Shown: positions 1 through 64,000 of the stretch, in pieces
Layout: each line of letters opens with the position of its first letter
How positions within the stretch are numbered: position 1 is the first letter of the stretch
DNA from: a virus
Lineage: Duplodnaviria; Heunggongvirae; Uroviricota; Caudoviricetes
Reading direction: 5' to 3' (one strand)
Length of the DNA stretch: 64,000 nucleotides
Virus record (IMG/VR): IMGVR_UViG_3300033463_000040
Span: 53,319-117,318 of that record
Made by a program: the position numbers and the translations under genes
The notes under the pieces: model-generated
What the model was told of the DNA's origin: nothing
Database searches by the model: none
Seen by the model: only the letters and a program-made list of their open reading frames with translations

Positions 1-473
1 TATTTTCTTAGATACAAAATCTTTAGCATTTTCTATAACATTACCTAAAACGTTATGATCTATCATTTGTTTAACATTTAATGCAGCATCTGATAAATAA
101 AAACTTGGCATATTCTTTCTTTTAGATACTAATTTTACAACATGAGATAAAAACAAATCATATCTATTTAAAGGATCAAAAGTTCTTTCAAATTTAATCA
201 AAATTTTAATAAAATCTTTGGTATGAATATTACCTTTCAATATAATCCATTCATTAAGTAATTCATCTCTTTTAGTTGTGTTAATAAACATATCACAAAA
301 CTGTTCATTTGACAATACTGGTGTAGTCAAGCGTAATTGTTCATTAGCGGTTTCATGTATTTCATTATAAATTTCATAATTTACATAGTGATAAATAATA
401 TCTTGTTTTTTAGCCTTTTCTAAAACAGATTTTAATTTATCATTTAAATCACCAATAACTAAAACAGATTTCA
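1..473 (-). CDS. hypothetical protein, 5' part (ATG at 473, continues past the window start)
   Basis: Uninterrupted minus-strand reading frame from the ATG at 471-473 to position 1. It abuts the stop of the next gene. Confidence 0.45.
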
Positions 474-1499
474 TTATTCTACCTCTAAAATACAATTTAT
501 ATTAAATTTTGTTTCTTGTATATGCTCATACCAAGCTAAATAACCCATAGGATTACATATAACTTGAATATGACCTAATTTGTTAAAAAATCTATTGTGT
601 ACATGACCACAGTGATAATATTTAATATTCTTAAATTGTTTAAGCCAATTATCATGATTAGACATAAAGGCTGCATTTAATGGATCATCTTTATATTTTT
701 GACTTTCACATTTAGATGTAAAAGGATGATGTGTCATAAGAATAATTGTTGCATTAGGATTCTTGGCAATAATTTCTTTATAACATCTTTTAATTGCTTT
801 TAATGATTCTTTATGCATTTCATGTGTATAACTAGGATACATAGGTGTTATTTTACCATCTTCATCACGCCAATAACCATACCTATAATCATTCATACAA
901 TTTAATGCATTTTTCATTCTACGACCACGATATGAATCTTTATTGCCCATATCTAATTCATCATATTCTTTTGCAGGATCATCAGGTAAACTTGGACCAC
1001 AAAAATGTACTTCTTGTATACCTTTATCAAATTCAGTACCCTTACCAAACACTTTACCTGTGTCTATAAACTTATTTTTTTCCTGATAAGCTTTTTCTGT
1101 ATTTATTTCTTTAATATATTGAGCTTTAGTTTGATGTCCATATAAAAAATCAGTCCAACCAATACATCCAATAACTGCTATATCATCATTAAGCCAAATA
1201 TAGTCATTTTCAAGAAATTTCCATTTACCATTAAATTCTTTTTTATAATCTTCAAGTAATTCTAAAAAAGGTTTAGCATTAGAATGATAAGTAATATGAT
1301 TACCACCAATGAAAATAACTTTTTCATCTTTAAAATATGTATCCAAAAAATTTTTAGCTTCTTCAATATCTGCATCCATATCACCAGCTATTAATGTAAC
1401 ATCTGCAGGTGTTTTAGACTTCATAATTTCTACAAAATCTGTAGCTTCATAAGTCATATTTAAAGCAGCATGAAGATCAGATATAAATCGTATTTTCAT
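474..1499 (-). CDS. calcineurin-like metallophosphoesterase
   Basis: Motifs SDLHA, GDMDAD, GGNHI, THHP, GHVHN in the conserved phosphoesterase order. Confidence 0.6.
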   Translation of the reverse strand: MKIRFISDLHAALNMTYEATDFVEIMKSKTPADVTLIAGDMDADIEEAKNFLDTYFKDEKVIFIGGNHITYHSNAKPFLELLEDYKKEFNGKWKFLENDYIWLNDDIAVIGCIGWTDFLYGHQTKAQYIKEINTEKAYQEKNKFIDTGKVFGKGTEFDKGIQEVHFCGPSLPDDPAKEYDELDMGNKDSYRGRRMKNALNCMNDYRYGYWRDEDGKITPMYPSYTHEMHKESLKAIKRCYKEIIAKNPNATIILMTHHPFTSKCESQKYKDDPLNAAFMSNHDNWLKQFKNIKYYHCGHVHNRFFNKLGHIQVICNPMGYLAWYEHIQETKFNINCILEVE

Positions 1500-1720
1500 T
1501 CTAAGCCTTGTGTTTGTACTAATTTATATAAACAAACTGCTATACAGCAAGAATATATAAATGCCATAAATGTAATACCTGTAACAGTAAGTAAAATACA
1601 GAATAATACTGTCATAATACCCCAAAATTGCCAATCTTTCATAAATACCTCCATATATCTATATTAATTATACAATATAGAATTATAAAAATAAAGCATT
1701 AAATTTAAAAAATTTCCATT

Positions 1721-1745
1721 AAAAAAGCACTCTAAAAAGAGTGCT
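1721..1745 (-). terminator. rho-independent terminator (8-bp stem agcactct/agagtgct, then a T-run on the minus strand)
   Basis: Hairpin plus T-tract read directly in the sequence, downstream of CDS 1770-2048. Confidence 0.6.
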
Positions 1746-1769
1746 TTGATTTATCCAAAAATAGATGAA

Positions 1770-2048
1770 TTATTCTTCATCTTTCTTTTCTTCGTCTTCT
1801 TTTTTAGGCATTTCTTCTTCGCGTGTTTCTTCTTCTTTTGGTGCATCTACTTCTTCATAATCTTCAATACTTACACCATCACGAATAATCACACAATCGG
1901 TCATTTCATCACCTTTTTTAAAGGTTTTACCTTCATCTGCAGTATAAAAAGTGATTTCTTCTTGAACTTCTACTTCAGCAGGAACTGTATCTGTCCAAAT
2001 ACCAAAAATACCATTTAAAGTACCTTTATATGATTTACGTTCTTTCAT
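1770..2048 (-). CDS. hypothetical protein with acidic Glu/Lys-rich C-terminus
   Basis: ORF with a highly charged C-terminal tail. Confidence 0.5.
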   Translation of the reverse strand: MKERKSYKGTLNGIFGIWTDTVPAEVEVQEEITFYTADEGKTFKKGDEMTDCVIIRDGVSIEDYEEVDAPKEEETREEEMPKKEDEEKKDEE

Positions 2049-2125
2049 TTGTTTTTACTCCTTGTATATATACTTTATTAAGAACTGTTATTTTTTATAA
2101 TTTAGTAATTTATTTTTCCAATTTA

Positions 2126-3544
2126 TTAAGCTATCGAATCAATTGTTGTAATAGCCGTTGTACATGTAGAATCACTATATATCGTGGCACCAACAATAGG
2201 ATCTGCTGTACTAGAGGTATAATACGGTGTCCAATCTATCGTTGTTCCAACATCTTGAACTCGCCAAGCCAATGCTGTTGCTGTATCATATTTTGGATTT
2301 CTTTCATAATTTGTTTCATTTACACCCGTTAATATTAAAACTGATGGTAAATCAAATAAAACAGTTGTATTAGTACCACCAAAACCATCTGTTACGCTAG
2401 CCCAAGAACCAAAATCCGCTTGTTTATTTAATGGGAAATGTACAGTACAATTAGTTACTCCTGATAATAACTTATTAAAACGGCCACTATCACCAATGGT
2501 TAAAGCAGGAAATGCTAACTGTGTAAGACTTGTATTTGTAAAGCCATTTTCCAAAGAATAGCTACCGCCCACTTTTTTTAAACTAGAAAAATCTACTTGG
2601 CTCAAAGAAGTACAACCATAACATACTCTATCTAATGCATCTGTACCATCTATAGATACTAATTTTGATAAATCAAGGCTTGTTAAATTTGTACAATTTT
2701 CAAAACATCCTACATTTGCACTATTATATCCACCCATTACTCTATTACCAGAAACTACAGTTAAATTAGACAAATCAACCGATTGAATAGGTGTAGCAGC
2801 AAAACCACACTGTAAACTATCTTCCCCATAAAGCTCCCGTAAAGAATGCATATCTACTGTAGTTAATGCATCACAACCAAAAAATGCTCTATATAAACCC
2901 TGTTTACCTGATATTTTTGTTAAGTTAGGAAAAGATATCGTAGAAAGTTTTTTACAATTAGTAAAGCATTGATACATTCCACAACTAGAAATAACATTTG
3001 TTAAAGATGAAAAATCCACCTCTGTTAAATTTATACAATTATAAAAGCACTGATCTAAAGCATTATTTCCTGTTATTTCTGTTAGATTTGGCCATTTTAC
3101 TTTAGTAATACTACTATTATTAAAACCATTATGTAATGAATCAGAATATGTAAGAGAAGTTAAACTCGGCCAATTTATTTCAGTTATACTATTATTATCT
3201 TTATACGTAGTCTCTAAAATTTTTGTATAAATATCTTTTACACCATTCATATTTACTATTTGACTATTATTTCTTCGTAATACTCCAGAAATATCTACTT
3301 GTAGTTCAAAATAATATTCGGGAGCAACTTCAGCTGTACCAGTAATTCCTAATATATTAACACCTTCTTTAATATTTTCGGGTTGTATATTTGAATCAAT
3401 ATTAGCAGTTACTGCATTTACTTTTACCGGACCATAACCATCAATGCCGGTTTCTACATTTATTGTTTGTATAGAAGTAGTAGGAGTTACTGTTAATTCT
3501 TCTATTTTAGGTGTTAATTTAATCATACTTGGACTTATGCTCAT
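2126..3544 (-). CDS. BspA-type leucine-rich-repeat tail fibre / receptor-binding protein
   Basis: Repeated ~22-aa units (F..C..L..I.FP.L..I....F); N-terminus MSISPSMIKLTPKIEEL shared with 3570-5135; C-terminal TTVLFDL motif shared with paralogues. Confidence 0.6.
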   Translation of the reverse strand: MSISPSMIKLTPKIEELTVTPTTSIQTINVETGIDGYGPVKVNAVTANIDSNIQPENIKEGVNILGITGTAEVAPEYYFELQVDISGVLRRNNSQIVNMNGVKDIYTKILETTYKDNNSITEINWPSLTSLTYSDSLHNGFNNSSITKVKWPNLTEITGNNALDQCFYNCINLTEVDFSSLTNVISSCGMYQCFTNCKKLSTISFPNLTKISGKQGLYRAFFGCDALTTVDMHSLRELYGEDSLQCGFAATPIQSVDLSNLTVVSGNRVMGGYNSANVGCFENCTNLTSLDLSKLVSIDGTDALDRVCYGCTSLSQVDFSSLKKVGGSYSLENGFTNTSLTQLAFPALTIGDSGRFNKLLSGVTNCTVHFPLNKQADFGSWASVTDGFGGTNTTVLFDLPSVLILTGVNETNYERNPKYDTATALAWRVQDVGTTIDWTPYYTSSTADPIVGATIYSDSTCTTAITTIDSIA

Positions 3545-3569
3545 TCTTTACTCCTCTAAAAGTTTTTAA

Positions 3570-5135
3570 TTATAAATCAAATAAAACTGTAGTACCACTT
3601 CCATAAAAACCACTTACTACATCTGACCAATATCCTATAGTACTTTGTAAAGCTGCTGGGAAATGAACTGTTACATTGGAACATCCGTTTAACATTTGAT
3701 TAAATGTATCAGAATATCCTACAGAAGTTAAAGCTGGAAATGACAATGTTCTTAGGCTAGAACATGCTTGACACATTATACAACATGCTCTAGATCCTTG
3801 AATGGATTGTAATTTTGGAAATTCTAAGCTAGGTAAACTCGTGCATCTATAAAATGCATTTTCCATTGCATAACTTCCACTAATCGTAGTTACATTACTT
3901 AAATCTACAGAAGTTAAGCCAGTACAACTATTTAAAAGACCAAATCTAGCATTTATAGCTGTTACTCCGCTTAAATTTAATGAAGCTAAATTCGTACAAC
4001 TTGCAAAACCATATGAAAATTTATTATCTATATTAGTTAAACCAGATAAATCTACAGAAGTAATACCAGTACACCCATAAAACATTGAGCTTCCTACATA
4101 ATTACCTGTTACATTAGTTAAATTGCTCAAATCTAATGGTCCAGTTAAGCCAGTACATTGATAAAACATACTACTTGCTGCAGAATTACCAGAAATTGTA
4201 GTTAATCCACTTAAATCAAGAGAAGTTAAATTAGTACAACCAGAAAACATACTAGAACCAGCAGATTGCCCAGATAGGGTAGTTAAACTGCTTAGATCCG
4301 CAGTTGTAAGTGCTGTACAATTCTGAAACATTCCATATGCTGCATTATCACCAGATAAAGTAGTTAAAGAATCTAAATTGATACTTGTTAAGCGTTTACA
4401 ACAATTAAACATCTTTTTACAAGCATTGTTTCCAGAAATCTCAGTTAAATTGCGTAAATCTATACCAGTAATATAACTCTCTGCTTCATATCCACCTTCC
4501 CATTCATCTCCTATTTGTGCAGAAAACATATTCTCACAAGCAGATTGTCCAGAAATTAAAGTTAAGCCACTTAAATCAATATTTCCAGAAATACTTGAAT
4601 TTGCAGTATATGCATTATAAAGTACAAAATTACCTATGTTTGTAATTCCTGTCAAATCAATAAAAGTAGTAGGAAGTTGAAGTGTAGTATTAGTTTTTGT
4701 ATATTGTATACTTAAACTAGTTGATCCACCTCCTTCATGCGTACCTGTAACACCTAATATAGTTACATCTTTTTTAATGTTTCCAGGTATAATATTACTA
4801 TCTATACTACTTGTAACTGCATTAACTGTAACCTCAGTAATACCATTTTTACCACTAGTTGGAGTTATAGTTTGTTGACTTGTAGTAGGAGTAACTGTTC
4901 TTGTTTCACCTTTTAATTCTACAGCTGATCCGTTAACCCCAAGTATACTAATTCCTTCTTTAATGTTTTCTGATTGTATGTTATTATCTATTTCAGAAGT
5001 AACTGCAGAAACTTTAACTGGACCATAACCATCAATACCTGTTTCTACTCCGATGGTTTGCATAGAAGTAGTAGGAATAATATTTAATTCTTCGATTTTT
5101 GGAGTTAATTTAATCATAGAAGGGCTTATACTCAT
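3570..5135 (-). CDS. BspA-type LRR tail fibre / receptor-binding protein
   Basis: Same N-terminal domain as 2126-3544; many CT.LT(S/T) LRR units; ends GSGTTVLFDL. Confidence 0.6.
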   Translation of the reverse strand: MSISPSMIKLTPKIEELNIIPTTSMQTIGVETGIDGYGPVKVSAVTSEIDNNIQSENIKEGISILGVNGSAVELKGETRTVTPTTSQQTITPTSGKNGITEVTVNAVTSSIDSNIIPGNIKKDVTILGVTGTHEGGGSTSLSIQYTKTNTTLQLPTTFIDLTGITNIGNFVLYNAYTANSSISGNIDLSGLTLISGQSACENMFSAQIGDEWEGGYEAESYITGIDLRNLTEISGNNACKKMFNCCKRLTSINLDSLTTLSGDNAAYGMFQNCTALTTADLSSLTTLSGQSAGSSMFSGCTNLTSLDLSGLTTISGNSAASSMFYQCTGLTGPLDLSNLTNVTGNYVGSSMFYGCTGITSVDLSGLTNIDNKFSYGFASCTNLASLNLSGVTAINARFGLLNSCTGLTSVDLSNVTTISGSYAMENAFYRCTSLPSLEFPKLQSIQGSRACCIMCQACSSLRTLSFPALTSVGYSDTFNQMLNGCSNVTVHFPAALQSTIGYWSDVVSGFYGSGTTVLFDL

Positions 5136-5164
5136 TTAGTTTTCCTTTATTCTATCATATAAAT

Positions 5165-6979
5165 TTATGCAATAGAATCTATTGTTCCAATTACTGTTGT
5201 GCAAGCAGAATCACTATATACATTGTCTCCAACCGATGGTTGAGTTGTTCCACTAGTGAATGCCCACGTTGGACTAGATTGTAAATACCAACCCATATTT
5301 GAACCTGTATCATGTGTAGCAGCTCTAAATAATGTAACAGCTGTGCTTTGACCTGTTGGCATGTATTTGATTACTGGAACTGCTGGTAAATCGAATAGTA
5401 CTACAGTATTTGTTCCACTAAATGTCCAACCACTTATTTGTGTTTCAAGGTTACTTGGGAAGTGGATTGTGCAACCTGTTACAGAACTTACCAAATAAGT
5501 AAACGGATTTGAAGCTGGTAATCCTTCTGGATGTAATGCTGGAAATGAAATAGTTGTTAAATTTGGTGAACTAGAAAAACAGAATGAAAAGCATGAACTT
5601 CCTGATGCAATACATAAATTTGTAAACTCAATACTTGTTGCACCACATCTGCTAAATGCACTTGAAAAAGCATAAGACCCAGTTACAGCTAATAATTTTC
5701 CAATACCATAATTTGTTAAGCCAGTGCAATTCTGGAATGTATAATAAAACATGTTATTCTGTGTAACAATCTCTAAATTACTCAATCCCGTGTCTGTCAA
5801 GCTTGTGCAACCATCAAATGTATATTCAAAAGGTCGCAAACTACTCTGGCTTGGATTGAAAGTAAATGTAACTTGTGAAAAATCTATACCAGTAGAAGTC
5901 AAACTCGTACAACCTTGGAAAGTATAATAAAGAGCTTCCAGATAATGAAATTTTTTACAATTTCCCAATTCGGTAGAAGTCAAGCTTGTGCAATCCTTAA
6001 ATGCATAATCTAATCCATGTATAGCCGTTTGTTCTACCAAATTTCCAAGACCTGTTCTTGTTAAAGATGTGCAACCTTCAAAAGCATGAGCTAATCCATA
6101 AGTACCATTATAAGATGTTCCTCCGCTTAGTTTCTTTAAATTATCTAGCCCAGTGCTTGTTAAAGATGTGCAATCTCTAAACGCACTTACAAGCATAGAT
6201 GCATCAGAATTATTACTTGTTCCAAGATATATTTCTGTATCGGGAGCAAAATCTATACCTGTAGAAGTCAAGCTTGTACATCCCATGAACGTAGAGCTTA
6301 GTCTTTTTAAGAATGAATAAGTAGAAACACTACGATTTAATCCGGTGCTTGTTAAAGATGTGCAACTTTTGAACATACTTGAAAAACTAGAAGGTAAGTT
6401 GATAATTCCAGCCCAGTTTATACCCGTAGAAGTTAAACTTGTGCAACCTTCAAACCAACTACTTGGGTATATAGAAGAATAACTACTACCCGGTATAAGT
6501 ACAAAATCTGTTAAATTTCCCAATTCTGTATCAGTCAAACTTGTGCACCCCTTAAATAAATTACTTAGAAGAGAAGAACTACCAGTTACTGTAGTTAAGC
6601 TTCCAAGACCTGTTCTTGTTAAAGATGTGCAATCTTGAAAACCATTAGATAATAAAGAAGAACCAATAGTTATAGTTTCTACATTATCTAACCCAGTAGA
6701 TGTTAAATTTGTGCACCCAGTAAATGCACAATATAATATTGAGTCATTTGTTACATTTATATCTGTCAAATTTTGTGCGTTTACAAATGCTGTTCCAGAA
6801 AAATCTGTGTCATTGTAATGAATTCGATAGCCAAAATATGGAACATCAATATTAGTAGCTCCACCAATATCAATTCCGGTAGAACCAAGTTTAAGTGCAC
6901 CAGTCTGAGAGTCTCTACTATATGGAATGTTTGGTCCTGTAGAACTGCTTCCACCACTAACTGTCTGATTTATAATCAC
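5165..6979 (-). CDS. BspA-type LRR tail fibre / receptor-binding protein
   Basis: More than 15 GCTSLTSTG(L/I) repeats; N-terminus MIINQTVSGGSS shared with 6991-7632. Confidence 0.6.
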   Translation of the reverse strand: MIINQTVSGGSSSTGPNIPYSRDSQTGALKLGSTGIDIGGATNIDVPYFGYRIHYNDTDFSGTAFVNAQNLTDINVTNDSILYCAFTGCTNLTSTGLDNVETITIGSSLLSNGFQDCTSLTRTGLGSLTTVTGSSSLLSNLFKGCTSLTDTELGNLTDFVLIPGSSYSSIYPSSWFEGCTSLTSTGINWAGIINLPSSFSSMFKSCTSLTSTGLNRSVSTYSFLKRLSSTFMGCTSLTSTGIDFAPDTEIYLGTSNNSDASMLVSAFRDCTSLTSTGLDNLKKLSGGTSYNGTYGLAHAFEGCTSLTRTGLGNLVEQTAIHGLDYAFKDCTSLTSTELGNCKKFHYLEALYYTFQGCTSLTSTGIDFSQVTFTFNPSQSSLRPFEYTFDGCTSLTDTGLSNLEIVTQNNMFYYTFQNCTGLTNYGIGKLLAVTGSYAFSSAFSRCGATSIEFTNLCIASGSSCFSFCFSSSPNLTTISFPALHPEGLPASNPFTYLVSSVTGCTIHFPSNLETQISGWTFSGTNTVVLFDLPAVPVIKYMPTGQSTAVTLFRAATHDTGSNMGWYLQSSPTWAFTSGTTQPSVGDNVYSDSACTTVIGTIDSIA

Positions 6980-6990
6980 AGTGTTACTCC

Positions 6991-7632
6991 TTAAATTGCG
7001 TTTGGTATTTCTAGAATTGGTGCAGCAATAGCATTATCTGTTTTATTAGTTCCACGCATATAACCAGCATTCCACCACCAAGCATAGCTGCTCATATCAC
7101 CTTCTGGATACTGTGAAGACGACCAAAATTTTCTATCAACAGAAGATGTTGATATTGTAACAGAAGCATATGAACTACTAGTTGGGTCTAAGTTATTCAA
7201 ACGTGTTCCATCTATTGCACACAAAATTCCCCATTGTTTAATAGTTGGTAACTGTCCATAATAAGTTACCCCACCAATAACAAACGATTTGCTACGACAA
7301 TGATTTACAGCAGTTGATGTTCCAGCAGAAACAATTAAATCACAAGCATTTGTTGCTGTACCAAAATCATAATACATAGAACCTTCATTATTACTAGTAG
7401 TAAAACCAGTTAAACCCGGGATAAATGTTTTGCTACTAAAAAATTTTTTATCAGTTGCACGATGCTGTGCATCTAATAAAACAAGTGCATATTCAATATT
7501 ATTCGCATCATAAAAGAAACCAGCAACAGTTCCAATCTCATTATTATTATCATCAACAACACGGTCTAATAACTGATATTTTTTGGTAGGGGCAGGGGAT
7601 GAACCCCCACTAACAGTTTGGTTTATAATCAT
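6991..7632 (-). CDS. tail fibre protein (shares N-terminal anchor MIINQTVSGGSS with 5165-6979)
   Basis: N-terminal 12 aa identical to the neighbouring LRR protein; different C-terminal domain. Confidence 0.5.
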   Translation of the reverse strand: MIINQTVSGGSSPAPTKKYQLLDRVVDDNNNEIGTVAGFFYDANNIEYALVLLDAQHRATDKKFFSSKTFIPGLTGFTTSNNEGSMYYDFGTATNACDLIVSAGTSTAVNHCRSKSFVIGGVTYYGQLPTIKQWGILCAIDGTRLNNLDPTSSSYASVTISTSSVDRKFWSSSQYPEGDMSSYAWWWNAGYMRGTNKTDNAIAAPILEIPNAI

Positions 7633-7642
7633 AGGGTTACTC

Positions 7643-8761
7643 CTATATTATCAATACATTTACAGTTATAGCACTACTTGGTGTCATTGTGCAAGTGAAT
7701 GTTAATGTTCCAGCACCTTGTGCAGTACAAAGTATGCCAGCACTAGTATAATCTGCTTGACTTGCAGGTGCAGCAGCAACAATCACGTTATTACTTGCAG
7801 TTACACCTGTTACATTTACTGTCTGTGTGTTAGAACTCCAATCATTTACTGCCAATGTCGCAGTAGCAGAAGTTGCACCACCACCACCTCCAGGTGTAGT
7901 CCAAGAACGAGTTGCAGTACCCGAACTAATCGTCAATGTGGGTACATATGTTCCATCTGCTGATGGTGTAGTAGTGAATCTGTCAGTTGGAATCGTGCCA
8001 TTTGCACTCATAATCTCATAGTTACCATAACCATTACCAACCTTAAACGTATCTTCGTCACTGTTTGTATAGCCTAAATTATTATATTTACTACCTAACT
8101 GAATTGCACCACTCGCCGTAATCTTTGCTTGATAACCTATGGCTATACCAGTCCTTGTTGTCTGTGCAGTTTTACCAATAGCAATAGCACCCCAAAAATT
8201 ATTAGCAGCAGATGCACCGTTACCTATTGCAATACCATTATCGTGGGCAACCGAACCTTTACCAACAGCAACTGCCCACTGTCCTGCTTTACTAGATACA
8301 CCAACACTAACACCTTCATATGAACCCTGACTTCCTAAAATACATAAAGCGTCTGTTCCAGTAGCAGTATTTTGTAAAGCATTTATTGTTGCCCAACTAG
8401 CATCCGTACCATCTGTTGTAAGGAATTTGCCACTTTGACCAGTCATATCAGGAAGAGAAGAGCCGGCTGGTTGTACATTTGTTTGTACCCAAGAATATAC
8501 AATTGGACTACCTGCACCTATACATTTATACCAATAACCGCTTGTATAACTTGATGTAGTAGTACCAATATATTGGACTAATCTACCTTCATTAGATGCA
8601 TTAGCTGTTGGCATAGTACTTACTTGTACTTCATAACTATCATCATCTGTAATAATATATAATTGCTCATCACTTTTTTGTGGTAAAGAGTCATATTGTT
8701 GTTTGGTCATTTTATTAATGACCAAATTATCTAATTGAACGTCTGTATAAGTTGCTGTCAT
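7643..8761 (-). CDS. tail fibre protein
   Basis: Motif PDMTGQSGKFLTTDGTDASW; Gly/Ala-rich IAIG repeat region; N-terminal domain homologous to 11869-13929 and 11508-11852. Confidence 0.6.
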   Translation of the reverse strand: MTATYTDVQLDNLVINKMTKQQYDSLPQKSDEQLYIITDDDSYEVQVSTMPTANASNEGRLVQYIGTTTSSYTSGYWYKCIGAGSPIVYSWVQTNVQPAGSSLPDMTGQSGKFLTTDGTDASWATINALQNTATGTDALCILGSQGSYEGVSVGVSSKAGQWAVAVGKGSVAHDNGIAIGNGASAANNFWGAIAIGKTAQTTRTGIAIGYQAKITASGAIQLGSKYNNLGYTNSDEDTFKVGNGYGNYEIMSANGTIPTDRFTTTPSADGTYVPTLTISSGTATRSWTTPGGGGGATSATATLAVNDWSSNTQTVNVTGVTASNNVIVAAAPASQADYTSAGILCTAQGAGTLTFTCTMTPSSAITVNVLII

Positions 8762-8823
8762 ATTCCTATTCCTTACTTTTCTTTATGTATTAGAACTTGT
8801 TTTTTCCTTATTTAAACGGTAGC

Positions 8824-10110
8824 TTAAAGATCAAATAAAACAGTTGTTGAAGTACCTCCAAAACCGTTTTTTACAGATGACCAATTACTTATCGTATATG
8901 CCAAAGAAGCAGGGAAATGTACTGTACATCCAGTCACATTTTTTAGCATATCATTAAAGATTGTATTTTCACTTAAAGTAGTTAAAGCTGGAAATGATAA
9001 TGATTGTAAATTCGTACAATCTTGACACATATTAGCCAACGCATTTGTTCCAGTTATACTACTAAGTGAAGGAAAAGTTAAAGTAGTTAAAGCTGTACAT
9101 TTATCAAAAGTATGACTAAATATATAAGTACCATTTAATGTTGCTAATAAAGGTAAATCTACAGTAGTCAAAGCTGTTGCATTTTTATAAAAACAATAAT
9201 AAAAGCCTTGATTTCCTGTTATACTTGTTAATTTAGGTAAACTAAACGTTGTCATATTAGGAAGATTTGGACAATACTGTGCAAATCCATATTGAAAACA
9301 ACCAATTCCTGATATTGTTGTTAAATTAGGTAAACTAAAAGTAGTACCTGTACGAAAATAACAATCAATAAATGAACCATAGTTTACATAATCTGCACTA
9401 TGTCCATACCCAAATAGATATTGACCACTAAGTGTAGTTAATTTATCTAAATTTGGAATTACACAAGCATGAGATCCGCCACAAATATCAAATAATGCAT
9501 AATTTCCTTCTATTACTTCTAATTCACTTAAATTTAAAACTTGTAAATTTGAGCAATTACTAAAAGTACTACTCATTGCAGAATTACCACGAATCGTTTT
9601 TAATTTAGGAAAAGATATTGATGTAAATGCAGGTATTTCAGCTGGAACTACAATTGTATTACCATAACCATCATCATAACTTTGTGCATTTCTACCTTGG
9701 AAAGCATAACCCATAGCAGAATCAGCATTAATTGTAACTAAATTACTAAAATCTACACTTTCTAAGTTTTCGCATGCATAAAAAGCCTCATATAAAGCGG
9801 CTTGCCCGGTTATTTGAGTCAAAGTACTAAAATTAGCACTTTTTACATATGGATTACCTTTTTTATAATAGTCATATTCGGTTACATATACATTTCCTAA
9901 TCCAAAGGCTTTTGATAATACATTTGCGCCTAAATCAGTAGCAGGTGCACAATTATAATTAATTTCAGCATCTGGGCTTTCTATTAATTTATCATTTTCA
10001 TCTAACTCATATCCAATCTTTACAGGAATATATGCTGGCATTCTAGTCATTTCATAAATTTGAATTGACGAAGGTGCTATTGCTGAAGTTCCTAACATTA
10101 CTTTTCCCAT
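8824..10110 (-). CDS. BspA-type LRR tail fibre / receptor-binding protein
   Basis: N-terminus MGKVMLGTSAIAP shared with 10127-11317; LRR units; ends GGTSTTVLFDL. Confidence 0.6.
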   Translation of the reverse strand: MGKVMLGTSAIAPSSIQIYEMTRMPAYIPVKIGYELDENDKLIESPDAEINYNCAPATDLGANVLSKAFGLGNVYVTEYDYYKKGNPYVKSANFSTLTQITGQAALYEAFYACENLESVDFSNLVTINADSAMGYAFQGRNAQSYDDGYGNTIVVPAEIPAFTSISFPKLKTIRGNSAMSSTFSNCSNLQVLNLSELEVIEGNYALFDICGGSHACVIPNLDKLTTLSGQYLFGYGHSADYVNYGSFIDCYFRTGTTFSLPNLTTISGIGCFQYGFAQYCPNLPNMTTFSLPKLTSITGNQGFYYCFYKNATALTTVDLPLLATLNGTYIFSHTFDKCTALTTLTFPSLSSITGTNALANMCQDCTNLQSLSFPALTTLSENTIFNDMLKNVTGCTVHFPASLAYTISNWSSVKNGFGGTSTTVLFDL

Positions 10111-10126
10111 AATTTATACTCCCTTA

Positions 10127-11317
10127 TTATGCGGTTACTGGTAAATCATATAATACGGTTGTACTTGTTCCACCAAATCCACTACTTACATCTGACCATG
10201 AGCTTAATACACTTTGTAAATTACTTGGAAAATGTACTGTTACACCTGTGCAATTATTTAACATCTTGTTAAATTGAGTTTTATATGTACCAAAGTCATT
10301 CTTTAATGATGGAAACGATATCTCAGTTAAACTTGTACAACCCGAAAAGAAATATGACATTGCATTATCACCTTTAACGGTTTCAAGTTTACCTAAGTCT
10401 ACATTAACTAAATTTACATTATTAGAAGCAAGAGATCCCATTGCACAGGTACCTTCTACATATTGAAGATTAGGTAATGCAAAAGTAGTAATATCTGAAC
10501 CACGATAACTATACGTATTATACATTGTATAGTCACCTGTTACTTTCTTTAATGCAGGATAAGTAACTCTAATTGCAGGACCTGTTTTACCTCCAGTTGC
10601 AGGTGAAGTTTGTCCGCTATATACGAATGCAGAACTAAATACACGGTCTCCATTTACTTCTTCTAAACTTGTAAATTCAATCGAAGGTATTTGTGAATAA
10701 CCAAATGTATATTTAAATACCCAATCACCGGTGATCTTTTTTAACTTAGGAAAGGTAACACTTGTTAAATTTTCACAACACCAAAATGTATATTCAAATA
10801 CATTATCTCCTTCAATTTCTTCTAATTCAGGAAAACTTAAAGATGTATATGCAGGATGAATACCAGGCTTTTCTTCCCAAGTTTCTTCATCCATATATTG
10901 CCAAGTACCACAAAAAGCCCTTGCAAATACCGAATCTGCTTTTATAGATTTTAAATTTGCAATAGAAATAGTAGCCAAATTTTCACAAGCTGCAAAAGCT
11001 GCATACATTGCTCTATCACCAGTAACTGTAAGTAAAGAATCCAAATCTACAGCTACTAAATTAGGATCACCATTAAAACTAACTTCCCCCATTTCATTTG
11101 AAGATTCTTTAGAAAATGCACGAGATAAAATATCTGTTCCAATATCTTTAGCTGGATAAGTACTATATTGATTGTGTAATAAATCATAACTAGTTAAAGT
11201 ATTATTATCAAAAGTATAACCCTTAGAGGTTGGAATATAGGAAGGCATACCTTCAACTTCTTGCACATAAGTTACTGCGGGTGCTATTGCTGAAGTTCCC
11301 ATCATAAGTTTTCCCAT
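10127..11317 (-). CDS. BspA-type LRR tail fibre / receptor-binding protein
   Basis: Paralogue of 8824-10110 (MGKLMMGTSAIAP ... GGTSTTVLYDL). Confidence 0.6.
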   Translation of the reverse strand: MGKLMMGTSAIAPAVTYVQEVEGMPSYIPTSKGYTFDNNTLTSYDLLHNQYSTYPAKDIGTDILSRAFSKESSNEMGEVSFNGDPNLVAVDLDSLLTVTGDRAMYAAFAACENLATISIANLKSIKADSVFARAFCGTWQYMDEETWEEKPGIHPAYTSLSFPELEEIEGDNVFEYTFWCCENLTSVTFPKLKKITGDWVFKYTFGYSQIPSIEFTSLEEVNGDRVFSSAFVYSGQTSPATGGKTGPAIRVTYPALKKVTGDYTMYNTYSYRGSDITTFALPNLQYVEGTCAMGSLASNNVNLVNVDLGKLETVKGDNAMSYFFSGCTSLTEISFPSLKNDFGTYKTQFNKMLNNCTGVTVHFPSNLQSVLSSWSDVSSGFGGTSTTVLYDLPVTA

Positions 11318-11507
11318 ATCTATTACTCCTATATCTTTATTTTAAAATTTTTATTATTTCAAACTGAGCCTATTACTACTCAATTTTGTACTATACGAGA
11401 TGCTACACCAGCAGGTATAGTGAGTACTTTAATAATAGTTGCTAGAGAAACTCTTTTTGTACCATGTGCTAAATAGCTAAGCATATTTTATTTCCTAAAT
11501 ATATATG

Positions 11508-11852
11508 CTATTGTTGATCTGACCATGTTCTTAAAGTAACTTTAGATCTATTTGTTACATCACTCCAAGATGCATTAGTACCATCTGTTACTAAGAATTT
11601 ACCTGCTTGACCTGTTTGACTTGGTAATGGAGATCCACCAGATGCAGGTTGTACATCTAGTTGTGTCCAAGAATATGTAGGTGTAGGATCACCATCTGAA
11701 ACACATTCATAGAAGTATCCATTTGTATAAGTACTAGTAGTAGTACCTACGAATTGTACTACTCTACCTAAATTATCAGCATTTGCCGTAGGCATTGTAG
11801 TAACTTGTATATCTTGTGTATATGCTGTTACATAACTATTTATAAGTGTCAT
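11508..11852 (-). CDS. truncated paralogue of the tail fibre N-terminal domain
   Basis: Aligns to residues ~45-150 of 7643-8761 (TMPTANA.N.GR.VQ..GTTTS.YT.GY.Y.C ... GKFL.TDGT.ASW), then ends. Confidence 0.45.
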   Translation of the reverse strand: MTLINSYVTAYTQDIQVTTMPTANADNLGRVVQFVGTTTSTYTNGYFYECVSDGDPTPTYSWTQLDVQPASGGSPLPSQTGQAGKFLVTDGTNASWSDVTNRSKVTLRTWSDQQ

Positions 11853-11868
11853 ATTTGTATACTCCTAT

Positions 11869-13929
11869 TTATCCTAAAATTACTACATTAACAGTAAGAT
11901 CATTTACAGGTATTGTATTGCAACTAAATGTTAAACTATTTAAATTTTGATTTGTACAAATCACCCCGGCTGTTGCATAATCCAATGAACTTGCGGGTGC
12001 TGGACTAATAAAGATAGCATTAGTAGAGGTTACTCCTTGTACTGTTACAGTTTGAGTATTTGTACTACTATCCCAAGCACCTGCACCAGTACCGCCTAAT
12101 AATACAGGAGCAGTAGTTGGAGACTTAATTAATTCTGTCCAAGATGTATATACACCATTTGTAGTTAATACTTTACCAGCATGACCAGATTGTGATGGTA
12201 ATGGATCAATGTTTCCCCATACTGCATTTAAATTATTATCTAATACTAAGCCTTGACCTGCACTAACACCACTCATACTTGCTAAACGAGCCTCTGGAAT
12301 TGTACCGTCTGCACTCATCAATTCAAAATTACCGTTTGCATTACCGACTTTAAATGTATTTGCATTAGCATTAGTTACATCTGCACCGTTTGCACCAACA
12401 CCTAATTGGATTGCATTAGTTGCAGTAGCTTTAGCACTCATACCAATAGCTGTAGCATAAGTATCAGTTGTTTGTGCATTATTACCAATAGCTGTACCAC
12501 GAGAACTTGCTGATGCAGCATATCCAACCGATGTACCTTTTGAACCGCTTTGTGCGTATTGACCAACAGCTGTAGCACCTTCTTGCGCACCATTTGCGGA
12601 AGCATTATCACCAATTACTAAATCACCAGTTTGAGAAGCTAATCTTTTATTAACTAATGCTTCACCCCAACTTGTTGTTGTCCCATCAGTTGTTAAGAAC
12701 TTACCGCTATTTCCAGATTGTGAAGGTAATACATCACCAGCTGTATTATTTAATAATGTCCAATTTGTTCCATCAAATTGATATGTATCATTTATTTTAA
12801 CTGTACCTGTTTCAACAGTAGAGGAAGCTACACCAGTTGTATAACTACTACCACTTGGTTTATAATTTGTAACACCAACAGTACTTACAATAAAATAATC
12901 ACCTGCTTTATATGTATATGGAGATTCCGGTGGATTTGTTCCGGCTAAACCAGTTGTACAATCCCAAGTTGACAAATAACGACCACGACCTTCAACTGAA
13001 GTTAAACGTTCATTTAAATCATGACCCATATTTGCAGACAAGGCAGAAGTAGTAGAAGTTGAACCATAATTATCTACAACTGTTACGCCCGGTTGTACAT
13101 TAAGCTGTACCCAACTATACACAGCTGTTGAAGCAACATAATCTACTTCAATTTCATCACCACCTACTGGAGTACCTGAATATACAATACCATAATTAAG
13201 TAGATTTACTTCATCAAAACCATCACTCCAATAATAGGAACCTTGTGTAACTGGAGAAGTAGTCCAACTAATATCATTTAAAGGTGTTTCAGCAAAACTA
13301 AAATAAGCTAACAATGTGTCTGGAAGCCAACTACCATTACCCATATTCCAAGTCAAACGTTCATCTGATGCATTATTAGGATAATAGGTAAAAATAGAAT
13401 TAGAATCATTAAGATTTTCTACTGTAAGATCTACTGTATAACCACACGCCGTAGCAAGTCCTGCAATAAATTCATCTACATTATTACAAGCAATTCCTAT
13501 TTCACCTGCTGTATCTACACAATTCATTGTACCAGGTATTACTACATATTCAAAATCAATTGTTTCATCACCAGAAGGGTGCACATAGTTTTCAAAAGTA
13601 GTAATATTAACCGCTAAATCACTTAAACTACTACCTATCGTTTGTGTTATAGTAACAGATGCCGGTGAACCACTTGTAATATTACATTTATAGAAATAAC
13701 CATTTGTGTAATCTTGATCAGTTAAACCTGCATATTGTATAATATTACCCAATTTAGCAGCTTCAGCATTAGGCATTTCTATCATTTGTTCTGCATAAAC
13801 TGCAGTTTCACCACCATCAATCAAATATAACTCTGTATCTGATTTTTCAGCTAAAGCATCATACTGTTCTTGAGTCATCTTGTTTATAACAAGACTTGCA
13901 ACTGCGGTATCTGTATATGTATTTGGCAT
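11869..13929 (-). CDS. large tail fibre protein
   Basis: N-terminus homologous to 7643-8761; three GKFLTTDGT/GKVLTTNG motifs; Gly/Ala-rich central repeats. Confidence 0.6.
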   Translation of the reverse strand: MPNTYTDTAVASLVINKMTQEQYDALAEKSDTELYLIDGGETAVYAEQMIEMPNAEAAKLGNIIQYAGLTDQDYTNGYFYKCNITSGSPASVTITQTIGSSLSDLAVNITTFENYVHPSGDETIDFEYVVIPGTMNCVDTAGEIGIACNNVDEFIAGLATACGYTVDLTVENLNDSNSIFTYYPNNASDERLTWNMGNGSWLPDTLLAYFSFAETPLNDISWTTSPVTQGSYYWSDGFDEVNLLNYGIVYSGTPVGGDEIEVDYVASTAVYSWVQLNVQPGVTVVDNYGSTSTTSALSANMGHDLNERLTSVEGRGRYLSTWDCTTGLAGTNPPESPYTYKAGDYFIVSTVGVTNYKPSGSSYTTGVASSTVETGTVKINDTYQFDGTNWTLLNNTAGDVLPSQSGNSGKFLTTDGTTTSWGEALVNKRLASQTGDLVIGDNASANGAQEGATAVGQYAQSGSKGTSVGYAASASSRGTAIGNNAQTTDTYATAIGMSAKATATNAIQLGVGANGADVTNANANTFKVGNANGNFELMSADGTIPEARLASMSGVSAGQGLVLDNNLNAVWGNIDPLPSQSGHAGKVLTTNGVYTSWTELIKSPTTAPVLLGGTGAGAWDSSTNTQTVTVQGVTSTNAIFISPAPASSLDYATAGVICTNQNLNSLTFSCNTIPVNDLTVNVVILG

Positions 13930-13992
13930 TTTCTACTTTCCTTCACTTTATTATTCTATAGTTAGAACTTGTTTTATTTTGTTTAATTTTCT

Positions 13993-16422
13993 TTAATAAC
14001 CTTGGACTTTTATTTCTTTTACATAGAAAGAATTTGTCCATTTAGTAGTACTACTATCTTGGCTAAATCCTATCTGTATATAATATGGACCACTACCTAA
14101 AAGTGATTCAATTTGACTTCTAGTAGCTGTTGCACTCCATTCTTGAATATTACAACCATTATGATTATCTGTATCTTTCATAAGTAATATACCTAAAGAA
14201 TCTTTCCAATATTTAACATTTGTACCATTTGCATTACCAGTGGTTGCTGGTATAGTACTTATTGTATTTCTTAAAGCAATATATCCAAAATCATAATTCT
14301 TTTCACTATCTGCATTAGCATATATAGTGAATATAAAATTATCTATATTATTTGGCATAGTAAATTCTATACCTTTAGCAGTTTCCCAGGCTTTTGCATA
14401 ACTGTCTTGATGTATTCTTATTACATCTTCATATTCACTCGTTGTATAATCTTGAAGATTTTCTATAGACCATTTATCACCTTCTGCAATTGCTGGAGTT
14501 AATAAATTAGAATCTGCAGCAGTAATAGTCATAATAGTTTCAACAGGTTGGAATGCAATATCGATTAATTCACCTGTAACAGGTGCTGGAATTATAGAAT
14601 AACTTTGTGGTAAATATCCCGCAGTAGATGTAGTAAAATCTCCTTCAACTAAGAAAGAATTTGGTGTAAAATATCCAAATGCACCACTAGTACTTTCTGT
14701 TATATCATATACATTTCCACATATAAGTGTCGTACCAGCTGTATTATAAACATTAAATAAAATTGAATTAACAAGCTGATTTGCTTGCCAATTTACAGTA
14801 ACTAAATTAGGATCTTGATCTGGAACACGTAAATCAAATTCCATATCAGAATTATCATTATTTACTGTTTTTATACATACTACTCCAGGTGTTGTAACTA
14901 TTGTACGTTTATTATATACATATATATTATCATCTTCGCCTAAATAAACAATAGATTGATAAAATTTATAACAAGACCGTTCAGAATCCCATTCTGATTG
15001 AAAATTATTAGAATAATTTTTACCTTTATATATAAAACCTATTCCATCTTGTGCAGGTTCATATGTATAAATTACTACATTAAAGGTAGGTAATGCAGGT
15101 TGATCAAATATTGCATTTATATTTTCACCTCCAGCTGCAGCAATAGCATCTAATATATCTTGATTATTAGCTAAGCTAGATGAAAAATGAACGTTTACAT
15201 TACCACAATTATAAAAAGCTTGATCTAAAAAGTTTATATTGAAATCACTTAATTTTGGAAAATATACATCTCTTAGAGATGTACAATTACCAAAAGCAAA
15301 ACGTAATCCATATGATTCTACTATATCAAGCATATTAAAATATATAGCTGGAGTATTACTACATCCATAAAAACCTAGATTTAATCCATTCTTACCAATT
15401 CTTTTTAATGAAGTAAATTCAAGAGGTCCCCATCTATCATATCCTTCATCATCATAATGTTTTAAACTAGTACAGTTTTTAAATATTCCAACTGCACCTA
15501 GCTCTTCAATATATTGTATATATTCTAAATCAATCGTCTCTAAAGAATAACAATTTTCAAATATACCATTAGTAGTTCCTGTCACGCTTGTCGGTGCAGT
15601 ACCACTAGTGTGATTGTCATATAATGTAAGATTATCCGCTTCTGATCCAAAATCAACGTGATTTAAGTTTGAACAACCTTTAAACATACCATAACAATTT
15701 TCAATATAACTTATATTATCTAAAGTTACACTAGTTAATTCTGGACAACTCATAAACATATTATATGCATTTTGTATATATTCTAAATGCTCAAAATTTA
15801 CTGTTTGTAAATTATAACAATAACTAAATGCATTTGCTGCGACTTGCGCTCCTGTTGATATTCGTTTTAATTTAGGCATAGATAATTCATAAATATCTCT
15901 GGTATATTGAAAAGCTTGAGATATTGCATAAGCACCTGTAATTTCTTGTAAATTATCAAAGCGTAGTCTTACAGGTACTCCTGAAGTATTATTATGAAAA
16001 TACTGAAAAGCTCCTTCTAATGGCCCATAATTAGTAGTTCCTGTATTTGCTATAGTAACTACATTTGAAAAATCAATATCTGAAATATTATAACAACCAG
16101 GTGTACTAGAATTGCTTCTAAATGCATAAGTTAAACATTTATCCCCGGTAATACTTGTTAAAGAAGATAAATTAATTTTCCTAATACTAGGATCAGTTAT
16201 CTTATCATATACACTATAAAATACTTCTGTACCTAAATCAGTAACACCTGTCATATCAAAATCTGGCCAAATAGATGAAGCTAGCTCTTCATATGAAGGA
16301 CCTACTACTAAAACGCCATTTTCATCTGCATGATATACCTGTTTTGTACCACTTATATGTGTAGGTACATTAAGATTTTTAATTAAAGTCTGTACAGAAT
16401 CATCATTTATTAATTTAGCCAT
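13993..16422 (-). CDS. large BspA-type LRR protein (tail fibre / RBP)
   Basis: N-terminus MAKLI shared with 16424-19000; LRR units with CxxLxxI pattern. Confidence 0.55.
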   Translation of the reverse strand: MAKLINDDSVQTLIKNLNVPTHISGTKQVYHADENGVLVVGPSYEELASSIWPDFDMTGVTDLGTEVFYSVYDKITDPSIRKINLSSLTSITGDKCLTYAFRSNSSTPGCYNISDIDFSNVVTIANTGTTNYGPLEGAFQYFHNNTSGVPVRLRFDNLQEITGAYAISQAFQYTRDIYELSMPKLKRISTGAQVAANAFSYCYNLQTVNFEHLEYIQNAYNMFMSCPELTSVTLDNISYIENCYGMFKGCSNLNHVDFGSEADNLTLYDNHTSGTAPTSVTGTTNGIFENCYSLETIDLEYIQYIEELGAVGIFKNCTSLKHYDDEGYDRWGPLEFTSLKRIGKNGLNLGFYGCSNTPAIYFNMLDIVESYGLRFAFGNCTSLRDVYFPKLSDFNINFLDQAFYNCGNVNVHFSSSLANNQDILDAIAAAGGENINAIFDQPALPTFNVVIYTYEPAQDGIGFIYKGKNYSNNFQSEWDSERSCYKFYQSIVYLGEDDNIYVYNKRTIVTTPGVVCIKTVNNDNSDMEFDLRVPDQDPNLVTVNWQANQLVNSILFNVYNTAGTTLICGNVYDITESTSGAFGYFTPNSFLVEGDFTTSTAGYLPQSYSIIPAPVTGELIDIAFQPVETIMTITAADSNLLTPAIAEGDKWSIENLQDYTTSEYEDVIRIHQDSYAKAWETAKGIEFTMPNNIDNFIFTIYANADSEKNYDFGYIALRNTISTIPATTGNANGTNVKYWKDSLGILLMKDTDNHNGCNIQEWSATATRSQIESLLGSGPYYIQIGFSQDSSTTKWTNSFYVKEIKVQGY

Positions 16423-16423
16423 C

Positions 16424-19000
16424 TTAATCTTCCCTTATTAAAATATTTTTTATATAAAGTTGTATCGACGCTGGATCTTGTACATTAGAAGCATTACATT
16501 GACCAATTTGTAGCCATAATGGATCACCCTCTACCCAACCTTGTAATAATAAAGCTTCTTTAGTTATACAAAATGAATGTGACATGCCTACATACTTTCC
16601 TTCACCCGGAACATCAGGAGACCATATTTCCCCATTACTAACAGTACCAGCAAATTGAGAATCTAAAATTGCAGTCGAATGATAGAATAAATTTGACCAC
16701 TGTAATTGAACAACTTCATTGTATGTATAATTTCTATTAGGTTCTTTTACTAAACCCATATAAACTAAAGCATCATCTAATTCTGGATAATGTTCAAATC
16801 TACTATCAATGTCTATTTGTAATTTTGTACCATGTTTAAATAAATTATCAGAAATACAATTAGACAAATTTACTGATCTAAAACTCGAATTTATACTTCC
16901 ATCAGTACAACAGAATTTAGCTAACATTACAGGCGTGCTAGCCCCTTCAATTCTTTCTGCAAGTGACCACCATTCGCCTGCTTCGCTAGGTGAAAATGTT
17001 GTAACTACTATAAAATCATTAGCGGTCCAATCTGAATGAATTGTATATTCAGGAAAATTAAGTAAAAGAGGTTGAGGAGTTTTAACACTATATGCGTATG
17101 GATAAGACTCTAAATACTCATAGTTATACGTATCTCTTGGACTCAAATTATAATATATATATAAATCAGAATCATTTGTTGTATGACCAACATAAAATGT
17201 ACGATAATTATTAGTAGCAGGATGACCATCATATGCTATTATTCTATCAGTACCTAAGTTAGGCCCAACCATAAATCCACCTTGACCATGTACAATATCT
17301 TCATTGCCTACTTCAATACTTATACATTTTAAATCAAAAGGTCTTGTTGCCGCACGTAAATCTACTTCTATATTATTTTCCCAAGGAGTACCTTTTTCAT
17401 GAGGTAATTTTATAGTAATAAAAGCTTCTTCTAATCTATACATACTATAATTTGTTTTATCAGTTTTATGTATATATAATTCTGTTTGCTCAGTTAACTT
17501 ATCCTTAAATATTTCAATTGTACTTACTCCACAACCTAAATTATCATCATATACGATATCAACATTACTTGATTCTTCATAAAAATCAGTTTCTCTATTA
17601 TATATAATAGTCTTACAAAATGTATTTGTAGTAGTATAACTTCTTTTAACAAAATCTGCTAAAATTGTAACCTTTACTTTTTCTAATTCAGGTAAATCAA
17701 ATAAAAGTGAAGTATTTGTTCCACTTACCCTAGCTAATAAATTTTCAATAAACCAATCTCCATATTTATTTATAAGTAGTGGATATAAATCTTTAGAAAA
17801 ATGTATTTTTACATCTGTACAATCTTCAACTAAACCTTCAACAGCAGGAGCATCTATATCACCTAATTTAGGAAAATATATATCTGTTAAACTTGTACAT
17901 CCTCTAAATGCTAAATATAATGCTTGATTATCCTTTAATAACATCAAACTATCAAAACTTATAGAAGTTAAAGATGTACAATATTGAAATATTTCCCAAC
18001 CACCTGCCGGTCCAATTTCTTTAAGGTTAGCTAAACTAACATGCTGTAAATTAGAGCATTGTTTAAACGCACAACAAGCTCCTCTTTCATCTATTTTTAT
18101 TACGCTATCTAAATTAATAGAGGTTAAACCTGTACAATTATAAAATAAGCCATTTGTTGCATTAATACCCTCATGACTAGGTCCTAAAATCAAATCTGAA
18201 GTACCAAGAACAACTTCGGTTAAATTTGCGCAGTTTTTAAACATATCATTAGAATTTTCTATTTGCTTTAAAGCTGGCATATATATTTTTTGAATTCCAG
18301 AAGCATTTCCTCCACCAAAGAGACCCGTAGTACCTTCAATTCTTTTTAAGCTTTCAAATCTAGCTTCTATTAAATCTTTTGTGTTACTAAACATATAATA
18401 TGCTGCATTGCCTGTTCCGTCTGTTGTTATTTCTTTTAATTTAGGAAAATCCACATAATATAAATCCTTACATCCATAAAAAGTATACCAACAAGTATAT
18501 TTACCTTTTATTTTTTCTAAGGAATTAAAGTTTATAGTTATTGGTTTTCCATAAGTAGTCGTACGTAACTGATAAAAAGTATAATTTAAAGTACCATTCG
18601 CATTACCAGTAGCCCCTTCTACATTTATTTCTTTTAAATTTGAAAAATCAATTTCAGTTACATTTGGATATTGACCTGTATAAAATGCATCATATAAAAC
18701 ATTTTTATTAGTAAGACTAGTCAAAGAAGAAAAATCTATCTTTGTAAGAGCATCTCGCTGATTCGCTGTCCAATTTTTTGCCGCATCTTTAAATACACCT
18801 TCACCTAAATTGGTAACTCCTTCCATATCACCAGGTTTGGGCCAAATAGATAAAAGTTCTTCTGTTGAAGTAGTTCTTTTACACAACTTACCTTCTACTA
18901 CTTCATAGTTTGAAGAGATTTCACTAAAAGGCAAAGGAACTTTTTGCTCTAAAATTTTAGCTGGGATTGGATTAGACTCACCGATTATAAGTTTAGCCAT
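16424..19000 (-). CDS. large BspA-type LRR protein (tail fibre / RBP)
   Basis: N-terminal LRR half with an internal SLLFDLPELEKV junction, then a distinct C-terminal domain. Confidence 0.55.
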   Translation of the reverse strand: MAKLIIGESNPIPAKILEQKVPLPFSEISSNYEVVEGKLCKRTTSTEELLSIWPKPGDMEGVTNLGEGVFKDAAKNWTANQRDALTKIDFSSLTSLTNKNVLYDAFYTGQYPNVTEIDFSNLKEINVEGATGNANGTLNYTFYQLRTTTYGKPITINFNSLEKIKGKYTCWYTFYGCKDLYYVDFPKLKEITTDGTGNAAYYMFSNTKDLIEARFESLKRIEGTTGLFGGGNASGIQKIYMPALKQIENSNDMFKNCANLTEVVLGTSDLILGPSHEGINATNGLFYNCTGLTSINLDSVIKIDERGACCAFKQCSNLQHVSLANLKEIGPAGGWEIFQYCTSLTSISFDSLMLLKDNQALYLAFRGCTSLTDIYFPKLGDIDAPAVEGLVEDCTDVKIHFSKDLYPLLINKYGDWFIENLLARVSGTNTSLLFDLPELEKVKVTILADFVKRSYTTTNTFCKTIIYNRETDFYEESSNVDIVYDDNLGCGVSTIEIFKDKLTEQTELYIHKTDKTNYSMYRLEEAFITIKLPHEKGTPWENNIEVDLRAATRPFDLKCISIEVGNEDIVHGQGGFMVGPNLGTDRIIAYDGHPATNNYRTFYVGHTTNDSDLYIYYNLSPRDTYNYEYLESYPYAYSVKTPQPLLLNFPEYTIHSDWTANDFIVVTTFSPSEAGEWWSLAERIEGASTPVMLAKFCCTDGSINSSFRSVNLSNCISDNLFKHGTKLQIDIDSRFEHYPELDDALVYMGLVKEPNRNYTYNEVVQLQWSNLFYHSTAILDSQFAGTVSNGEIWSPDVPGEGKYVGMSHSFCITKEALLLQGWVEGDPLWLQIGQCNASNVQDPASIQLYIKNILIRED

Positions 19001-19028
19001 ATTTAATACTCTTTATTTTTGTATTTTA

Positions 19029-20075
19029 TTAATTATTAGGAGTTGTAGTCCATTTTCTAAATACAACTTTATTTGTTAGTTGATTTTGGATATTGCTTGA
19101 AACGCCATCTAAATAATTAATTTCATTAGTTGTTACTGTTACACCATGTAATTTATTAACTTCTGAAGTTGTAGCCGTAACATCACTAATATTTGACAGA
19201 GCTAATCCAGACCAAGAAGCAGCTGTACCGTTAGTTGTTAAAAATTTACCCAATTGACTAGTTTGCGCAGGTAAAGCATCTACTTCTGTCCAACTTGCTG
19301 TAGTACCATCGGTTGTTAAATATTTACCTGATTGACCAGATTGTGAAGGCAAAGCATCAACAGTAGACCATGACATACTACTGCCATTAGTTGTTAAGTA
19401 CTTACCCGATTGACCAGTTTGACTTGGTAATTCAGGTTGAAAGCCAATCCAACCACTTACTGATCCACCTTGATTCCAATATGTATATTGCCATTTATAT
19501 GGAGCACGATTACCGCTTGTCATTTCAAGTAAAATAACTTTATTTGAAGCACTTGAGCCTTTCATGATTTTAACGGTAACTTCTGCATTTACCATCTCTG
19601 CTGGTAAATCATTCCATCTAACTTCACCTAAATACATTTTACCTTCTATAGCAGTAGAATCTCCAGCTACAACATCACAAAAAGCTTTAGTTGTAGTAGC
19701 AGAAGTTGTTGGCCAACTAGAAGGAAAATTTAAATAAGATGCAATTTCTAAATTACCTGAACCTAAAACATTACTACCGTTAATTGTTTTAATATTAGTA
19801 CCAGATACTAATGTTTCTTGAACAACAACATCACCTGTTTGGTTATTAACAGTAGTTACTTGACCTTTTGTATCTGTATCAACCCAAGCTATGGTATCTT
19901 CATCCCATACCCACACAGTATCTGTTGAGCCTAAAATAGCATAATCACCAGATGTGCCAACCGGATGGGCAGTTTCTAAAGCATTTAGATCTACATACCA
20001 ACCTAAATTATGTGGATCAGAACCGCCGCCACCAAATCCATTAAAAATTAAACCTTGACCTAATACTAAACTCAT
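19029..20075 (-). CDS. tail fibre protein with a triple 22-aa repeat
   Basis: Three consecutive LPSQ.GQSGK(Y/F)LTT(N/D)G..ASW(S/T) repeats near the C-terminus. Confidence 0.55.
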   Translation of the reverse strand: MSLVLGQGLIFNGFGGGGSDPHNLGWYVDLNALETAHPVGTSGDYAILGSTDTVWVWDEDTIAWVDTDTKGQVTTVNNQTGDVVVQETLVSGTNIKTINGSNVLGSGNLEIASYLNFPSSWPTTSATTTKAFCDVVAGDSTAIEGKMYLGEVRWNDLPAEMVNAEVTVKIMKGSSASNKVILLEMTSGNRAPYKWQYTYWNQGGSVSGWIGFQPELPSQTGQSGKYLTTNGSSMSWSTVDALPSQSGQSGKYLTTDGTTASWTEVDALPAQTSQLGKFLTTNGTAASWSGLALSNISDVTATTSEVNKLHGVTVTTNEINYLDGVSSNIQNQLTNKVVFRKWTTTPNN

Positions 20076-20096
20076 CGTATTGTCTCCTTCCTATAA

Positions 20097-20390
20097 TTAT
20101 TTTGGTTCGATACGTTGATCTACACCCATTTTAATCCAAACTTCTGTAGCACTACCGTCAAAACCAATCCATTCACACAAACCTGTTAATGTATGAATTC
20201 CTTCCTCTAAAGTATCACCAGTTGCTACCAATTCAGAAAAAGCTGGAACAATTAATTTACCCTTTGTATCATATTCAGTAATATTAGATCCTTTTAAAGT
20301 TACAGAACCACCGATTACTTGAATAACACCACTTCCAATAGCTGGAGATTGACAATGATATGTTTTGTTTAATTCTACTTTTGTTGCCAT
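20097..20390 (-). CDS. hypothetical protein (possible fibre accessory/chaperone)
   Basis: ORF at the 5' end of the fibre operon. Confidence 0.45.
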   Translation of the reverse strand: MATKVELNKTYHCQSPAIGSGVIQVIGGSVTLKGSNITEYDTKGKLIVPAFSELVATGDTLEEGIHTLTGLCEWIGFDGSATEVWIKMGVDQRIEPK

Positions 20391-20411
20391 TTTATCTTTC
20401 CTTTCTAATAT

Positions 20412-20455
20412 AAAAAAAAATTCTTATATCATGTAGTATAGATATAAGAATTCTT
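20412..20455 (-). terminator. rho-independent terminator (12-bp stem aattcttatatc/gatataagaatt plus T9)
   Basis: Read directly; lies between the small-gene operon and the fibre module. Confidence 0.6.
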
Positions 20456-20569
20456 TCCTTATAAATGCAGTTTTCTATTTAAATAAGAATATTGCGTTTC
20501 TATACTACCAATATTACATTAAATAGAACTTTATAAATAATATATGACCGAATTACTTAAATTAATTTT

Positions 20570-20770
20570 TTATCTATTATTTTGAATAAATCCAATTACT
20601 CTATAAGGAGGTTTAGGAGTATTAGTTTTTTCTATATAAACACCAACCTGATGATTATTTTTCTTATCTAAACGAATACCTTCATATTTATTTTTAGATA
20701 ATTCTTTTATAATGTATAAAGCATATTTATCACTTTCCATAATAGCTTTCATGGTAGTTAAATCATACAT
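20570..20770 (-). CDS. hypothetical protein
   Basis: ORF. Confidence 0.4.
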   Translation of the reverse strand: MYDLTTMKAIMESDKYALYIIKELSKNKYEGIRLDKKNNHQVGVYIEKTNTPKPPYRVIGFIQNNR

Positions 20771-20784
20771 GTTATAACTCTTCC

Positions 20785-21000
20785 TTATTTATGCTTACTT
20801 AAATCTTGCAAGTAACTATTTTTATATTGATTAAACTTAGTTATATATGTAGCACAAGCAAGTGTAGGATTATCAAATTGTAATACACAAACTTTGCCAT
20901 CTTTTTTATATGACAAAATCCACTTTTTTAAACCTGAATCAAAATGAGGAGGCCAAATCATACCTTCAGCATATTTAGATGCCGATATACCATTATTCAT
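20785..21000 (-). CDS. hypothetical protein
   Basis: ORF. Confidence 0.4.
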   Translation of the reverse strand: MNNGISASKYAEGMIWPPHFDSGLKKWILSYKKDGKVCVLQFDNPTLACATYITKFNQYKNSYLQDLSKHK

Positions 21001-21013
21001 AATTACCTACTTT

Positions 21014-21427
21014 TTATCTTTGTCTTTCTTTTACAACTGTATTTGTAATAGTAGCTTTTTTAGCATTACTACTTAAATACTTATTATATACTCCATAACT
21101 TAATAGTGCAATAGAAGCAGCTAATGATAGATAAAGAAGAGTTTTTCCAAAAGATGTTCTGCGTAAACTTTTTGCTTCAGCTTTTACTTTTCTAAGTTTG
21201 GCTCTAAATAATTCATATGTTACTATATTACCATTACCATCATAAATAGCTCCTGGAATATAATCTTCTAACATTACAGTTGAATTATTTTGTGTATCTT
21301 CTTCGTTTCCTTCTTCTTTAGGTTCTACTTCTTCTTCCACTGTGTTTAAATTTTTCATTGGCTCTAGATCCTCTTCACCATTAAACCGAAAGCCAATTCT
21401 TTTTCTTTTAGGTTGTGGATCAGGCAT
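21014..21427 (-). CDS. hypothetical protein, acidic N-terminus, C-terminal transmembrane helix
   Basis: ORF with a hydrophobic LLYLSLAASIALLSYGVY segment. Confidence 0.45.
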   Translation of the reverse strand: MPDPQPKRKRIGFRFNGEEDLEPMKNLNTVEEEVEPKEEGNEEDTQNNSTVMLEDYIPGAIYDGNGNIVTYELFRAKLRKVKAEAKSLRRTSFGKTLLYLSLAASIALLSYGVYNKYLSSNAKKATITNTVVKERQR

Positions 21428-21428
21428 A

Positions 21429-21662
21429 TTACTTACACCTTTTTCTATATTTTCGATGTAAAGTAGAAAAGATTTTCATGCGGAGATTTATATCATCTAT
21501 TGCTAATTTAAGTTGATCGACATTTTCCCCTGTTACAGTTACATAACCTTCTCCCACATAATCCGACTCTGCCCAGTAGTGTTCTTGCCCTACACCATCA
21601 ACGAGTTTATACATGTGATAATTATTATGCCAACCAACAGATTCTTTTTGCATTTTTGACAT
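21429..21662 (-). CDS. hypothetical protein
   Basis: ORF. Confidence 0.4.
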   Translation of the reverse strand: MSKMQKESVGWHNNYHMYKLVDGVGQEHYWAESDYVGEGYVTVTGENVDQLKLAIDDINLRMKIFSTLHRKYRKRCK

Positions 21663-21853
21663 AAAAAATACCCCGATAAAAATCCTATATTTAATAGAAC
21701 TTTAGTCGAGGTTTTCTTCTTGAAAGCAATGAATTAAGGGTTATTGAAGAGCAAAAATAATTGGTTAAATACGACAATAACCCTTAAACTGGCAAGGTCT
21801 TTGGAATTTAATCCAGAAAGCATTGACACCAACTTTCAAGACCTTATAAATCT

Positions 21854-21930
<77 letters not shown>

Positions 21931-22061
21931 ATAAACTACCTACTTGCTGTACTTACTACGATGGTAACTGGGAAATCTAGTATGGCAGCAAGTAGATATT
22001 ATATATTATATACATTTATTTTTATTTGTAAATACTTTTTTTAACTAAATTTCCAAAATAA

Positions 22062-22135
22062 TGGCAGGTCATGATGGAATCAAACCACCGACTAAGATTT
22101 TGGAGATCTTTGTTTTATCACTAAACTAATGACCT
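22062..22135 (-). tRNA. tRNA-Trp (CCA)
   Basis: Cloverleaf with anticodon loop CTCCAAA; acceptor AGGTCAT/ATGACCT; ends GCCA. Confidence 0.75.
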
Positions 22136-22140
22136 AGATT

Positions 22141-22214
22141 TGGAGGCCAGGACCGGAATCAAACCGATGTACAAGGATTTGCAGTCCTCTGCATAATCAT
22201 TCTGCCACCTGGCC
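22141..22214 (-). tRNA. tRNA-Cys (GCA)
   Basis: Anticodon loop CTGCAAA; acceptor GGCCAGG/CCTGGCC; 3-bp D-stem. Confidence 0.65.
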
Positions 22215-22219
22215 AAGAT

Positions 22220-22295
22220 TGGTGGCTGAGAGCGGGATCGAACCACTGACACAGGGATTTTCAGTCCCTTGCTCTACCAACTGAGCTACCCAGCC
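22220..22295 (-). tRNA. tRNA-Phe (GAA)
   Basis: Anticodon loop CTGAAAA; D-arm GCTCAGTTGGTAGAGC; T-loop TTCGATC. Confidence 0.8.
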
Positions 22296-22301
22296 AAAAA
22301 C

Positions 22302-22379
22302 TGGTCGGAATGCCCGGATTTGAACCGGGAGTCTCCTGTACCCAAAACAGGCGGAATAACCAGATTATCCTACATTCCG
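22302..22379 (-). tRNA. tRNA-Pro (UGG)
   Basis: Anticodon loop TTTGGGT; T-arm CCCGGTTCAAATCCGGG. Confidence 0.8.
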
Positions 22380-22469
22380 ATAAACTGTGGTAATCGATAA
22401 GATTTTACTTACATCTCTTCTACCCCATTGGGAAGTGTATTGATTATACTACAACTACCAAACTCAATT

Positions 22470-22499
22470 AAAAAACCTCCAGCTTTTTATTTCTGGAGG
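22470..22499 (-). terminator. rho-independent terminator (cctccag/ctggagg plus T6)
   Basis: Read directly, downstream of the ACP gene. Confidence 0.55.
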
Positions 22500-22622
22500 T
22501 ATCTAATCTTCTATAAAAGTATGATTAACACTTACCTCCAAAGGTACTAGGAAAGCATGGCCAAAAACATACATTTATTTTTTTCATATTATATAGAACT
22601 ATTTCTTTTATCGGTTAAACTC

Positions 22623-22856
22623 TCATTTTAAATATTTATTAGCAATATCTACAATATCTTGAATCGTTTTTACATCTACTAAATCATCATCTTTTATACG
22701 AATATCAAATTTTTCTTCTAATTTAGCAACCAATTCAATAGTATCTAATGAATCTAAACCTAAATCTTCATGAATAGACATCTCTGGAGTTATTTGAAAT
22801 GCAGTATATCCCATTTTTTCTAACTCTTTTATAATTTCAGTACATATATCTTTCAT
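22623..22856 (-). CDS. acyl carrier protein
   Basis: 77 aa, acidic, LGLDSLDTIELV phosphopantetheine-attachment motif (DSL). Confidence 0.65.
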   Translation of the reverse strand: MKDICTEIIKELEKMGYTAFQITPEMSIHEDLGLDSLDTIELVAKLEEKFDIRIKDDDLVDVKTIQDIVDIANKYLK

Positions 22857-23125
22857 ATCATATCCTTCCTATAAAACTATAAGGAGCAACCCATCTAAGT
22901 GTGTTCATGCTCCAACACCTTGCCTACCTAACTGTCTGGATTTGAACCAACTCAATCAGGTTTTGCATACACTCACCATAAGATTATCAGCGTGAAAACA
23001 CTGTGAGGTCAATCTTATGTATTTTGTGAGACCCTATATTGCCGATCCAAGCAGCAGCCTCCTATCTTCAGGCTGTCCCCGTCATTTTAGTCTTTGACCT
23101 ATAAGACCAAAACTTTTAATATTTA
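22857..23125. ncRNA. ORF-free structured segment (candidate ncRNA/intron remnant)
   Basis: 270 nt without an ORF. 9-bp stem cataagatt...aatcttatg, a T-arm-like ggatttgaacc, GC content above the flanks. Confidence 0.25.
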
Positions 23126-23398
23126 TTATCCACGAGTTTTAACATATTTACCCGGAACAACAAATGTTTTAGTAAAATCAACTAAATGATTTGTTTTTTC
23201 ATCAACCGCTTCAATTACAGTATATTGTGTATTTTTACCAGTAATATCTGCACCTACATTAACTTTTGCAGATAATTCATCATTAGTAAGATAATTAATT
23301 AACACAGCTTTACGAACATTTTCTTTACAAAATCCTAATAAATATAAATTCCAATGATCGTTTGTTGCAATTGGTGTTTGTTTACGGTTAAATGACAT
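23126..23398 (-). CDS. hypothetical protein
   Basis: ORF. Confidence 0.4.
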   Translation of the reverse strand: MSFNRKQTPIATNDHWNLYLLGFCKENVRKAVLINYLTNDELSAKVNVGADITGKNTQYTVIEAVDEKTNHLVDFTKTFVVPGKYVKTRG

Positions 23399-23486
23399 GA
23401 TTTTACCTCTTATTTTAAACTCATTGGGTGGGATTGATAATGTTACTAAAACATCATAGCAATTGTCCCACCCTTTTATATTTGAA

Positions 23487-23912
23487 CTATTTTATACGAC
23501 AATATTCAAAATATTTGCCTTCTACTCTACGCCATTTATAAATAGCGTTTTTATCTCTCAATAAGGCATCGTAAAAAATCTTTCCTAATTGACTTTTAGT
23601 AGATTTATCAATATCTACATCTGGTCTTTCTTTTAACCTAGCTTTTTGCCAATCAATACCCCATCTTTTAATTAAAAAATCTTCATTGGTAAATTCATGC
23701 TTATTAGATATATATGGAAACACATCTAAAGCACCAAACCATACCTCTTCTTTTGTAACTTTACCAACACCTCTAGCAAAGCTTTTAGCACAGCAAGCAC
23801 AATGATCTTCAATTAAAGACTTCTGAATATCAGTATATTCAGGAAGAGATGCAAAATGATTGATTAAGCGTTCTGGAGTATCAATCAAACCTCCATTTGT
23901 ATTAATAAACAT
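23487..23912 (-). CDS. hypothetical protein
   Basis: ORF. Confidence 0.4.
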   Translation of the reverse strand: MFINTNGGLIDTPERLINHFASLPEYTDIQKSLIEDHCACCAKSFARGVGKVTKEEVWFGALDVFPYISNKHEFTNEDFLIKRWGIDWQKARLKERPDVDIDKSTKSQLGKIFYDALLRDKNAIYKWRRVEGKYFEYCRIK

Positions 23913-24302
23913 ATTTTTTCCTTATGTTTTTCTTAGACTTATAGATATTAGGCATAATAAATAATTATCATTCACTAATATCCGGTTAAAATTGTTGTAG
24001 AGTCAATCAAATATAAACATCCAAGGATTGCATAAACATGCTTAATATATTATATAGACTCTACCCCAACACTATTTTGATAACTGTAACCCTACTCTAT
24101 CGTTTCAAGTATGTTACTTCATGATCGGTCTGTGCTCAGCAGTCATGACTAACCTGGAGTTAACACTATGTGCTCAACCTATTTTTTATTATCAAAATCT
24201 CTTACTTAGTAGGTCCCTTTACTGACTACGGCGTCCATTCAAATATATTGGATATACGATTCAAGGCTTTTATCTCTATACTACGATTACCTACTAATCT
24301 CT

Positions 24303-24377
24303 GGTGCCTGCTGACGGACTTGAACCGCCGACTTACTGATTACAAATCAGTCGTTCTACCAACTGAACTAAGCAGGC
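24303..24377 (-). tRNA. tRNA-Thr (UGU)
   Basis: Anticodon arm ACTGA-TTTGTAA-TCAGT; T-loop TTCAAGT. Confidence 0.75.
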
Positions 24378-24385
24378 ATAAACTA

Positions 24386-24462
24386 TGGTAGGAAGAGTGA
24401 GATTCGAACTCACGACCTTCGCTGTATCAGAGCGACATTCTAACCATCTGAACTACCTTCCT
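24386..24462 (-). tRNA. tRNA-Ile (GAU)
   Basis: Anticodon arm TCGCT-CTGATAC-AGCGA; T-arm GTGAGTTCGAATCTCAC. Confidence 0.7.
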
Positions 24463-24463
24463 A

Positions 24464-24539
24464 TGGTGGAGCTGATCAGACTCGAACTGACGACTCTCTG
24501 CTTGCAAAGCAGATGCTCTACCAACTGAGCTACAACCCC
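24464..24539 (-). tRNA. tRNA-Ala (UGC)
   Basis: Anticodon arm TCTGC-TTTGCAA-GCAGA; D-arm GCTCAGTTGGTAGAGC. Confidence 0.75.
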
Positions 24540-24605
24540 ATATAAATTTTTTGGTGGCCCTGACCGGAATCGAACCGGTACGACATTTAACTGTCAACAG
24601 ATTTT

Positions 24606-25309
24606 CTTACTACTATAGCTTTCACTACCAATTTCTTGTTTGTAGTCTGGACTTTGTCTTCACCATATATTTCTACTTAGGTGGCTGCCGTTAAGTCTCT
24701 ACACGTTCCTATTTCTAGGCTTCGCTCGGCGTTAGGATTATAAAACCTTTCACCGAATTTGACAGCATTCAATCGAGAAGTTTCCTACCTTGTTGCTCAT
24801 TAGTCTTACCTCTTCTAAACCTATAAGATTTAGTTAAGGAATGGCAATTTGGACACAATATAATTAAATTAGATAATAAATGATTTTCAGGATTTCCATC
24901 GATATGATGTAATTCGCATGGAGTATATTTGCTATTTTTTAATTTTTCACACCACCCACATTTCTCACACTTATCTTCTTTATATCCTTCATCTATTAAT
25001 CTTGTTTTTAATTTATATGTTTGATACTGAGGATACTTTCCTGCTAAAATTTCTTCTATAGATATTTTAGCAGATCTTTTTTTCTCAGTACCTTTTCCGC
25101 CTTGATTAGGTTTATAAATACCCAATCTTTTAGCATGCCTAATAAATGTTGTATATGCCATACCACATCTTTTAGCAGCTAAAGCCATTGTTTGAGACTT
25201 AATGATAATATCAATCATTTCTTGATCTGTAATTCTATTTTTCATAGGATTAACTCCTTATGATATAGAACTACTTTTTCAATAAATTATGATACACTCA
25301 TTTTCGTCT
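24606..25309 (-). mobile_element. group I intron in the tRNA-Leu anticodon loop, carrying an HNH homing endonuclease ORF
   Basis: Exon ends in U before the 5' splice site; the intron ends in G; P7-like CAGACTAC...GTAGT elements near the 3' end; HNH ORF inside. Confidence 0.6.
24769..25245 (-). CDS. HNH homing endonuclease (intron-encoded) with N-terminal HTH
   Basis: CELHHIDGNPENHLLSNLIILCPNCHS HNH motif; lies wholly within the intron. Confidence 0.65.
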   Translation of the reverse strand: MKNRITDQEMIDIIIKSQTMALAAKRCGMAYTTFIRHAKRLGIYKPNQGGKGTEKKRSAKISIEEILAGKYPQYQTYKLKTRLIDEGYKEDKCEKCGWCEKLKNSKYTPCELHHIDGNPENHLLSNLIILCPNCHSLTKSYRFRRGKTNEQQGRKLLD

Positions 25310-25360
25310 AAGTCTGCAGCGTCTACCAATTCCGCCACAGGGCCAAAATTAATAAAGTAA

Positions 25361-25450
25361 TGGCGGAGTGGGAGGGATTTGAACCCCCGGAAACATTACT
25401 GCTTCGGCTGATTAGTAATCAGCTGTATTAAACCGCTCTACCACCACTCC
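25361..25450 (-). tRNA. class II tRNA, Ser-like, with an atypical anticodon read as ACU
   Basis: Acceptor GGAGTGG/CCACTCC; long variable arm; anticodon arm GCTGA-TTACTAA-TCAGC gives ACT at 34-36. Confidence 0.55.
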
Positions 25451-25459
25451 TTTAAAAAA

Positions 25460-25549
25460 TGGCGGACAGAGAGGGATTCGAACCCCCGATACCATTGCTG
25501 GTATGCCGGTTTTCAAGACCAGTGTATTCAGCCACTCTACCATCTGTCC
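25460..25549 (-). tRNA. tRNA-Ser (UGA)
   Basis: Anticodon arm CTGGT-CTTGAAA-ACCGG; variable-arm hairpin ATACCAGCAATGGTAT; T-loop TTCGAAT. Confidence 0.75.
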
Positions 25550-25551
25550 AT

Positions 25552-25625
25552 TGGTGCACCAACCCGGTTATGCTCCGAGGTCTTAACCTTGGCAAGGTTA
25601 CATTCTACTATTAAACTACTGGTGC
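25552..25625 (-). tRNA. tRNA-Gly (GCC) with a non-canonical T-loop (AGCATAA)
   Basis: Acceptor GCACCAG/TTGGTGC; anticodon arm TAACC-TTGCCAA-GGTTA. Confidence 0.55.
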
Positions 25626-26109
25626 TTTTTATTCAAATATTTGAAAATTTCATCTTTAAAATTTTCAAACCAACCTAACTTTCTGTTACAATTACTACAT
25701 AATAATCCACGAAATTTAGAAGTTTTATGATCATGATCACGACATAATTTCGATATATCTTTTTTATTATGTTATGTGAAGCAATTTCAGTTTTACCACA
25801 AATTTCACATACCAAATGAGTTTTTTGGTATTCTTCTAATTCCCCATATGTAATATCTAAAATTTGCCCATTTTTTGCTTTTACAAATCTTTTTAATTTT
25901 TCTTCATGTAAATGATTACCTAATTTTCTATTTAAATTCAAAATTTGTTTTCTGTATTCAGGTTCTTGATATCTGGCTTTCATTTTATTTGAAATTTTCT
26001 TTTTTGTTTCTTGTGAAATATTACGACTATTTACACATTTTCTTGAACAAAATTTTCGATTTGTATCATTTTCAAATTCTATTCCACATTTTGGACAAAT
26101 TGCTTTCAT
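25616..26109 (-). CDS. Zn-ribbon + HNH endonuclease; HNH motif reachable only by a -1 shift at A-AAA-AAG (zero-frame product ends at 25675)
   Basis: Zero frame reads ...CEICGKTEIASHNIIKK then a non-conserved tail. The -1 frame from the A-AAA-AAG heptamer reads DISKLCRDHDHKTSKFRGLLCSNCNRKLGW, a canonical HNH motif. The 3' end overlaps tRNA-Gly. Confidence 0.5.
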
Positions 26110-26132
26110 TAATTTCCTTTTTTTAAATTTTT

Positions 26133-26209
26133 TGGTGCTTGTTAAGAGACTCGAACTCCTGACCCTCTGCGTGTAAAGCAGATGCTCTAGCCAACTGAGC
26201 TAAACAAGC
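26133..26209 (-). tRNA. tRNA-Val (UAC)
   Basis: Anticodon arm TCTGC-TTTACAC-GCAGA; T-loop TTCGAGT. Confidence 0.75.
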
Positions 26210-26402
26210 ATAGACCAAGAAAGCTAATAACTTTTTCATATTAACTTTCAGGTAATACTTCTAGCCAATGCTAAAAGAAAAACTTTCCTCTAATAAGTCT
26301 TACCAAAATTATTTCGTGCTTATTAGTAGGCTGTCTTTGATACGTATTCCTACCTTTATAGCCTCATACGTAACTAATAGTAGACACTTCTGTAAAACTT
26401 AA

Positions 26403-26476
26403 TGGTTGGAGCACCTGGATTCGGACCAAGATAACGGGAACCAAAATCCCGGGTTCTACCATTAAACTATGCTCCA
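26403..26476 (-). tRNA. tRNA-Gln (UUG)
   Basis: Anticodon arm CGGGA-TTTTGGT-TCCCG; T-loop TCCGAAT. Confidence 0.7.
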
Positions 26477-26482
26477 ATAAAT

Positions 26483-26557
26483 TGGCAGCCCCACTCGGAT
26501 TTGAACCGGGATTCTCGCCTTGAAAGGGCGGTGTCCTAACCATTAGACGATGGGGCC
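26483..26557 (-). tRNA. tRNA-Glu (UUC)
   Basis: GGCCCCATCGTCTAATGGTTAGGAC...CCGCC-CTTTCAA-GGCGA, very close to the E. coli tRNA-Glu pattern. Confidence 0.7.
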
Positions 26558-26564
26558 AGAAACA

Positions 26565-26639
26565 TGGCTGGCGTGGTCCGATTCGAACGGACAACCATTC
26601 GGTTAACAGCCGAAAGCTCTGCCGTTGAGCTACACGCCA
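26565..26639 (-). tRNA. tRNA-Asn (GUU)
   Basis: Anticodon arm TTCGG-CTGTTAA-CCGAA; T-arm GTCCGTTCGAATCGGAC. Confidence 0.75.
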
Positions 26640-27831
26640 ATATAAAGGTGTTTTGATTCTCTACGATGGCTCAATAACACCAAAAGCCTCGGCAAATCCT
26701 CGACCATTGGTCAAGGCCCAGAAATATGTTCAGTCGAGCATCACTAGCTGAACTCCGTGATGTTCGGATTGAGGTGTCCAATCAGTAGTTGAAACTTTAC
26801 CCCAAAAACCAAAAATGCATTTCTACATTCTGGCAATCCATACTAGCTAATGCTAATAGGAATTTAAGCGGAGAATGATAGTAAGACCCGGAATTTAGAT
26901 CACTGACTTGTAAGAGTACAAGCTAACCGGCCTATCAAACCCGAAATTAATATACATAAAAGTATATCAACAGTAAACATTTATACTTCCAATTCCACCT
27001 TACTAGAGCTCTTTCAGGTTTCCTATTCTTTCCCTTGGACTTGTTACAGCAAGCTGTATTGTCGAACACCAATACATTCGAGACTATTTCACTCGAAATA
27101 AGTATAAACATTAAAAATGCAGAATTTAGTTGGCCTAACCTAACGAAGTCACACCTGCATTAAACTCCGACTACTATCGACTAGTGACGATCGTTCTGAC
27201 CAGGAACGTTAGTCAAGGGATTTAGCCTACTACTGCAGTCTCAGCTAAATTGAGGGTGGGATTATTGGTTAGGCACTTCCCCTAACACTTCAGCCCAGTG
27301 TGCTGTGTGCTATACTTCACACTACTTACCCAAACTTTATGGCGACTCGTATGGGTACCGCCCCCATCTGATTTCCTGAGTGACAGTCAGGTGAACACAC
27401 TATGCATTCCCACGAGCCAAATATTTTTCTATACTTTTTGAGCTAAGCCCGCAAATAAATTTGGTAGATTCTGTTGCCAAGCTCTACCCAGCTCCGATTG
27501 ATAACTTTATTTAAATCAAGCAGCTATTGCACTTAATTTATAGTTATCGTTCGCTGGTTCATTTATCATGCCAGTCAATTAAATAATCTTTTGTAATTAT
27601 TTAGTAAACTGTATCGGTGATATTGCAATGTCCCTTATGCTTCTTTTGGTCTAGTACCAAATGTTCTATTCGTAATAAACTAAATATCACCAAACTTTAT
27701 GGTGGAGATATCGGTATTGAAACCGAGTCCAGTAAAAATATACTGTCGAATTTAACTCATCCCCTTGTATCTTTACCTAGAGCTGATAACATTACTAAGA
27801 TGTCATAGCAGTTGTTCTAGGATTTCATTTG
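26640..27831. ncRNA. 1.2-kb ORF-free, GC-enriched, hairpin-dense segment between tRNA-Asn and tRNA-Tyr: candidate large structured RNA
   Basis: No ORF above the noise. GC visibly above the ~28% background. Many GC-containing local stems (catcac..gtgatg, gttagg..cctaac, agtgtg..cacact, cctga..tcagg). CCAAACTTTATGG motif twice (27331, 27679). A tRNA-like 3' end at 27690-27725. Confidence 0.3.
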
Positions 27832-28098
27832 TGGTGGGAGAGGTTGGAGTCGAACCAACTCAGTCATAAGACAACAGATTTCATTGCTACATTGTTTTCA
27901 CATTGTAGTCTGGACTTTCTCTTCATCTCAATAAGATGTCTGGTGTAAAGTCTCTACACTCGGATTTCTCCTAGCTCGGGATTAGCATATCATTTAACTT
28001 AGCTTTCCCCGACTTAGCCAAATTTTCACTTATATATTACTATATAAGGCTGCAATTTTTTACAGTCTGCCCCGGCTCTCCGACTCCGGCGCTCGCCC
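27832..28098 (-). tRNA. tRNA-Tyr (GUA) interrupted by a ~180-nt intron; exons 28098..28062 and 27881..27832
   Basis: 5' exon GGGCGAG-CG-CCGGAGTCGGAGAGCCGG-G-GCAGA-CTGT joins to 3' exon AAA-TCTGT-TGTCTTATGACTGA-GTTGGTTCGACTCCAAC-CTCTCCC-A-CCA. The spliced anticodon arm GCAGACTGTAAATCTGT matches the E. coli tRNA-Tyr pattern. The intron core is homologous to the tRNA-Leu intron. Confidence 0.55.
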
Positions 28099-28106
28099 AT
28101 TAGTTA

Positions 28107-28607
28107 CTAATTAAAAAAGTTATTCCATATTTCTTTTCTTTTATCTAGATTATTTCTATACAAACCACTGCTAGAAGGTAAAACATGTTTTTGTAATTTA
28201 TCTAAATCAAATGATAAATTTTGTTGTTTTACGATTTTAGAAAATTCTTTAAAAGCAGTTTGTCCATTAAAATATAGATCTTTATTAATTAGTTTTTCTA
28301 AATTATTATATTGTTGTAAAGATATATTTTTATCTAGACTTGTTTCTTTATTATTTTTATCTAATCTAGAACAAGCAGATAATACATCCCATACACCAAT
28401 ATCTTTTTCTGCTAACCTTTTTATTTTTTCTATATAAGAAATTTTGTTATCATCTTTATCTTTAGTAGGAATATTTAATAATGTCCAAAAACTATTATTT
28501 GGATGACTATAATACTCACTACGTAAATTAGATACCAAACCTGGATAACTACCCAAAATAATTTTATTCGCAGATGGATTAACCATGTTCATTTTATACC
28601 TCCTCAA
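28107..28607 (-). CDS. uracil/thymine-DNA glycosylase, family 2 (MUG/TDG-like)
   Basis: ILGSYPGLVS...YYSHPNNSFWTLL matches the MUG signatures G.NPGL.S and HP.N.FW. Confidence 0.5.
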   Translation of the reverse strand: MRRYKMNMVNPSANKIILGSYPGLVSNLRSEYYSHPNNSFWTLLNIPTKDKDDNKISYIEKIKRLAEKDIGVWDVLSACSRLDKNNKETSLDKNISLQQYNNLEKLINKDLYFNGQTAFKEFSKIVKQQNLSFDLDKLQKHVLPSSSGLYRNNLDKRKEIWNNFFN

Positions 28608-28701
28608 TATTTTATTTAAAATTGAGAATTTAACCGATTCACAAAAACTCCTTATTAAAACAGAGGAAAGCGTATAAACCCTTTCTTATTTTTTTACAAT
28701 A

Positions 28702-28737
28702 ATTATATTATAGAACTATTTTTCTTAAAAGTAAAGC
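28702..28737 (-). promoter_or_regulatory. conserved promoter GCTTTAC-N18-TATAAT
   Basis: One of 12 near-identical motif instances; ~95 nt upstream of CDS 28107-28607. Confidence 0.5.
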
Positions 28738-28751
28738 ATTTATTTTCTGTT

Positions 28752-29150
28752 TTAATCTGATAATACTTGTGCCATAAATATACCATGATTATGCATTAAA
28801 CCAACTACTGCGCTGTGATCATCTAAGCCTAAATTAAACTCATAGCCTTTTTCTTCTAACTTTTTAATCATATCGAGTTTAAATTCAGCAGTAGTACCGG
28901 GGTAATCATGTGGTTTACAAAATACTTTCTTTTTAATATTTGGAAATAGTTCATTAAGTAATTTTTCTACTTTTTCTTGACCCATAGCCCAACGACCTGT
29001 AATGAATACGATAGTAAACTTTTGACCAAGCTGTTCGATTACAGATATCATCTTTTCATTAGGTTCACCAAAATGATCATAATTAGGAATAGCAAATTTA
29101 TGCGTAACTACACCATCTATATCACAAAAAATTGCTGGTATTTTATCCAT
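28752..29150 (-). CDS. HAD-superfamily phosphatase
   Basis: FCDIDGVV (DxDG motif I), FITGR (motif II), GLDDHS (motif IV). Confidence 0.55.
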   Translation of the reverse strand: MDKIPAIFCDIDGVVTHKFAIPNYDHFGEPNEKMISVIEQLGQKFTIVFITGRWAMGQEKVEKLLNELFPNIKKKVFCKPHDYPGTTAEFKLDMIKKLEEKGYEFNLGLDDHSAVVGLMHNHGIFMAQVLSD

Positions 29151-29371
29151 TATCTACTACCTTTACCTTCTCTATTTTTTCTTGTATATTCTTTTTCTAA
29201 TTTATGAAAAATACTCAAATAAAATTCATATGCTTTTTCTGGGTCCATAAAAGATTTCTCTGTCCATTTATCGTTTTCAACATAATCAACATGCCATCTT
29301 CTATCTTCATGTTTAAACAATGGGGTTTTACATCTTTCCGCTGCATATGCATTTGCTTTAATATTTGCCAT
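29150..29371 (-). CDS. hypothetical protein
   Basis: ORF. Confidence 0.4.
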   Translation of the reverse strand: MANIKANAYAAERCKTPLFKHEDRRWHVDYVENDKWTEKSFMDPEKAYEFYLSIFHKLEKEYTRKNREGKGSR

Positions 29372-30014
29372 TTAATTTTCCTTTTTGTTTAATTGTAAGA
29401 TATTCTTTAGCACCATCTATAAAAACCGATATACCTTTCTTTTTCATATATAGATAACCTTTAAGCATATAATAACTACTCCTACTAAAGGTTCCAAATC
29501 TCATACACCATTTATTTGGTTCATATTCATAAGGATTAAAATTACCGCATGTTACCATTTCTGTAGGATGTCCAGCATGACCTATAACTTGAACACATTC
29601 TTTAAACCATAATGGATCATTTAGTCTATCTTCATGATACCATTGATTTTGGTCATGTTGACCTATATTATCCCAATTACCTTGATGTTTTTCATCAGCC
29701 CATAATTGAGAATTAAAATGTTCAGTAAATAAACCTCTACCATCCATCCAAGCTTTAGCAACTTCTATAGATGATAGTTTTCTCATATCTTGTCTTTTTG
29801 ATTCACTATACCAACAACCAGTATATGGATCAGTTATTATACCATTTTCATCACAGGAACCCAATACACATTCTTTAATTATATCAAAATAATCTTGAAG
29901 AGTCATATTACAAATAGGATTATTAACTTTATTATTAGATTTAATATCTTGAATAATAAGTTTTCTTGCTTCTTTTAATTCGGCAGGTGTAACACCAAAT
30001 TTGTAATTATGCAT
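29358..30014 (-). CDS. hypothetical protein (Cys/His/Trp-rich)
   Basis: ORF; no motif recognised. Confidence 0.45.
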   Translation of the reverse strand: MHNYKFGVTPAELKEARKLIIQDIKSNNKVNNPICNMTLQDYFDIIKECVLGSCDENGIITDPYTGCWYSESKRQDMRKLSSIEVAKAWMDGRGLFTEHFNSQLWADEKHQGNWDNIGQHDQNQWYHEDRLNDPLWFKECVQVIGHAGHPTEMVTCGNFNPYEYEPNKWCMRFGTFSRSSYYMLKGYLYMKKKGISVFIDGAKEYLTIKQKGKLNGKY

Positions 30015-30016
30015 AC

Positions 30017-30616
30017 CTATTTGTCCTCTTTTTTAGTCCTATTATGTATAGCTTGTAATATTCTACCATATTTTAATATACCAACTTCACCATTCATTAA
30101 TAACAAATCTTTTTTATGTTTTAAATTCTTTCTTTCCCAAATCGAATATTGATCACATTCAAATGGTAAACCTAATAAATATCCTAATAAATCTTCGGCT
30201 TTAATCTTAATAATATCAGTTACTTCTGTAGTATTAACGCTAAAACCAATAAATCCTGCTGCAATTTCATATAAATAAATATAAGCATATGCATGATCAT
30301 GCTTAGTTTCTGTATCTGATTTCCAGCTATCTATTTCTATTAATTCTAAATTATTTGTATTTATATTTATACCTATTTCTTCTGCTGTTTCTCTATAAGC
30401 TGTCATTTTAGGATCTTCACCCGCTAATACATGTCCAGAAGCAGTAGTATATAATTTATCTGCATCCGCTCTTACTTGGAAATATACATATCCTTCTCGA
30501 TCATAAAACCATACATGAGAAGTCTTATGCCAAATACCTTCTTTATGTACTACATCTCTATCATAAGGTTGAATAGTATTCAAATCTTTATCACAACAAT
30601 GTAACATTTCTGACAT
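30017..30616 (-). CDS. NUDIX hydrolase
   Basis: Nudix box GHVLAGEDPKMTAYRETAEEIGI. Confidence 0.65.
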   Translation of the reverse strand: MSEMLHCCDKDLNTIQPYDRDVVHKEGIWHKTSHVWFYDREGYVYFQVRADADKLYTTASGHVLAGEDPKMTAYRETAEEIGININTNNLELIEIDSWKSDTETKHDHAYAYIYLYEIAAGFIGFSVNTTEVTDIIKIKAEDLLGYLLGLPFECDQYSIWERKNLKHKKDLLLMNGEVGILKYGRILQAIHNRTKKEDK

Positions 30617-30619
30617 ATA

Positions 30620-31102
30620 TTACTCCTTTTGTAAATAGTCTGTAAACAACTTTCCATTTAAATGATCAGTTTCATGCTGTATAATTCTACTCGTTAACGG
30701 ATCTTTGATTAATTCTTCATGTAAATTGCCATCAACATCTTCCCATTTAACTCTTATCCTTTTATATCTCTCTACTCTTTCATGAATAGGTTTACCATCT
30801 TTTCCTAATACACTTAAACAACCTTCAAATTCATATTGCTTATCAAAAGATGTCCAAATAATTTCAGGGTTAATCATTTCGAAAAAATTTCCTTCTTTAT
30901 TTATATCTTTTACAACAATAACTCTTTTAGATATTCCTACTTGAGGTGCTGCTAAACCCGCACCATCTACACTTTTTACAGTTTGAACCATATCATAAAT
31001 TAAATTTTCAAGAGAAATATCAACCCTATCAGATTCTATTATTGGATCTGCAATTTTACGAAGAATTTCATTATCTTGATTAACTATTTCTCTTATTGCC
31101 AT
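30620..31102 (-). CDS. def: peptide deformylase
   Basis: All three PDF motifs: GAGLAAPQVG, EGCLS, HETDHLNG. Confidence 0.8.
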   Translation of the reverse strand: MAIREIVNQDNEILRKIADPIIESDRVDISLENLIYDMVQTVKSVDGAGLAAPQVGISKRVIVVKDINKEGNFFEMINPEIIWTSFDKQYEFEGCLSVLGKDGKPIHERVERYKRIRVKWEDVDGNLHEELIKDPLTSRIIQHETDHLNGKLFTDYLQKE

Positions 31103-31103
31103 A

Positions 31104-31529
31104 TTAATATCCTTTTAACAAATTCTTTACATAAAGAAGAAAATTTGTTTTATCTAATTGTATATATGCTTCTTTTAAATCTTTTGATAATTCTACTACT
31201 ATTATTGTATATTCTTTTTTTGTACTTGTTATATCCTCTATTTTAATTCCAAAAGGTAAAAGCTTTCTAAGATTATGCATTTCATCACCCCAAATTAAAA
31301 GATTTAATTCATAAAAATCCAATCCTTTAAATGTTACGGTTATATCATATAAATGTCTTGTTAAATGATTTAAAATAACTTCTGTAAAATTATTTTTATT
31401 AACAATTATATATTCTTTACCTAAGCCCCCATTTCGCTTTAAGTCTTTCGGCTTCTTTATCCAATTGTCCGTAGTCAATACTCGTTTGATTTTCTTTTTT
31501 ATCGATTTTATTATTTTTTTGTAATTCAT
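31104..31529 (-). CDS. hypothetical protein
   Basis: ORF; overlaps the next ORF by 113 nt, so the true start is uncertain. Confidence 0.35.
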   Translation of the reverse strand: MNYKKIIKSIKKKIKRVLTTDNWIKKPKDLKRNGGLGKEYIIVNKNNFTEVILNHLTRHLYDITVTFKGLDFYELNLLIWGDEMHNLRKLLPFGIKIEDITSTKKEYTIIVVELSKDLKEAYIQLDKTNFLLYVKNLLKGY

Positions 31530-31782
31530 TGAAAAGGTCCTCCTGCTTCTTTATCATTTCTACTCTATCTCGTAGAAGATTTTCAAGTCCCACCTTAGCA
31601 TCAGCAAGTCTTTGATATGTTCTAAATATCTTGGTTCCAAATTCAATCATATCATCACTTATAATAGAACCTTTCTTTAAAACATATACTTGCTTATCCT
31701 TAACGATGAACCAACCTTTCAAACTATCTGTATACCAGACATCCTCAGAAAGCTGCTTATATTGAAAATTTTTCTTAGGCAT
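31417..31782 (-). CDS. hypothetical protein
   Basis: ORF. Confidence 0.4.
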   Translation of the reverse strand: MPKKNFQYKQLSEDVWYTDSLKGWFIVKDKQVYVLKKGSIISDDMIEFGTKIFRTYQRLADAKVGLENLLRDRVEMIKKQEDLFNELQKNNKIDKKENQTSIDYGQLDKEAERLKAKWGLR

Positions 31783-31849
31783 CTTTTCTCCTTTTTTATA
31801 TTAAAAATATAACATAAAAAAAGAAAAAAGTAAAATTAAAATTTCTAAT

Positions 31850-32179
31850 TTAAATTAAAATTTTTAACAGAGTAAGTTTAGCTTTTAATTCTTTTTCTGT
31901 TTTTTCTTTAAAATGCAAAGTCATTGCCATATATGGTGATATTTGGCTATCAATATTTTCCATAGTAAGATATGTACACACTTTATGATCTTTAACTGTT
32001 TTTAATAAATAGTCAAGTTTATCTTTTACTCCAAATACTTGAATATCAATATTATATTTACCATTACAACTAATACTCATTGTAAGTCTTAATTTTTCAC
32101 AAACAGTATTTAAATAAGTACTAATCTCATCTTCAAACTGTCGTTTCCATATGGTAAATTTTTCACTATTAGTTTGCAT
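31850..32179 (-). CDS. hypothetical protein
   Basis: ORF. Confidence 0.4.
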   Translation of the reverse strand: MQTNSEKFTIWKRQFEDEISTYLNTVCEKLRLTMSISCNGKYNIDIQVFGVKDKLDYLLKTVKDHKVCTYLTMENIDSQISPYMAMTLHFKEKTEKELKAKLTLLKILI

Positions 32180-32182
32180 TAG

Positions 32183-32797
32183 TTATTTCCTAATTTCTAC
32201 TTCAGTACCTACACTAACTAAATCATTAATTTCAAGAATATCTTTTTTAGTCCATACAGTAATACAACCTTGTGAACCTTCTTTTGGTAAACCTTCAATC
32301 CAACTATGAATACCAATCGAATCACCTGGTTTACATCCTAATTCTTTTGCTTTTTTAATATCTTTAGCTTGTGGATAATCCAAGGCTAAAAATTTAACAT
32401 ACTTAGAATTTCTTTTTTCTATAATATGATAAATACCTTCTGGTGTTTTAGAATCACCTTCACAATGCTTTGGTCCTTCATTTTTACCTAAACGAATATT
32501 ATCATATTGTTTAACTATACATCCATTAACATCTAAAAGCTGTAAAGTTTTATCAGATTTATCTACTATAATTTTTCTTACTGTACCTGGATTTTTACAA
32601 CTATCAAATTTATTATTAGAAGTAGTATTTACAGTATTTGTACTATTTATAATTGCTGTATTATAAATATTTCCTGGCATATACATTTTACTTGGTGAAG
32701 TAACCCAATTTTCTGCTTTAGCATTTATAATTCCTGCAACAAAAAATATCGCTGCCCAAAAAATTAATAATAACCATAATATTGTTTTATTTTTCAT
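32183..32797 (-). CDS. secreted L,D-transpeptidase (YkuD/ErfK-like)
   Basis: N-terminal signal peptide; catalytic-type motif SIGIHSW...SQGCITV (H ... (S/T)xGC). Confidence 0.55.
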   Translation of the reverse strand: MKNKTILWLLLIFWAAIFFVAGIINAKAENWVTSPSKMYMPGNIYNTAIINSTNTVNTTSNNKFDSCKNPGTVRKIIVDKSDKTLQLLDVNGCIVKQYDNIRLGKNEGPKHCEGDSKTPEGIYHIIEKRNSKYVKFLALDYPQAKDIKKAKELGCKPGDSIGIHSWIEGLPKEGSQGCITVWTKKDILEINDLVSVGTEVEIRK

Positions 32798-32799
32798 AA

Positions 32800-33276
32800 C
32801 TATATCCTTTTAACTGAATTTATCATTTCATCAGTAGGTATTTGATAATTTTTTATATTAGGTACAAACCATCTTGTTACTTTTAAACCTTGATAAAATA
32901 CTGGATCATCACCAAATAACCCATATTCTTTTACAACCTCTTTACTAGCTCTTTTCCAAAAAGAAAGTGTTAAAATAGTATAATCAATTGTATCTTCTTT
33001 AGAATTTAATAATTGATATATTAATTGTTTAATATCTGTACATGTACTAATATCTAAATAAACCGGAAAAGCCGGAGTACTTGTTTCTTTGGTAATAATA
33101 AAATGCATATCTAACCAATCATTAATTGAAAAACTATATACTTTTTTATCAAATGGATTTTCAAAATTAAATTCTGGATTATTAGCGCATTCATCCATAC
33201 ATTGAAACAACCCACTTGTAGAATTAATCATACAAATGTTCTTAATTAAATCGTTTGGTAACTTTTGCTTTTTCAT
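32800..33276 (-). CDS. hypothetical protein
   Basis: ORF; conserved promoter immediately upstream. Confidence 0.45.
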   Translation of the reverse strand: MKKQKLPNDLIKNICMINSTSGLFQCMDECANNPEFNFENPFDKKVYSFSINDWLDMHFIITKETSTPAFPVYLDISTCTDIKQLIYQLLNSKEDTIDYTILTLSFWKRASKEVVKEYGLFGDDPVFYQGLKVTRWFVPNIKNYQIPTDEMINSVKRI

Positions 33277-33298
33277 TTTTTACCTCTTTTATTATATT

Positions 33299-33328
33299 AT
33301 TATAAACTATTTATTATAATAGTAAAGC
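33299..33328 (-). promoter_or_regulatory. conserved promoter GCTTTAC-N17-TATAAT
   Basis: Directly follows a terminator hairpin. Confidence 0.5.
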
Positions 33329-33356
33329 AATAAAAAAGGCCATCAAAATGACCTTT
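33329..33356 (-). terminator. rho-independent terminator (aaggccat/atgacctt plus T-run)
   Basis: Read directly. Confidence 0.5.
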
Positions 33357-33549
33357 ATTTTATAGTTTTTTCAGTTGCCCATATAAGTATATCTATAGGG
33401 ATTTTATACTCTACATCTAAATTATCTCTATTTATATCACTTTCTTGTAAATTATCATTTGTATAAGGCGTAGGTTTTACTCCAGGTGTCGGTAAACTAC
33501 AGCCTAAACACAAAGAAGTCATTAAAAATAATACTAAAAAGCGTTTCAT
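33355..33549 (-). CDS. small lipoprotein
   Basis: Signal peptide with lipobox LGC (MKRFLVLFLMTSLCLGCS). Confidence 0.5.
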   Translation of the reverse strand: MKRFLVLFLMTSLCLGCSLPTPGVKPTPYTNDNLQESDINRDNLDVEYKIPIDILIWATEKTIK

Positions 33550-33550
33550 T

Positions 33551-34180
33551 TTAATAACCTTGCCAAATTAAATAATATTTATCCCAATCTATATTCTTAT
33601 ACATATGCAACATATTAAACATATCATATTCATATTCCCAAGTATCTATCAATGTTTTATGCTTTAATACTGATTCTTTATCTATTTTTAATGCTTTCAA
33701 ATCATATATTTGATGACGAAAAGCTGATACTAAATTAGGTCTACGGTAACCCATATCTTTATCTTCTAAACATTCTTCATCAGTCATATCAAAAGATCTA
33801 ATCACAGATTCATAATATTTAACAGTATTATTTCTATAAAAATCTGCACAAATCAATAAAGCTTCTGGTTTAACTATACAAAATTCAGTATCTTCATCTG
33901 AATAGTCTCTACAATCTTCTTTTATTTTTTGTGCAACATCATAATCAAAATATTTACCACATTCTACTATTTCTTCTGGTTTTAAATAATTTCTAAGTGC
34001 ATAGGTATTTACTACATCATCTTTTAAATACTTAGCAACTATTTCTTCTTCATCACTACAACCAGACCATTCTTCTCTTACTTGCTTTGCAGTAAGTTTC
34101 ATTTGTTCTTCGTGAGATAAATTCAAAATTTTATCAGCTTCTTCTTTTTCTATAACAGCAAAATAATTTCTATATCCCAT
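33551..34180 (-). CDS. hypothetical protein
   Basis: ORF. Confidence 0.4.
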   Translation of the reverse strand: MGYRNYFAVIEKEEADKILNLSHEEQMKLTAKQVREEWSGCSDEEEIVAKYLKDDVVNTYALRNYLKPEEIVECGKYFDYDVAQKIKEDCRDYSDEDTEFCIVKPEALLICADFYRNNTVKYYESVIRSFDMTDEECLEDKDMGYRRPNLVSAFRHQIYDLKALKIDKESVLKHKTLIDTWEYEYDMFNMLHMYKNIDWDKYYLIWQGY

Positions 34181-34573
34181 TTATTTCTCCTTTACTTCTT
34201 TATAACTATTTGTTTTATAATCCCATTCCCGCATATCAAAATAATTAAATATATAAAACAAACCAAGCAGGGCAATCTCAAATGTCAAACCATGATGACC
34301 AATTGGTTTTGGTATATCTATTTCAATGCCTGTATGACAACTATCACTTAAAGATAATTGCTGTAAATATCTTTTGTTATTTTTTACTTTTGAATTATAA
34401 TCTATAAAATCTATCTGCCTAAACTTATATAACGTAATCGGTAAATAAAATGAAAAATTAAATCCTAAATCAAAAATTTTCAAAGATATACTAATATACC
34501 TGTATGAAAAAACAAATTGAAAATAAAGAATATTATCTATTTTATTCCACCAATTTTGTAAAAACTTTTTCAT
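34181..34573 (-). CDS. hypothetical membrane protein
   Basis: ORF with hydrophobic segments. Confidence 0.35.
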   Translation of the reverse strand: MKKFLQNWWNKIDNILYFQFVFSYRYISISLKIFDLGFNFSFYLPITLYKFRQIDFIDYNSKVKNNKRYLQQLSLSDSCHTGIEIDIPKPIGHHGLTFEIALLGLFYIFNYFDMREWDYKTNSYKEVKEK

Positions 34574-34610
34574 TTTATTACTCCGAAGTTATTCTATGTA
34601 TTCCAATTTT

Positions 34611-34841
34611 TTATTTTCCTTTTATTAAATCTAAAGCTTCTTTTTCTGTAGTAAAACATAAATAATCATTATATAATAAATAGTTATCAAGTGCCTTTTC
34701 TAATTTTTCACCTTCTAATTTTATTACAGACCATTTTCCTCTTTTATTCCCGATATTTAAACCCGGCTGTGCATAATATATCGGTTGTAAAGATAAAACC
34801 TTCTTTTTAGTTAAATATTTAATATCTTTTAAACAAGTCAT
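34611..34841 (-). CDS. hypothetical protein
   Basis: ORF. Confidence 0.35.
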   Translation of the reverse strand: MTCLKDIKYLTKKKVLSLQPIYYAQPGLNIGNKRGKWSVIKLEGEKLEKALDNYLLYNDYLCFTTEKEALDLIKGK

Positions 34842-34843
34842 TA

Positions 34844-35227
34844 CTATATCTCTACTATTTCTGTATCACAATATTCATTAGCAATAATTTCTACCATTTC
34901 TTTTTCTGGCCAAGTCATAGCTTCTTCTATTTTATCTGTCCACCAATAATCTGTTGAGCCCGGACCTTCTACTTTCATTGGATAAAGCTTTGAGCCTAAA
35001 CTCATAGCACTAAAAGTATATCTTTTTTCTGGAGCTTGATTAGCTAAACTTAATATCTCTTCTATATATTGCCATTTTTGTACATCTTCTGCTTTCCAAT
35101 CACCAAATCTATCACTATGCTTATAATAAAATCCAAGATAAGGTAACGAACTACCTCCAGCATAAAACAATATCTGTTTACTTTCATCTGGTTCTACTGG
35201 ATCTGTTCCTTTATACCATCTAATCAT
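34844..35227 (-). CDS. hypothetical protein
   Basis: ORF. Confidence 0.4.
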   Translation of the reverse strand: MIRWYKGTDPVEPDESKQILFYAGGSSLPYLGFYYKHSDRFGDWKAEDVQKWQYIEEILSLANQAPEKRYTFSAMSLGSKLYPMKVEGPGSTDYWWTDKIEEAMTWPEKEMVEIIANEYCDTEIVEI

Positions 35228-35428
35228 TTAATCCTCCTTATATACTCTTTTATATAATGGATTATAATATAATAAATTTGCTATCTCAGACCAAGAAGAA
35301 TCTTTAGGACAATATTCTGGATCTATTTGTTGCATTAAGACTGTACCATATATACTTGGATAATATACATATTTTCCTTGTATAAGTAATTTTAGTGCTT
35401 CTTCTAAATCTATAACTTCATATTCCAT
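35228..35428 (-). CDS. hypothetical protein
   Basis: ORF. Confidence 0.35.
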   Translation of the reverse strand: MEYEVIDLEEALKLLIQGKYVYYPSIYGTVLMQQIDPEYCPKDSSWSEIANLLYYNPLYKRVYKED

Positions 35429-36012
35429 TAATCATTACTCCTTGTTTTTCTCCAAAGTTTAGGCTCTTTAAATCCACCATAACCACTCCACCATAAACCT
35501 TTTTCATACTTCTGTGCTTCTTCCATTGCTTCTTTGAACGGTTTACATTCTTTTCCACCATTATACCACCAAGCATAACCTTCTGTAACCATTCTATAAT
35601 TTAAAGTACCTTCATAATCCCATTCTATATTCCAATAATATTCTTGACACATACCAAGAATTCTACCATATACATCTCTTTTGGTATATTCACAGACAAT
35701 TTCTTTATTTCTAACTGTTTCTAACAATACTTTTTTAGCATAAAATCCACAATCTGTTTCATTATCTAAACAATATTGAATTTTACCACGATATGAACTT
35801 TCTGGAGTATCAATACATTGTAAACGAATTTTTTCGCCTTGTATTTCTATAGTATCACCATCAATAACTTTTGCTTTACCCTTTATAGTATCAGCAAATA
35901 CATCTGGAGACCAAATTAATAATATAGTATAAACAAATATAAATGCAATTAAAATAGTTTGACAAATTTGTGCTATTTTGTGAAACATTTTTACTCCTTT
36001 TTGTTTATTCAT
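35428..36012 (-). CDS. membrane-anchored thermonuclease (staphylococcal-nuclease-like)
   Basis: N-terminal TM helix; VIDGDTIEI...IRLQCIDTPE motif. Confidence 0.55.
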   Translation of the reverse strand: MNKQKGVKMFHKIAQICQTILIAFIFVYTILLIWSPDVFADTIKGKAKVIDGDTIEIQGEKIRLQCIDTPESSYRGKIQYCLDNETDCGFYAKKVLLETVRNKEIVCEYTKRDVYGRILGMCQEYYWNIEWDYEGTLNYRMVTEGYAWWYNGGKECKPFKEAMEEAQKYEKGLWWSGYGGFKEPKLWRKTRSND

Positions 36013-36243
36013 TTATTTACCTCTATAATTTATTGTATCATTTCTTACTTTATTAATACTATCCATATACATTTCATGCTGGACTTTTTGTTCTTCATAT
36101 TTCATATTCATCATTTTACAACCCTTAACCGCTATAACAGCTAGAGCTGATAAAATAATTACTGATAAACATCCATTCAAAGGAATAGAAAATAAAGTTT
36201 TAGAAGATTGTTGTGGTTGTTTATTATCTTGATTCTCTTTCAT
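36013..36243 (-). CDS. small membrane protein
   Basis: ORF with one TM helix. Confidence 0.35.
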   Translation of the reverse strand: MKENQDNKQPQQSSKTLFSIPLNGCLSVIILSALAVIAVKGCKMMNMKYEEQKVQHEMYMDSINKVRNDTINYRGK

Positions 36244-36598
36244 TGTGAAATCCCATGCCTTTTAATAACCATTTTTTATATTTTGAATATTGAATTGCTT
36301 TACCTTCCGGTGAAGATTTGTTTACAAAATGCCTACACCAACCACAATAACTTACTGATAACGGGCCATCTCTTAAAATCTTAAACCAGCTACCATCAGC
36401 GCATGCATTATAATTACCTACCCAACCATAATGAGCACAATTACTACATTGTTCTGTTTCATTTAGTCTTTGTACGCATTCTTCATGGCTTATACTAAGA
36501 TTAGCACAAGCTATTGCACTGTTTATAGACGCAGCTAAGTTATCACTAATATATCCATTTTGACCTTTTGGCTTTGAAGGTATATATTCCATATTCAT
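36224..36598 (-). CDS. Cys-rich hypothetical protein
   Basis: ORF; several CxxC pairs. Confidence 0.4.
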   Translation of the reverse strand: MNMEYIPSKPKGQNGYISDNLAASINSAIACANLSISHEECVQRLNETEQCSNCAHYGWVGNYNACADGSWFKILRDGPLSVSYCGWCRHFVNKSSPEGKAIQYSKYKKWLLKGMGFHNERESR

Positions 36599-36613
36599 TT
36601 TATTTTCCTTTAA

Positions 36614-36781
36614 TTACTTCTTATACAAGAACTTTTTCAGTCTTTCAGCATTTGTTATGGTTTTATTAAATTCTTGTTGACATTTTTTACAATAATATAT
36701 ATATTCTTTATCTAATATATATTGTTTTGGATGCCTATATAAAGATTCTCCACAATATGGGCAAGTAATTTTTTCTACCAT
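36614..36781 (-). CDS. small zinc-ribbon protein (55 aa, not in the supplied ORF track)
   Basis: MVEKITCPYCGESLYRHPKQYILDKEYIYYCKKCQQEF...; two CxxC pairs. Confidence 0.4.
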   Translation of the reverse strand: MVEKITCPYCGESLYRHPKQYILDKEYIYYCKKCQQEFNKTITNAERLKKFLYKK

Positions 36782-36792
36782 ACTTTTCTCCT

Positions 36793-38994
36793 TTAATCCT
36801 TATTATAATAACTGTTTTTAATATCAATAATGGATAATGTATCTAAATCAATACCACCATTTTTAATACCTGTCATAAAACTAAACAAATCATTCATCAA
36901 ATTTGTTTGTTCAGACTTTACATTTTTAGCGGCAAAATATTTATCATTATCACCTTTATTAATATATTCTTTCATTCTACGCATGTCTTTCCAGAATTTA
37001 TAGAAAGGTGTTTTATATTTAATCATAAAATTATTCTGATCTACAAATACAAAACCTTCTATTTCTTCATGAAAATCTTTATCAAATGCTTCAATAAAAG
37101 ATTTTAATTCAGCAAAGGTATTAAATACTTTACACATTTCTTTTGGTTTACATCCTATTTGTTTAGCTAATTCCCATACATCATCATAAGATTTAAATGT
37201 ATCTGTAAAATCATTCTGTACTATATCTAATAATACAACTTTTTCATTGACATATTCAATAATATGCGGATCATTATGTGGATCTACACATTCAAATATA
37301 GCGGAACAATTATTAGCTTTTAAATATTCTTTTAATTTATCAATATTTGTATGTGTTTTTAATATACGCTCAAAGTTTTCTTTATATTCGCCTTGATTTG
37401 TAGATTTAGATGCAATAAATAATTGATCATTATATACAGATACAATACCTAAAAAGCCATTTTCTTTCAAATAAGCAGTTACTGGAAATACTAATGTCTT
37501 TTCTAAATTTCTCCATTGTGTAGATGGATGCTGTTCTGCTTCAAAAAATTTAGGATAAGATCTAGCAACTACTTGATTTGTCTTAGTATCAACAAATAAG
37601 CCTCTCGCTGTAGTAGTTAATTTATTCCATTTTTGGCTATAAAAAGCTTCTCTACTAAAGTTATAAGAAACTATACCATCACCCAAATCTTTTTTATGTA
37701 TTAAACTACTACTATCCAATTGTTGAATAATTGGATTATCATGTCTACTAGAAGGAATTTGTATATCTTTGTTATAAATTGTATTTGGTATTTCTATTGG
37801 TAATATATTCATTTTGTCTGTATAAGATAATTCAACTATTCTTAAATTACCACCAAATTCAACTTTACCTTCTAAGTTAATACTATAGCCGTCTGCACTT
37901 ATAATTGGATTATTAGTTACATTACGATGACCATGTACATTATAGCATTTGTAGTTTAATACTTGCATAGTCATTTTTTCATTAATACTACCAAAAGCTT
38001 TTTCTACTTCATCTAAATCATCATAATCACCTACTCCTTTAATACATTGTATTGCAGAAGTACGATAATCTAAAGGAAAGCTTAATCCACCATGAGTAAT
38101 AGAAAATCTATGATAAATACCCTGACAGTAAAAACTAACATTTACTGCTACTTTTAATCTTCTAGTAAACTTACTTAATTGATCTTTTAATTCACCAAAC
38201 TGTACTAAAGAATCTTTGAAATCTGGTGTCATTTTAGCAGCTTCACCATCTCTTACATAATTCTTAGCCCATATTTCATGATTACCTTGTAAAAATACAA
38301 AGTTTTCTTTTTCACAGTGGTCTAAACAAAACTGTAATACTTCTTTAGCTTGAATACCACGATCAAAATAATCACCAATAAAGATGTATAATTTTTGATC
38401 AGATTCTGGAGATGCTTCAAAGTATTTTCTTATTGGATCATAACAATTATGTATATCACCAAATATTACTACTTCTTTCCATTTATTACCATCTATTTTA
38501 TATACAAAATTATCTAAATTAGGAAATTCATTATAATCATAAATTTCATATTTATTTTGTAATGGTACTTTTATTTGATTATACATACGATCTAATACTT
38601 CATTTGGTACTTGTTTATAACTTTCCCGCATTAAATTTCTTTCTTTACAAGTATCTAAATCAACAGAAGAAAAATCTACAATAATCATACGATAATTATA
38701 TTCTTTACACAATTTTTTATAATCTTTTAAATAAGATTCTTTGGTATGTGTAGCATCTAATATAGTAAAATCACCATTCTTCATACGATCTTCTAATCTT
38801 TCTTTAAAGAAAGCCCAAACATGTTTATCATGTTTATTAGAAACAATATATTTACCTTTTATAGTTTGTTCTGGAGAAGAGTATAATAAACGAATAGCAT
38901 CGGTACTTAAAACGTATGCTTCTAAATCTCTTTCTTTAATCCAAGTAGATTTACCAGAACCTGGAATACCTCTTAAAACTAACAAGATCTTCAT
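36793..38994 (-). CDS. trifunctional RNA repair enzyme, Pnkp-like (kinase, metallophosphatase, ligase-like)
   Basis: N-terminal P-loop GIPGSGKST; central calcineurin-like motifs GDIHNCYD, GDYFDRG, GNHE; C-terminal third with ligase-like KENG. Confidence 0.55.
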   Translation of the reverse strand: MKILLVLRGIPGSGKSTWIKERDLEAYVLSTDAIRLLYSSPEQTIKGKYIVSNKHDKHVWAFFKERLEDRMKNGDFTILDATHTKESYLKDYKKLCKEYNYRMIIVDFSSVDLDTCKERNLMRESYKQVPNEVLDRMYNQIKVPLQNKYEIYDYNEFPNLDNFVYKIDGNKWKEVVIFGDIHNCYDPIRKYFEASPESDQKLYIFIGDYFDRGIQAKEVLQFCLDHCEKENFVFLQGNHEIWAKNYVRDGEAAKMTPDFKDSLVQFGELKDQLSKFTRRLKVAVNVSFYCQGIYHRFSITHGGLSFPLDYRTSAIQCIKGVGDYDDLDEVEKAFGSINEKMTMQVLNYKCYNVHGHRNVTNNPIISADGYSINLEGKVEFGGNLRIVELSYTDKMNILPIEIPNTIYNKDIQIPSSRHDNPIIQQLDSSSLIHKKDLGDGIVSYNFSREAFYSQKWNKLTTTARGLFVDTKTNQVVARSYPKFFEAEQHPSTQWRNLEKTLVFPVTAYLKENGFLGIVSVYNDQLFIASKSTNQGEYKENFERILKTHTNIDKLKEYLKANNCSAIFECVDPHNDPHIIEYVNEKVVLLDIVQNDFTDTFKSYDDVWELAKQIGCKPKEMCKVFNTFAELKSFIEAFDKDFHEEIEGFVFVDQNNFMIKYKTPFYKFWKDMRRMKEYINKGDNDKYFAAKNVKSEQTNLMNDLFSFMTGIKNGGIDLDTLSIIDIKNSYYNKD

Positions 38995-39041
38995 TTATTA
39001 CCTCTTTATATTTATATTATATAATTTTTTATAATAATTGT

Positions 39042-39078
39042 AAAACAAAAAATCACCAAATATAAAATCTGGTGATTT
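39042..39078 (-). terminator. rho-independent terminator (aatcacca/tggtgatt plus TTTTTTGTTTT) in the Pnkp leader
   Basis: Read directly; lies between the promoter at 39131-39167 and the Pnkp start. Confidence 0.5.
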
Positions 39079-39130
39079 AGAGTGTATTCAGAGTTTAAAA
39101 AATGTATAAAAACATGAAGTTTTTTAATAC

Positions 39131-39167
39131 ATTATATAATATAGTACATTTTTTACAAAAGTAAAGC
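39131..39167 (-). promoter_or_regulatory. conserved promoter GCTTTAC-N17-19-TATAAT
   Basis: Motif instance; a transcript from here meets the terminator after ~80 nt. Confidence 0.5.
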
Positions 39168-39181
39168 AGTAATTTTATTTA

Positions 39182-39751
39182 TCATTTATTATTCCCATAT
39201 ATACCTGAATTACTACCACAATTTGAACCACAATCTTGATTATCCAAAGGATTACCAATATATTCAGGTGGAGTAGTTACATTACCACAAACAGTACTTA
39301 AATCTACACGTGGAATAATCGATCTGTTATGACCCGCATAAGTTACATTATATCCTCTTTTTATTAATTCTTCATCTGATAATTTAGATAATTCTACTGA
39401 ATCATATACTACATTACCGGGTTCTGCTGGTAATTTAACTTTTTTAGCTTCTTCATCAAAACGCAACGGTTCATTATAAGGATATGGTGGCCATTGTGGA
39501 CCTACAATATCTGGATGAGGTTTTGCTGGATTAAGTCTATGAAATTCTAAAGCTAATACTTTATTTCGCAATGAATCAACCAATATCTCCAAATCTTGAA
39601 TTCTTTCTTCTAACATTTCAATTCTACAATCTGGATTTGCTAAAATTTTTTCATGCTTTTCAGCTGCTTCTTTAGTATTAAAAATTTTACCATCAGAACA
39701 TTTATATGTTTTGATTTCTTCAACTTCTATTTTTTTATATGTTTTAGTCAT
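39182..39751 (-). CDS. hypothetical coiled-coil protein
   Basis: ORF. Confidence 0.4.
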   Translation of the reverse strand: MTKTYKKIEVEEIKTYKCSDGKIFNTKEAAEKHEKILANPDCRIEMLEERIQDLEILVDSLRNKVLALEFHRLNPAKPHPDIVGPQWPPYPYNEPLRFDEEAKKVKLPAEPGNVVYDSVELSKLSDEELIKRGYNVTYAGHNRSIIPRVDLSTVCGNVTTPPEYIGNPLDNQDCGSNCGSNSGIYGNNK

Positions 39752-39763
39752 ATTTTAACTCCT

Positions 39764-40132
39764 TTAATCTTCATTATATTCCATATTCCATTTATCTGCT
39801 AATTTTTGTATTTTTTCTCTAATTATACAAATAATCTTAAATTCATCTTTAGTTAAATTTTCATCACTTAAATCATAGCAATTTGGAACAGGAAACTCTT
39901 TAGATATTTGTTCAAAATAATCTTGCCTAAAACCTTGGATCATTTTAAAATCTTTTATGAAATCTTGCTGAAGTTCTTCTGAAATTTTTAATAAAGCATT
40001 TGAATAATTTTCTATATTAATATATGAATGTATAGATACTGACCAAGGCTTTGCTATTATATTATCTGCTTTTATTGTATATATACCAACTTCACATAAT
40101 AAATTTTTATTTTGTTTTAAACTTATATACAT
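39764..40132 (-). CDS. hypothetical protein
   Basis: ORF with strong SD (aaggagg). Confidence 0.45.
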   Translation of the reverse strand: MYISLKQNKNLLCEVGIYTIKADNIIAKPWSVSIHSYINIENYSNALLKISEELQQDFIKDFKMIQGFRQDYFEQISKEFPVPNCYDLSDENLTKDEFKIICIIREKIQKLADKWNMEYNED

Positions 40133-40157
40133 TAATATCCTCCTTTACTTTTATATT

Positions 40158-40193
40158 TGGAAAAAGGGATAAATACCTATTAACATTTATCCC
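40158..40193 (-). terminator. rho-independent terminator (gggataaat/atttatccc plus T5)
   Basis: Read directly. Confidence 0.55.
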
Positions 40194-40200
40194 TTTCTGA

Positions 40201-40509
40201 TTAATCACAATATGTACATGTTTTAGTAGTTGTATAACTATCTACTTTGTCATAAACTACTCGTGGTTGATACACATCGTAATGATCTTTAACTGTAACT
40301 GTACGACCAGTATGAACTGTAACTGGAGCCATTTTATATGAAGGCATAGCTACACGTTTATTACATACTGAACCATAACAATCATTAGTTACTTGTACTT
40401 GTTGACGAGTAAATACTTCAGATGTAGTTTCTTGTGGAATATAATAATCTGAAGCAAAGCCACAAGTTGTTGTTAAAGCGATAATTGAGGTAATAATAAG
40501 TTTTTTCAT
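40201..40509 (-). CDS. secreted/lipoprotein-like hypothetical protein
   Basis: Signal peptide MKKLIITSIIALTTTCGFA. Confidence 0.45.
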   Translation of the reverse strand: MKKLIITSIIALTTTCGFASDYYIPQETTSEVFTRQQVQVTNDCYGSVCNKRVAMPSYKMAPVTVHTGRTVTVKDHYDVYQPRVVYDKVDSYTTTKTCTYCD

Positions 40510-40523
40510 AGTTTACTCCTTAA

Positions 40524-41777
40524 TTAAATATTACCTAAAATACTAATATCACAATCTGCAACTGATAATCGTTGAGCTAAACTTCTTATAATATCATTTG
40601 CACATTTGTTAATTAGTTCACTTTCTTTTGCAGCTGAAATATTACAAAGATAAGTTTTTGGATTTAAATACCAAAAGAAATTTGTACTTGCAATATCAGT
40701 TGCTTTTAACCCAGCAGTACGAAGAGTATTTACACTACGCTCAATATCAATATCTGATATAAGCTTTGGTAAATTCTTAACTACTTCATCTACTGCAGCT
40801 AAATATTGTTTTAAATGTTTCTTTTCTGTACTTGATTTAATTAATATAATTTGTGGTAATTTATTATTAAACTGATTTGGATATAAAACAACCCCATCTG
40901 CATAAATACTATAACAAATACCATATTTTTCACGAATCTCTTTAATTAAAGGCGCAGATAATCCACCTGATAAAGCAACCTCTAATATAGTTAACATTCT
41001 TGGTGTAGTCATAATATCTTTTAAATAATATGCATGTAATACTTGTACTTGTGCAGTATTTTTCTTTTGTTTATATGGAGATTTTTTCTTTATATCTAAA
41101 TTAAAAGCAGTAGCCGCTTTTTCACTCCATATCTTACGCATATCTTTTTGTGTAGAAAGATAACAATGTTTTATACCAAAATATTTTTCAACAATTTTAC
41201 AAATCTTACGAAATGATAAATGTGAACATACAGAAATTACCATATTTCTTGGTATATATGTATTATAAATAAAATCGTTTACTTGTTTTAATGTAATTTT
41301 TTTAACACTTTTAATAGAGCCAGCCACATCTTCCATACTTAAAAATTCATGAAAATAATTTGTTTCATTTGTTGCTTCAAAATTATCTTCATACATAGCA
41401 ATTTCTTGGCATACAATAGACTTTTCTTTTTCAAATTCTTCTTTACTAATATTTTTATTTAACAACATATCTGCATATATTTCAGCACATTTTTCAAGTT
41501 TTTCTGGTAAACATTCAAAATGAAAACGAACATTATCATAATTAGTCCATGCATTAACAATAGCACCTTGTTGTTCTAATTCTTCAGATATTTGTTTAGT
41601 CGTTCTTTTATGACTTGCTTTGAACATTAAATGCTCAACCAAATGATTAATTCCTTTTTCATTTGATTCTTCTAAAGCACTACCTGTTAAAACATTTACA
41701 TGAAAAGCATCTTTATTATTAACTTTATTTTTTTCATATAATAAAACTAATCCATTATCAAATGTTTTAAATAACAT
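40524..41777 (-). CDS. M16-family (pitrilysin-like) zinc peptidase
   Basis: Inverted zinc motif HLVEH (HxxEH) near the N-terminus; length typical of an M16 domain. Confidence 0.55.
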   Translation of the reverse strand: MLFKTFDNGLVLLYEKNKVNNKDAFHVNVLTGSALEESNEKGINHLVEHLMFKASHKRTTKQISEELEQQGAIVNAWTNYDNVRFHFECLPEKLEKCAEIYADMLLNKNISKEEFEKEKSIVCQEIAMYEDNFEATNETNYFHEFLSMEDVAGSIKSVKKITLKQVNDFIYNTYIPRNMVISVCSHLSFRKICKIVEKYFGIKHCYLSTQKDMRKIWSEKAATAFNLDIKKKSPYKQKKNTAQVQVLHAYYLKDIMTTPRMLTILEVALSGGLSAPLIKEIREKYGICYSIYADGVVLYPNQFNNKLPQIILIKSSTEKKHLKQYLAAVDEVVKNLPKLISDIDIERSVNTLRTAGLKATDIASTNFFWYLNPKTYLCNISAAKESELINKCANDIIRSLAQRLSVADCDISILGNI

Positions 41778-41802
41778 AACTTCGCCTTTTTTTCCTTAAT
41801 AA

Positions 41803-42657
41803 TTATTTATTTAAATTCATTAAAATTGGCATAGAATCACCAGTCATAATTTGTGGCAATTTACCATCCCATTTTTGAACAAATTCATAATTAACTAATT
41901 TTGGATTATTTGCTAAAGCATTTGCACGAATACGCATAGATTCAGCTTCACTTTTTGCACTAATAACTTGCTGTTTAGCTTTTTGTTCAACTTGTTTAGT
42001 ACGATTTTCTTCTTCTAAAGCTTCTTGTTCTGCAACTACTTTCTTTTCAATAGATTTTTCAAATTGATCAGAATAATCAATATTAATCATTTGAAAATTT
42101 GTAATAGTAACAGGATATTTATGTTCAATCATACGAGATTGTAGTGATTTTAAAATATTATCTGCTACTTTATCACGATTAGCAACCATTTGATCTGCAT
42201 TCCATGTACCCACTTCAGCTTTAACGGCTTGTTCTAAGTTAGGATATAAAATACGTTCTTGCCATTGATTACCGTATGTTTTATATGTTTCAATAATATC
42301 ATTACTAATCAAATTATATGAATATGACACAGTAATATTTGCTGTTTGAATATCTTTTGTATAAGTTTGTGTTTTATAATCAGCACGAATCGTTTTAATA
42401 TCAAAAGTTTTTACATCTTGAATAATTGGACACTTGATATGTAAACCTGCTTCATATATATGATTCGAAGCTTTACCAAAAGTAGTTAAGATGGCTCTTT
42501 CACCTTCAGCTACAGTAAACCAAGATCCAAAAATAAGAATTAAACACAAAATCCACAATGCACCGGTAAATAAAGCAGATAATATAAAATCTGTAACATT
42601 TTCATTATCCATATTATAACCATTATTTGGTACAAAATAAAACTTTTTCCATTTCAT
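41803..42657 (-). CDS. SPFH/band-7 (prohibitin/HflC-like) membrane protein
   Basis: N-terminal TM helix, then VAEGERAILTTFGK and a coiled-coil C-terminus. Confidence 0.55.
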   Translation of the reverse strand: MKWKKFYFVPNNGYNMDNENVTDFILSALFTGALWILCLILIFGSWFTVAEGERAILTTFGKASNHIYEAGLHIKCPIIQDVKTFDIKTIRADYKTQTYTKDIQTANITVSYSYNLISNDIIETYKTYGNQWQERILYPNLEQAVKAEVGTWNADQMVANRDKVADNILKSLQSRMIEHKYPVTITNFQMINIDYSDQFEKSIEKKVVAEQEALEEENRTKQVEQKAKQQVISAKSEAESMRIRANALANNPKLVNYEFVQKWDGKLPQIMTGDSMPILMNLNK

Positions 42658-42671
42658 TGTTTACTCCTTTT

Positions 42672-42866
42672 TTATTTCTTTCTATTTTTCTTTGTTGGCT
42701 TAGCTATTTTATATAATTGGATTAAATAAATAACTAAAGCAATAGGTAAAGCTATAATTATAATTGGCCATATCCAAAGTAATAACCATATGCCGAAAAA
42801 CGCAATTATAACAAAAGCAATAATACCCAATATAGTTAGACCTAAGATTTTAAAAAATTCTAACAT
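42672..42866 (-). CDS. small membrane protein
   Basis: ORF, two hydrophobic helices. Confidence 0.35.
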   Translation of the reverse strand: MLEFFKILGLTILGIIAFVIIAFFGIWLLLWIWPIIIIALPIALVIYLIQLYKIAKPTKKNRKK

Positions 42867-42867
42867 G

Positions 42868-43218
42868 TTATTTTCCTTTTTTAGTAGGATAAATTAAAAT
42901 CATATTAGATTTATTATCTTTTTTATTTCTATACTTTTTATCTAATTCGGCCATAGCAATATAACTTTTCAAATACATTTCTAATTTTTTAACTTTGTCT
43001 AAATCTAAACATACCTGATCTGTATAAGGTTTACCATGTTTCAATGTATACCAAATATGTCTAAATCTATGCCAAAATGAAGGTTTATGATAAGCATTTG
43101 CTAAAACACCCATATACAAACCACATTCTAAGCAATCTATATCTTGTGGTTCTAAAACTATATATTCAGATCCACAATCACATTGTACAAATAATTTATC
43201 AATTTTTTTATTTTTCAT
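42868..43218 (-). CDS. zinc-ribbon hypothetical protein
   Basis: CDCG...CLECG. Confidence 0.4.
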   Translation of the reverse strand: MKNKKIDKLFVQCDCGSEYIVLEPQDIDCLECGLYMGVLANAYHKPSFWHRFRHIWYTLKHGKPYTDQVCLDLDKVKKLEMYLKSYIAMAELDKKYRNKKDNKSNMILIYPTKKGK

Positions 43219-43438
43219 TTTTTGCCTCTTTTCTTTTTAAATAGCGCATACGATTATATTCTGCTTTTTTTTCTTTATTTTTATCTATATATTTTCTACC
43301 GGAAGCTCTAATTTTATCTAAAGATTCAGCTCTTTTTTCTAAATAACTTATATACTCTAATATTAATTCCTTAGCTGGATCATCTTTTAAATTTTTTTCA
43401 AGATATTCTGCTACATTTAATTTTGTCCTAGTTTTCAT
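43208..43438 (-). CDS. hypothetical protein
   Basis: ORF. Confidence 0.35.
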   Translation of the reverse strand: MKTRTKLNVAEYLEKNLKDDPAKELILEYISYLEKRAESLDKIRASGRKYIDKNKEKKAEYNRMRYLKRKEAKNEK

Positions 43439-43629
43439 TTACTTTTCCTTTTACTTGTTTTAACATAAGATATTCCTGTACCTGGAATATTATAAGTAGT
43501 ACGATTTATACCATTACTACCATATGTTTTTCTAAAACCAGGCATACCAAAACTAAAACCAAATCCATGTTTACTTAAATTAACACGAAACAAGCCTAAA
43601 TTTAAACTTTTTCTAAATATAAAGCCCAT
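43435..43629 (-). CDS. hypothetical protein
   Basis: ORF. Confidence 0.3.
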   Translation of the reverse strand: MGFIFRKSLNLGLFRVNLSKHGFGFSFGMPGFRKTYGSNGINRTTYNIPGTGISYVKTSKRKSK

Positions 43630-43802
43630 TTAATTTCCTTTATCTATAGATATCTGGAGCATCCAAATCTATTATTCGATATTGATTCCAGTCTAAACCC
43701 ATTTGGCAAAGTATACGCTTAACCTGACCTTTCGATTGACCTGTACAAACTATTTTACAATCTTCTACTTTATTTTCTATAGCTGCAAACATCTCATACT
43801 CC

Positions 43803-44795
43803 TTAAATTCTATAATAATTAAAAGGCATATTTAAATAATACTCTTTTAATTTATTAATTTTTTCTTTAATCTCTTTCATAGAACTTTCTTTATAATTTT
43901 TATTATCTTTTCTTACTAAGCTTATATATTTTTTAGCCTGTTTTTCTTTACCTTGTTTCATTAACAAAGCATAATGTGCATCTACTATAGGATCTTTCAT
44001 TCTAGCTTTATTAAACAAGTACCAATCACATGTTGAAGCTATATCTGTTAATTCAGCATGTGCATTAAAATCATTTCTACAAGATAACAAATACATTACA
44101 TAACACCAAAGCTTTTCAATATTATCTTTGCTATTATTATAGATATCACATAAATGCTTACTATCTATATCATTCCAAGGCAATTTACCAGTATTCAAAA
44201 GATTTAACATATGCTCTGGATATTCCACTAAGTATGGTATTGCAGCTTCTGGATAATTTTGATATTCAGATTTATAGATTTTAGGATTCTTTTTAATAAC
44301 TTGTTTTAATACTTTTTCTGCTTTCTTTTTAGAAAATACCCAACCTTTATAAAGTACTTTAACTTTAGTTTTAGTTTGTTCTGCTTTTGTTTTAGCAGAT
44401 TCATCACCAACTAAACCGGCTACTGTAAAGTCCATAAATAAATTACAAGCTTTACCTTTATAAGTGTATTGTTTTTCTTCAAATTTAATGTAACCAAAAT
44501 GACATGTTGCAAAATAATATTTAGTATTTGCATCACGTGTTCTACATTCAAAAGTATCTAATATTTTACTATCAGATACGCGCTTAATTAATTCAGAACC
44601 TAACCAACGACAAGCCTTTTGAAATGGTAATCTTTTATATAACTTCATCCATTTTTCACGAATTGTATTTTCCAATGAAGGCCAAGTATACATATTATCC
44701 TTAAATTCTTTTATAAAACGAATAGGATGTCTAAATGCAAAAAGAGATGCATACCACATATTATTACTATATCTATAATTCCAAGTATTTATCAT
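43803..44795 (-). CDS. hypothetical protein
   Basis: ORF; conserved promoter upstream. Confidence 0.45.
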   Translation of the reverse strand: MINTWNYRYSNNMWYASLFAFRHPIRFIKEFKDNMYTWPSLENTIREKWMKLYKRLPFQKACRWLGSELIKRVSDSKILDTFECRTRDANTKYYFATCHFGYIKFEEKQYTYKGKACNLFMDFTVAGLVGDESAKTKAEQTKTKVKVLYKGWVFSKKKAEKVLKQVIKKNPKIYKSEYQNYPEAAIPYLVEYPEHMLNLLNTGKLPWNDIDSKHLCDIYNNSKDNIEKLWCYVMYLLSCRNDFNAHAELTDIASTCDWYLFNKARMKDPIVDAHYALLMKQGKEKQAKKYISLVRKDNKNYKESSMKEIKEKINKLKEYYLNMPFNYYRI

Positions 44796-44819
44796 TTTAA
44801 ACCTTTTTATTATATTTTT

Positions 44820-44849
44820 ATTATAATAAAAATTCTAACAATGTAAAGC
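44820..44849 (-). promoter_or_regulatory. conserved promoter GCTTTAC-N17-TATAAT
   Basis: Motif instance. Confidence 0.5.
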
Positions 44850-44856
44850 CATTATT

Positions 44857-45363
44857 TTATTTATGTTCAATGCTAATATTCATTAAAGATGAAAAATTTA
44901 CCTCTTTTAAATTTGTACAATTTTTAAACATATATGCCATGTTAGAATCATTTTCTTTATAATATCCTTCCATTCTTAATAAAATTTCAATACGATCTAA
45001 TTTGTCTTTTGGAAGATTATACATAAAAGATATTTCCCAATTCAATTTATCCGCAGACAATTCTTTTTTAATCATTTCAATAAGATTATTATAGCCTAAG
45101 CCTAATTTTTCTTCTATAAAACTAAACCATTCATGAATACGTGTATCTATCATTTTTAAAACAAAAGGATAATTACCTAAAGTAGCAACAAAATTAAATG
45201 TAATTATACTAGTTTTAGGATCATGTGTAATTTTATCTAATTCATATTTATATGGAATTGGAGTAGTAGGATTATACCACATATCATACAAAGCAGCAAC
45301 AAACTTACTTGTATTTAATAATGGAAAATTTATTCTTAAAAATGTATTACCTTCACTGGCCAT
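44857..45363 (-). CDS. hypothetical protein
   Basis: ORF; a promoter variant (GTTTTAC-N17-TATAAT at 45370-45399) sits so close that the mRNA would be nearly leaderless. Confidence 0.4.
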   Translation of the reverse strand: MASEGNTFLRINFPLLNTSKFVAALYDMWYNPTTPIPYKYELDKITHDPKTSIITFNFVATLGNYPFVLKMIDTRIHEWFSFIEEKLGLGYNNLIEMIKKELSADKLNWEISFMYNLPKDKLDRIEILLRMEGYYKENDSNMAYMFKNCTNLKEVNFSSLMNISIEHK

Positions 45364-45396
45364 ATTTATATTATAACAAATAAATATTAAAAGTAA

Positions 45397-45430
45397 AACA
45401 AAAAAAAAGCTTCTTCAAAAAGAAGAAGCT
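45397..45430 (-). terminator. rho-independent terminator (gcttcttc/gaagaagc plus T-run)
   Basis: Perfect 8-10 bp stem; A12 on plus, so T12 on minus. Confidence 0.6.
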
Positions 45431-45435
45431 TAAAG

Positions 45436-45700
45436 TATAAAAAATAATTACAATTGATGTTAGATAAATGAATTCAATTCCACTAAATAGGAGCGGATTT
45501 TAATATCTATCCAGATATTTAATCCTAAGGAGGTTACCCCTATAGCGATCATTGTTTAACTTTATATATTTTTGCTAGCTTAATATATAAAGCATTCATT
45601 AAATTTATGACTAAAAACAAACTATACAAAGTACAACCGTTTATAGACACATCAGAAAAATGACGAAAACAATAACTTACCGTTTCAACACTTTACTTAT
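45436..45700 (-). ncRNA. candidate ~270-nt sRNA transcribed from the promoter at 45706-45735 to the terminator at 45397-45430
   Basis: Promoter and terminator bracket a segment with no ORF over 30 aa. It contains an extended imperfect hairpin GGATTAAATATC..GATATTAAAATCC. Confidence 0.3.
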
Positions 45701-45705
45701 TATAT

Positions 45706-45735
45706 ATAATAACGTAATTTTTTAAAAAGTAAAGC
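45706..45735 (-). promoter_or_regulatory. conserved promoter GCTTTAC-N17-TATTAT/TATAAT
   Basis: Motif instance with no annotated gene downstream. Confidence 0.45.
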
Positions 45736-45741
45736 AAAAAA

Positions 45742-45957
45742 TTAAAATTTTTTCCGTTTCATAAATCGTTGTAAAATATAGTAAATCATTGGTCCTTCTT
45801 TCCATTCTGATGATACTACATAACCAACTATATTCTTTTTAAATAATCTAGAAGCTGGTTCATATAACTTACAATTAAGTTTTTCTGCTTTTTTCATTAA
45901 TCTATCATGACGACAATCTTTAAAATAATCGCATATCCCTAAAATAATTCTTTTCAT
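45742..45957 (-). CDS. hypothetical protein
   Basis: ORF. Confidence 0.4.
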   Translation of the reverse strand: MKRIILGICDYFKDCRHDRLMKKAEKLNCKLYEPASRLFKKNIVGYVVSSEWKEGPMIYYILQRFMKRKKF

Positions 45958-45960
45958 AAT

Positions 45961-46638
45961 TTACTCCTTATTTTTTTCAAATAATTCTTCACAATATTCT
46001 ACTAAATCATCATAACCTGATTGATTTAAAGATTCCAAATACTTAGTTATACCTGAAAGCATAGCATCATTTTCCATTGTTTGCTTTATTACATCTACAA
46101 CTTCTTGTTTAGGTGTATTTTTTGTTATGATTTTATCATCACATAATAAACATAATGAAATAACTCCATTAAAAGCTGTCTTTACTTTATTTAAATTAAA
46201 GAATTTTTTTGTATTTTTTTCAAAATTAATTGAATTATAATCTATATTTTGTTTGTCTTCATTCAGTAAAGAAAGCATATACCAAATAATTATACTTGAT
46301 AAACTTTCAATTCTACGTACTATAAAAGCTTTTTTGTTTATTTCTCTATATAAGACTAAACTTTCTAAATAAGATAACCAAATATTAATAATTAATTTAT
46401 CCCCATCTTTTTCTGCTGAAAAAAGAGTATCTTCATTACCTTTACCTAAACGTAAAGCTAATACAAAATGTACATCTTCTTTAATTCCCCAATTAATTCT
46501 ATATGCATTACCATTTAGCATTTCTTCATATGCTTGCTTATAATATTCAGATTCGATATCACGTATTAGATGCCTATGTAAAAGTTGAAATAATATACCA
46601 ACTTTTAATGTATTAGTAATCTCTTTTTCAAATTTCAT
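45961..46638 (-). CDS. hypothetical protein
   Basis: ORF; conserved promoter upstream (46664-46694). Confidence 0.45.
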   Translation of the reverse strand: MKFEKEITNTLKVGILFQLLHRHLIRDIESEYYKQAYEEMLNGNAYRINWGIKEDVHFVLALRLGKGNEDTLFSAEKDGDKLIINIWLSYLESLVLYREINKKAFIVRRIESLSSIIIWYMLSLLNEDKQNIDYNSINFEKNTKKFFNLNKVKTAFNGVISLCLLCDDKIITKNTPKQEVVDVIKQTMENDAMLSGITKYLESLNQSGYDDLVEYCEELFEKNKE

Positions 46639-46792
46639 AAAATATCCTTTATTTTACATTTTTTATTATAAGTTAAATATTTTATAATGTAAAGCCATAA
46701 AATTTATGTTCTATATAATAAGAAGTAGCAATGACTGCGACTTCATAATTTCCATGCGATAATATCAAGTGGCGGAACTAAAAGAGTAAAAA

Positions 46793-47293
46793 ATGTTAAA
46801 AGAGACTACTGCCCTCGATTTCTGGGCATTTCGTGAAGATTATGATATTGATAATGTCATATCTGTTTGTAAAGAACAATTTTGTGAAAACTTCATAAAA
46901 ATTTTCCATCAACGTAAACAAGATTCAGAAAAATATCCAGTTAATTTATCTTGCTTAGATAATTATACTGTATTTCGTAATATGTATAATACACACAAGA
47001 ATATTACATTTAATACTAAAAATTTAATGTTTGAAACTTGTGTAACAGATTTATGGGATAGATTTGTAACTTATCTGGAAAGACAAAAGGATAAAAGAGG
47101 AGCACAAGATCCTTATATGGAAGAACAATTGGTAATGAATGGACAATTAGATAAAGTTGCTGTTGATCAAATTACTTTATATGATAAAGCAGACTATCAT
47201 GCTTTCTTTGGATCTGGTGAATTTCCATTTATGAATTTTACTGTAATAAGAGTAGGAACTAAAGAGTATTCTTTCTGGGATATAGTAAGATAA
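46793..47293 (+). CDS. hypothetical protein (one of few plus-strand genes)
   Basis: ORF followed by a bidirectional terminator. Confidence 0.45.
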   Translation: MLKETTALDFWAFREDYDIDNVISVCKEQFCENFIKIFHQRKQDSEKYPVNLSCLDNYTVFRNMYNTHKNITFNTKNLMFETCVTDLWDRFVTYLERQKDKRGAQDPYMEEQLVMNGQLDKVAVDQITLYDKADYHAFFGSGEFPFMNFTVIRVGTKEYSFWDIVR

Positions 47294-47295
47294 AA

Positions 47296-47330
47296 GAAAA
47301 AGGCCTTTAATTAGGCCTTTAATTTTTTTG
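47296..47330. terminator. bidirectional rho-independent terminator (aaggcct/aggcctt, T-runs on both strands)
   Basis: Lies between convergent genes. Confidence 0.6.
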
Positions 47331-47736
47331 CCATATTTAAAAATTCTTCTAATACTACTGAATCTATAGTTAAACCTGAATCTATTAATTTTATATAAAA
47401 TTTAATTAAATCTTTATTATCGCATTCCCAAACCAATTCATAATACATTGGTGATAAATAATTAAATGTATCAGGATTTTTAATAAGTTTAAAATAACTA
47501 AATTTATTATTATCATAAACTAAATAATCCGAATGAGGAAATTCTACATATTTTCCACTTAGCACAATAGGCTGTTCTTTAGGCGGCCAAAATAGATGAA
47601 TAGAATAATAAAAATTAAAAATATTATAACTTTCAACATCTCCATTTTCATAAATAAGCCAATCACCAGAAGAGGTTGATATTTTTTTAAATCTAGTATT
47701 TTCTAATTCATGCATTTTAATCTTCCATAAATTCAC
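47311..47736 (-). CDS. hypothetical protein
   Basis: ORF. Confidence 0.4.
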   Translation of the reverse strand: MNLWKIKMHELENTRFKKISTSSGDWLIYENGDVESYNIFNFYYSIHLFWPPKEQPIVLSGKYVEFPHSDYLVYDNNKFSYFKLIKNPDTFNYLSPMYYELVWECDNKDLIKFYIKLIDSGLTIDSVVLEEFLNMAKKLKA

Positions 47737-48028
47737 TGATTAATTCATTAGTTAAAACTTTTTTAATATCTTCTAATGTTTCAGGATTTGGTTTGCATTT
47801 AATTTCTTCTGCTTTATCTGTAATCATTCCCATGCAAGCTTGAACCATACCCATACGTAAATCAAATTCACTGTATTTTTTATCATCTATGGTTATTTCA
47901 CCATTAATTAATTCTTTAGATATTTCATTATAAGCTTTTATACAAGTATCAATTAAACCGCGTAAATATTCAAAATCTTCTTTCTTTTCATATCTTTGCA
48001 TTAAATATTTTTCACTAGAAGGTAACAT
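47717..48028 (-). CDS. hypothetical protein
   Basis: ORF. Confidence 0.4.
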   Translation of the reverse strand: MLPSSEKYLMQRYEKKEDFEYLRGLIDTCIKAYNEISKELINGEITIDDKKYSEFDLRMGMVQACMGMITDKAEEIKCKPNPETLEDIKKVLTNELISEFMED

Positions 48029-48039
48029 ATCTTACTCCT

Positions 48040-49233
48040 TTACTTAAACATTTTAGCAGCATAATCTTTACCTGCTTCGGTTAATCTATATAATCCTTTG
48101 GCATTTTTGACATTTTCTATATAACTACAATTTTCTCTATGCCGAATATTATGTAATTTTGTACTAATTTGTTTTCTGGTTAATACTTTAGCTGAATTTT
48201 TAGCTCCATATAAATTATAATAAGCAGTAGTTAATTCATTTAATGTTAATTTATCTTTATTATAATCTTTTAAAGCAATCCAAAACACACGCAAAAATTC
48301 CATACTTCTATATATATTTATAGTATAAGAAGACAATTTTAATTTTTTTGCTTCACTTTCACTTACTGTAAACAAATTTTCTATCATTGGAATTTCCTCT
48401 TTATTTAAAGGTTTGTCTATTAATAAAGTATATTTATTTTTATCTATTCTTTTAATTTCTACACCATTTTCTTTTAATTCATTATTATTTATATATTTAT
48501 ACAAACTTGCCCAAATCAAATGACTAGGTTTAATTTTCTTTTTTTTACCATACAAATTATGGTAAGCAATGGTTATTTCATTTAAATTTAATATACTTTT
48601 ATTATAATGTATTTTTGCAATTTTAAACACATTAATCATATCATTATAATTTTCTAAACTTTTTTTATATGAAGGTGAATTTTTACCACACAATACTTTT
48701 TTAACAATTTTATGTGTTTTGCCTTGAGCTTTAAACTCTGTATAAATATCTGAAACAATTTGACGAACTCGTTCTCTTGTAATTCCAAATTTATCTGCAA
48801 CAGCTTGATATGTATAAATACCTTTACTATACATATCTCTAATTGCCTGTTTTTGTTTTCTTTTTTCTAAAGGTGGTATATATTGAGGTTGTTTTAAACC
48901 TAATTTATGTGAAATATTAGTAAAGCGTGAAAATTCTATACCCGCTTTAATAGCTTTTTCTTTAACTGATAACTCTGGATAATTTTTATATGTTTCTATA
49001 ACTCTATTAATAATGGCTTGTTTAAATTTAGCTTTAGTTTCTTTTATTTGTAATCTATTTAAAGTTTTTAATTGTTTAAGTTCTTTCGTGATTACACTAG
49101 GTTTGCCTTTTTTATCATTAGAAAAAGCTTTTAATACATCTTCTCTTTTTAAATTTAAAGAATTACAAATCCAATCAAGAGAAAAATCTTTTTTTAATAA
49201 TTGTGTAACAGCTTTTTTTAATTGCTCATCCAT
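48040..49233 (-). CDS. putative sigma-factor-like / HTH transcription regulator
   Basis: ADKFGITRERVRQIVSDI resembles the sigma70 region-4 HTH; conserved promoter 45 nt upstream. Confidence 0.45.
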   Translation of the reverse strand: MDEQLKKAVTQLLKKDFSLDWICNSLNLKREDVLKAFSNDKKGKPSVITKELKQLKTLNRLQIKETKAKFKQAIINRVIETYKNYPELSVKEKAIKAGIEFSRFTNISHKLGLKQPQYIPPLEKRKQKQAIRDMYSKGIYTYQAVADKFGITRERVRQIVSDIYTEFKAQGKTHKIVKKVLCGKNSPSYKKSLENYNDMINVFKIAKIHYNKSILNLNEITIAYHNLYGKKKKIKPSHLIWASLYKYINNNELKENGVEIKRIDKNKYTLLIDKPLNKEEIPMIENLFTVSESEAKKLKLSSYTINIYRSMEFLRVFWIALKDYNKDKLTLNELTTAYYNLYGAKNSAKVLTRKQISTKLHNIRHRENCSYIENVKNAKGLYRLTEAGKDYAAKMFK

Positions 49234-49257
49234 TTTTAATACCTTTATTTTATGTTA

Positions 49258-49288
49258 AATATACAATAATCGTTTTAAAAAGTAAAGC
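49258..49288 (-). promoter_or_regulatory. conserved promoter GCTTTAC plus an AT-rich -10
   Basis: Motif instance. Confidence 0.45.
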
Positions 49289-49325
49289 AAAAAATTTAAT
49301 TCTTTGTAACTAAGTTCTATTATAA

Positions 49326-49733
49326 GTGAATAGAATCAAGGATTTTTATATGAGTAAGCTAAGATCGTTATTAGAAAATACTTTAAAAGAATATATCACA
49401 TTAAAGCATGAAGTATATGCATTAAAACAAAATGCAAAAGATATTCCTGGTCCTACACTTTATTATAATGGTAGTAGTTGGGTGAATTCTAAAGAAGAGG
49501 CTATCTTATATAAAAATAAAAAAGAAGCTAGAAAAACTCTAGCCAATCTTATTCATAAAGATCTTTCAGAATATGCTGGTCCATCAGTACCTGACACAAA
49601 AGAAATATATTCAAAGTTACTTAAATATGACGATGAATATAATTTTCTAGTAGGATATCCAATAGATTATTCTATAGAAGTTAGACCTTTTACTTATATT
49701 GATAAAAACGGTAAACCTTGGAATAAATTCTAA
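49326..49733 (+). CDS. hypothetical protein (plus strand)
   Basis: ORF. Confidence 0.4.
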   Translation: MNRIKDFYMSKLRSLLENTLKEYITLKHEVYALKQNAKDIPGPTLYYNGSSWVNSKEEAILYKNKKEARKTLANLIHKDLSEYAGPSVPDTKEIYSKLLKYDDEYNFLVGYPIDYSIEVRPFTYIDKNGKPWNKF

Positions 49734-49735
49734 AA

Positions 49736-50035
49736 CTATTGATTTTTTAATAATTCATTCCTACTTACATTAGCTAAAACTTCACACATTTTAGACACAA
49801 ATTCTTTATTTTGTCCATTTATCCTTTTTTCTATATCGCTTCTTATGACAGCTAAACACTTATCTATTAATATAGAAATAACTCTTTCTTTTTCAGGACC
49901 TTCTTCATCGTCTTTACATATTTCTTTTATTTTATCAACAAATTCAATACATCTTTGTGAAAGAAATGCAACATGTTCTTCATTATTTGTTTCTAAAGCG
50001 TTTTTAATAATTTCAATACTACTATTTTTTAACAT
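49736..50035 (-). CDS. hypothetical protein
   Basis: ORF. Confidence 0.4.
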   Translation of the reverse strand: MLKNSSIEIIKNALETNNEEHVAFLSQRCIEFVDKIKEICKDDEEGPEKERVISILIDKCLAVIRSDIEKRINGQNKEFVSKMCEVLANVSRNELLKNQ

Positions 50036-50052
50036 TTAATATCCTTTTTAAT

Positions 50053-50571
50053 TTATCTAGCTAAACCTTCATTATAAAAATATTCTTTAATACCAGGTTT
50101 GTATACAGATTCTTTAACTGATGTTAATTCAAAACCATATCTATCAATCAGTTTCTGTAACATACTTAAATTCTGTTGAGATACTGTCATAACTGGTTTA
50201 TTCGTTTTCAATACTTCGAAACTATCTTCAATCAATTTACTTGCAATTTTTTGACCTCTATAATTTGGATCTACAAATAAACAACATAATTTTTTTTCAT
50301 CTGGTTCATCTTTTAATAAAGCACAACCCGCTAAGGTATATACAGGAATAATACCTCTTTTAGTAGTAATTACTTGCTTAGAATATGGATCTATTGCAAA
50401 GCTATACCCACGTTTACCTTCTTTTAATCCCGGAAAGAATTTATATTGTAACCAATCCCAATGCCCTTCATAACTGTCCAAAATATCTCTAGTTAACCAA
50501 GCAACTTGTCCATAAAATGGTTCATGCTTTGGATTATAGACATTTGATAATTCATAAGAAATAGTACTCAT
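50053..50571 (-). CDS. GNAT-family N-acetyltransferase
   Basis: Motif A-like VDPNYRGQKIASKLIE. Confidence 0.5.
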   Translation of the reverse strand: MSTISYELSNVYNPKHEPFYGQVAWLTRDILDSYEGHWDWLQYKFFPGLKEGKRGYSFAIDPYSKQVITTKRGIIPVYTLAGCALLKDEPDEKKLCCLFVDPNYRGQKIASKLIEDSFEVLKTNKPVMTVSQQNLSMLQKLIDRYGFELTSVKESVYKPGIKEYFYNEGLAR

Positions 50572-50584
50572 TTAAAATCCTTTA

Positions 50585-50917
50585 TTATATATTTTCTATA
50601 CAAATACCTACTACACCAAATTTACCTTGTGCTTCTTTATCATAAAACTGTTCCATAATCTTAATCGCATTTTCAACAGTTCCCAATCCAGCATATTTAG
50701 GATCAATATATCTAAACAATTCTTTAAAAGTAGGTGCAGTAAAAAAGCCTTTTACTTGTACTGTATGAAAATTATCACCATTTTGAAAAGTAATAGTGTC
50801 TCCAATTTCAATTTTACGTCTTTTAGCATCATATAAACGTAATTCAATAGTTTTTTTACCTTCTTTAATCAAATTAAAATAAGGTTGTTTTAATGTCATA
50901 TTATGATTTGTTGCCAT
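50585..50917 (-). CDS. ASCH/PUA-like domain protein
   Basis: Small beta-rich ORF with ELRLYD...GDTITF pattern. Confidence 0.35.
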   Translation of the reverse strand: MATNHNMTLKQPYFNLIKEGKKTIELRLYDAKRRKIEIGDTITFQNGDNFHTVQVKGFFTAPTFKELFRYIDPKYAGLGTVENAIKIMEQFYDKEAQGKFGVVGICIENI

Positions 50918-50946
50918 TTTTACCCCTTTTGGTTTTTAACTATATT

Positions 50947-50980
50947 ATTATAATAGTATATAAAATATTAAAAGTAAAGC
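50947..50980 (-). promoter_or_regulatory. conserved promoter GCTTTAC-N18-TATTATAAT
   Basis: Motif instance. Confidence 0.5.
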
Positions 50981-51018
50981 AGAAAAACAATAAACTTTTT
51001 GTTATATAAATTTTAAGC

Positions 51019-51411
51019 TTATTTTACAACAATATATCCACCCATTCTTAAAAAATTGCCTAAATTAGTCATTAACTCGGTATTACCAATAAACTCTATA
51101 CCGTTGTGCTTAAAATCTATAACTTTATTCCAATCTTTTAATAAGTTACTAAGATGTTTTTCTACTAATTCAAACTCTAAATTATTAGGACTCCAGTCAT
51201 TATGAAATAAAACTACAATAGATACATTATTTAATTGAGCATTAACAGTTCCTACAATTATATCTGCTATTCCTAAAGATTTACCAGGAATTGCTTCATC
51301 AGTATTAGGAATAGGAAAAATTAAACTTTCTAGATAATCTTTTAAAGCATGACAAATTACCCATTTACCATAAGGTACAAAGAAATTACTCATACTAAAA
51401 CCTCCGAACAT
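51019..51411 (-). CDS. hypothetical protein
   Basis: ORF. Confidence 0.4.
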   Translation of the reverse strand: MFGGFSMSNFFVPYGKWVICHALKDYLESLIFPIPNTDEAIPGKSLGIADIIVGTVNAQLNNVSIVVLFHNDWSPNNLEFELVEKHLSNLLKDWNKVIDFKHNGIEFIGNTELMTNLGNFLRMGGYIVVK

Positions 51412-51833
51412 TTAACATGTTCATTTGCCATAGCTATAATACTTTCTTTATCTATTTTAGCTAAAATTTCTAATTTGTTATATAAATCACGTGGTATTAA
51501 GTATTTAACATTAATATCACAATAATTTACTTTTGAACCCCATGTATCTTCAATTATTCTAGCTTCACTATATTTAACATCTGTTTTGAATTTACTTTTA
51601 ATACCTAAATCTTTTTCTAAATTTTCAATTAGTTTATTAATAGCAAATCTACGAAAACTTTTAAGATATTTATTCTTTGATATACCAAAAGATAATTCAA
51701 TTCTAACTTTAAGTTCAGATATATCTGTAATATATACATAACTACTTAAACTATTCCAATAAAAACAGCTGCGGACATTAGTATCCACATACGTTCTTAA
51801 AGCTTCTATCAAAAAATCTCTATCTGTCTTCAT
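51390..51833 (-). CDS. hypothetical protein, paralogue family (C-terminus ...YNKLEILAKIDKES)
   Basis: C-terminal motif shared with 51836-52192 and 52251-52625. Confidence 0.4.
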   Translation of the reverse strand: MKTDRDFLIEALRTYVDTNVRSCFYWNSLSSYVYITDISELKVRIELSFGISKNKYLKSFRRFAINKLIENLEKDLGIKSKFKTDVKYSEARIIEDTWGSKVNYCDINVKYLIPRDLYNKLEILAKIDKESIIAMANEHVKCSEVLV

Positions 51834-51835
51834 AA

Positions 51836-52192
51836 CTAATTGATCTTACTTAATACTTTTAATTTATCATATAATTCTTCAGGTACTTTATATAAAATCT
51901 CATATAAAATTTCTTTACTACTATGCGCATATTCCCTTTCTAAATGTGGTTTATCTAATCCAAATGTATTTTTAAACCAATTTTTTATCCACAACTGAGC
52001 TTCTATATTTAATACATTAGATCTTATAGCAACTCTAATATAAGGCGGATATTCTTTATAATTATAAGGCTCTGGTAAAGTATCTTTAACTGCAAAATTA
52101 ATATGAAAATTAACTTTTGTTTCACCTAATTCATCTTGAATATAGTGTGTCAAAAGTTTTTCAATATCAAAATATTCTTTATTATATATCAT
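51836..52192 (-). CDS. hypothetical protein, same paralogue family (...YDKLKVLSKIN)
   Basis: Shared C-terminal motif. Confidence 0.4.
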   Translation of the reverse strand: MIYNKEYFDIEKLLTHYIQDELGETKVNFHINFAVKDTLPEPYNYKEYPPYIRVAIRSNVLNIEAQLWIKNWFKNTFGLDKPHLEREYAHSSKEILYEILYKVPEELYDKLKVLSKIN

Positions 52193-52250
52193 AGAATGAC
52201 CTTTTAATCTATTTAAATAATAACTTGCTACAAATTAAATGTAAAACAAA

Positions 52251-52625
52251 TTATTGTATTTTAGATAATACAAGTAAAGTATTTTCTATATCTTCTGTTA
52301 AATCATACATTAATATTACTTTAGCAAGCATCCAACTTTGACTTATAAGATCTTTATATATTCGACTTGGCTTATCTAAGCCTAATTTCCGTTTTGTATC
52401 ATTATTAAACCATTTTATATTTCTTTCTACTATTTCATTAATATTTTCTTTACTAGTTAAATGATGAGTTATATCTAATGCTACACTAAAAACCTTATCA
52501 CTTGGAGTATAATTAAGACTTATAGACGCAATATCATTAGTATAATCTTGTGGAATTGCATTAATATTCAATTTATTAGAAAGATAAAAAACTATTGCGG
52601 TAGCAATTTCTGTATCTGTCATCAT
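52251..52625 (-). CDS. hypothetical protein, same paralogue family (...ENTLLVLSKIQ)
   Basis: Shared C-terminal motif. Confidence 0.4.
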   Translation of the reverse strand: MMTDTEIATAIVFYLSNKLNINAIPQDYTNDIASISLNYTPSDKVFSVALDITHHLTSKENINEIVERNIKWFNNDTKRKLGLDKPSRIYKDLISQSWMLAKVILMYDLTEDIENTLLVLSKIQ

Positions 52626-52627
52626 AA

Positions 52628-53023
52628 TTATCTCCTACCATTTCTTTTTAATAATTCAGCTCTAGTAATAACTTCAAGATTATTTAAATCGTTATTAAAC
52701 TTATCCCCATCTATATGATAAACTACTTCATTGCTTTTTAATTTTCTACCTAATTCCTTTTCCATAAGCCATTTACTATAACTTACTCTGCGCTGGTGCA
52801 TATATACTTTACCATTACGGCTTCTTACAGGTACTTTCTCTTCACTACTACATACCATACCATCTCGACCTTTTCTGGGCTTACCAATAATACGTCTAGC
52901 TTCAATATCTTTTTTAGTAAAACTAGTAGCATTAGCCCCTTGCCAACCAAAAAGGCCTTTATTCCAAGTTTTATGTCCTTTAATAAATCTTCCAGAATTA
53001 GACATTTTATTTATTAACCCCAA
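52628..53023 (-). CDS. HNH endonuclease (HNH_3-like)
   Basis: VVYHIDGDKFNNDLNNLEVITRAE. Confidence 0.5.
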   Translation of the reverse strand: MGLINKMSNSGRFIKGHKTWNKGLFGWQGANATSFTKKDIEARRIIGKPRKGRDGMVCSSEEKVPVRSRNGKVYMHQRRVSYSKWLMEKELGRKLKSNEVVYHIDGDKFNNDLNNLEVITRAELLKRNGRR

Positions 53024-53032
53024 TATATTTTT

Positions 53033-53063
53033 ATTATAATATATATTTATTAAATAGTAAAGT
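53033..53063 (-). promoter_or_regulatory. conserved promoter (variant ACTTTAC)-N18-TATAAT
   Basis: Motif instance. Confidence 0.45.
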
Positions 53064-53107
53064 CAAAAGCCTAAATATTTCTATCTAAGCTTTTTGACTT
53101 GATTATA

Positions 53108-53704
53108 TTACTCGTTTGGTCTTAATTCTTCTAAAGTTTTATTGTTGTAATAAAATAATTGATAACCATTTAAAGAATTAGTTTTATCTGCAGGTGCTAA
53201 TTTACCGGCAATTTTTGATACACTTTCTGGTTTATCGAAACCTGGAAATTGAACTTTATTCTTTGGCATTACAATACCAGTACATGCTGGTAATTGACAA
53301 TTCATATAATAAATCTTAGCACCAATTGGAATATTCAACATAGCAAACGTAGTATTATTACGGCGTTTTTTAGTAGAATTAGGTGTAATTTCTTTACTTC
53401 CAGGTAAAGATGTTCTAGCAAAACTTAAAACTTCATCTAATTTATCTGCACTAAAAAATTCTGTTTCACGACCAGTTCTGGTATAATGTCTATATGCAGC
53501 AAAAGCTTTATGTAAAGCTTTTTCATTTTTTTCAGCATCTTGGCATTCAAATAAAGCAACAAATTCAAAATCTTCTAACACACTAGTATTTGATAAAGTA
53601 GCTTTTCTACCATTTATACTATTAGTTATACCAATTTTAATAAATCCATATAAGCATGGATTTGTTGCAATATATAAATATCTTTTTTTACTTTTATTTT
53701 CCAT
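53108..53704 (-). CDS. GIY-YIG-like (T5orf172/MUG113-type) putative endonuclease
   Basis: YLYIATNPCLYGFIKIGITNS...R, a GIY...YIG-like spacing. Confidence 0.35.
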   Translation of the reverse strand: MENKSKKRYLYIATNPCLYGFIKIGITNSINGRKATLSNTSVLEDFEFVALFECQDAEKNEKALHKAFAAYRHYTRTGRETEFFSADKLDEVLSFARTSLPGSKEITPNSTKKRRNNTTFAMLNIPIGAKIYYMNCQLPACTGIVMPKNKVQFPGFDKPESVSKIAGKLAPADKTNSLNGYQLFYYNNKTLEELRPNE

Positions 53705-53718
53705 TTTTAATCTTTTTA

Positions 53719-54054
53719 TTAAATTAGTTTATATACACCTCTTTTAACTGCTTTTAATAACTTCTTTTGAGCCATTCTATAAACAATTAAACCCATGTAA
53801 TTTCGGTTTATCAACTTTTCTTTACTATGGTCTTTGGTATATTTATTATAATAACCCAACACTATATCAACAACAGTCAATTCAGTATCTTTATCTTTAA
53901 ACAATTCCAATACGCGCTTTTCATGTATCGTTAAGTTCAAAGTACTTGTAGTAGATTTTATGCCTAACTTCTTTAAAGTTTCAGTATCTACTGTTTCTTT
54001 ATTAAAAATTACATTTTCATTATTCATTTCCATGTCCTTTTTACTATTACTCAT
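53719..54054 (-). CDS. hypothetical protein
   Basis: ORF; conserved promoter upstream (54070-54100). Confidence 0.4.
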   Translation of the reverse strand: MSNSKKDMEMNNENVIFNKETVDTETLKKLGIKSTTSTLNLTIHEKRVLELFKDKDTELTVVDIVLGYYNKYTKDHSKEKLINRNYMGLIVYRMAQKKLLKAVKRGVYKLI

Positions 54055-54177
54055 TATTGAGTTATTACAATCTTACATTAATTTTTATTAAAAGTAAAGC
54101 AAAAAATTCAAAAAATTAAAAAACTTAAACATTCTAAGTCTAAGTCTTTGATTTTACTGTATATTTTACTATACCAA

Positions 54178-54540
54178 TTAAATAGCTAACTTATATAATA
54201 GCGCTAACTTTTCAATTAAACCAATCGGAACTTGATATGCTAAATTATAATTTGCTATTGTTTCATCGTTTTCATATATATAATCTTCATCTTTAGTTAA
54301 CCACATAGGATCTAACCCAAAGTTTTCTCTAAGTATATCTAAAAAGTTTTGTTTATGCTCTAATTTAATATTCATTACCCTTATATATACCATAGAAAAA
54401 TCTGCATTTTCTGCCCCAAAAGGTATTTTAAATACATTTATACTAAGTGCATAGGATTCTTTATCATCTTTTGTCAATTCAGAAAGCATCTTAGATAAAT
54501 TTAACTGTATATAATTCTCTGCAGGTATATATATTAACAT
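54178..54540 (-). CDS. hypothetical protein, tandem paralogue A
   Basis: Alignable over its whole length to 54570-54929. Confidence 0.45.
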   Translation of the reverse strand: MLIYIPAENYIQLNLSKMLSELTKDDKESYALSINVFKIPFGAENADFSMVYIRVMNIKLEHKQNFLDILRENFGLDPMWLTKDEDYIYENDETIANYNLAYQVPIGLIEKLALLYKLAI

Positions 54541-54569
54541 ATTTAAATCCTTTTTATTTACTATATGAA

Positions 54570-54929
54570 TTAAATAGTTATCTTATATAATACCGCAAGC
54601 TGCTCAACTAAACTTATTGGTATTTTATATGCTAGATTAAGATTACCAAAGATACCTGACTTATCTAATATATGATCATCATCTTTATATATCCATGCAT
54701 CCTCAAATCCAAATTTTTCTCTAATATATGCTAATATCTCCGGTTTATACGCTAACCTAATATTCAATATACATATACTTACTGTACTAAAACCTTTATA
54801 TTCTTTTCCAAAAGGTGCAAATACACATATATTACACCCATAACATTCTTTATCTGCTTTAGTCAATTCACCAAGCAGTCTAGGTATATTCATCTGCAAA
54901 TAATTCTCAGCTTCTATATATATTCCCAT
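54570..54929 (-). CDS. hypothetical protein, tandem paralogue B
   Basis: Paralogue of 54178-54540. Confidence 0.45.
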   Translation of the reverse strand: MGIYIEAENYLQMNIPRLLGELTKADKECYGCNICVFAPFGKEYKGFSTVSICILNIRLAYKPEILAYIREKFGFEDAWIYKDDDHILDKSGIFGNLNLAYKIPISLVEQLAVLYKITI

Positions 54930-54964
54930 ATTAAATTTCTTTTACTATATCAATTAAATAGTTA

Positions 54965-55651
54965 TTAATTCTTTACGCTACCAATTTCCCCAATATATTC
55001 TTGTATAGGGTAATCTAACCCATTATCTATAATATATTTATTACGAGCTTCTAATGCCTCTTTCTGTGTATCATAATAGCCTAAATGTATATGTTTATAA
55101 TCTATTACTATATCAGATTTCCATTTCTTCATATTTTTAGTATACCAAATACCTATATAACCGCTTTTATTAGATTTGTTTTTATTTCTATTTAATATTT
55201 GTTGTTTATAAGTTGCCCATCTACAATTATCAGGTTCATAATTACCATCAGTATTTATACGATCTATGGTTAATTCTTTATTATACCCTGCTTTCAATGC
55301 CCAAACTTTAAATGTTTCATAATCATTTTTCCATTCATCACAAACTTTTATTCCCTTCATTCCATAATAACAATAAATATTACAGTTAATATTATATCAT
55401 CTTTCTAGCATCTTACACCAAATTCTATGAAGCCTATCTGTAGAAAGTCCATGTTTAGTGCTTCCACATTTTCTACAGCTTGTACTTCTACCGGATTTAA
55501 GACTGTTTAAAGTTATTTCTGCTTCTTTTCCACATTCACATCTACATTTCATATATCTTTTATTATATTTATTTCTACCCAAATCTTCTATAACTGTCCA
55601 TTTACTAAACTTTTTTCCAACATAATTTTCTTGATTTTGTTTCATAATCAA
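54965..55651 (-). pseudogene. HNH-AP2 homing endonuclease interrupted by a single in-frame TGA (55397-55399) at a conserved Cys position
   Basis: ORFs 55397-55651 and 54965-55360 are in the same frame. Read through the TGA they give ...RLHRIWCKMLER*YNINCNIYCYYGMKGIKVCDEW..., the contiguous Zn-finger/HNH/AP2 architecture. Confidence 0.5.
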
Positions 55652-55977
55652 TTCCTTTTATAGTTATTATATTATATATAAGAAAAAAATTAATAAAAAT
55701 TATTCTAAATATGTATTAACTATCCCAAACTTATAGTTCTATTAATTATAGAAACAACCCTAATCTGGAATGTGTAGATGAATACCTATAACCAACAATA
55801 CTCGGTCTAATCCCTTATCGCAATATTAGTCCCGATTATCATAAATAAAGATAGGTATTTTTTTATTACTATACAAATAAAACAGTATATCAATTCATTT
55901 TATACGCTAACAATAACAAAAATTAAATACAAGTATAAAATACAGATATACATACATATATATAAGAGATAAATAAA

Positions 55978-57519
55978 ATGTCAATTTTAAAAACAATCGA
56001 AAAACAAGGTTTGACAGAAGCTAAACGCAATGTCAAAATGAACCGCGGTATCGCACACGCAGCTCAATTCTTAGCAGAATCTAACTTAGGTGTTCGTTGC
56101 CCAAATTTGGTTAAAGGTTTAGAATCTGATTCCAAAGAAGCTAAATATGCAGCAGCTACATTAGTCCAAATCATGGAAAATACAGCTGACTACGTTATGA
56201 AAACAGACGGCAAAGATATCTTACATGAAGATGCTATCAACGCTACAGCTAACACAATGTTAACACCAGGCGTCTCAACTTTGACTCCACAAGTATTGGA
56301 TATCGTTAATATATTTTATCCAATGATGGTTGCAAATTATATTGCAGACATTCAAGCTATGGATCGTCAATCTGGCCAAATCTTTACAATTAAGACACGT
56401 TACAGCCAGACAGCAGCAGACGTAGCAGAAGGTGATATTGTATTCGAAAAAGCAACTGACGGTACATATTCTACTGAAGGTGTTATTTCTTATACAGCAG
56501 CTACAACAGCAGCAGGTGCAGCTACATTGAATCCAACAGCAGCATTAGAAGCAAACACAACAGTAAAAGTACGTGCAGGTTCATTTATCGTTACAGTTGA
56601 TGGTAAAGAAGTTGCTCGTGATTACGGTTTAGACACATCTTTGGATGGTGTTGGTGGTACATATGTAGTTATCGGTAAGGGCGTATCTGGTACAGTTGAT
56701 GCACAAACAGGTGTTGCAACTTTGAAATTGGATACAGCTGTTATTGCTGATGGTACAGTATTGAATGCTACAGCTTCTTATGATACAGAACACGATGAAG
56801 ATTTGATTCGTAAGATTCAATTCGATATTCCTAACCAACCAATCTTGGCTAAGGAACACCCATTGATGAGTTCATATTCTGTTGCTGCAGGTTTAGTCAT
56901 GAACGCTCACTTAGCAATTGATACAGATGAATTGATCACAAATCAATTAGCTGGTACAATTCGTTGGGAACGTGACTTGGCATTAGTTAAAGCAGTATCT
57001 GATGCTGCAGTTGCTAATCCATCTTTGACTTTTGACTGCTCAGCTAACGGTACTAACTTGACATTGGCACAACGTTATAGTTCATATACAACAACTATTT
57101 CTTCTGCTCGTGGTATTATCCAAGAAACAGCAGGTCGTGGAACTGTTGACTTTATCATCTGTTCTGCTACTCAAGGTTTGCCAATTATCGAACAAATCGA
57201 AGGCTTTAAAGCTGCTCCAGAAGCTAAGAAACCAATTGGTCCATATTTAGCAGGTACATTGCGTGATGGTACAATCAACGTAATTGCAGTTCCTTATACA
57301 AAAACATTGGCAGCTGATCAAGTTGTCTTTGGTTTCAAGGGCTTCCAATTAGGTGATTCTGCAATCATCTTAGCTGAATGGGTTGCTTTGTATTTGACAC
57401 CAACATTCCAAGCTCCAAACTTACGTAACCACAAAGGTTGCTTGAGTTTCTACGACTTATTTGTAAATAAGCCAGAATACTTGGTTAAAGGTGCTATTTC
57501 TAACTTCAACGTTGCTTAA
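55978..57519 (+). CDS. putative major capsid protein (513 aa)
   Basis: Plus-strand gene; codon usage strongly skewed to GGT/GCT/ACA/GTT-type codons, unlike its neighbours; Ala/Thr/Gly/Val-rich; followed by a strong terminator. Confidence 0.45.
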   Translation: MSILKTIEKQGLTEAKRNVKMNRGIAHAAQFLAESNLGVRCPNLVKGLESDSKEAKYAAATLVQIMENTADYVMKTDGKDILHEDAINATANTMLTPGVSTLTPQVLDIVNIFYPMMVANYIADIQAMDRQSGQIFTIKTRYSQTAADVAEGDIVFEKATDGTYSTEGVISYTAATTAAGAATLNPTAALEANTTVKVRAGSFIVTVDGKEVARDYGLDTSLDGVGGTYVVIGKGVSGTVDAQTGVATLKLDTAVIADGTVLNATASYDTEHDEDLIRKIQFDIPNQPILAKEHPLMSSYSVAAGLVMNAHLAIDTDELITNQLAGTIRWERDLALVKAVSDAAVANPSLTFDCSANGTNLTLAQRYSSYTTTISSARGIIQETAGRGTVDFIICSATQGLPIIEQIEGFKAAPEAKKPIGPYLAGTLRDGTINVIAVPYTKTLAADQVVFGFKGFQLGDSAIILAEWVALYLTPTFQAPNLRNHKGCLSFYDLFVNKPEYLVKGAISNFNVA

Positions 57520-57546
57520 TTAAGTAATTAGTTAGAAAACCTATCA

Positions 57547-57578
57547 AACCCCTGTCTTCGGATGGGGGTTTCTTATTA
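57547..57578 (+). terminator. rho-independent terminator: 8-bp stem with UUCG tetraloop, then UUUCUUAUU
   Basis: ccccugUC-uucg-GAuggggg then a U-tract, read directly. Confidence 0.65.
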
Positions 57579-57611
57579 CTATTTAAAAGGTATAGTTAAT
57601 GAAAGTAAATA

Positions 57612-57640
57612 AAAACCCCTTCTCTATAAAAAGAAGGGAT
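57612..57640 (-). terminator. minus-strand terminator (cccttct/agaaggg plus T5) that stops antisense read-through into the capsid gene
   Basis: Hairpin with the A-run on plus, so a T-run on minus. Confidence 0.45.
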
Positions 57641-57995
57641 TAACCTTAAAAACATCACGTATGTTAGGAGTCTAATGTTATTAAGAATGTTAGGAATATA
57701 TATAGAACAGGAGGAGAGAGAGAATTGGAAAGGAAGGACCCGTTACTATATATACTCCTAGCGGAGATTATATACAAGTATTATTACAAAGGGGAACTCT
57801 GACAACATTTACTTGTATATATGGCGTTCAACAGAAATATATTACTTATTTTGCTTGAAAGGACTTTCGCAGAAACCTATATATTTCCATCTATGTTTTT
57901 GAACATATTTATATTATACGCATTCCTATATAAAAGTAAATGATTAATTTTCCAATTCTGATAAAAAAGATATCCTATACAAATCATATAGGATA

Positions 57996-58200
57996 TTAGG
58001 TGTGTTTCGCTTGCCAATAACCTCTGTATTTGGTTAATAAGCTATGTATACTATAAAGTGGAAATATATAAATGTAAATAAAAAACCTCCCCTTATAAGG
58101 AAAGTTCTTCTTGGACAAAGCGAAGAAAAGGGAAGGTTTCAAGAGCGTAACAATGGAAAGTCTATACTTAAAATGTCGAATAAAAGTACAAACCATTAAC
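57996..58200 (-). CDS. possible small hydrophobic protein (doubtful)
   Basis: Low-complexity ORF; gains some credit because the promoter at 58216-58245 and the terminator at 57612-57640 bracket it. Confidence 0.2.
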
Positions 58201-58215
58201 ATGATTACAAAATAT

Positions 58216-58245
58216 ATTATAGCATTAAATAAATAAAAGTAAAGC
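58216..58245 (-). promoter_or_regulatory. conserved promoter GCTTTAC-N17-TATAAT
   Basis: Motif instance immediately after a terminator. Confidence 0.5.
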
Positions 58246-58287
58246 AAAAAAAAAGACTTACTTCTCTCCAGTCGGCCGAAGTAAGTG
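58246..58287 (-). terminator. rho-independent terminator (acttacttc/gaagtaagt plus T9)
   Basis: Read directly. Confidence 0.55.
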
Positions 58288-59017
58288 CGTATTATAATCT
58301 AAAACATTAAAACGCCGTCAAGCATTTCTATATAATCTTATAGCATATTTGTACAAATGTAAATAAGTAATTTTCCAATTCTATTTATATACTATTTAAA
58401 TCATATAGTTTATCAAATAATAAAGGGGCTTGGTCTAAACTCCTTCCGGAAAGAAATATATTTATTTATCCTTTTTTCGTATTATATTTCCATTTCTGTT
58501 AATATATTTACTACTTCTTTATATTTCTTCATAGGTTACTCTTCACTATGATCAGCCAGAACAGTTACTGGATTAATTCTTATTATAGATATGTATAGAT
58601 AAGAATAAAATTTGCTATATATAAATTGTCATATCCTTTATATATAGTTGAAAGATATACTTCTTTCCCCCGGATATTTGGTTTATCGCAAGCCCCCAGA
58701 AGGATCATCCGCACATTGCCGGGCGTTTTGGAGTCACTACTTCGGTGTATTACTTTTGTAAGGTCTATTGTAGGTCCAATTAATAGAACACATGATTTAA
58801 TATAAAGATTATAAAAAAATTATTATAATTGGAAATTTTCTTGAATGAGGGAGAATACACACTAAATAATACTAAGGAAAGGTATGAATGGTTGATAAAA
58901 AATATCCTTAGTACTATCTAGCGTGGTGTGATAATAGATAATAACAAAAGGAAAATTTAAATGCTAGTTAAATCTATTATCTAATTATATTATATGTTGA
59001 TCTGTTTAAAAAGTAAA

Positions 59018-59188
59018 TTAAAAACTTAATTCACCTGTCACATCATCATAGATTGCTACGATAGCAGAAACCCCTTTATCTAAATATTCATGCATTACAT
59101 CTTGTGCATCTTCATAAGAAGTAAAGGTACGTCCGCAATCTACGTAATTAGCACCGATAAGTACTTTATATAACATACATGTAGCCAT
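59018..59188 (-). CDS. small protein (56 aa, not in the supplied ORF track)
   Basis: MATCMLYKVLIGANYVDCGRTFTSYEDAQDVMHEYLDKGVSAIVAIYDDVTGELSF with an AAGGAG SD 8 nt upstream. Confidence 0.45.
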   Translation of the reverse strand: MATCMLYKVLIGANYVDCGRTFTSYEDAQDVMHEYLDKGVSAIVAIYDDVTGELSF

Positions 59189-59189
59189 C

Positions 59190-59942
59190 TTAGACTCCTT
59201 TGGTTAATATACTTTCAACGTCACTTAATTTAAATAACTTCCCGGTTTTAGCACCAGGCAAAGCCTTTACTTTACATCCTAACTCTTTTAATACTATATC
59301 ATTTAAATAGTATTCAATAGCATCAGATATAAATTGCTGTTGAGATTTTGCATATCCTACTGGAAATACAAAATATCCATCGAGGTTATCTTCTTTATAC
59401 GCTATATTAGGGTAACTTTTACGAAGGATATTTAAGACGATGTCTTTAATTGTAGCTCTGTTTATTTTAAACTTAGTTTGTTGTGATATAAAAGTGTCGT
59501 CTTTATAAAAGTTTGTAAAATCTTGTAAGTTATAAACATATACAGTACAACTATTCTTATAGTCTGTAGCTTCTCTTGTATATGAATACTGCTTAATAAA
59601 GCCTTTACCAGAAACATATAAATAAGCACTATAATCTTTACCTGAATTAGAAAGAACGTATCCTCTATAACCATTTGCTTTTAAAACGTGATATACAATT
59701 TCTGAAATATATATTCTAACAAAAGAAGGTTTTGGTAAGGTCCTTTTCATATGTGCAGCAACCAGACTTTTAATATCATCCGCTGTAATAGTAAGTTTAT
59801 AAGCTTTGTTTGTACGATAACAGCCTCCATTCTTTGGTTTATTTATTAATATTCGAATTGATTCATAGTCTTGTTTATCTGTACCTAAAAAGTATGCTTT
59901 ATCAGTACAATATCCTACTTTGTTAACTTCTTCTATAGTCAT
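59190..59942 (-). CDS. hypothetical protein (paralogue of 60143-60868; ...YYLNDIV..ELGC)
   Basis: Shared C-terminal motif. Confidence 0.45.
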   Translation of the reverse strand: MTIEEVNKVGYCTDKAYFLGTDKQDYESIRILINKPKNGGCYRTNKAYKLTITADDIKSLVAAHMKRTLPKPSFVRIYISEIVYHVLKANGYRGYVLSNSGKDYSAYLYVSGKGFIKQYSYTREATDYKNSCTVYVYNLQDFTNFYKDDTFISQQTKFKINRATIKDIVLNILRKSYPNIAYKEDNLDGYFVFPVGYAKSQQQFISDAIEYYLNDIVLKELGCKVKALPGAKTGKLFKLSDVESILTKGV

Positions 59943-59943
59943 T

Positions 59944-60168
59944 TTATTCTTCCTTAATTTTAATATCTTTTAGTTTATTGAGGCAACCTTCCCCTAAGGT
60001 ATCTTCCATATATTCCCACGTAGTATCATCTACATTCAACTCGATATTACATACATTTAAGTTGTGTTGATTTCTCATTCTAGCTCCAATAACTATACAT
60101 CTTATACAAGTTAAAAAGATTAGGATAAGAAGGATTGCTTTCTTAATTGTCATTGTTATCTCCATCAA
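59944..60168 (-). CDS. small membrane protein
   Basis: ORF with a TM helix. Confidence 0.35.
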   Translation of the reverse strand: MMEITMTIKKAILLILIFLTCIRCIVIGARMRNQHNLNVCNIELNVDDTTWEYMEDTLGEGCLNKLKDIKIKEE

Positions 60169-60868
60169 AAGGTAAAGTAATGAGTTCTAGGTCTATAAAA
60201 GGATTTGCCCAACATCTTGTATAATTCTTTTTAGTTGGTCTAATCTTAATATTACAACCTAAATTATTTTCATTTACTATATGGTTCAAATAGTATTGTA
60301 ATGCTTCTTCAACAAATTTATTATAACTTTCTTTTGTACTAAAACTATAACTTTCCATTCCATAGCATTTATTTAACAGGAAGCCTTTCTTTTTGAGTAT
60401 TTCGATAAGATTGTCTTTAACGGATAAGTTCACCATAGTAACATGAGCTTCTTTTTTATTCTTTTCATCTATTAAAGATTGCTGCTTCTTTGTTCTTGGT
60501 AGTTTTTCAAATTCCGATGCTAAGCCAAAATAGATAGGAAAGTCTTCAGCAAATCCCCATTTCATAGTCCAAAAGGTATGCATAGATTCACTAGAATATA
60601 AGACTATTTTATCTCTAATACCTAAAACTCCTGGTAAATCTAAGACAGTTAAATATGTAACACCTTTACTCATAGCGTAATCTTTAACTGCTGCAGTAAA
60701 TTCTGGTGTTACTCTAACTTTATAAATAGAATTAGTTTTATATATATCTTCCATGCAGCATGGTCGGGATTTTACTCCACCGTGTAATATAGCATTCGAA
60801 TAATTCAAATCTCTTTCTCTAATAAACATTACCATGTCTTTAGAGCAAGGTATATATAATTCTGTCAT
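60143..60868 (-). CDS. hypothetical protein (paralogue of 59190-59942)
   Basis: ...YYLNHIVNENNLGC. Confidence 0.45.
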   Translation of the reverse strand: MTELYIPCSKDMVMFIRERDLNYSNAILHGGVKSRPCCMEDIYKTNSIYKVRVTPEFTAAVKDYAMSKGVTYLTVLDLPGVLGIRDKIVLYSSESMHTFWTMKWGFAEDFPIYFGLASEFEKLPRTKKQQSLIDEKNKKEAHVTMVNLSVKDNLIEILKKKGFLLNKCYGMESYSFSTKESYNKFVEEALQYYLNHIVNENNLGCNIKIRPTKKNYTRCWANPFIDLELITLPFDGDNNDN

Positions 60869-60879
60869 TTCATTCTCCT

Positions 60880-61182
60880 TTATAACTCTAATCTATCTTC
60901 TAATCCGTTTATACCATGCTTAATTGTATAATATAATTCAAATAACTGGTTCATCTGGTCCATACAACCATTCCAATGTGTAACGATATTCCTTGCACAA
61001 TCGAATAATGCCATACGTTGTGGTACTACCATATCAGCCCAATGTCTATAATCTTTGAAATATCCAAACATTTTGCAGCATTCTTCTGGTGTCATGTTAA
61101 TACCTTTATGTTCTTTTAACCACCTACTAAAGGTTTCACATTCACTATATTCTGCTAATACTTCTTTAACAGGATCTGTCAT
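60880..61182 (-). CDS. hypothetical protein
   Basis: ORF. Confidence 0.4.
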   Translation of the reverse strand: MTDPVKEVLAEYSECETFSRWLKEHKGINMTPEECCKMFGYFKDYRHWADMVVPQRMALFDCARNIVTHWNGCMDQMNQLFELYYTIKHGINGLEDRLEL

Positions 61183-61191
61183 ATTAACCTC

Positions 61192-61623
61192 CTAATATTC
61201 TAATATTCCTTTAATATATAATGGACCTTTATCTTTATATATATCCAAAGAATTTAATACTTTAATCATACTACGAGCTTCATCCCAAGTACTAAATTTC
61301 TTTGCTTTATCCTTATCTTCCGTAATACCATTTTCCCCTACGTAAACCCAACCGCATTTAATTATAAAGTAATCATAATACCTTGAATCATCTGGTAAGG
61401 GTTCATCTACAAAGGCTGTTTCAACTATATAGAAGTGACAGTTATCTTCATTTAATGTTTCTTCATAGTCACCATCCATATTGAAGGTACAGTTATCTCC
61501 ATAAGTTTTATTTAAGATACGTGCGGCTTCAATTGCATCTGCTTCTTTACTATAAGCACATATAATGTCCCCATTATATCCTTCTGTAGGTTGGTATTGT
61601 TTAACCACATGTATCTTTTTCAT
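61192..61623 (-). CDS. hypothetical protein
   Basis: ORF. Confidence 0.4.
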   Translation of the reverse strand: MKKIHVVKQYQPTEGYNGDIICAYSKEADAIEAARILNKTYGDNCTFNMDGDYEETLNEDNCHFYIVETAFVDEPLPDDSRYYDYFIIKCGWVYVGENGITEDKDKAKKFSTWDEARSMIKVLNSLDIYKDKGPLYIKGILEY

Positions 61624-61624
61624 T

Positions 61625-61921
61625 CTAAATTTCCTTTGTTTTTAATGCTACTACTGTTATAAATGCTTCATCACCAGGATCATCAGTTTCATACAATTGT
61701 ACTTGTAAGTCTTCTACAATCTTACCTTTAGTATGATCACTTAACCATTCAACTACTACTTGTGGTATATCACCTAGATCATAGTCATCATGATCCCAGA
61801 CTTCTATTTCATAACCTTCACCCATTTCTGCTTCTATTTGTTCACAGAATTCACATGTGCTAAAGTCATCGTGTTTTATTTTAAAACCATTTAATACTTC
61901 CCATAACGCTTTGTTTGCCAT
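61625..61921 (-). CDS. acidic hypothetical protein
   Basis: ORF. Confidence 0.4.
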   Translation of the reverse strand: MANKALWEVLNGFKIKHDDFSTCEFCEQIEAEMGEGYEIEVWDHDDYDLGDIPQVVVEWLSDHTKGKIVEDLQVQLYETDDPGDEAFITVVALKTKEI

Positions 61922-61937
61922 ATTTTACTCCTTTAGT

Positions 61938-62159
61938 TTAGCATGACATCTTTTCAAATTCTTCTGCACAGATTGTTTTGCAAAGATTTGGAAAGAAGAG
62001 TTCAGCATCTAATTTCCAACCGGTTTCACAATAGTCTAAAGATTTTTGTAATTGTTCAATTTGTTTTTTACTATCTTGTTCACCAATATTTTGACCAATA
62101 CCGATACCCCAAACGAATGTCACAATTCCAATAAATAAACAACCAAAAAATGTTTTCAT
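61938..62159 (-). CDS. small secreted protein
   Basis: Signal-peptide-like N-terminus. Confidence 0.35.
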   Translation of the reverse strand: MKTFFGCLFIGIVTFVWGIGIGQNIGEQDSKKQIEQLQKSLDYCETGWKLDAELFFPNLCKTICAEEFEKMSC

Positions 62160-62170
62160 ATTTTACTCTT

Positions 62171-62422
62171 TTAGTGTTCAGTCATCATTTCTTCTAAACT
62201 CATCATAACACTTTCTACAGTATATTCATGAGTTTCTTCACCATTACAGAATTCTTTCATTTGTTTTTCTGCTGCTTTACGTGTGCCATATAAACTAGCC
62301 TCACTTTTATGCTTTACTAAACTTACAGTATTTTCATCATCATCTATTTCTACATAGTGAATATGACCTGTAATTTTACTTGTTGCTTTAATTACAAACA
62401 ACTGTTTAAGTGCTTCTGCCAT
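62171..62422 (-). CDS. hypothetical protein, tandem paralogue A
   Basis: KQLFVIKA..K.TG...YVEIDDD...LVK.KS.A.LYG...TVES shared with 62434-62661. Confidence 0.45.
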   Translation of the reverse strand: MAEALKQLFVIKATSKITGHIHYVEIDDDENTVSLVKHKSEASLYGTRKAAEKQMKEFCNGEETHEYTVESVMMSLEEMMTEH

Positions 62423-62433
62423 ATTATACTCCT

Positions 62434-62661
62434 TTAATGTTCAGTCACTATTATACTTTCTACTGTAAAAGTATTTATTGCTTCACTTTCACAATATTTT
62501 TTCATTTCTCGTAATGCTACTTCATACTTTCCATATAAAGTTGCATCACTTTTATACTTTACTAAGTTTACTTGGTCATCATCTATTTCTATATATCTAG
62601 TAGTACCAGTCTTTTTATTAACTGCTTTAATGACAAACAATTCTTTAAGTGTTTTTGTCAT
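62434..62661 (-). CDS. hypothetical protein, tandem paralogue B
   Basis: Paralogue of 62171-62422. Confidence 0.45.
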   Translation of the reverse strand: MTKTLKELFVIKAVNKKTGTTRYIEIDDDQVNLVKYKSDATLYGKYEVALREMKKYCESEAINTFTVESIIVTEH

Positions 62662-62662
62662 A

Positions 62663-63100
62663 TTATACTCCTTTATATTTACAGTTTGTATTAACTTTAA
62701 ATGGTTTATTTATATCTATTTCTTCAATATCAAATACCGTTATTTTAGATATACCTATTTTAATGAAATAAATATCTTCTTTACTTAGTTTAATGCTAAC
62801 TTTACTATATTTATTTTTTAATGCTAGTTTATAAGTTCTTGCATAAATGTATTTACTGGTTTTACCTATTGTTGCTTTTTCTTTAATAAAAGTCATAATA
62901 ACAGGTTGTACTATTAATTTACTATTTTCTTTATCTACATCTATAATTTTATACTTAACTAAACGACAATCTGCATTTGATGGATAAACTATAATATATT
63001 TGTTTTTTATATTATTAACAATATCATCTATAAACAATACTCTATCTTTAGTAAAGCCATAAGACAAATATTCACCAATTGATACATACTCACGATCCAT
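62663..63100 (-). CDS. hypothetical protein
   Basis: ORF. Confidence 0.4.
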   Translation of the reverse strand: MDREYVSIGEYLSYGFTKDRVLFIDDIVNNIKNKYIIVYPSNADCRLVKYKIIDVDKENSKLIVQPVIMTFIKEKATIGKTSKYIYARTYKLALKNKYSKVSIKLSKEDIYFIKIGISKITVFDIEEIDINKPFKVNTNCKYKGV

Positions 63101-63245
63101 ATTAACCTCCTATGATTATTTTAATTATACCAACTATTAACATGATTATAAAGATAAGAATAATTATACCCACTACTTTAGCTTCATCTGTTTTAGCCTT
63201 ATAATCATCCATTACTGTTGGTCTCATGCTTTACTCCTTTTATAT

Positions 63246-63662
63246 TTATCCCACAAGTTCATCATAGGTATCTGTATATACTTCTTGTTCTTGTTTAGTG
63301 ACTAACCCACATTCCCTTAAGAGTTGAGGGTCACAATCTTCTTCTGGATTAAGATGTCCGCATTCGTAGGCATCTTTATAGTCAGACTTAGCCATTTCTA
63401 TTACTTCTTTTTTACGCTCTTTAGAGATAGGTTCATAGTATTTAATAACTTCATTAAACACTTGCATACCTAATCCAGTTTGAGTTCCATCTAAATGTTG
63501 TCCGAAGTTTTCCCATAACCAATCAATATTAATTGGATTATTATGTTCATCTAATGGAAAGCCTTCTTTCGACATTAAATTATTATCTTCGATGTCTTCA
63601 ATGACCATATCAAAGAATTCTTGGTATTCATCAAAGTCTTTTAAGTTATAAGTAGTACTCAT
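63246..63662 (-). CDS. hypothetical protein
   Basis: ORF. Confidence 0.4.
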   Translation of the reverse strand: MSTTYNLKDFDEYQEFFDMVIEDIEDNNLMSKEGFPLDEHNNPINIDWLWENFGQHLDGTQTGLGMQVFNEVIKYYEPISKERKKEVIEMAKSDYKDAYECGHLNPEEDCDPQLLRECGLVTKQEQEVYTDTYDELVG

Positions 63663-63678
63663 ATCTATTCTCCTTTAA

Positions 63679-63864
63679 CTATATCTTTTCTATAGTAAAT
63701 GTTCTTAATGGTGCAATCTCGGATAAATCTGCTCTGGCATTTTGTGCTTCCCCTAAGGTATCAAATATCCTTGCAGCACCTTTATCAAAGATTATTTCAA
63801 GCATATCAAAGTCACTATTATATGACATTACATAACCACCATCATCTCTTTTTATAACATACAT
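63679..63864 (-). CDS. hypothetical protein
   Basis: ORF. Confidence 0.35.
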   Translation of the reverse strand: MYVIKRDDGGYVMSYNSDFDMLEIIFDKGAARIFDTLGEAQNARADLSEIAPLRTFTIEKI

Positions 63865-63887
63865 ATTAAACTTCTTTAGATTGCTGG

Positions 63888-64000
63888 GATTAACAATACT
63901 GATTGATCTCCGGGTTTAACTGTAGAATTTACATATTCATCATCTTCTTCTAACTTACCTACTTGTACCTCGAATAAATCCCCAATAGTATTTATTTCTG
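63888..64000 (-). CDS. hypothetical protein, 3' part (runs in from beyond the window end)
   Basis: Open frame to the window edge, ending in TAA at 63888-63890. Confidence 0.25.

What the first reader, a model, noticed from the sequence alone, without database searches (positions are those of the whole stretch)
2126..20075. 18-kb receptor-binding supermodule: seven BspA-type LRR proteins and four fibre proteins built by N-terminal domain swapping and segmental duplication
Seven genes (2126, 3570, 5165, 8824, 10127, 13993, 16424) encode proteins made largely of ~22-23-aa Cys/Leu-rich repeats of the BspA/LRR_5 type (F..C..L..I..P..VT.IG..AF). They come in N-terminally matched pairs: MSISPSMIKLTPKIEEL x2, MGK(V/L)M.GTSAIAP x2, MAKLI x2, and MIINQTVSGGSS shared between an LRR protein and a non-LRR fibre. 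Most end with the same ...GT.TTVLFDL motif. The unit 'LRR gene, then a ~60-nt intergenic region containing AAAACAAGTTCTAA, then a fibre gene with TMPTANA...GKFLTTDGT' occurs twice (13993-11869 and 10110-7643). A truncated third copy of the fibre N-terminal domain lies at 11508-11852. This looks like an expanding host-range cassette system, with a large repertoire of LRR adhesin-like receptor-binding proteins sharing anchoring domains.
Basis: seen in the sequence. Interest (0 to 1): 0.7.

Follow-up and report, generated by a model that had tools for sequence, protein, structure and literature searches.

The report
Jumbo-phage tail-fibre array with LRR tips
An 18-kb block of a ~230-kb uncultured phage, probably from a ruminant gut, encodes three tail-fibre stems, a small adaptor, one lectin-like protein and seven leucine-rich-repeat proteins. 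They look like plug-in host-recognition tips, a class of phage receptor-binding protein for which I found no functional description.

Summary
Twelve same-strand genes lie at 2126-20075. Seven pass the Pfam LRR_5 threshold, and an AlphaFold model of one is an LRR solenoid closest to BspA-type crystal structures. The shared N-termini, the ...TTVLFDL end motif and the twice-occurring AAAACAAGTTCTAA are all real.

The interpretation needs revision.
- The paralogues are old (25-38% identity). Their LRR regions are closer to proteins of other phages than to each other; only the N-terminal ~70 residues match within pairs. This is a mosaic, not a recent in-place expansion.
- Read in the direction of transcription, the array is three units of "fibre stem, then tips".
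- g11508 belongs to a recurrent class of mini-adaptors and is not a relic.
- g6991 is an Lcl_C/C-type-lectin-like tip, not a fibre.
- The repeat period is 27 aa (PARCEL/DUF285-like), not 22-23.
- The intergenic motif looks regulatory.

Two junction "codes" recur across unrelated contigs. A fibre ending ...LTFTC..TVNVLII is followed by a gene starting MIINQxVxGG. A fibre or adaptor ending ..VxFRxW/..ITDYT is followed by a gene starting MxKLxLG...V.P (12/18 versus 5/718).

Best reading: a branched, multivalent fibre apparatus with plug-in tips. Virion location and receptor binding are inferred, not shown.

The parts
19029..20075 (-). g19029: fibre stem of unit A (348 aa). It has three tandem LPSQ.GQ.GK(Y/F)LTT(D/N)G...W motifs and ends ..KVVFRKWTTTPNN (type-2 acceptor).
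   Evidence: Residues 19-209 are 61% identical to the N-terminus of a 1247-aa gene that follows a tape-measure-sized gene in the 43-kb contig L009. Residues 256-337 hit annotated tail fiber / minor tail proteins. C-end motif.
16424..19000 (-). g16424: LRR tip (858 aa). N-terminus MAKLIIGESNPIP (type 2), LRR plus cap to residue 436, then a 420-aa C-terminal region of unknown fold.
   Evidence: Pfam LRR_5 E 2.4e-12. Paired with g13993. No PDB sequence match for the C-terminal region.
13993..16422 (-). g13993: LRR tip (809 aa). N-terminus MAKLI..., degenerate cap ending ..NAIFDQ at residue 441, then a 368-aa C-terminal region unrelated to that of g16424.
   Evidence: Pfam LRR_5 E 7.5e-14. 33% identity to g16424 over the first 450 aa only. 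No PDB match for the C-terminal region.
13962..13975 (-). AAAACAAGTTCTAA motif, 34 nt upstream of the g11869 start codon. Candidate promoter or regulatory element opening unit B.
11869..13929 (-). g11869: fibre stem of unit B (686 aa). It has two GK.LTT.G motifs, a YadA/EibD-like head repeat region and a C-terminal domain ending ..LTFSC..LTVNVVILG (type-1 acceptor).
   Evidence: Pfam Phage_fiber_rpt, Phage_tail_C and YadA_head, all below threshold. EibD 2xqh E 0.0023. 38-47% identity to g7643. Junction.
11508..11852 (-). g11508: mini-adaptor (114 aa). N-terminus MTLINSYV (type-1-like), then a TMPTANA...GYFYEC module and a GKFLVTDG motif. C-end ..KVTLRTWSDQQ (type-2 acceptor).
   Evidence: 62% identity to g7643 residues 44-126. 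Intact homologues of 227, 151 and 144 aa occupy the same position in L027 and L036. No decayed fibre remnant in the 190-nt gap downstream.
10127..11317 (-). g10127: LRR tip (396 aa). N-terminus MGKLMMGTSAIAP (type 2); cap ends ..TTVLYDLPVTA.
   Evidence: Pfam LRR_5 E 9.2e-10. N-terminus 45% identical to g8824.
8824..10110 (-). g8824: LRR tip (428 aa). N-terminus MGKVMLGTSAIAP (type 2); cap ends ..TTVLFDL.
   Evidence: AF2 LRR solenoid, pLDDT 85.8, with residues 14-31 below pLDDT 50. Foldseek top hit 4fs7, E 7.7e-10. An identical protein lies on a 231,566-bp contig.
8790..8803 (-). AAAACAAGTTCTAA motif, 30 nt upstream of the g7643 start codon. Candidate promoter or regulatory element opening unit C.
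7643..8761 (-). g7643: fibre stem of unit C (372 aa). It has one GKFLTTDG motif, YadA-like G.A.G repeats and a C-terminal domain ending ..TLTFTCTMTPSSAITVNVLII (type-1 acceptor, about nt 7646-7855).
   Evidence: Window 7604-7903 is 86.7% identical in DNA to L037, where the downstream gene is different.
6991..7632 (-). g6991: lectin-like tip (213 aa). N-terminus MIINQTVSGGSS (type 1).
   Evidence: AF2 pLDDT 89.7, residues 1-11 disordered. Foldseek top hit is the Legionella Lcl C-terminal domain 8q4e, probability 0.99. 23 of 60 family members hit Pfam Lcl_C. Homologues follow the fibre gene in L011 and L012, lie two genes downstream of a 668-aa gene with only a short fibre-like match in L048, and close the structural module of a 44-kb podovirus-like contig.
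5165..6979 (-). g5165: LRR tip (604 aa, GTG start). N-terminus MIINQTVSGGSS (type 1), cap to residue 531, then a 73-aa C-terminal extension shared with g2126.
   Evidence: Pfam LRR_5 E 5.6e-14. Duplicated junction (RBS plus 12 codons). The full-length homologue in L037 directly follows the fibre gene.
3570..5135 (-). g3570: LRR tip (521 aa). N-terminus MSISPSMIKLTPKIEEL, then two copies of a ~55-aa TPTTSQQTI...NIK.GV.ILGV.GT module, then LRR and a cap ending ..TTVLFDL.
   Evidence: Pfam LRR_5 E 5.5e-15 and DUF285 29.7 bits (cut-off 25). NCBIfam TIGR02167 PARCEL repeat 56.9 bits (cut-off 30). N-module homologues.
2126..3544 (-). g2126: LRR tip (472 aa). Same N-terminal module as g3570 (one copy), cap to residue 399, then a 73-aa extension shared with g5165.
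   Evidence: Pfam LRR_5 E 3.8e-13. 79% identity to g3570 over residues 1-71, versus about 38% over the C-terminal 200 aa of LRR plus cap.
20524..20531 (-). AAGTTCTA core motif, 134 nt upstream of g20097, the small gene that precedes g19029. Possible start of unit A.
   Evidence: This is the weakest of the three sites.

Best explanation
The block encodes the distal host-recognition apparatus of an uncultured jumbo phage (source contig 231.6 kb, probably from a ruminant gut). In the direction of transcription it reads as three units.

- **Unit A:** fibre stem g19029, then LRR proteins g16424 and g13993.
- **Unit B:** fibre stem g11869, then mini-adaptor g11508, then LRR proteins g10127 and g8824.
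- **Unit C:** fibre stem g7643, then lectin-like g6991, then LRR proteins g5165, g3570 and g2126.

The stems are probably trimeric fibres, carrying YadA-like repeats and GKFLTTDG motifs. The eight downstream proteins are interchangeable receptor-binding tips: seven BspA/PARCEL-type LRR solenoids with a conserved C-terminal cap, and one Lcl_C/C-type-lectin-like domain.

The tips are proposed to dock through a short N-terminal peptide onto the C-terminal end of the protein encoded just upstream. Two matching pairs recur.
- **Type 1:** the fibre ends ..LTFTC..TVNVLII and the tip starts MIINQxVxGG.
- **Type 2:** the fibre or adaptor ends ..VxFRxW or ..ITDYT and the tip starts MxKLxLG...V.P.

On this reading g11508 converts a type-1 site into a type-2 site. 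The result would be a branched, multivalent fibre set.

The array grew by old duplications and by recombination at the conserved junctions, which swaps tips between phages. It did not grow by recent in-place amplification.

**Shown:** gene content, folds, paralogy pattern, junction co-occurrence, and tail-module context in other phages. **Inferred:** virion location, docking, trimer state, receptor binding and the effect on host range.
For: **Folds.** All seven proteins pass LRR_5. The g8824 model is a BspA-like solenoid. g6991 has an Lcl_C/CTLD-like fold.

**Fibres.** The C-terminal part of g19029 matches annotated tail fiber and minor tail proteins. Its N-terminus matches a 1247-aa gene of L009 that lies downstream of a 1681-aa gene of tape-measure size (my reading from size and position; neither gene is annotated). 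g11869 has an EibD/YadA-like head region.

**Context elsewhere.** LRR-cap genes lie in the tail modules of 29 IMG/VR contigs of 4-195 kb and of several metagenome contigs, next to Collar, gp25, Phage_tail_C, lysozyme or holin genes. L027 and L036 carry the same alternating fibre / mini-fibre / LRR arrays, with at least 6 and at least 5 LRR genes.

**Alternative tips.** The gene after a fibre with the same C-terminal domain is an LRR in L009, L036 and L037, and a lectin-like gene in L012 (L011 also has a lectin-like gene after its fibre).

**Junction codes.** Type 1 is seen in 7 junctions from 5 contigs plus the window. For type 2, 12 of 18 ORFs with the acceptor-like C-end are followed by a type-2 gene, against 5 of 718 without it (Fisher p 2e-18).

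**Docking peptides.** In the AF2 monomer models the g6991 N-terminal peptide (residues 1-11) is below pLDDT 50. In g8824 the first ten residues average pLDDT 72 and residues 14-31 are below 50.

**Mosaic structure.** N-termini match within pairs, but the LRR regions are nearer to proteins of other phages.

**Cytoplasmic assembly.** There is no signal-peptide-like or transmembrane hydrophobic stretch.

**Family size.** The cap defines a compact family: 1,597 representatives among 1.84 billion, with the cap mostly at the extreme C-terminus.
Against: - There is no experimental or proteomic evidence that any phage LRR_5/PARCEL protein is in a virion. I found no paper that characterises one.
- No recognisable baseplate or tail-tube gene adjoins the block in the window. 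It is flanked by a metallophosphoesterase and a tRNA array.
- Fibre assignments rest on weak or partial similarities. The Pfam hits are below threshold and tblastn of g11869 against GenBank phages found nothing.
- Junction co-occurrence could reflect inherited synteny. The regular expressions were written after seeing the data, and the loci are not independent.
- Docking could not be modelled, because only monomer prediction was available.
- g3570 and g2126 fit neither code cleanly.
- The host is unknown.
Confidence: 0.6

Rival explanations
1. The array is an actively expanding host-range cassette system. It was built by recent segmental duplication of a unit of LRR gene, spacer and fibre gene, together with N-terminal domain swapping. 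g11508 is a truncated leftover copy.
For: Paired N-termini, two similar spacers and two similar fibre genes do exist. The RBS plus MIINQTVSGGSS junction is duplicated inside the window.
Against: - Paralogues share only 25-38% identity, and the longest DNA repeat is 231 nt at 76%.
- LRR regions rank 40th-159th among each other's homologues.
- The three independently assembled copies are identical, so no ongoing turnover is visible.
- g11508-like genes are intact and recurrent in other phages, with a conserved C-end.
- The spacer motif recurs upstream of unrelated genes.
Confidence: 0.12
2. The LRR proteins are not virion parts. They are accessory genes, for example bacterial-type adhesins or decoys expressed in or on the infected cell. 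Possible roles are superinfection exclusion, host-surface remodelling or anti-defence. They merely sit among the fibre genes.
For: BspA/PARCEL proteins are best known as cell-surface proteins of bacteria and protists (PMC2843621, PMC2996958). In L003 two LRR-cap genes sit beside ArdA and resolvase genes rather than fibre genes. Single LRR-cap genes also occur in MAG contigs with mixed-strand neighbours.
Against: - There is no signal peptide, lipobox-like N-terminus or transmembrane segment.
- The genes are tightly packed on one strand with the fibre genes.
- In small phages the LRR gene directly follows the fibre gene, as in L009 and L037.
- The LRR gene is interchangeable with a lectin-like gene behind the same conserved junction.
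Confidence: 0.12
3. The proteins are on the virion, but they bind the environment rather than the host receptor. Targets could be mucus, plant fibre or other cells, keeping the phage where hosts are. This would resemble the Ig-like capsid decorations proposed for adherence to mucus.
For: LRR and C-type-lectin-like folds are generic binders of glycans and proteins. The large number of different tips on one phage is unusual for pure host recognition. The samples appear to come from ruminant guts.
Against: The genes lie in the fibre part of the genome, not the head part. The tips follow fibre stems in gene order, and small phages that have one fibre gene followed by a single LRR or lectin-like gene use the same arrangement.
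Confidence: 0.08
4. The conserved junctions are not docking pairs. They only reflect common descent of a fibre-plus-next-gene block, translational coupling, or a recombination linker. The tips attach elsewhere, for example through the conserved C-terminal cap.
For: - The 300-nt stretch at 86.7% DNA identity spans the stop codon, the RBS and the first codons, as a recombination linker would.
- The cap has invariant residues (H, F, P, D) not explained by capping alone.
- LRR genes are in turn regularly followed by genes with the fibre-type N-terminus.
Against: - Upstream proteins of 122-1247 aa with otherwise different content keep the same last 8-25 residues. This holds only when the next gene has the matching N-terminus.
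- Second tips in a unit (g5165, g8824, g13993) keep the N-terminal peptide although they no longer follow a fibre end.
- The g6991 N-terminal peptide is disordered in its monomer model, and residues 14-31 of g8824 are of low confidence.
Confidence: 0.2

Closest known systems
Branched multi-RBP tail systems of cultured phages (CBA120 TSP1-4, G7C gp63.1/gp66, Klebsiella jumbo phage phiKp24 with hyperbranched fibres; PMC9700779 and my own knowledge)
   Same: Many receptor-binding proteins are encoded in one cluster. Conserved N-terminal anchors are combined with exchangeable distal domains. Adaptor proteins create extra attachment sites. The result is a multivalent particle.
   Different: The tips of those phages are mostly beta-helix depolymerase tailspikes, attached through gp10-like or XD-type domains. 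Here the tips are LRR solenoids and one lectin-like domain. The proposed anchors are very short terminal peptides. No gp10-like domain was detected.
Goslar (Chimalliviridae) DUF7941 proteins (bioRxiv 10.64898/2026.04.21.720040)
   Same: It is a jumbo phage with about ten proteins that share an N-terminal module. [quoted passage not shown] Head-to-tail oligomers are predicted to form through a terminal segment.
   Different: The anchoring module (DUF7941) is different and restricted to chimalliviruses. The LRR assignment there comes from prediction only. The genes are dispersed rather than arranged as a fibre/tip array.
BspA-type LRR (Pfam LRR_5) and PARCEL/DUF285/TIGR02167 surface proteins of bacteria and protists (PMC2843621, PMC2996958)
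   Same: The repeat class is the same: LRR_5 is above threshold in all seven, and PARCEL and DUF285 are above threshold in g3570. The solenoid fold matches, Cys/Leu positions are conserved, and surfaces are variable. Horizontal spread is a shared feature.
   Different: The phage proteins lack secretion signals and cell-anchoring domains. They have a 27-aa period and carry a specific C-terminal cap (..VHFP...W...GGT.TTVLFDL) not matched in the PDB. They have phage-type N-terminal peptides and are encoded among fibre genes.
PARCEL/BspA-annotated ORFs of Vibrio jumbo phage vB_VhaM_pir03 (PMC7765460)
   Same: It is a jumbo phage that encodes DUF285/PARCEL-type repeat proteins. The authors noted that the domain had not been described in phages before.
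   Different: In pir03 the ORFs are single and giant (19 kb and 3.7 kb), with no described fibre context or function. tblastn of g8824 against GenBank phages found no match.
Legionella collagen-like adhesin Lcl, C-terminal domain (PDB 8q4e; Pfam PF07603)
   Same: The g6991 model's best structural match is this adhesin domain, followed by weak C-type-lectin-like matches. Family members hit PF07603.
   Different: The match is weak (E 3e-3, TM 0.33/0.52). g6991 itself does not reach the Pfam threshold. It has a phage-type N-terminal peptide in place of a collagen-like stalk.

Membership tests
Pfam LRR_5 (BspA-type leucine-rich repeat) | Profile match above the curated gathering score | tested here: met
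   All seven proteins score 34-56 bits against a cut-off of 27.7.
Pfam LRR_5 (BspA-type leucine-rich repeat) | Curved LRR solenoid fold like the solved BspA-type structures | tested here: met
   g8824 only: AF2 pLDDT 85.8; Foldseek hits 4fs7 (E 7.7e-10), 4h09, 3sb4, 4fdw, 4fd0 and 6mlx.
   Autocorrelation peaks at 27 aa in five proteins and 26 aa in two. DNA repeat spacing is 72-84 nt.
BspA-like cell-surface adhesins | Secretion signal and cell-surface anchoring | tested here: not met
   No hydrophobic N-terminal core (maximum KD(10) 0.5-1.5) and no transmembrane-like stretch. This is a crude hydropathy test only.
PARCEL / DUF285 / TIGR02167 | Profile match above the curated cut-off | tested here: inconclusive
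   g3570 passes: TIGR02167 56.9 bits (cut-off 30) and DUF285 29.7 bits (cut-off 25). g8824 scores 16.3 bits, below cut-off, and g13993 and g16424 have no hit. g2126, g5165 and g10127 were not scanned against NCBIfam, and none of the six other LRR proteins hit DUF285.
PARCEL / DUF285 / TIGR02167 | Period of about 26 residues, with conserved hydrophobic and variable hydrophilic positions | tested here: met
   Period 26-27 aa. The consensus keeps F, C, L, T/S and G positions only.
PARCEL / DUF285 / TIGR02167 | Dyad-symmetric (palindromic) coding DNA | not tested
   Not examined.
Phage tail fibre proteins | Sequence similarity to annotated or characterised tail fibre proteins | tested here: inconclusive
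   - g19029 residues 256-337 hit annotated tail fiber / minor tail proteins at 38-59% over 45-80 aa.
- g11869 and g7643 have only sub-threshold Pfam hits, plus EibD at E 0.0023.
- tblastn of g11869 found nothing.
Phage tail fibre proteins | Encoded in the tail module next to tape-measure, baseplate or lysis genes | tested here: inconclusive
   Met in related loci: L009, L011 and L012 (after a gene of tape-measure size), L025 (Collar, gp25), L006 (lysozyme) and L027 (holin). In the window itself no baseplate gene adjoins the block.
Phage tail fibre proteins | Present in the virion as a trimer | not testable with these tools
   This needs proteomics, cryo-EM or multimer modelling.
Branched multi-RBP systems (CBA120 / G7C / phiKp24 type) | Several RBP genes in one cluster, with conserved N-terminal anchors and variable distal parts | tested here: met
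Branched multi-RBP systems (CBA120 / G7C / phiKp24 type) | gp10-like or XD-type anchor domains and beta-helix depolymerase tailspikes | tested here: not met
   No such Pfam or PHROG hits. The tips are LRR or lectin-like.
Pfam Lcl_C (PF07603), for g6991 | Profile match | tested here: inconclusive
   g6991 itself has no hit at E 0.01. 23 of 60 aligned homologues hit, best E 9.5e-7.
Pfam Lcl_C (PF07603), for g6991 | Fold of the Lcl C-terminal domain (C-type-lectin-like) | tested here: met
   Foldseek top hit 8q4e_A, probability 0.99, E 3e-3, TM 0.52 on the target. It is followed by LOX-1 and CD94 CTLDs at weak scores.
Programmed host-range switching (Mu Gin / P1 Cin-type invertible fibre segments) | Inverted repeats flanking alternative fibre ends on opposite strands | tested here: not met
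   All genes are on one strand. The only inverted repeats are weak: 25-42 nt at 74-81%.
Programmed host-range switching (diversity-generating retroelements) | Reverse transcriptase gene with a template repeat and a variable repeat | not tested
   The repeat scan of 1500-21500 listed no near-identical pair of the kind expected for a template/variable repeat. No search for a reverse transcriptase was made.

The most novel reading that the evidence does not exclude
LRR (BspA/PARCEL-type) solenoids that carry the ..VHFP...TTVLFDL cap are a widespread and so far uncharacterised class of phage receptor-binding tips. About 1,600 clusters at 50% identity exist, and the contig labels that name a source point to ruminant guts. 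The tips, together with lectin-like tips, are mounted on fibres through a small two-letter code of terminal peptides: a type-1 and a type-2 pair of C-end and N-peptide. Mini-adaptors convert one site type into the other. Podo-, sipho- and jumbo-type phages can therefore exchange and stack tips, up to eight on one particle.
Probability: 0.4. Interest if true: 0.78.

Novelty: new variant of a known kind. Interest (0 to 1): 0.62.

Why it matters
- **A new RBP class.** If the LRR proteins are virion tips, they add a new fold class to the known phage receptor-binding proteins. That class appears common in ruminant-gut phages, whose hosts are largely unknown.
- **Annotation.** A recognisable cap motif and two short docking codes would let tail-tip genes be annotated in metagenomic phages. 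Such genes currently carry no function: none of the LRR or lectin-like homologues listed had an informative name.
- **Engineering.** The codes would offer a simple grammar for swapping tips.
- **Evolution.** The finding would link the horizontally mobile PARCEL/BspA repeat family of bacteria and protists to phages as a possible vehicle.

Tried and rejected
- **Megablast of the block against GenBank phages:** no match. tblastn of g8824 and g11869 also found nothing, so no annotated relative could be used.
- **IMG/VR scans with g7643 and the flanking metallophosphoesterase:** no relatives. Close relatives of the whole phage, needed to see cassette turnover, were not found.
- **dN/dS between the window and L001/L002:** abandoned, because all genes are 100% identical. 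The 98-99% figure came from secondary repeat alignments.
- **Exact-DNA scan of IMG/VR for the type-1 junction (GGAGT N5-6 ATGATTATAAAYCA):** 18 loci, of which only 3 are real (L037, L009, L010, already known); the rest are chance. The junction is conserved mainly at protein level.
- **Invertible-segment switching:** rejected.
- **Sigma-70 promoters and intrinsic terminators as unit boundaries:** no enrichment.
- **The 190-nt gap after g11508 as a decayed fibre remnant:** no similarity found.
- **PDB sequence searches:** nothing for the large C-terminal regions of g13993 and g16424 or for the cap.
- **Host assignment:** unresolved. LRR-cap homologues occur in MAGs labelled Gastranaerophilales (4 of 11), Bacilli and others. 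Some of these contigs look like mis-binned phages, for example L058 at 245 kb.
- **Literature searches for phage LRR_5/BspA RBPs:** no functional study found.

Full report
**What is there**

Window positions 2126-20075 carry twelve ORFs, all on the minus strand. Gaps are 1-29 nt, except 62-63 nt before g7643 and g11869 and 190 nt before g10127.

The window belongs to a phage.
- A protein identical to g8824 lies on a 231,566-bp contig, and the same block was assembled in two other data sets.
- All genes in those two copies are 100% identical to the window.
- Elsewhere the window holds a major head protein (PHROG 138), a polynucleotide kinase/RNA ligase fusion and 14 tRNA genes.
- No GenBank phage matches at DNA level.

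**The LRR proteins**

- All seven named genes pass the Pfam LRR_5 gathering score.
- g3570 also passes DUF285 and the NCBIfam PARCEL 26-residue repeat model.
- An AlphaFold model of g8824, built on 60 homologues, has pLDDT 85.8 and pTM 0.84. It is an LRR solenoid whose best PDB matches are the BspA-type structures 4fs7, 4h09, 3sb4, 4fdw and 4fd0 and TpLRR.
- The repeat period is 27 aa (26 in two proteins), not 22-23.
- Every protein has the same C-terminal cap (FPAL...F..ML..CT.VTVHFP...W....GFGGT.TTVLFDL) with invariant H, F, P and D.
- A profile of the cap finds 1,597 cluster representatives among 1.84 billion proteins, with the cap mostly at the extreme C-terminus. It has no sequence match in the PDB.
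- None of the twelve proteins has a signal-peptide-like or transmembrane hydrophobic stretch.

**The non-LRR proteins**

- g19029, g11869 and g7643 look like fibre stems.
  - The N-terminal 190 aa of g19029 are 61% identical to the start of a 1247-aa gene that follows a tape-measure-sized gene in 43-kb contigs.
  - Its C-terminal part matches annotated tail fiber and minor tail proteins.
  - g11869 has a YadA/EibD-like head region.
- The three stems and g11508 share a motif, LPSQ.GQ.GKFLTTDG...W, present seven times in all.
- g6991 is not a fibre. Its model (pLDDT 89.7) best matches the Legionella Lcl C-terminal adhesin domain, then C-type-lectin-like domains. 23 of 60 homologues hit Pfam Lcl_C.

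**Paralogy is old and mosaic**

Overall identities between paralogues are 25-38%. Within the pairs the first ~70 residues match far better than the rest.
- g2126/g3570: 79%
- g8824/g10127: 45%
- g13993/g16424: 41%

Over the last 200 aa (LRR plus cap) the paralogues rank 40th-159th among about 159 homologues of one another. Their best matches come from other contigs. Only g13993/g16424 are mutual near-best. The comparison set was chosen as hits to g8824, which is a caveat.

This pattern fits conserved anchors joined to diverged or exchanged LRR bodies. It does not fit a recently expanding array.

**Re-parsing the array**

In the direction of transcription the order is:
- g19029, g16424, g13993
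- g11869, g11508, g10127, g8824
- g7643, g6991, g5165, g3570, g2126

That gives three units of a stem followed by tips. The AAAACAAGTTCTAA motif sits 30-34 nt upstream of the start codons of g11869 and g7643.

Its core, AAGTTCTA, also lies upstream of g20097 (the gene before g19029) and of another gene at 21695. AGTTCTA is the most enriched 7-mer in upstream non-coding DNA of the window, with 5 occurrences against 0.54 expected. I read it as a regulatory element, with low confidence. No sigma-70-like or terminator signal marks the units.

**Evidence from other phages**

- LRR-cap genes occur in 29 IMG/VR contigs of 4-195 kb and in several metagenome contigs.
- They lie beside fibre-like, Collar, gp25, lysozyme or holin genes.
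- Most loci have one or two such genes. L027 (48 kb) and L036 (93 kb) have at least six and at least five, alternating with full fibres and with mini-fibre genes of 122-227 aa.
- g11508 therefore belongs to a recurrent class and is not a relic.
- g6991 homologues follow the fibre gene in L011 and L012. In L048 the homologue lies two genes downstream of a 668-aa gene with only a short fibre-like match. Another homologue closes the structural module of a 44-kb contig that has a P22-type portal.
- Contig labels point to ruminant guts.

**Two junction codes**

*Type 1.* A fibre ending ..(T)LTFTC..P..(I/L)TVNV(L)I(I) is followed, after an AGGAGT RBS, by a gene starting MIINQ(T/V)V.GG.
- This holds in the window (g7643 to g6991), L037, L009, L012, L036 and twice in L045.
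- The downstream genes differ widely: LRR proteins of 268, 528 and 812 aa, lectin-like proteins of 205 and 213 aa, and others.
- L037 shares 86.7% DNA identity with window 7604-7903 across the fibre end, the RBS and the first codons. The rest of its fibre is 50% identical in protein, and its LRR is 31% identical to g5165.
- The window holds this junction twice (g7643 to g6991, and g6991 to g5165). It looks like the union of the L012-type and L037-type arrangements.

*Type 2.* A fibre or adaptor ending ..(V/I)x(F/I/L)(R/T)(D/E/K/V)(W/Y)(T/S).. is followed by a gene starting M(G/A)KLxLG...V.P. Examples of the C-end are KVVFRKWT in g19029, KVTLRTWS in g11508, and ALVITDYT, VTIRDWT and VTFRVWG elsewhere.
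- Of 18 ORFs with such an end, 12 are followed by such a start, against 5 of 718 without it (Fisher p 2e-18).
- The patterns were written after seeing the data, and the loci are related, so the p-value overstates independence.

g11508 starts with a type-1-like peptide (MTLINSYV) and ends with a type-2 acceptor. It sits between a type-1 fibre (g11869) and two type-2 LRR proteins, as an adaptor would. The N-terminal peptide of g6991 (residues 1-11) is disordered in its monomer model. In the g8824 model the first ten residues average pLDDT 72 and residues 14-31 fall below 50.

**The g2126/g3570 N-terminal module**

After MSISPSMIKLTPKIEEL come one or two copies of a ~55-aa unit (TPTTSQQTI...AVTS.ID.NI...NIK.GV.ILGV.GT). 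This unit has no Pfam family. It is common as one to three copies in small stand-alone proteins of 110-240 aa on phage-sized contigs. In other phages it follows a type-2 peptide.

**Mechanism**

The best-supported model is a branched, multivalent fibre apparatus. Three stems present acceptor ends. Eight tips (seven LRR, one lectin-like) plug in through short N-terminal peptides. An adaptor converts one site type into the other. Recombination at the conserved junctions exchanges tips between phages.

The gene content, folds, mosaic pattern, context and junction statistics are shown. Virion location, docking, oligomeric state and receptor binding are inferred. I put this model at about 0.6.

**Comparison with what is known**

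- In function it resembles the branched multi-RBP systems of CBA120, G7C and phiKp24, and the Goslar DUF7941 proteins. In three of those a shared N-terminal module precedes carbohydrate-binding, hydrolase and/or LRR/beta-helix domains.
- It is not a member of those families. No gp10-like, XD or DUF7941 module and no tailspike beta-helix was found.
- The repeats belong to the LRR_5/PARCEL class, but the proteins lack the secretion and anchoring features of cellular BspA proteins.
- PARCEL/BspA-annotated ORFs have been noted in one jumbo phage without any assigned function.
- I found no study of a phage LRR_5 receptor-binding protein.

**Verdict**

This is a new variant of a known kind of system. 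Interest is moderate to high: the tip class and the docking codes are testable and would help annotate many uncharacterised gut phages.

Noticed in passing
window 21854-26639: There is an array of 14 tRNA genes on the minus strand, in five small groups. An HNH endonuclease gene (24769-25245, PHROG 10822, E 3.6e-20) is inserted between groups.
   Followed up: partly
window 36793-38994 (-): A 733-aa fusion of polynucleotide kinase/phosphatase and RNA ligase (PHROG 8238, E 5.9e-175) is about 35% identical to proteins of SPbeta-like Bacillus phages and Staphylococcus phages. Together with the tRNA array it suggests a tRNA-repair function against anticodon nucleases.
   Followed up: partly
window 55978-57519 (+): The major head protein gene (34% identical to those of Xanthomonas phage phiXF1 and Pseudomonas phage QdP_Psa3) is one of only 8 of 102 ORFs on the plus strand. 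It lies in a local island of higher GC (0.37) and reversed GC skew.
   Followed up: partly
window 41803-42657 (-); L009 19099-19823; L035 7546-8232: A 284-aa gene (PHROG 200 'lipoprotein', E 3e-50) shares 74-78% DNA identity with genes of 43-46-kb rumen-type viral contigs. One of them is L009, which also shares the g19029 fibre N-terminus. This hints at gene exchange between the jumbo phage and small phages, perhaps on a common host.
   Followed up: no
window, upstream non-coding segments of minus-strand genes: Besides AGTTCTA, the 7-mers GCTTTAC and CTTTACT are enriched upstream of genes (7 occurrences against 1.1 expected). They may mark a second class of promoter. The sites were not mapped.
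   Followed up: no
window 11318-11507: This 190-nt gap between g11508 and g10127 is the longest gap in the block. It holds a 34-aa ORF that gene callers report in L001 and L002. It has no similarity to fibre or LRR genes.
   Followed up: partly
window 4734-5084 (g3570 residues 18-134) and 3332-3493 (g2126 residues 18-71): A ~55-aa repeat module (TPTTSQQTI..G.DG...V.VNAVTS.ID.NI...NIK.GV.ILGV.GT) has no Pfam family. It is widespread as small stand-alone proteins of 110-240 aa with one to three copies, on contigs up to 420 kb.
   Followed up: partly
window 8393-8456, 11565-11628, 12139-12202, 12667-12730, 19212-19431: There are seven copies of the fibre motif LPSQ.GQ.GKFLTTDG...W across g7643, g11508, g11869 and g19029. 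This equals the number of LRR proteins. The counts do not match unit by unit, so the equality may be a coincidence.
   Followed up: no
window 2129-2347 and 5168-5386 (C-terminal extensions of g2126 and g5165): A shared ~73-aa domain follows the cap and ends ..YSDS.CTT.I.TIDSIA. It is also present in LRR proteins of L036 and L037. Its function is unknown. In L036 the next gene after it has a fibre-type N-terminus.
   Followed up: no
L058 (JAFZWP010000001.1, 245-kb contig binned as 'Bacilli bacterium', water-buffalo rumen): The region around the LRR-cap gene consists of large fibre-like genes carrying the GKFLTTDG motif. This contig is probably another jumbo phage placed wrongly in a bacterial bin.
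   Followed up: partly
window 1770-2048 (-) and L047 11382-11606: A 92-aa very acidic protein lies just downstream of the block. It shares 73% DNA identity with a gene next to the LRR gene of viral contig L047, so it may belong to the module.
   Followed up: no

What the first reader, a model, noticed from the sequence alone, without database searches (positions are those of the whole stretch)
24552..25344. tRNA-Leu(UAA) split by a group I intron at the classical U34/A35 site, carrying an HNH homing endonuclease
The tRNA 3' half (anticodon 3' stem, long variable hairpin, T-arm, acceptor CAGGGCC-A-CCA) sits at 24552-24605. The matching 5' half (GGCCCTG...GCGGAATTGGTAGACGC...GCAGACTT) is 700 nt away at 25310-25344. 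Splicing restores the anticodon loop CUUAAAA (anticodon UAA). The insertion point is the same as the ancient cyanobacterial/plastid tRNA-Leu intron. The exon ends in U and the intron ends in G. A P7-like CAGACTAC/GTAGT pair lies near the 3' end. The intron interior encodes the HNH ORF 24769-25245. This is a self-splicing mobile intron in a phage tRNA gene.
Basis: seen in the sequence. Interest (0 to 1): 0.75.

Follow-up and report, generated by a model that had tools for sequence, protein, structure and literature searches.

The report
Mobile intron splitting phage tRNA-Leu gene
A phage leucine-tRNA gene is cut in its anticodon by a 704-base self-splicing group I intron carrying its own DNA-cutting (HNH) gene; this is a known kind of element, but it belongs to a large population of phage tRNA introns for which I found no published description.

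Summary
On the minus strand, exon 1 (25344-25310) and exon 2 (24605-24552) join in silico into a clean 89-nt tRNA-Leu(UAA). The 704 nt between them start after a U, end in G, and match Rfam's group I intron model above its gathering score (65.1 vs 50 bits). All core helices form in the window. In 26 related phage pre-tRNAs plus the window they are supported by covariation (94.8% of cells paired vs 25-40% in slid controls). The 158-aa ORF keeps every conserved HNH and zinc-finger residue. The ORF lies 5' of the core, between P1 and a remnant P2. Its closest relatives are free-standing HNH genes directly beside intact tRNA-Leu genes in other phages. The same intron type sits in at least 93 split tRNA genes on viral contigs, in Agrobacterium phage Atu_ph07, a 735-kb uncultured phage and Lak megaphage (all unannotated), and in many bacteria. 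A second, ORF-less intron splits a tRNA-Tyr gene 3 kb away. A 2014 review states that no phage intron was known in a tRNA gene. Splicing and homing are inferred, not shown.

The parts
25310..25344 (-). tRNA-Leu(UAA) exon 1, 35 nt: acceptor 5' strand, D-arm, anticodon stem 5' strand, C32 U33 U34
   Evidence: In-silico splicing gives ARAGORN tRNA-Leu(taa). ARAGORN intron mode finds the gene start at 25344.
24606..25309 (-). Group I intron, 704 nt. It starts AGACG after exon U34 and ends GUAAG; the terminal (omega) G is at 24606.
   Evidence: The U|A and G|A junction is the only register that obeys the group I rule and still restores a UAA anticodon.
24552..24605 (-). tRNA-Leu(UAA) exon 2, 54 nt: A35 A36, anticodon stem 3' strand, long variable arm, T-arm, acceptor 3' strand, A73, CCA
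25296..25313 (-). P1 hairpin, favoured version: ACUU|A (25313-25309) pairs with the guide UGAGU (25300-25296). It has 5 bp including the U.G pair at the splice site.
   Evidence: 5/5 paired. The guide matches the family consensus AAUUUGAGUGC.
25254..25259 (-). Shine-Dalgarno-like AAGGAG, 8 nt upstream of the ORF's ATG at 25245
24769..25245 (-). HNH homing-endonuclease ORF, 158 aa, with an N-terminal helix-turn-helix-like region and a C-terminal CxxC...HH...N...N...CxxCH motif. The stop codon TGA is at 24771-24769, in J2/3.
   Evidence: ORF. (phrog_10822, E 3.6e-20). (Pfam HNH 18.9 bits, below its cut-off of 21.4). (all family-conserved residues present).
24792..24802 (-). Second, weaker guide-like element UAAUGAGCAAC inside the ORF tail. 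It could form an alternative 4-bp P1.
   Evidence: It aligns with the true guide of relatives whose ORF sits in the P1 loop. The same stretch is homologous coding sequence in the free-standing gene of L005.
24774..24791 (-). Remnant P2 hairpin AAGGUAG-GAAA-CUUCUCG, 4 of 7 pairs, with a GAAA tetraloop at 24784-24781
   Evidence: In the family, P2 covaries at 7/7 pairs. The free-standing homolog has GGAAAAGAAUUUU here.
24684..24766 (-). P3 (GCUGUC 24766-24761 with GGCAGC 24689-24684), enclosing P4 (24755-24751 with 24731-24727), P5 (24748-24746 with 24736-24734), P6 (24725-24723 with 24705-24703), P6a (24719-24716 with 24711-24708) and the P7 5' strand
   Evidence: all pairs form in the window. 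P3 has compensatory changes at 6/6 pairs, P6a at 4/4, and P4/P5 at 3 pairs; the minimum-free-energy fold recovers the same helices.
24694..24699 (-). P7 5' strand G(A)GACU with a bulged A; predicted guanosine-binding helix
   Evidence: Invariant in 27/27 sequences; this is uninformative because the 3' strand was part of the search motif.
24649..24653 (-). P7 3' strand AGUCC, preceded by J8/7 AAGACAA
24661..24683 (-). P8 hairpin CACCUAAGUAGAAAUAUAUGGUG, containing an exact 11-nt GAAA-tetraloop receptor motif (CCUAAG...UAUGG)
   Evidence: That this string is the receptor motif rests on established knowledge, not on a test here.
24609..24646 (-). P9 domain: outer helix ACUAC (24646-24642) with GUAGU (24613-24609). 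It encloses the hairpins CAA-GAAA-UUG (24642-24629) and UAGU-GAAA-GCUA (24627-24616).
   Evidence: P9 covaries (C-G 21, U-A 6) and P9b has compensatory changes at 4/4 pairs.. Rfam's own alignment pairs CUAC with the first GUAG; the covariation contradicts that pairing.

Best explanation
This is a phage-encoded tRNA-Leu(UAA) gene interrupted between U34 and A35 by a self-splicing group I intron. The intron is of the compact type found in bacterial tRNA genes and has acquired an HNH homing-endonuclease gene.

Proposed mechanism, with the status of each step:
1. The tRNA cluster is transcribed on the minus strand (inferred from gene orientation).
2. The intron folds into P1-P9 (shown by model score and covariation).
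3. An external guanosine attacks after U34, which sits in a U.G pair with the guide GAGU(G) at 25299-25295 (inferred from the group I rule).
4. The freed exon 1 attacks after the terminal G at 24606. This yields a tRNA that reads UUA/UUG, 84% of this phage's leucine codons (product shown in silico; chemistry inferred).
5. The ORF is translated from its own AAGGAG site. Its product nicks or cuts intron-less tRNA-Leu(UAA) genes of co-infecting relatives near the anticodon. Repair from the intron-bearing copy then spreads intron plus ORF (inferred from the family's behaviour elsewhere).

The ORF most likely came from a lineage of free-standing HNH genes that live beside tRNA-Leu genes in phage tRNA clusters.
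For: Rfam RF00028 scores 65.1 bits against a gathering score of 50, E = 4.9e-16. The spliced product is a canonical tRNA-Leu(taa). In the window, P3 6/6, P4 5/5, P5 3/3, P6 3/3, P6a 4/4, P9 5/5 and P9b 4/4 all pair, P7 has the bulged A, and the terminal G is present. RNAfold alone recovers the same helices.

Family alignment A2 (26 unique ORF-less phage pre-tRNA-Leu sequences plus the window): 94.8% of cells paired against 25-40% in slid controls; 32 of 55 pairs show changes on both sides; no shuffle of 500 reaches the observed values.

Homologous ORF-less introns lie at the same site in Atu_ph07 and LR756501, and 58 viral tRNA-Leu(UAA) genes pass the junction test.

HNH: phrog_10822 at E 3.6e-20, and all conserved Cys, His and Asn residues are present. 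The ORF-less L109 and ORF-bearing L098 introns are 94% identical over 235 nt and differ by the ORF, so the ORF is gained or lost within one lineage.

Free-standing homologs (36-57% identity) directly abut intact tRNA-Leu genes in 8 of 8 loci examined. UUA plus UUG make up 84% of Leu codons in 18 large ORFs. No other tRNA-Leu gene lies in the window.
Against: No experiment was done: splicing, endonuclease activity and target site are all inferred.

The core's folding energy is not better than shuffled sequence (z = -0.39). P2 is weak (4/7 pairs), P1 is short (5 bp) and P10 is essentially absent, with one possible pair. There are two candidate guide sequences.

Pfam HNH scores 18.9 bits, below its cut-off of 21.4, and no solved-structure homolog is detectable by sequence.

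No intron-less allele, and no close relative of this tRNA, was found in viral or metagenome collections. Mobility of this particular copy is therefore unsupported by polymorphism. The ORF runs through P2 up to 3 nt from P3, so translation could interfere with folding.
Confidence: 0.82

Rival explanations
1. Same element, different wiring. The functional guide would be the downstream GAGC (24798-24795) next to P2, so the ORF sits inside the P1 loop as in relatives L020, L088, L098, L104 and L118. The upstream GAGUG would be a relic.
For: In those relatives the ORF starts 35-45 nt after the splice site, a perfect AUGAGUGC plus P2 follows the ORF, and the upstream copy is decayed to UUUUGUGUUC or similar. 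MAFFT aligns the window's ORF tail to the family's guide, P2 and J2/3. RNAduplex gives -5.0 kcal/mol for the downstream region against -3.8 for the upstream one, though via a different, extended pairing.
Against: The canonical-register downstream P1 has only 4 bp, against 5 for the upstream guide. The upstream element matches the family consensus better, GAGUG against GAGCA. The downstream stretch is explained by protein homology to the tail of the free-standing L005 gene.
Confidence: 0.25
2. The intron is a decaying relic that no longer splices, so the tRNA-Leu gene is a pseudogene and only the HNH gene is maintained.
For: P2 is degenerate (4/7), P10 is nearly absent and the fold is no more stable than shuffled sequence. 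Standard annotation tools do not see a gene here.
Against: Every catalytic-core pair, the U.G pair, the bulged A in P7, the terminal G, the P8 receptor motif and both exons are intact. The Rfam score is above gathering. This is the only tRNA-Leu in the window, and it serves 84% of Leu codons. A second intact intron of the same type sits in tRNA-Tyr nearby.
Confidence: 0.07
3. The intron splices, but the HNH protein is not a classical homing enzyme for this intron. It would act like its free-standing relatives, for example by cutting the tRNA clusters of competing phages (interference or marker exclusion), or it is inactive.
For: The window's protein is closer to free-standing genes (57% to L005, 49% to PEi26) than to most intron-borne ones (33-47%). 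No intron-minus allele was found. Pfam HNH is below its cut-off.
Against: The ORF is intact with its own ribosome-binding site, and all conserved catalytic and zinc residues are present. The exact protein occurs on 3 contigs. ORF presence/absence within one intron lineage (L109/L098) is the signature of an element that moves. Interference and homing are not mutually exclusive.
Confidence: 0.15
4. Chance juxtaposition: two tRNA-like fragments happen to flank a free-standing HNH gene, and no ribozyme is present.
For: Free-standing HNH genes of this family do lie beside tRNA-Leu genes.
Against: Rfam E = 4.9e-16. The halves join into a perfect cloverleaf. The core is 78-84% identical to dozens of ORF-less introns at the same site, and the fold covaries.
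Confidence: 0.01

Closest known systems
[quoted passage not shown]
   Same: Same host gene, same insertion point (U34|A35) and same exon junction ...ACUU|...G|AAAAUC. The guide GAGU(G/C), the compact core without P5abc or P7.1/7.2, and the GAAA loops with a P8 receptor motif also match. Among 105 split tRNAs in bacterial genomes carrying the same P7'-P9 string, 32 are tRNA-Leu(UAA) with this junction. Core identity to the window is 72-78%. PMC13011429 lists 34/35 in tRNA-Leu as a standard site.
   Different: The classical intron has no ORF. Here a 158-aa HNH gene is inserted between P1 and P2, and the host is a phage tRNA cluster rather than a cellular chromosome. The window's core is closer to viral copies (up to 84%) than to any bacterial one sampled. 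No cyanobacterial or plastid reference could be fetched, so direct homology to that lineage rests on my recollection of its sequence.
HNH-bearing tRNA-Leu(UAA) intron reported in a Bacteroidota genome (PMC13011429, 2026)
   Same: Same gene, site and endonuclease family. A Bacteroidales MAG in my sample (L233) has a 725-nt intron with a same-strand HNH ORF 30% identical to the window's, in the same 5' position.
   Different: That report covers complete bacterial genomes only and does not mention phages. The window's HNH belongs to a different subgroup, without the GGNY insertion.
Free-standing HNH endonucleases of phage tRNA clusters (T5/BF23 F-TflI, F-TflII, F-TflIV; Akulenko 2004, cited in PMC3326045)
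   Same: Homologous protein: BF23 hegA (F-TflIV) is 34% identical over 89% of the query. Both reside in phage tRNA gene clusters. The closest homologs (PEi20/26, avDM, LR756502, L005-L008) abut intact tRNA-Leu genes.
   Different: Those genes lie between tRNA genes and no intron is present. Here the gene is inside an intron inside the tRNA gene.
Collaborative homing: F-CphI and the psbA intron of cyanophage S-PM2 (Zeng, Bonocora and Shub 2009, as summarised in PMC6083498)
   Same: A free-standing endonuclease lies next to a gene whose intron sits at the enzyme's target. This was proposed as the route by which introns acquire endonuclease genes. The HNH family here is seen in both states around the same gene.
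   Different: Here the two states are in different genomes, the target is a tRNA gene, and no cleavage data exist.
Phage group I introns with HNH genes in protein-coding genes (e.g. I-PfoP3I in Pf-WMP3 DNA polymerase, PMC3428280; I-TevIII and mobE, PMC2790892)
   Same: A self-splicing intron plus an HNH endonuclease in a lytic phage; expected homing during co-infection.
   Different: The host gene is a tRNA. The 2014 review states that all phage introns then known were in protein-coding genes despite the many phage tRNA genes (PMC3984707). The intron is the compact tRNA type rather than the IA2 type.
[quoted passage not shown]
   Same: A tRNA-gene group I intron that carries an endonuclease gene targeting the anticodon region.
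   Different: Different tRNA and site (33/34). The endonuclease family is different too: PMC13011429 reports PD-(D/E)XK in tRNA-fMet introns. The host is cellular.

Membership tests
Group I intron (Rfam RF00028) | Covariance-model score at or above the curated gathering score | tested here: met
   65.1 bits against 50, E 4.9e-16, full model 1-253, at 24625-24837(-). Missed when all 64 kb were searched at once.
Group I intron (Rfam RF00028) | 5' splice site after a U that forms a U.G pair with an internal guide (P1); intron ends in G | tested here: met
   Exon ends ...ACUU. The guide UGAGU at 25300-25296 gives 5/5 pairs with U.G at the junction. The terminal G is at 24606. A second candidate guide exists at 24799-24796.
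Group I intron (Rfam RF00028) | Conserved core P3-P8 and P4-P6 with the P7 guanosine-binding helix, supported by covariation | tested here: met
   All pairs form in the window. In the family, 94.8% of cells pair, 32 pairs have changes on both sides, and slid controls give 25-40%. P7 itself is invariant and so uninformative.
Group I intron (Rfam RF00028) | Guanosine-dependent self-splicing | not testable with these tools
   Needs an in vitro transcript or RNA from infected cells.
tRNA-Leu(UAA) 34/35 intron (cyanobacterial/plastid type, IC3) | Host gene is tRNA-Leu(UAA); insertion between U34 and A35 | tested here: met
   The spliced product is tRNA-Leu(taa) with the loop CUU|AAAA.
tRNA-Leu(UAA) 34/35 intron (cyanobacterial/plastid type, IC3) | Exons can pair to form the anticodon stem, required for Anabaena intron splicing (Zaug 1993, cited in PMC3984707) | tested here: met
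   GCAGA with UCUGU, 5/5 pairs including one G.U.
tRNA-Leu(UAA) 34/35 intron (cyanobacterial/plastid type, IC3) | IC3 architecture: no P5abc, no P7.1/7.2, short P2, tetraloop-receptor contacts | tested here: inconclusive
   The anatomy is consistent, but no subgroup-specific models were available, so the subgroup was not assigned computationally.
tRNA-Leu(UAA) 34/35 intron (cyanobacterial/plastid type, IC3) | Sequence homology to bona fide bacterial tRNA-Leu(UAA) introns | tested here: met
   32 bacterial tRNA-Leu(UAA) introns share the junction and guide, and core identity is 72-78%. None of those 32 is from a cyanobacterium.
tRNA-Leu(UAA) 34/35 intron (cyanobacterial/plastid type, IC3) | No ORF (typical of the classical intron) | tested here: not met
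   A 158-aa ORF is present. The window is therefore an ORF-bearing variant of the family.
HNH homing endonuclease | HNH catalytic motif with flanking CxxC zinc ligands | tested here: met
   CEKC...ELHHIDGN...NL..LCPNCH is present, and every column conserved in 20 relatives is kept. PHROG HNH families match at up to 3.6e-20. Pfam PF01844 scores 18.9 bits, below its cut-off of 21.4.
HNH homing endonuclease | Encoded within the mobile element with its own translation signals | tested here: met
   The ORF lies wholly inside the intron, with AAGGAG 8 nt upstream of the ATG.
HNH homing endonuclease | Presence/absence polymorphism of the element among related genomes | tested here: inconclusive
   No intron-less allele or close relative of this tRNA was found. 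At family level, ORF-plus and ORF-minus introns that are 94% identical do exist, and both intron-plus and intron-minus tRNA-Leu(UAA) genes occur in phages.
HNH homing endonuclease | Site-specific cleavage of the intron-less allele | not testable with these tools
   Requires purified protein and a substrate.

The most novel reading that the evidence does not exclude
Phage tRNA clusters may be a large, overlooked reservoir and vehicle for the classical tRNA group I introns. One HNH lineage alternates between living beside tRNA-Leu(UAA) genes and living inside the intron that splits them, which captures the free-standing-to-intron-borne transition in nature. Phages carrying such armed introns could be the agents that spread tRNA-Leu, Arg, Met and Tyr introns sporadically across bacterial phyla. 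This bears on the old debate over whether the tRNA-Leu intron is an immobile ancient relic or a horizontally moving element.
Probability: 0.35. Interest if true: 0.7.

Novelty: new member of a known kind. Interest (0 to 1): 0.5.

Why it matters
Three points.

1. **Annotation.** Standard tRNA and Rfam pipelines missed two tRNA genes in this window, Leu and Tyr. They have also left the same split gene unannotated in deposited phage genomes. In Atu_ph07 a spurious CDS overlaps it. Phage tRNA repertoires are therefore under-counted, here for the tRNA that reads 84% of leucine codons.

2. **Biology.** A 2014 review states that all known phage introns are in protein-coding genes. A capped sample here already gives 93 split tRNA genes on viral contigs, several carrying HNH genes at three different places in the intron.

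3. **Evolution.** The same HNH lineage occurs both free-standing beside intact tRNA-Leu genes and inside the intron. This gives a tractable natural system for testing how introns acquire endonuclease genes, and whether phages carry tRNA introns between bacteria.

Tried and rejected
- **Default detectors.** Default ARAGORN and whole-window Rfam at gathering threshold found nothing here. An Rfam 'evalue' run on 14.8 kb of loci that do contain homologous introns also returned nothing. Negative Rfam results on long inputs are therefore weak.
- **Near-identity search.** Megablast against phages gave no match.
- **Exact 19-mer from P7-P3'.** No hit in viral contigs.
Rejected. The pair is P9: the covariation puts GUAGU at 24613-24609 opposite ACUAC.
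- **Rfam's own P9 hairpin.** CUAC with the first GUAG is rejected, because Atu_ph07 and LR756501 break it while the outer pairing is compensated.
- **My first reading of the ORF position.** I first placed the ORF in the P1 loop with the downstream guide functional. I downgraded this after finding that the stretch is homologous to the tail of a free-standing gene.
- **Intron-less allele.** Searches for an intron-less allele or a close relative of this tRNA gave four scans with no hits.
- **Solved structures.** No solved-structure homolog of the HNH protein by sequence.
- **Thermodynamic stability.** As evidence this fails: z = -0.39.
- **Lak-C1.** The 3' exon and intron end match, but I could not locate a convincing 5' exon; ARAGORN's call looks wrong.
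- **Literature.** Seven completed searches found no report of group I introns in phage tRNA genes. The library lacks most subscription journals, so absence is not proof.
Full report
**1. The observation**

Read on the minus strand, the window has GGCCCUGUGGCGGAAUUGGUAGACGCUGCAGACUU at 25344-25310. It has AAAAUCUGUUGACAGUUAAAUGUCGUACCGGUUCGAUUCCGGUCAGGGCCACCA at 24605-24552, 704 nt further on. Joined, these make an 89-nt sequence that ARAGORN calls tRNA-Leu(taa). It has a perfect 7-bp acceptor stem, a 5-bp anticodon stem, the loop CUUAAAA, a long variable arm, A73 and an encoded CCA.

ARAGORN's intron mode finds the same gene ends unaided. It assumes the archaeal/eukaryal 37/38 site, so it mislabels the gene as Ser. 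Default ARAGORN sees nothing here. The gene lies in a run of tRNA genes on the same strand. ARAGORN and Rfam adds one more. With the two split genes described here, the cluster has 17.

**2. The intervening sequence is a group I intron**

The whole-window Rfam search at gathering threshold reported only tRNAs. On a 1-kb stretch, the Intron_gpI model matches 24625-24837(-) over its full length at 65.1 bits (gathering 50, E 4.9e-16). The earlier miss was caused by the speed filters.

The intron begins after a U and ends in G. Shifting the junction by one base either breaks this rule or changes the anticodon.

**3. Relatives, and a test of the fold**

A sensitive BLAST with the core plus 3' exon found homologous, ORF-less introns at the same site of tRNA-Leu(UAA) genes. 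These are in Agrobacterium jumbo phage Atu_ph07 (278 nt) and the 735-kb uncultured phage LR756501 (205 nt). There is a related intron in a Microcoleus phage tRNA-Arg(CCU) gene. The Atu_ph07 gene is unannotated, and a small "hypothetical protein" CDS is drawn over it.

I then scanned IMG/VR with the invariant J8/7-P7'-P9 string AGTCCAGACYACAAAC. Of 122 motif occurrences, 93 lie inside split tRNA genes detectable by ARAGORN. Of the viral split genes plus Atu_ph07 and LR756501, 58 pass a stricter test for tRNA-Leu(UAA) cut as ...ACUU|...G|AAAAUC with a pairing anticodon stem. ARAGORN calls the others tRNA-Arg(UCU), Met, Asn and more; I did not verify those individually.

I aligned 26 unique ORF-less pre-tRNA-Leu sequences with an ORF-deleted version of the window's gene (A2). 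I wrote the group I structure onto the alignment and counted pairs:

| Measure | Proposed structure | Control |
|---|---|---|
| Cells forming standard pairs | 94.8% | 25-40% when 3' partners are slid 1-3 columns |
| Pairs with changes on both sides | 32 of 55 | shuffle mean 24.2; 0/500 shuffles reach 32 |
| Covariation score | 0.451 | 0.166 in shuffles |

- P3 has compensatory changes at all 6 pairs, P2 at all 7, and P6a and P9b at all 4 each.
- P7, and the P9 5' strand at four of its five positions, were fixed by my search motif, so their invariance carries no weight.

In the window itself, P3, P4, P5, P6, P6a, P9, P9a and P9b pair fully. RNAfold on the window's core alone recovers the same helices. 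The predicted energy is no better than shuffled sequence (z = -0.39). The case therefore rests on the model score and covariation, not on stability.

**4. Anatomy and corrections**

- **P7** is G(A)GACU (24699-24694) with AGUCC (24653-24649), with the usual bulged A.
It is the outer helix of a three-way P9 domain. That domain encloses CAA-GAAA-UUG and UAGU-GAAA-GCUA.
- **Rfam's own alignment** pairs CUAC with the nearer GUAG. Atu_ph07 and LR756501 break that pairing.
- **P8** (24683-24661) contains the string CCUAAG...UAUGG. From established knowledge this is the 11-nt GAAA-tetraloop receptor.
- **Subgroup.** There is no P5abc and no P7.1/7.2, so the layout is that of the compact IC3-type tRNA introns. 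I could not run subgroup-specific models.

**5. The ORF**

The ORF 25245-24769 (158 aa) has AAGGAG 8 nt upstream of its ATG. It matches PHROG HNH families (phrog_10822, E 3.6e-20). Pfam's HNH model scores just below its cut-off (18.9 vs 21.4 bits).

In an alignment with 19 relatives, the window's protein keeps every conserved position: C-E-x-C, W, E-L-x-H-I-x-G, N-L, L-C-P-N-C-H, T, Y-R. The exact protein is found on three metagenome contigs; the one shown is a 136-kb ENA assembly.

**6. Where the ORF sits**

In HNH-bearing relatives L020, L088, L098, L104 and L118:

- the ORF begins 35-45 nt after the splice site;
- a perfect guide plus P2 (AUGAGUGC...GAAA...AGUAGAA) overlaps its 3' end;
- the ORF therefore occupies the P1 loop.

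In L037, L040 and L082 the ORF is in P6.

The window looks superficially like the first group. Its ORF tail reads UAAUGAGCAAC-AAGGUAG-GAAA-CUUCUCG-AUUGA, and the stop codon falls in J2/3. Two facts argue against that reading:

- The window also has a better guide, AUGAGUG, 9-15 nt into the intron. This gives a 5-bp P1 hairpin, against 4 bp for the downstream one.
- Its ORF tail (RFRRGKTNEQQGRKLLD) is homologous to the tail of the free-standing L005 gene (RFRRGKTNNKNGKEFLEN).

I therefore favour the upstream guide, with the ORF lying between P1 and a remnant P2. The window has G-GAAA-C where the free-standing gene has AAAAGAAU. This suggests the coding tail has been shaped to keep an L2 tetraloop, which is an inference. 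The alternative wiring remains possible, at about 25%.

**7. Origin of the ORF**

The closest relatives of the window's protein are free-standing genes:

| Locus | Identity to the window's protein |
|---|---|
| L005-L007 | 57% |
| LR756502 (L004) | 50% |
| PEi20/PEi26 and L008 | 49% |
| avDM4 | 48% |

In all eight loci examined, the gene directly abuts an intact tRNA-Leu gene. That tRNA is UAA in seven loci and UAG in crAss-like cr126_1 (38% identity). No group I core was detected in any of them, though Rfam negatives on long inputs are weak.

- BF23 hegA (F-TflIV), one of the HNH enzymes of the T5 tRNA region, is a more distant homolog (Akulenko 2004 via PMC3326045).
- Most intron-borne copies are more distant still, at 33-47%, and carry an N-terminal insertion that the window lacks.
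- ORF-less L109 and ORF-bearing L098 are 94% identical over 235 nt and differ by the roughly 490-nt ORF.

Taken together, this HNH lineage has entered the intron several times, at three different places. The window's copy looks like a separate acquisition from the free-standing pool. This fits the collaborative-homing route proposed for F-CphI and the psbA intron (PMC6083498).

**8. Cellular counterparts**

Of 120 hits, 105 lie in split tRNAs, and 32 of those are tRNA-Leu(UAA) with the same junction and guide. The organisms carrying motif hits include rhizobia, Bartonella, Bacteroidota, cyanobacteria (though none of the 32 tRNA-Leu(UAA) hits listed is cyanobacterial) and many MAGs.

HNH homologs occur in long tRNA-Leu introns of a Bacteroidales MAG (same strand) and two Gammaproteobacteria MAGs (opposite strand). 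This agrees with the 2026 survey, which notes an HNH gene in a Bacteroidota tRNA-Leu(UAA) intron (PMC13011429).

The window's core is nearest to viral copies (83.8% to L087). The best bacterial copy is 78.2% identical.

**9. Context and function**

The window is phage-like. It has a major head protein at 55978-57516 and a Pnkp-RNA ligase fusion at 36796-38994. It is only distantly related to isolates: the capsid protein is 34% identical to that of Xanthomonas phage phiXF1.

The genome is 29.5% G+C, and UUA plus UUG make up 84% of leucine codons in 18 large ORFs. No other tRNA-Leu gene lies in the window. The interrupted gene is therefore one the phage has reason to keep working, which argues for efficient splicing.

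**10. Novelty**

[quoted passage not shown] The less expected part is the host.

[quoted passage not shown] Seven completed literature searches found no later report to the contrary. The library omits most subscription journals, so I treat "undescribed" as probable, not certain.

**11. What is shown and what is inferred**

- **Shown:** the sequence features; the model match; the family-wide covariation; the in-silico product; conservation of the HNH residues; the genomic associations.
- **Inferred:** splicing in vivo; which guide is used; endonuclease activity and target; homing.

Noticed in passing
window 27832-28098 (-): A second split tRNA gene that every detector missed: tRNA-Tyr(GUA). Exon 1 is 28098-28062, a 180-nt ORF-less group I intron is 28061-27882 (Rfam RF00028, 64.8 bits), and exon 2 is 27881-27832. 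The intron lies between positions 35 and 36, a site the 2026 survey calls rare outside Patescibacteria. In-silico splicing gives ARAGORN tRNA-Tyr(gta), with one C.U mismatch in the acceptor stem.
   Followed up: partly
window 27700-27764 (-): A 65-nt tRNA-like element (GGGGAUGAG...UAUCUCCACCA) just downstream of tRNA-Tyr matches the ends of Rfam's tmRNA model at 34.5 bits, below the gathering score of 47. It may be a phage mini-tmRNA-like or tRNA-like domain.
   Followed up: no
window 25361-25450 (-); also L008:3937-4020: A tRNA-Ser with anticodon ACU (A at position 34), which is unusual for bacteria and phages. A second example lies in an unrelated viral contig.
   Followed up: no
window 25555-25625 (-): A tRNA found by Rfam (49.2 bits) but not by ARAGORN. 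The anticodon loop UUGCCAA gives Gly(GCC), and the T-loop (AGCAUAA) lacks the usual UUC.
   Followed up: partly
window 25675-26109 (-): A 144-aa ORF between tRNA genes with weak PHROG matches to HNH/homing-endonuclease families (phrog_1271, 1.4e-6). It may be a second, free-standing or decaying endonuclease gene in the tRNA cluster.
   Followed up: no
window 36796-38994 (-): A 733-aa fusion of polynucleotide kinase-phosphatase and RNA ligase (phrog_8238, E 5.9e-175). This is a tRNA-repair type enzyme, in the same genome as the large tRNA cluster.
   Followed up: no
L014:1554-1915 (Agrobacterium phage Atu_ph07, MF403008 positions 112890-113251): An unannotated tRNA-Leu(UAA) gene split by a 278-nt group I intron in a cultured jumbo phage. 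The record instead shows a small 'hypothetical protein' CDS (AUZ94936) over its 3' part. It would be a good experimental system.
   Followed up: partly
L016 (Prevotella phage Lak-C1, MK250029 around 332000-332720) and Lak-B1 to B9: Lak megaphages carry the 3' end of the same intron type followed by a tRNA-Leu-like 3' exon (AAAAUCCCUUGG...). I could not find a convincing 5' exon, and ARAGORN's call (anticodon gag, 640-nt intron) looks wrong.
   Followed up: partly
viral contigs L033, L035, L053, L064, L072, L087, L106, L108 (alignment A2): Many intron-bearing 'tRNA-Leu(UAA)' genes on viral contigs are short class I tRNAs without the long variable arm that bacterial tRNA-Leu normally has. Their amino-acid identity is uncertain.
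   Followed up: no
viral contigs L045, L050, L112, L115 (tRNA-Leu(UAA) introns of 600-695 nt): These introns are long but have no same-strand ORF of 80 aa or more in the standard code. They may encode an opposite-strand ORF, as in bacterial L222/L223, or be read in a recoded genetic code, or hold decayed ORFs.
   Followed up: no
method: Rfam searches: Infernal's default filters hid both introns of this AT-rich window in the 64-kb search, and hid homologous introns in a 14.8-kb multi-locus search. They score about 65 bits when 1 kb is searched. Group I introns in AT-rich phage genomes are probably under-reported for this reason.
   Followed up: yes
L017:1613-1898 (Microcoleus phage My-WqHQDG, OR578706): This is the only deposited phage record I saw that annotates an intron-containing tRNA: a 286-nt 'tRNA-Arg'. 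It is tRNA-Arg(CCU) with a 213-nt intron of the same core type.
   Followed up: partly

What the first reader, a model, noticed from the sequence alone, without database searches (positions are those of the whole stretch)
25616..26109. HNH endonuclease whose catalytic motif is only reachable by a -1 shift at a canonical A-AAA-AAG slippery heptamer
The zero frame encodes a Zn-ribbon N-terminus (CPKCG...CEICG) that runs into a non-conserved tail and stops at 25675. At the minus-strand sequence AUA-AUA-AAA-AAG (about 25750) a -1 slip would read KK-DISKLCRDHDHKTSKFRGLLCSNCNRKLGW. That is a textbook HNH motif (HDH...LC..CN). The reading frame then ends inside the 5' end of tRNA-Gly. A-AAA-AAG is the classic prokaryotic -1 frameshift site (as in dnaX). 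This is either programmed frameshifting that meters a toxic nuclease, a homopolymer sequencing error, or a recent inactivating indel.
Basis: seen in the sequence. Interest (0 to 1): 0.6.

Follow-up and report, generated by a model that had tools for sequence, protein, structure and literature searches.

The report
Phage HNH nuclease gene broken by duplication
A small phage nuclease gene between two tRNA genes was knocked out of frame by a 5-base tandem duplication, and the apparent frameshifting signal just downstream is an ordinary Lys-Lys codon pair that the duplication pushed into that phase, so this is most likely an ordinary, recently broken selfish gene.

Summary
The minus-strand ORF 25675..26109 stops early. 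The -1 frame carries an Endonuclease VII/HNH motif. A_AAA_AAG (25765..25759) is in the slippery phase. The HNH frame ends 10 nt inside tRNA-Gly(GCC).

The interpretation does not hold. Orthologous loci in related phage contigs, with the same tRNA-Val | gene | tRNA-Gly arrangement, encode one contiguous 162-aa protein and have the identical A6G run, read as AAA-AAA-GAT. The window differs by a 5-nt tandem duplication (CATAA-CATAA, 25776..25767) just upstream of the run. Deleting one copy gives a 489-nt ORF, the same length as the ortholog. So the A run has the ancestral length, and the slippery phase follows arithmetically from a +5 insertion ahead of a Lys-Lys-Asp codon string.

There is no upstream Shine-Dalgarno-like element and no downstream structure (z 0.23). 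About 70 homologues are contiguous. A second lineage has the same gene split by an IS1595-type insertion, so the gene looks dispensable.

Best reading: a free-standing, homing-type Endonuclease VII/HNH gene in a large phage's tRNA array, recently inactivated. Sub-percent accidental rescue by slippage cannot be excluded, but nothing suggests it is selected. Interest is low.

The parts
25675..26109 (-). Zero-frame ORF as it now stands (144 aa). It holds an N-terminal Zn-ribbon, a helical linker and the first CxxC of the nuclease domain, followed by a 27-aa out-of-frame tail.
   Evidence: The product has no Endonuclease_7 hit. Against the orthologue, the tail shows 0 synonymous and 10 nonsynonymous differences.
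25767..25777 (-). The frame-breaking lesion: a 5-nt tandem duplication (A)CATAA-CATAA. The unit phase is ambiguous, ACATA or CATAA.
   Evidence: It is absent from both intact-frame relatives, L092-L096 and L002-L006. Deleting one copy gives a 489-nt ORF of 162 aa, the same length as orthologue P0076.
25759..25765 (-). A_AAA_AAG heptamer. Ancestrally these were in-frame AAA-AAA-G (Lys-Lys-Asp) codons. The upstream +5 insertion placed them in the slippery phase.
   Evidence: Phase statistics for AAAAAAG in ORFs of at least 120 aa are 25/7/5.
25772..25774 (-). TAA stop that closes the HNH (-1) frame on its 5' side. The frame has no ATG, GTG or TTG before the catalytic motif, so the nuclease half cannot be started independently.
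   Evidence: One search lists no ORF of at least 20 aa in that frame.
25616..25771 (-). HNH-frame (-1) segment. It encodes DHDH (25738..25727), the second CxxC plus Asn (25699..25685) and the C-terminal helices, and ends at stop TAG 25618..25616.
   Evidence: Pfam PF02945 covers residues 92-159 of the fused protein. All invariant and near-invariant family columns are retained. dN/dS against the orthologue is 0.08 in this frame.
25798..25809 (-). First CxxC (CEIC) of the four-Cys Zn site of the beta-beta-alpha-Me domain, encoded in the zero frame. The lesion therefore splits a single domain.
   Evidence: Alignments to homologues and to Hpy99I.
25555..25625 (-). tRNA-Gly(GCC). Its first 10 nt supply the last three codons and the stop of the nuclease gene.
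   Evidence: Rfam RF00005 at 49.2 bits. ARAGORN calls it in L092, L093, L002 and L003. A compensatory change in the anticodon stem is visible.
26133..26209 (-). tRNA-Val(TAC), the upstream boundary of the locus. It is separated from the ATG by a 23-nt spacer with an AAGGAAA ribosome-binding site.
   Evidence: The same neighbour is present in L092-L094.
25999..26005 (-). A second in-phase A_AAA_AAG in the same gene. It is not conserved (AAAAAAT in L092), and a slip here would quickly run into a stop. It shows that the motif is commonplace.

Best explanation
This is a free-standing Endonuclease VII-type HNH (beta-beta-alpha-Me) nuclease gene. It has an N-terminal Zn-ribbon, a helical linker and a C-terminal nuclease domain, about 162 aa when intact. 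It fills the gap between tRNA-Val and tRNA-Gly(GCC) in the tRNA array of a large, AT-rich phage.

In the window's lineage a 5-nt tandem duplication (CATAA to CATAACATAA), probably replication slippage in a low-complexity ACATAATAAAAAAG stretch, shifted the frame. The break falls between the first CxxC and the DHDH catalytic motif. The annotated product is therefore a truncated, nuclease-dead protein, and the gene is a young pseudogene.

The A_AAA_AAG site was not evolved as a signal. It is the ancestral Lys-Lys-Asp codon string AAA-AAA-GAT. Any +2/-1-class insertion upstream automatically places it in the X_XXY_YYZ phase, with the restoring direction being -1.

Shown here: the lesion, its polarity, the intact orthologues, the absence of stimulators, and the domain identity. 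Inferred: loss of function, the selfish homing-type lifestyle, and the recency of the lesion.
For: (1) The DNA alignments of the orthologous locus in two other lineages lack the 5 nt and have the identical TAATAAAAAAGAT.
(2) Removing one CATAA gives 489 nt, or 162 aa, the same length as intact orthologue P0076. The spacer from CxxC to DHDH is then 18 residues, the modal value and the value in the closest relatives.
(3) Of the 75 database homologues, about 70 carry the PF02945 domain in a single contiguous frame. P0001, the window's own product, is the only N-terminal match of this architecture whose nuclease domain is lost to a frame break.
(4) Just upstream of the heptamer, the -1 frame reads HNKKDISKLC, matching the homologues' ASHNKKDxSKLC without any insert.
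(5) The 99 nt downstream fold no better than shuffles (z 0.23; 112 of 200 shuffles fold at least as well). The 20 nt upstream, GAAATTGCTTCACATAACAT, contain no Shine-Dalgarno-like G-rich element.
(6) The motif is common. It occurs 65 times in the window, mostly as in-frame Lys-Lys.
(7) The same gene is independently destroyed in a sister lineage by a 2.8-kb IS1595-type insertion with 46-nt terminal inverted repeats and an 8-bp target duplication. The gene is therefore dispensable.
(8) The window comes from a phage, with a major head protein, a Pnkp/RNA ligase and a 15-tRNA array. Nuclease identity is supported by Pfam, PHROGs 'endonuclease VII', an Hpy99I sequence hit, and an AF2 model (pLDDT 88.4) that matches Hpy99I and T4 endonuclease VII.
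Against: The HNH-frame segment shows no further decay. Every invariant and near-invariant family residue is retained. This fits either a very recent lesion or continued selection on a trans-frame product.

A -1 slip product would have a 20-residue spacer. That is within the natural range of 8-22, and 12 homologues have exactly 20. The two extra residues fall in the only low-confidence loop of the model. A rescued protein would therefore probably be active.

Only one sequence lineage carries the lesion, because L001 is 100% identical to the window over 6.4 kb. Conservation of the lesion cannot be judged, and raw reads could not be inspected.
Confidence: 0.8

Rival explanations
1. Fortuitous compensatory recoding. 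The duplication is real, but a small fraction of expression restores the frame. Three routes are possible: ribosomes slipping -1 on A_AAA_AAG, RNA polymerase adding one A to the A6 run, or tRNA-His hopping from the first CAU to the duplicated CAU 5 nt downstream. The result would be low levels of an active nuclease, amounting to an accidentally throttled homing endonuclease.
For: The heptamer is in the right phase and the restoring direction is -1. The slip product has a natural spacer length, with the insert in a flexible loop. The HNH frame is undecayed. Compensatory frameshifting at 'problem' or 'savior' indels is a recognised class, for example HSV thymidine kinase (PMC5009743). The tandem duplication inherently creates matching take-off and landing CAU codons, as the sequence shows directly.
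Against: In E. coli, heptamers without stimulators reach only 2-10 times a background of about 0.055% (PMC4066793). No stimulators are present. A6 is short for transcriptional slippage (general knowledge). The lack of decay is equally explained by a recent lesion. A sister lineage tolerates complete disruption of the gene by an IS element, so there is no sign that the activity is needed.
Confidence: 0.11
2. Evolved, programmed -1 ribosomal frameshifting of the dnaX or IS3 type, which sets the ratio of a Zn-ribbon-only protein to a full nuclease.
For: There is a canonical A_AAA_AAG in phase. The catalytic motif can only be reached through the -1 frame, which has no internal start codon.
Against: Orthologues at the same locus, and about 70 homologues, are contiguous. 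The two-frame arrangement was created by a 5-nt duplication seen in only one lineage. There is no Shine-Dalgarno-like element and no downstream structure. The zero-frame tail is not conserved as protein, with 0 synonymous and 10 nonsynonymous differences. The break splits one Zn-binding domain rather than separating two modules.
Confidence: 0.03
3. Assembly or sequencing artefact. The true genome has a single CATAA and an intact gene.
For: Raw reads could not be examined. The only other contig carrying the allele (L001) is 100% identical over 6.4 kb and may derive from the same sample.
Against: A 5-nt non-homopolymer tandem duplication is not a typical short-read or assembler error. The allele appears in three contigs from two repositories, JGI and ENA, assembled separately.
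Confidence: 0.06

Closest known systems
Pfam PF02945 Endonuclease_7 proteins: phage T4 endonuclease VII (gp49, PDB 2qnf) and the beta-beta-alpha-Me restriction enzyme Hpy99I (PDB 3fc3)
   Same: It has the C..C ... DH(D/N)H.T..(F)RG.LC..CN..LG motif, the four-Cys Zn site, the catalytic His and the Asn. Pfam scores 43.1 bits. The profile hits Hpy99I at E 3.5e-5. Foldseek gives probability 0.99 for Hpy99I and 0.97 for T4 endonuclease VII.
   Different: It has an additional N-terminal Zn-ribbon and a long helical linker. Overall TM-scores are only about 0.31. The gene here is frame-broken. There is no evidence that it resolves junctions like gp49 or acts as a restriction enzyme like Hpy99I.
Free-standing homing endonuclease genes inside phage tRNA clusters, e.g. 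T4 segB (PMC2330249), and defunct phage homing endonucleases, e.g. I-TevIII (PMC2790892)
   Same: It is a small nuclease ORF wedged between tRNA genes of a large phage. A second HNH ORF lies in the same array (24769..25245). The N-terminal module is shared with other nucleases. Two of three lineages carry disrupted copies, which fits the decay phase of selfish nuclease genes.
   Different: SegB is a GIY-YIG enzyme, not Endonuclease VII/HNH. Homing, a cleavage site and an empty-site allele were not demonstrated here.
dnaX / IS3-family programmed -1 frameshifting at A_AAA_AAG
   Same: The heptamer and its phase are identical.
   Different: There is no upstream Shine-Dalgarno-like element and no downstream hairpin or pseudoknot. 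The arrangement is not conserved. It arose by a 5-nt duplication, and the zero-frame product has no recognisable role.
Compensatory ('corrective' or 'savior indel') frameshifting, e.g. herpes simplex thymidine kinase G-run mutants (reviewed in PMC5009743)
   Same: A frame-disrupting indel lies next to a slip-prone run that could restore the frame at low level.
   Different: No product data exist here. The indel is a 5-nt duplication outside the run, and there is no known selective benefit of throttling.

Membership tests
Endonuclease VII / HNH (beta-beta-alpha-Me, Pfam PF02945) | Profile match above the curated threshold | tested here: met
   The fused or repaired protein scores 43.1 bits against a cut-off of 23.6, E 3.9e-11, over residues 92-159. 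The zero-frame 144-aa product has no hit. PHROGs 'endonuclease VII' families match at up to 3e-12.
Endonuclease VII / HNH (beta-beta-alpha-Me, Pfam PF02945) | Four-Cys Zn site (CxxC ... CxxC), catalytic His in DH(D/N)H, and metal-ligand Asn | tested here: met
   C101/C104, D125-H126-D127-H128 and C138/C141/N142 are all present and fall in invariant or near-invariant alignment columns. They are split across two reading frames.
Endonuclease VII / HNH (beta-beta-alpha-Me, Pfam PF02945) | beta-beta-alpha-Me fold | tested here: met
   The AF2 model has pLDDT 88.4, with strands at 123-126 and 133-137 followed by a helix at 139-150. The top Foldseek hits are Hpy99I and T4 endonuclease VII, at probability 0.99 and 0.97 but with weak E-values of 5e-3 and 8e-2.
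Endonuclease VII / HNH (beta-beta-alpha-Me, Pfam PF02945) | Nuclease activity | not testable with these tools
   Needs biochemistry.
Programmed -1 ribosomal frameshift site | X_XXY_YYZ heptamer in the zero-frame phase, with the downstream ORF in the -1 frame | tested here: met
   A_AAA_AAG lies at 25765..25759 with its first A in codon position 3.
Programmed -1 ribosomal frameshift site | Two-frame arrangement and site conserved among orthologues | tested here: not met
   Orthologues L092-L096 and L002-L006 are in one frame, as are about 70 homologues. The same A6G is read as ordinary codons.
Programmed -1 ribosomal frameshift site | Stimulatory elements: an upstream Shine-Dalgarno-like sequence and/or a downstream hairpin or pseudoknot | tested here: not met
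   The downstream 99 nt fold at -12.7 kcal/mol against a shuffle mean of -13.3, z 0.23. The upstream 20 nt lack any GGAGG- or AGGA-like element.
Programmed -1 ribosomal frameshift site | Zero-frame termination product under selection | tested here: not met
   The zero-frame tail shows 0 synonymous and 10 nonsynonymous differences against the orthologue. The same nucleotides in the HNH frame show 8 synonymous and 2 nonsynonymous.
Free-standing homing endonuclease gene | Nuclease of a family used by homing endonucleases, as a stand-alone ORF between conserved genes | tested here: met
   It is an HNH-clan nuclease that exactly fills the tRNA-Val to tRNA-Gly interval.
Free-standing homing endonuclease gene | Sporadic presence or absence at the locus among close relatives (an empty-site allele) | tested here: inconclusive
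   All three lineages found carry the gene: one intact, one IS-disrupted and one frameshifted. No empty site was found. Scans of viral contigs with locus-specific patterns found nothing.
Free-standing homing endonuclease gene | Site-specific cleavage of the endonuclease-less allele and gene conversion | not testable with these tools
   Needs co-infection and cleavage assays.
Compensatory frameshifting at an indel | Frame-disrupting indel with a slip-prone site nearby, in the right phase and direction | tested here: met
   The duplication at 25776..25767 lies 1 nt upstream of A_AAA_AAG.
Compensatory frameshifting at an indel | Detectable functional trans-frame product | not testable with these tools
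   Needs a reporter assay or mass spectrometry. The literature baseline for bare heptamers is below 1% (PMC4066793).

The most novel reading that the evidence does not exclude
The 5-nt duplication acts as a throttle rather than a kill. Sub-percent frame restoration would keep a trickle of active Endonuclease VII-type nuclease. The routes are a -1 slip on the fortuitously phased A_AAA_AAG, insertion of one A by RNA polymerase, or a CAU-to-CAU 5-nt tRNA hop created by the duplication itself. This would be a natural 'savior indel' that attenuates a potentially self-toxic homing nuclease in a large phage.
Probability: 0.1. Interest if true: 0.4.

Novelty: new member of a known kind. Interest (0 to 1): 0.12.

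Why it matters
It matters mainly as a caution. In AT-rich phage genomes, in-frame AAA-AAA-G (Lys-Lys-x) strings are frequent: 25 in about 45 kb of long ORFs here. Any upstream +2/-1-class indel converts one into a 'canonical' A_AAA_AAG in slippery phase, with the restoring direction being -1. A broken gene can therefore look like programmed frameshifting. Comparing DNA with orthologues pinpoints the real lesion.

For annotation, the locus should be labelled a frameshifted Endonuclease VII/HNH pseudogene. Biologically, the three allelic states at one tRNA-flanked locus (intact, IS-disrupted, 5-nt duplication) give a small snapshot of decay of a likely selfish nuclease gene in a large phage lineage.

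Tried and rejected
- Megablast of 24500-27000 against GenBank phages found only a 57-nt tRNA match to Lak phages, so no close isolate is available for comparison.
- A two-allele DNA pattern found nothing in IMG/VR. In JGI metagenomes it gave five hits, all unrelated genes such as an ABC transporter.
- A tRNA-Gly-based pattern, meant to find an empty-site relative in IMG/VR, found nothing.
- The search for related loci in IMG/VR returned only more distant relatives, at most 56% identity and all in one frame, which say nothing about the lesion.
- The A7-to-A6 homopolymer error or indel was rejected because the intact orthologues have the same A6.
- Independent translation of the HNH half was rejected. 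That frame has no ATG, GTG or TTG between the TAA at 25774..25772 and the motif.
- TAG reassignment was considered because the tRNA match was to Lak phages. It would add only a few codons to either frame, the window shows long standard-code ORFs, and no suppressor tRNA is in the array. It was not pursued.
- A fuzzy search for the 5' half of a tRNA-Tyr timed out. It was replaced by a pairwise alignment, which left the matter unresolved.

Full report
**Observation**

The minus strand of 25616..26109 was read and translated in three frames.
- The zero frame is ATG 26109 to TAG 25675, 144 aa. It encodes MKAICPKCG...HLVCEICGKTEIASHNIIKK, followed by a 27-residue tail, IYRNYVVIMIIKLLNFVDYYVVIVTES.
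- AAAAAAG lies at 25765..25759 with its first A in codon position 3, so it reads A_AAA_AAG.
- The -1 frame reads HNKKDISKLCRDHDHKTSKFRGLLCSNCNRKLGWFENFKDEIFKYLNKKHQ and stops at TAG 25618..25616.
- The fused protein hits Pfam PF02945 (Endonuclease_7, HNH clan) at 43.1 bits against a cut-off of 23.6. The zero-frame product hits nothing relevant.
- ARAGORN lists no tRNA at the 3' end. Rfam finds a tRNA at 25555..25625 with 49.2 bits, and ARAGORN calls tRNA-Gly(GCC) at the homologous place in relatives. The ORF ends 10 nt inside this tRNA.

**What broke the frame**

A protein search with the fused sequence returned 75 homologues. About 70 carry the Endonuclease_7 domain in a single contiguous protein, typically 160-166 aa and covering 96-99% of the fused query. 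P0001, the window's own 144-aa product, is the only N-terminal match of this architecture whose nuclease domain is lost to a frame break. P0068 and P0070-72 also match the N-terminus, but they continue into unrelated C-terminal halves.

The homologues read ...CEICGKxExASHNKKDxSKLCRDHDH.... In the window the -1 frame already reads HNKKDISKLC before the A run. The break must therefore lie upstream of the run.

DNA of the closest relatives was fetched.
- P0076 (162 aa, intact) lies on five contigs from several samples (L092-L096).
- P0002 lies on seven contigs (L002-L006).
- Both sets are syntenic with the window: tRNA-Val, the gene, tRNA-Gly(GCC), then the tRNA-Ser genes.

The alignments show GCTTC-ACATA-ATAAAAAAGAT in both relatives and GCTTC-ACATA-ACATA-ATAAAAAAGAT in the window. 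This is a 5-nt tandem duplication (CATAACATAA, 25776..25767) placed 1 nt upstream of an unchanged A6G run. Deleting one copy yields a 489-nt ORF of 162 aa, exactly the orthologue's length. The CxxC-to-DHDH spacer is then 18 residues, the modal value and the one seen in the closest relatives. Because all outgroups are contiguous, the insertion happened in the window lineage.

**Consequences for the 'slippery site'**

In the intact gene the run is AAT-AAA-AAA-GAT (Asn-Lys-Lys-Asp). A +5 insertion, equivalent to +2, upstream necessarily puts it in the A_AAA_AAG phase and makes -1 the restoring direction. The phase follows from arithmetic and does not indicate a designed signal.

The motif is also common in this 29.5% GC window.
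- It has 65 copies.
- 37 of these lie in ORFs of at least 120 aa: 25 as in-frame AAA-AAA-G and only 5 in the slippery phase.
- A second in-phase copy sits in the same gene at 26005..25999 and is not conserved.
- A random codon in long ORFs is followed within 15 nt by an in-frame AAA-AAA-G in 0.85% of cases, and by any XXX-YYY-N in 3.5%. The coincidence is therefore modest. It is probably not independent of the mutational mechanism either, since slipped-strand duplication is favoured in low-complexity A/T-rich sequence (inference).

No stimulators are present. The 99 nt downstream fold at -12.7 kcal/mol against a shuffle mean of -13.3 (z 0.23). The 20 nt upstream (GAAATTGCTTCACATAACAT) have no Shine-Dalgarno-like element.

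In E. coli, heptamers without stimulators give only 2-10 times a background of about 0.055% (PMC4066793).

The HNH frame is closed by TAA at 25774..25772 and has no start codon before the motif. The nuclease half therefore cannot be made separately.

**Selection signals**

Against the intact orthologue, the segment downstream of the lesion has 10 synonymous and 6 nonsynonymous differences in the HNH frame (dN/dS 0.08). In the frame actually read from the ATG, the tail has 0 synonymous and 10 nonsynonymous differences.

The sequence therefore evolved as an HNH gene for essentially all of the divergence, and the zero-frame tail is not a conserved peptide. All invariant and near-invariant family residues are still present. 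This fits a recent lesion, but it cannot by itself exclude continued selection through rare frame restoration.

**What the gene is**

- The profile of the family hits the beta-beta-alpha-Me restriction enzyme Hpy99I (E 3.5e-5), aligned across both CxxC pairs and DHNH.
- PHROGs calls it endonuclease VII.
- An AlphaFold model has pLDDT 88.4. It shows an N-terminal Zn-ribbon, long helices and a beta-beta-alpha unit. Its only weak block is residues 111-120, the linker where the lesion sits.
- Foldseek ranks Hpy99I and T4 endonuclease VII first, at probability 0.99 and 0.97, with weak E-values and TM about 0.31 because only the C-terminal domain matches.
- The lesion separates the first CxxC (25809..25798) from DHDH (25738..25727) and the second CxxC-N (25699..25685). 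It therefore splits a single Zn-binding catalytic domain.

**Context**

The window belongs to a large phage. It has a major head protein at 55978..57519, a Pnkp-type kinase/phosphatase/RNA ligase at 36793..38994, and a 15-tRNA array. Contigs carrying this allele reach 231 kb.

A second HNH ORF sits in the same array at 24769..25245. The N-terminal Zn-ribbon module occurs at up to 86% identity on 240-284-aa proteins with unrelated C-terminal halves.

In the L002-L006 lineage the orthologous gene is split after codon 45 or so by a 2.8-kb element. The element encodes a DDE_Tnp_IS1595 transposase and is bounded by 46-nt inverted repeats and an 8-bp AAAATTAA direct repeat. One locus therefore shows three states: intact, IS-disrupted and frameshifted.

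This pattern, together with the position between tRNA genes, resembles free-standing homing endonuclease genes in phage tRNA clusters such as T4 segB (PMC2330249), and the decay of such genes as in the defunct I-TevIII (PMC2790892). Homing itself was not tested, and no empty-site allele was found.

**Verdict**

- Best explanation (about 0.8): a recently frameshifted pseudogene of an Endonuclease VII/HNH free-standing nuclease. The slippery heptamer is a by-product.
- Accidental low-level compensatory recoding (about 0.1): this could occur by a -1 slip, by a +1A transcriptional slip, or by a CAU-to-CAU 5-nt hop that the duplication itself makes possible. The slip product would have a 20-residue spacer, which 12 natural homologues also have, so it would probably be active. 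Compensatory frameshifting at indels is a known class (PMC5009743). The expected efficiency is below 1%, and a sister lineage tolerates complete loss of the gene.
- Assembly artefact (about 0.06): the second contig carrying the allele is 100% identical over 6.4 kb and may not be independent. Raw reads were not available.

The finding is real but ordinary, and interest is low.

Noticed in passing
window 27700..27763 (-) and 27460..27612 (-); L092 888-953 and 1073-1265: There may be a phage-encoded, possibly two-piece or permuted, tmRNA. A 64-nt piece, GGGGATGAG...GGACTCGGTTTCAATACCGATATCTCCACCA, looks like a tmRNA tRNA-like domain. Its orthologue in L092 reaches the Rfam tmRNA gathering score (47.5 against 47). 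A neighbouring stretch hits alpha_tmRNA below threshold (36-38 bits). Both are about 90% conserved between the lineages, and ARAGORN reports no tmRNA.
   Followed up: partly
window 25616..25625 (-); same in L092, L093, L002, L003: The last three codons and the TAG stop of the nuclease gene lie inside tRNA-Gly(GCC), with the stop at tRNA nt 8-10. The overlap is conserved in all alleles. If the array is co-transcribed, RNase P cleavage at the tRNA 5' end would leave the nuclease mRNA without a stop codon. This could be a route to down-regulation by trans-translation (speculation).
   Followed up: no
L002 221..3041 (also L003-L006): An IS1595-family element of about 2.8 kb is inserted in the orthologous nuclease gene of a sister phage lineage. 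It has a 305-aa DDE_Tnp_IS1595 transposase, three further ORFs, 46-nt terminal inverted repeats at 85% complementarity, and an 8-bp AAAATTAA flanking repeat. An IS element carrying passenger genes inside a large phage genome is notable.
   Followed up: partly
window 25361..25450 (-); L092 2842-2931; L002 3552-3636: There is a tRNA-Ser with anticodon ACT (A at position 34), next to tRNA-Ser(TGA). It is conserved in three lineages. Unmodified A34 is unusual for a Ser tRNA and suggests inosine or another modification.
   Followed up: no
window 27830..27881 (-): The sequence aligns to the 3' half (T arm and acceptor, ending ...CTCCCACCA) of the tRNA-Tyr(GTA) called in L092 at 657-743. The 5' half is not recognisable in the window, and neither ARAGORN nor Rfam calls a tRNA here. 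It could be a disrupted, split or intron-containing tRNA-Tyr.
   Followed up: partly
window 24769..25245 (-): A second, intact HNH endonuclease ORF (158 aa, motif CELHHIDGNPENH...CPNCH; phrog_10822 at 3.6e-20) lies in the same tRNA array. Relatives carry different ORFs at the corresponding position: 208 aa in L092 and 131 aa in L002. The array may be a hotspot for mobile nuclease genes.
   Followed up: partly
proteins P0068, P0070, P0071, P0072: The N-terminal Zn-ribbon MKxICPKCGIEFENxTNRKFCSRKCANSH is shared almost verbatim (up to 86% identity) with 240-284-aa proteins whose C-terminal halves are unrelated to Endonuclease VII. This suggests shuffling of a DNA-binding module among phage nucleases.
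   Followed up: no
window 36793..38994 (-): A 733-aa kinase/phosphatase/RNA-ligase fusion (phrog_8238 at 5.9e-175, Pnkp-like) lies near the tRNA array. It is consistent with a phage tRNA-repair system.
   Followed up: no
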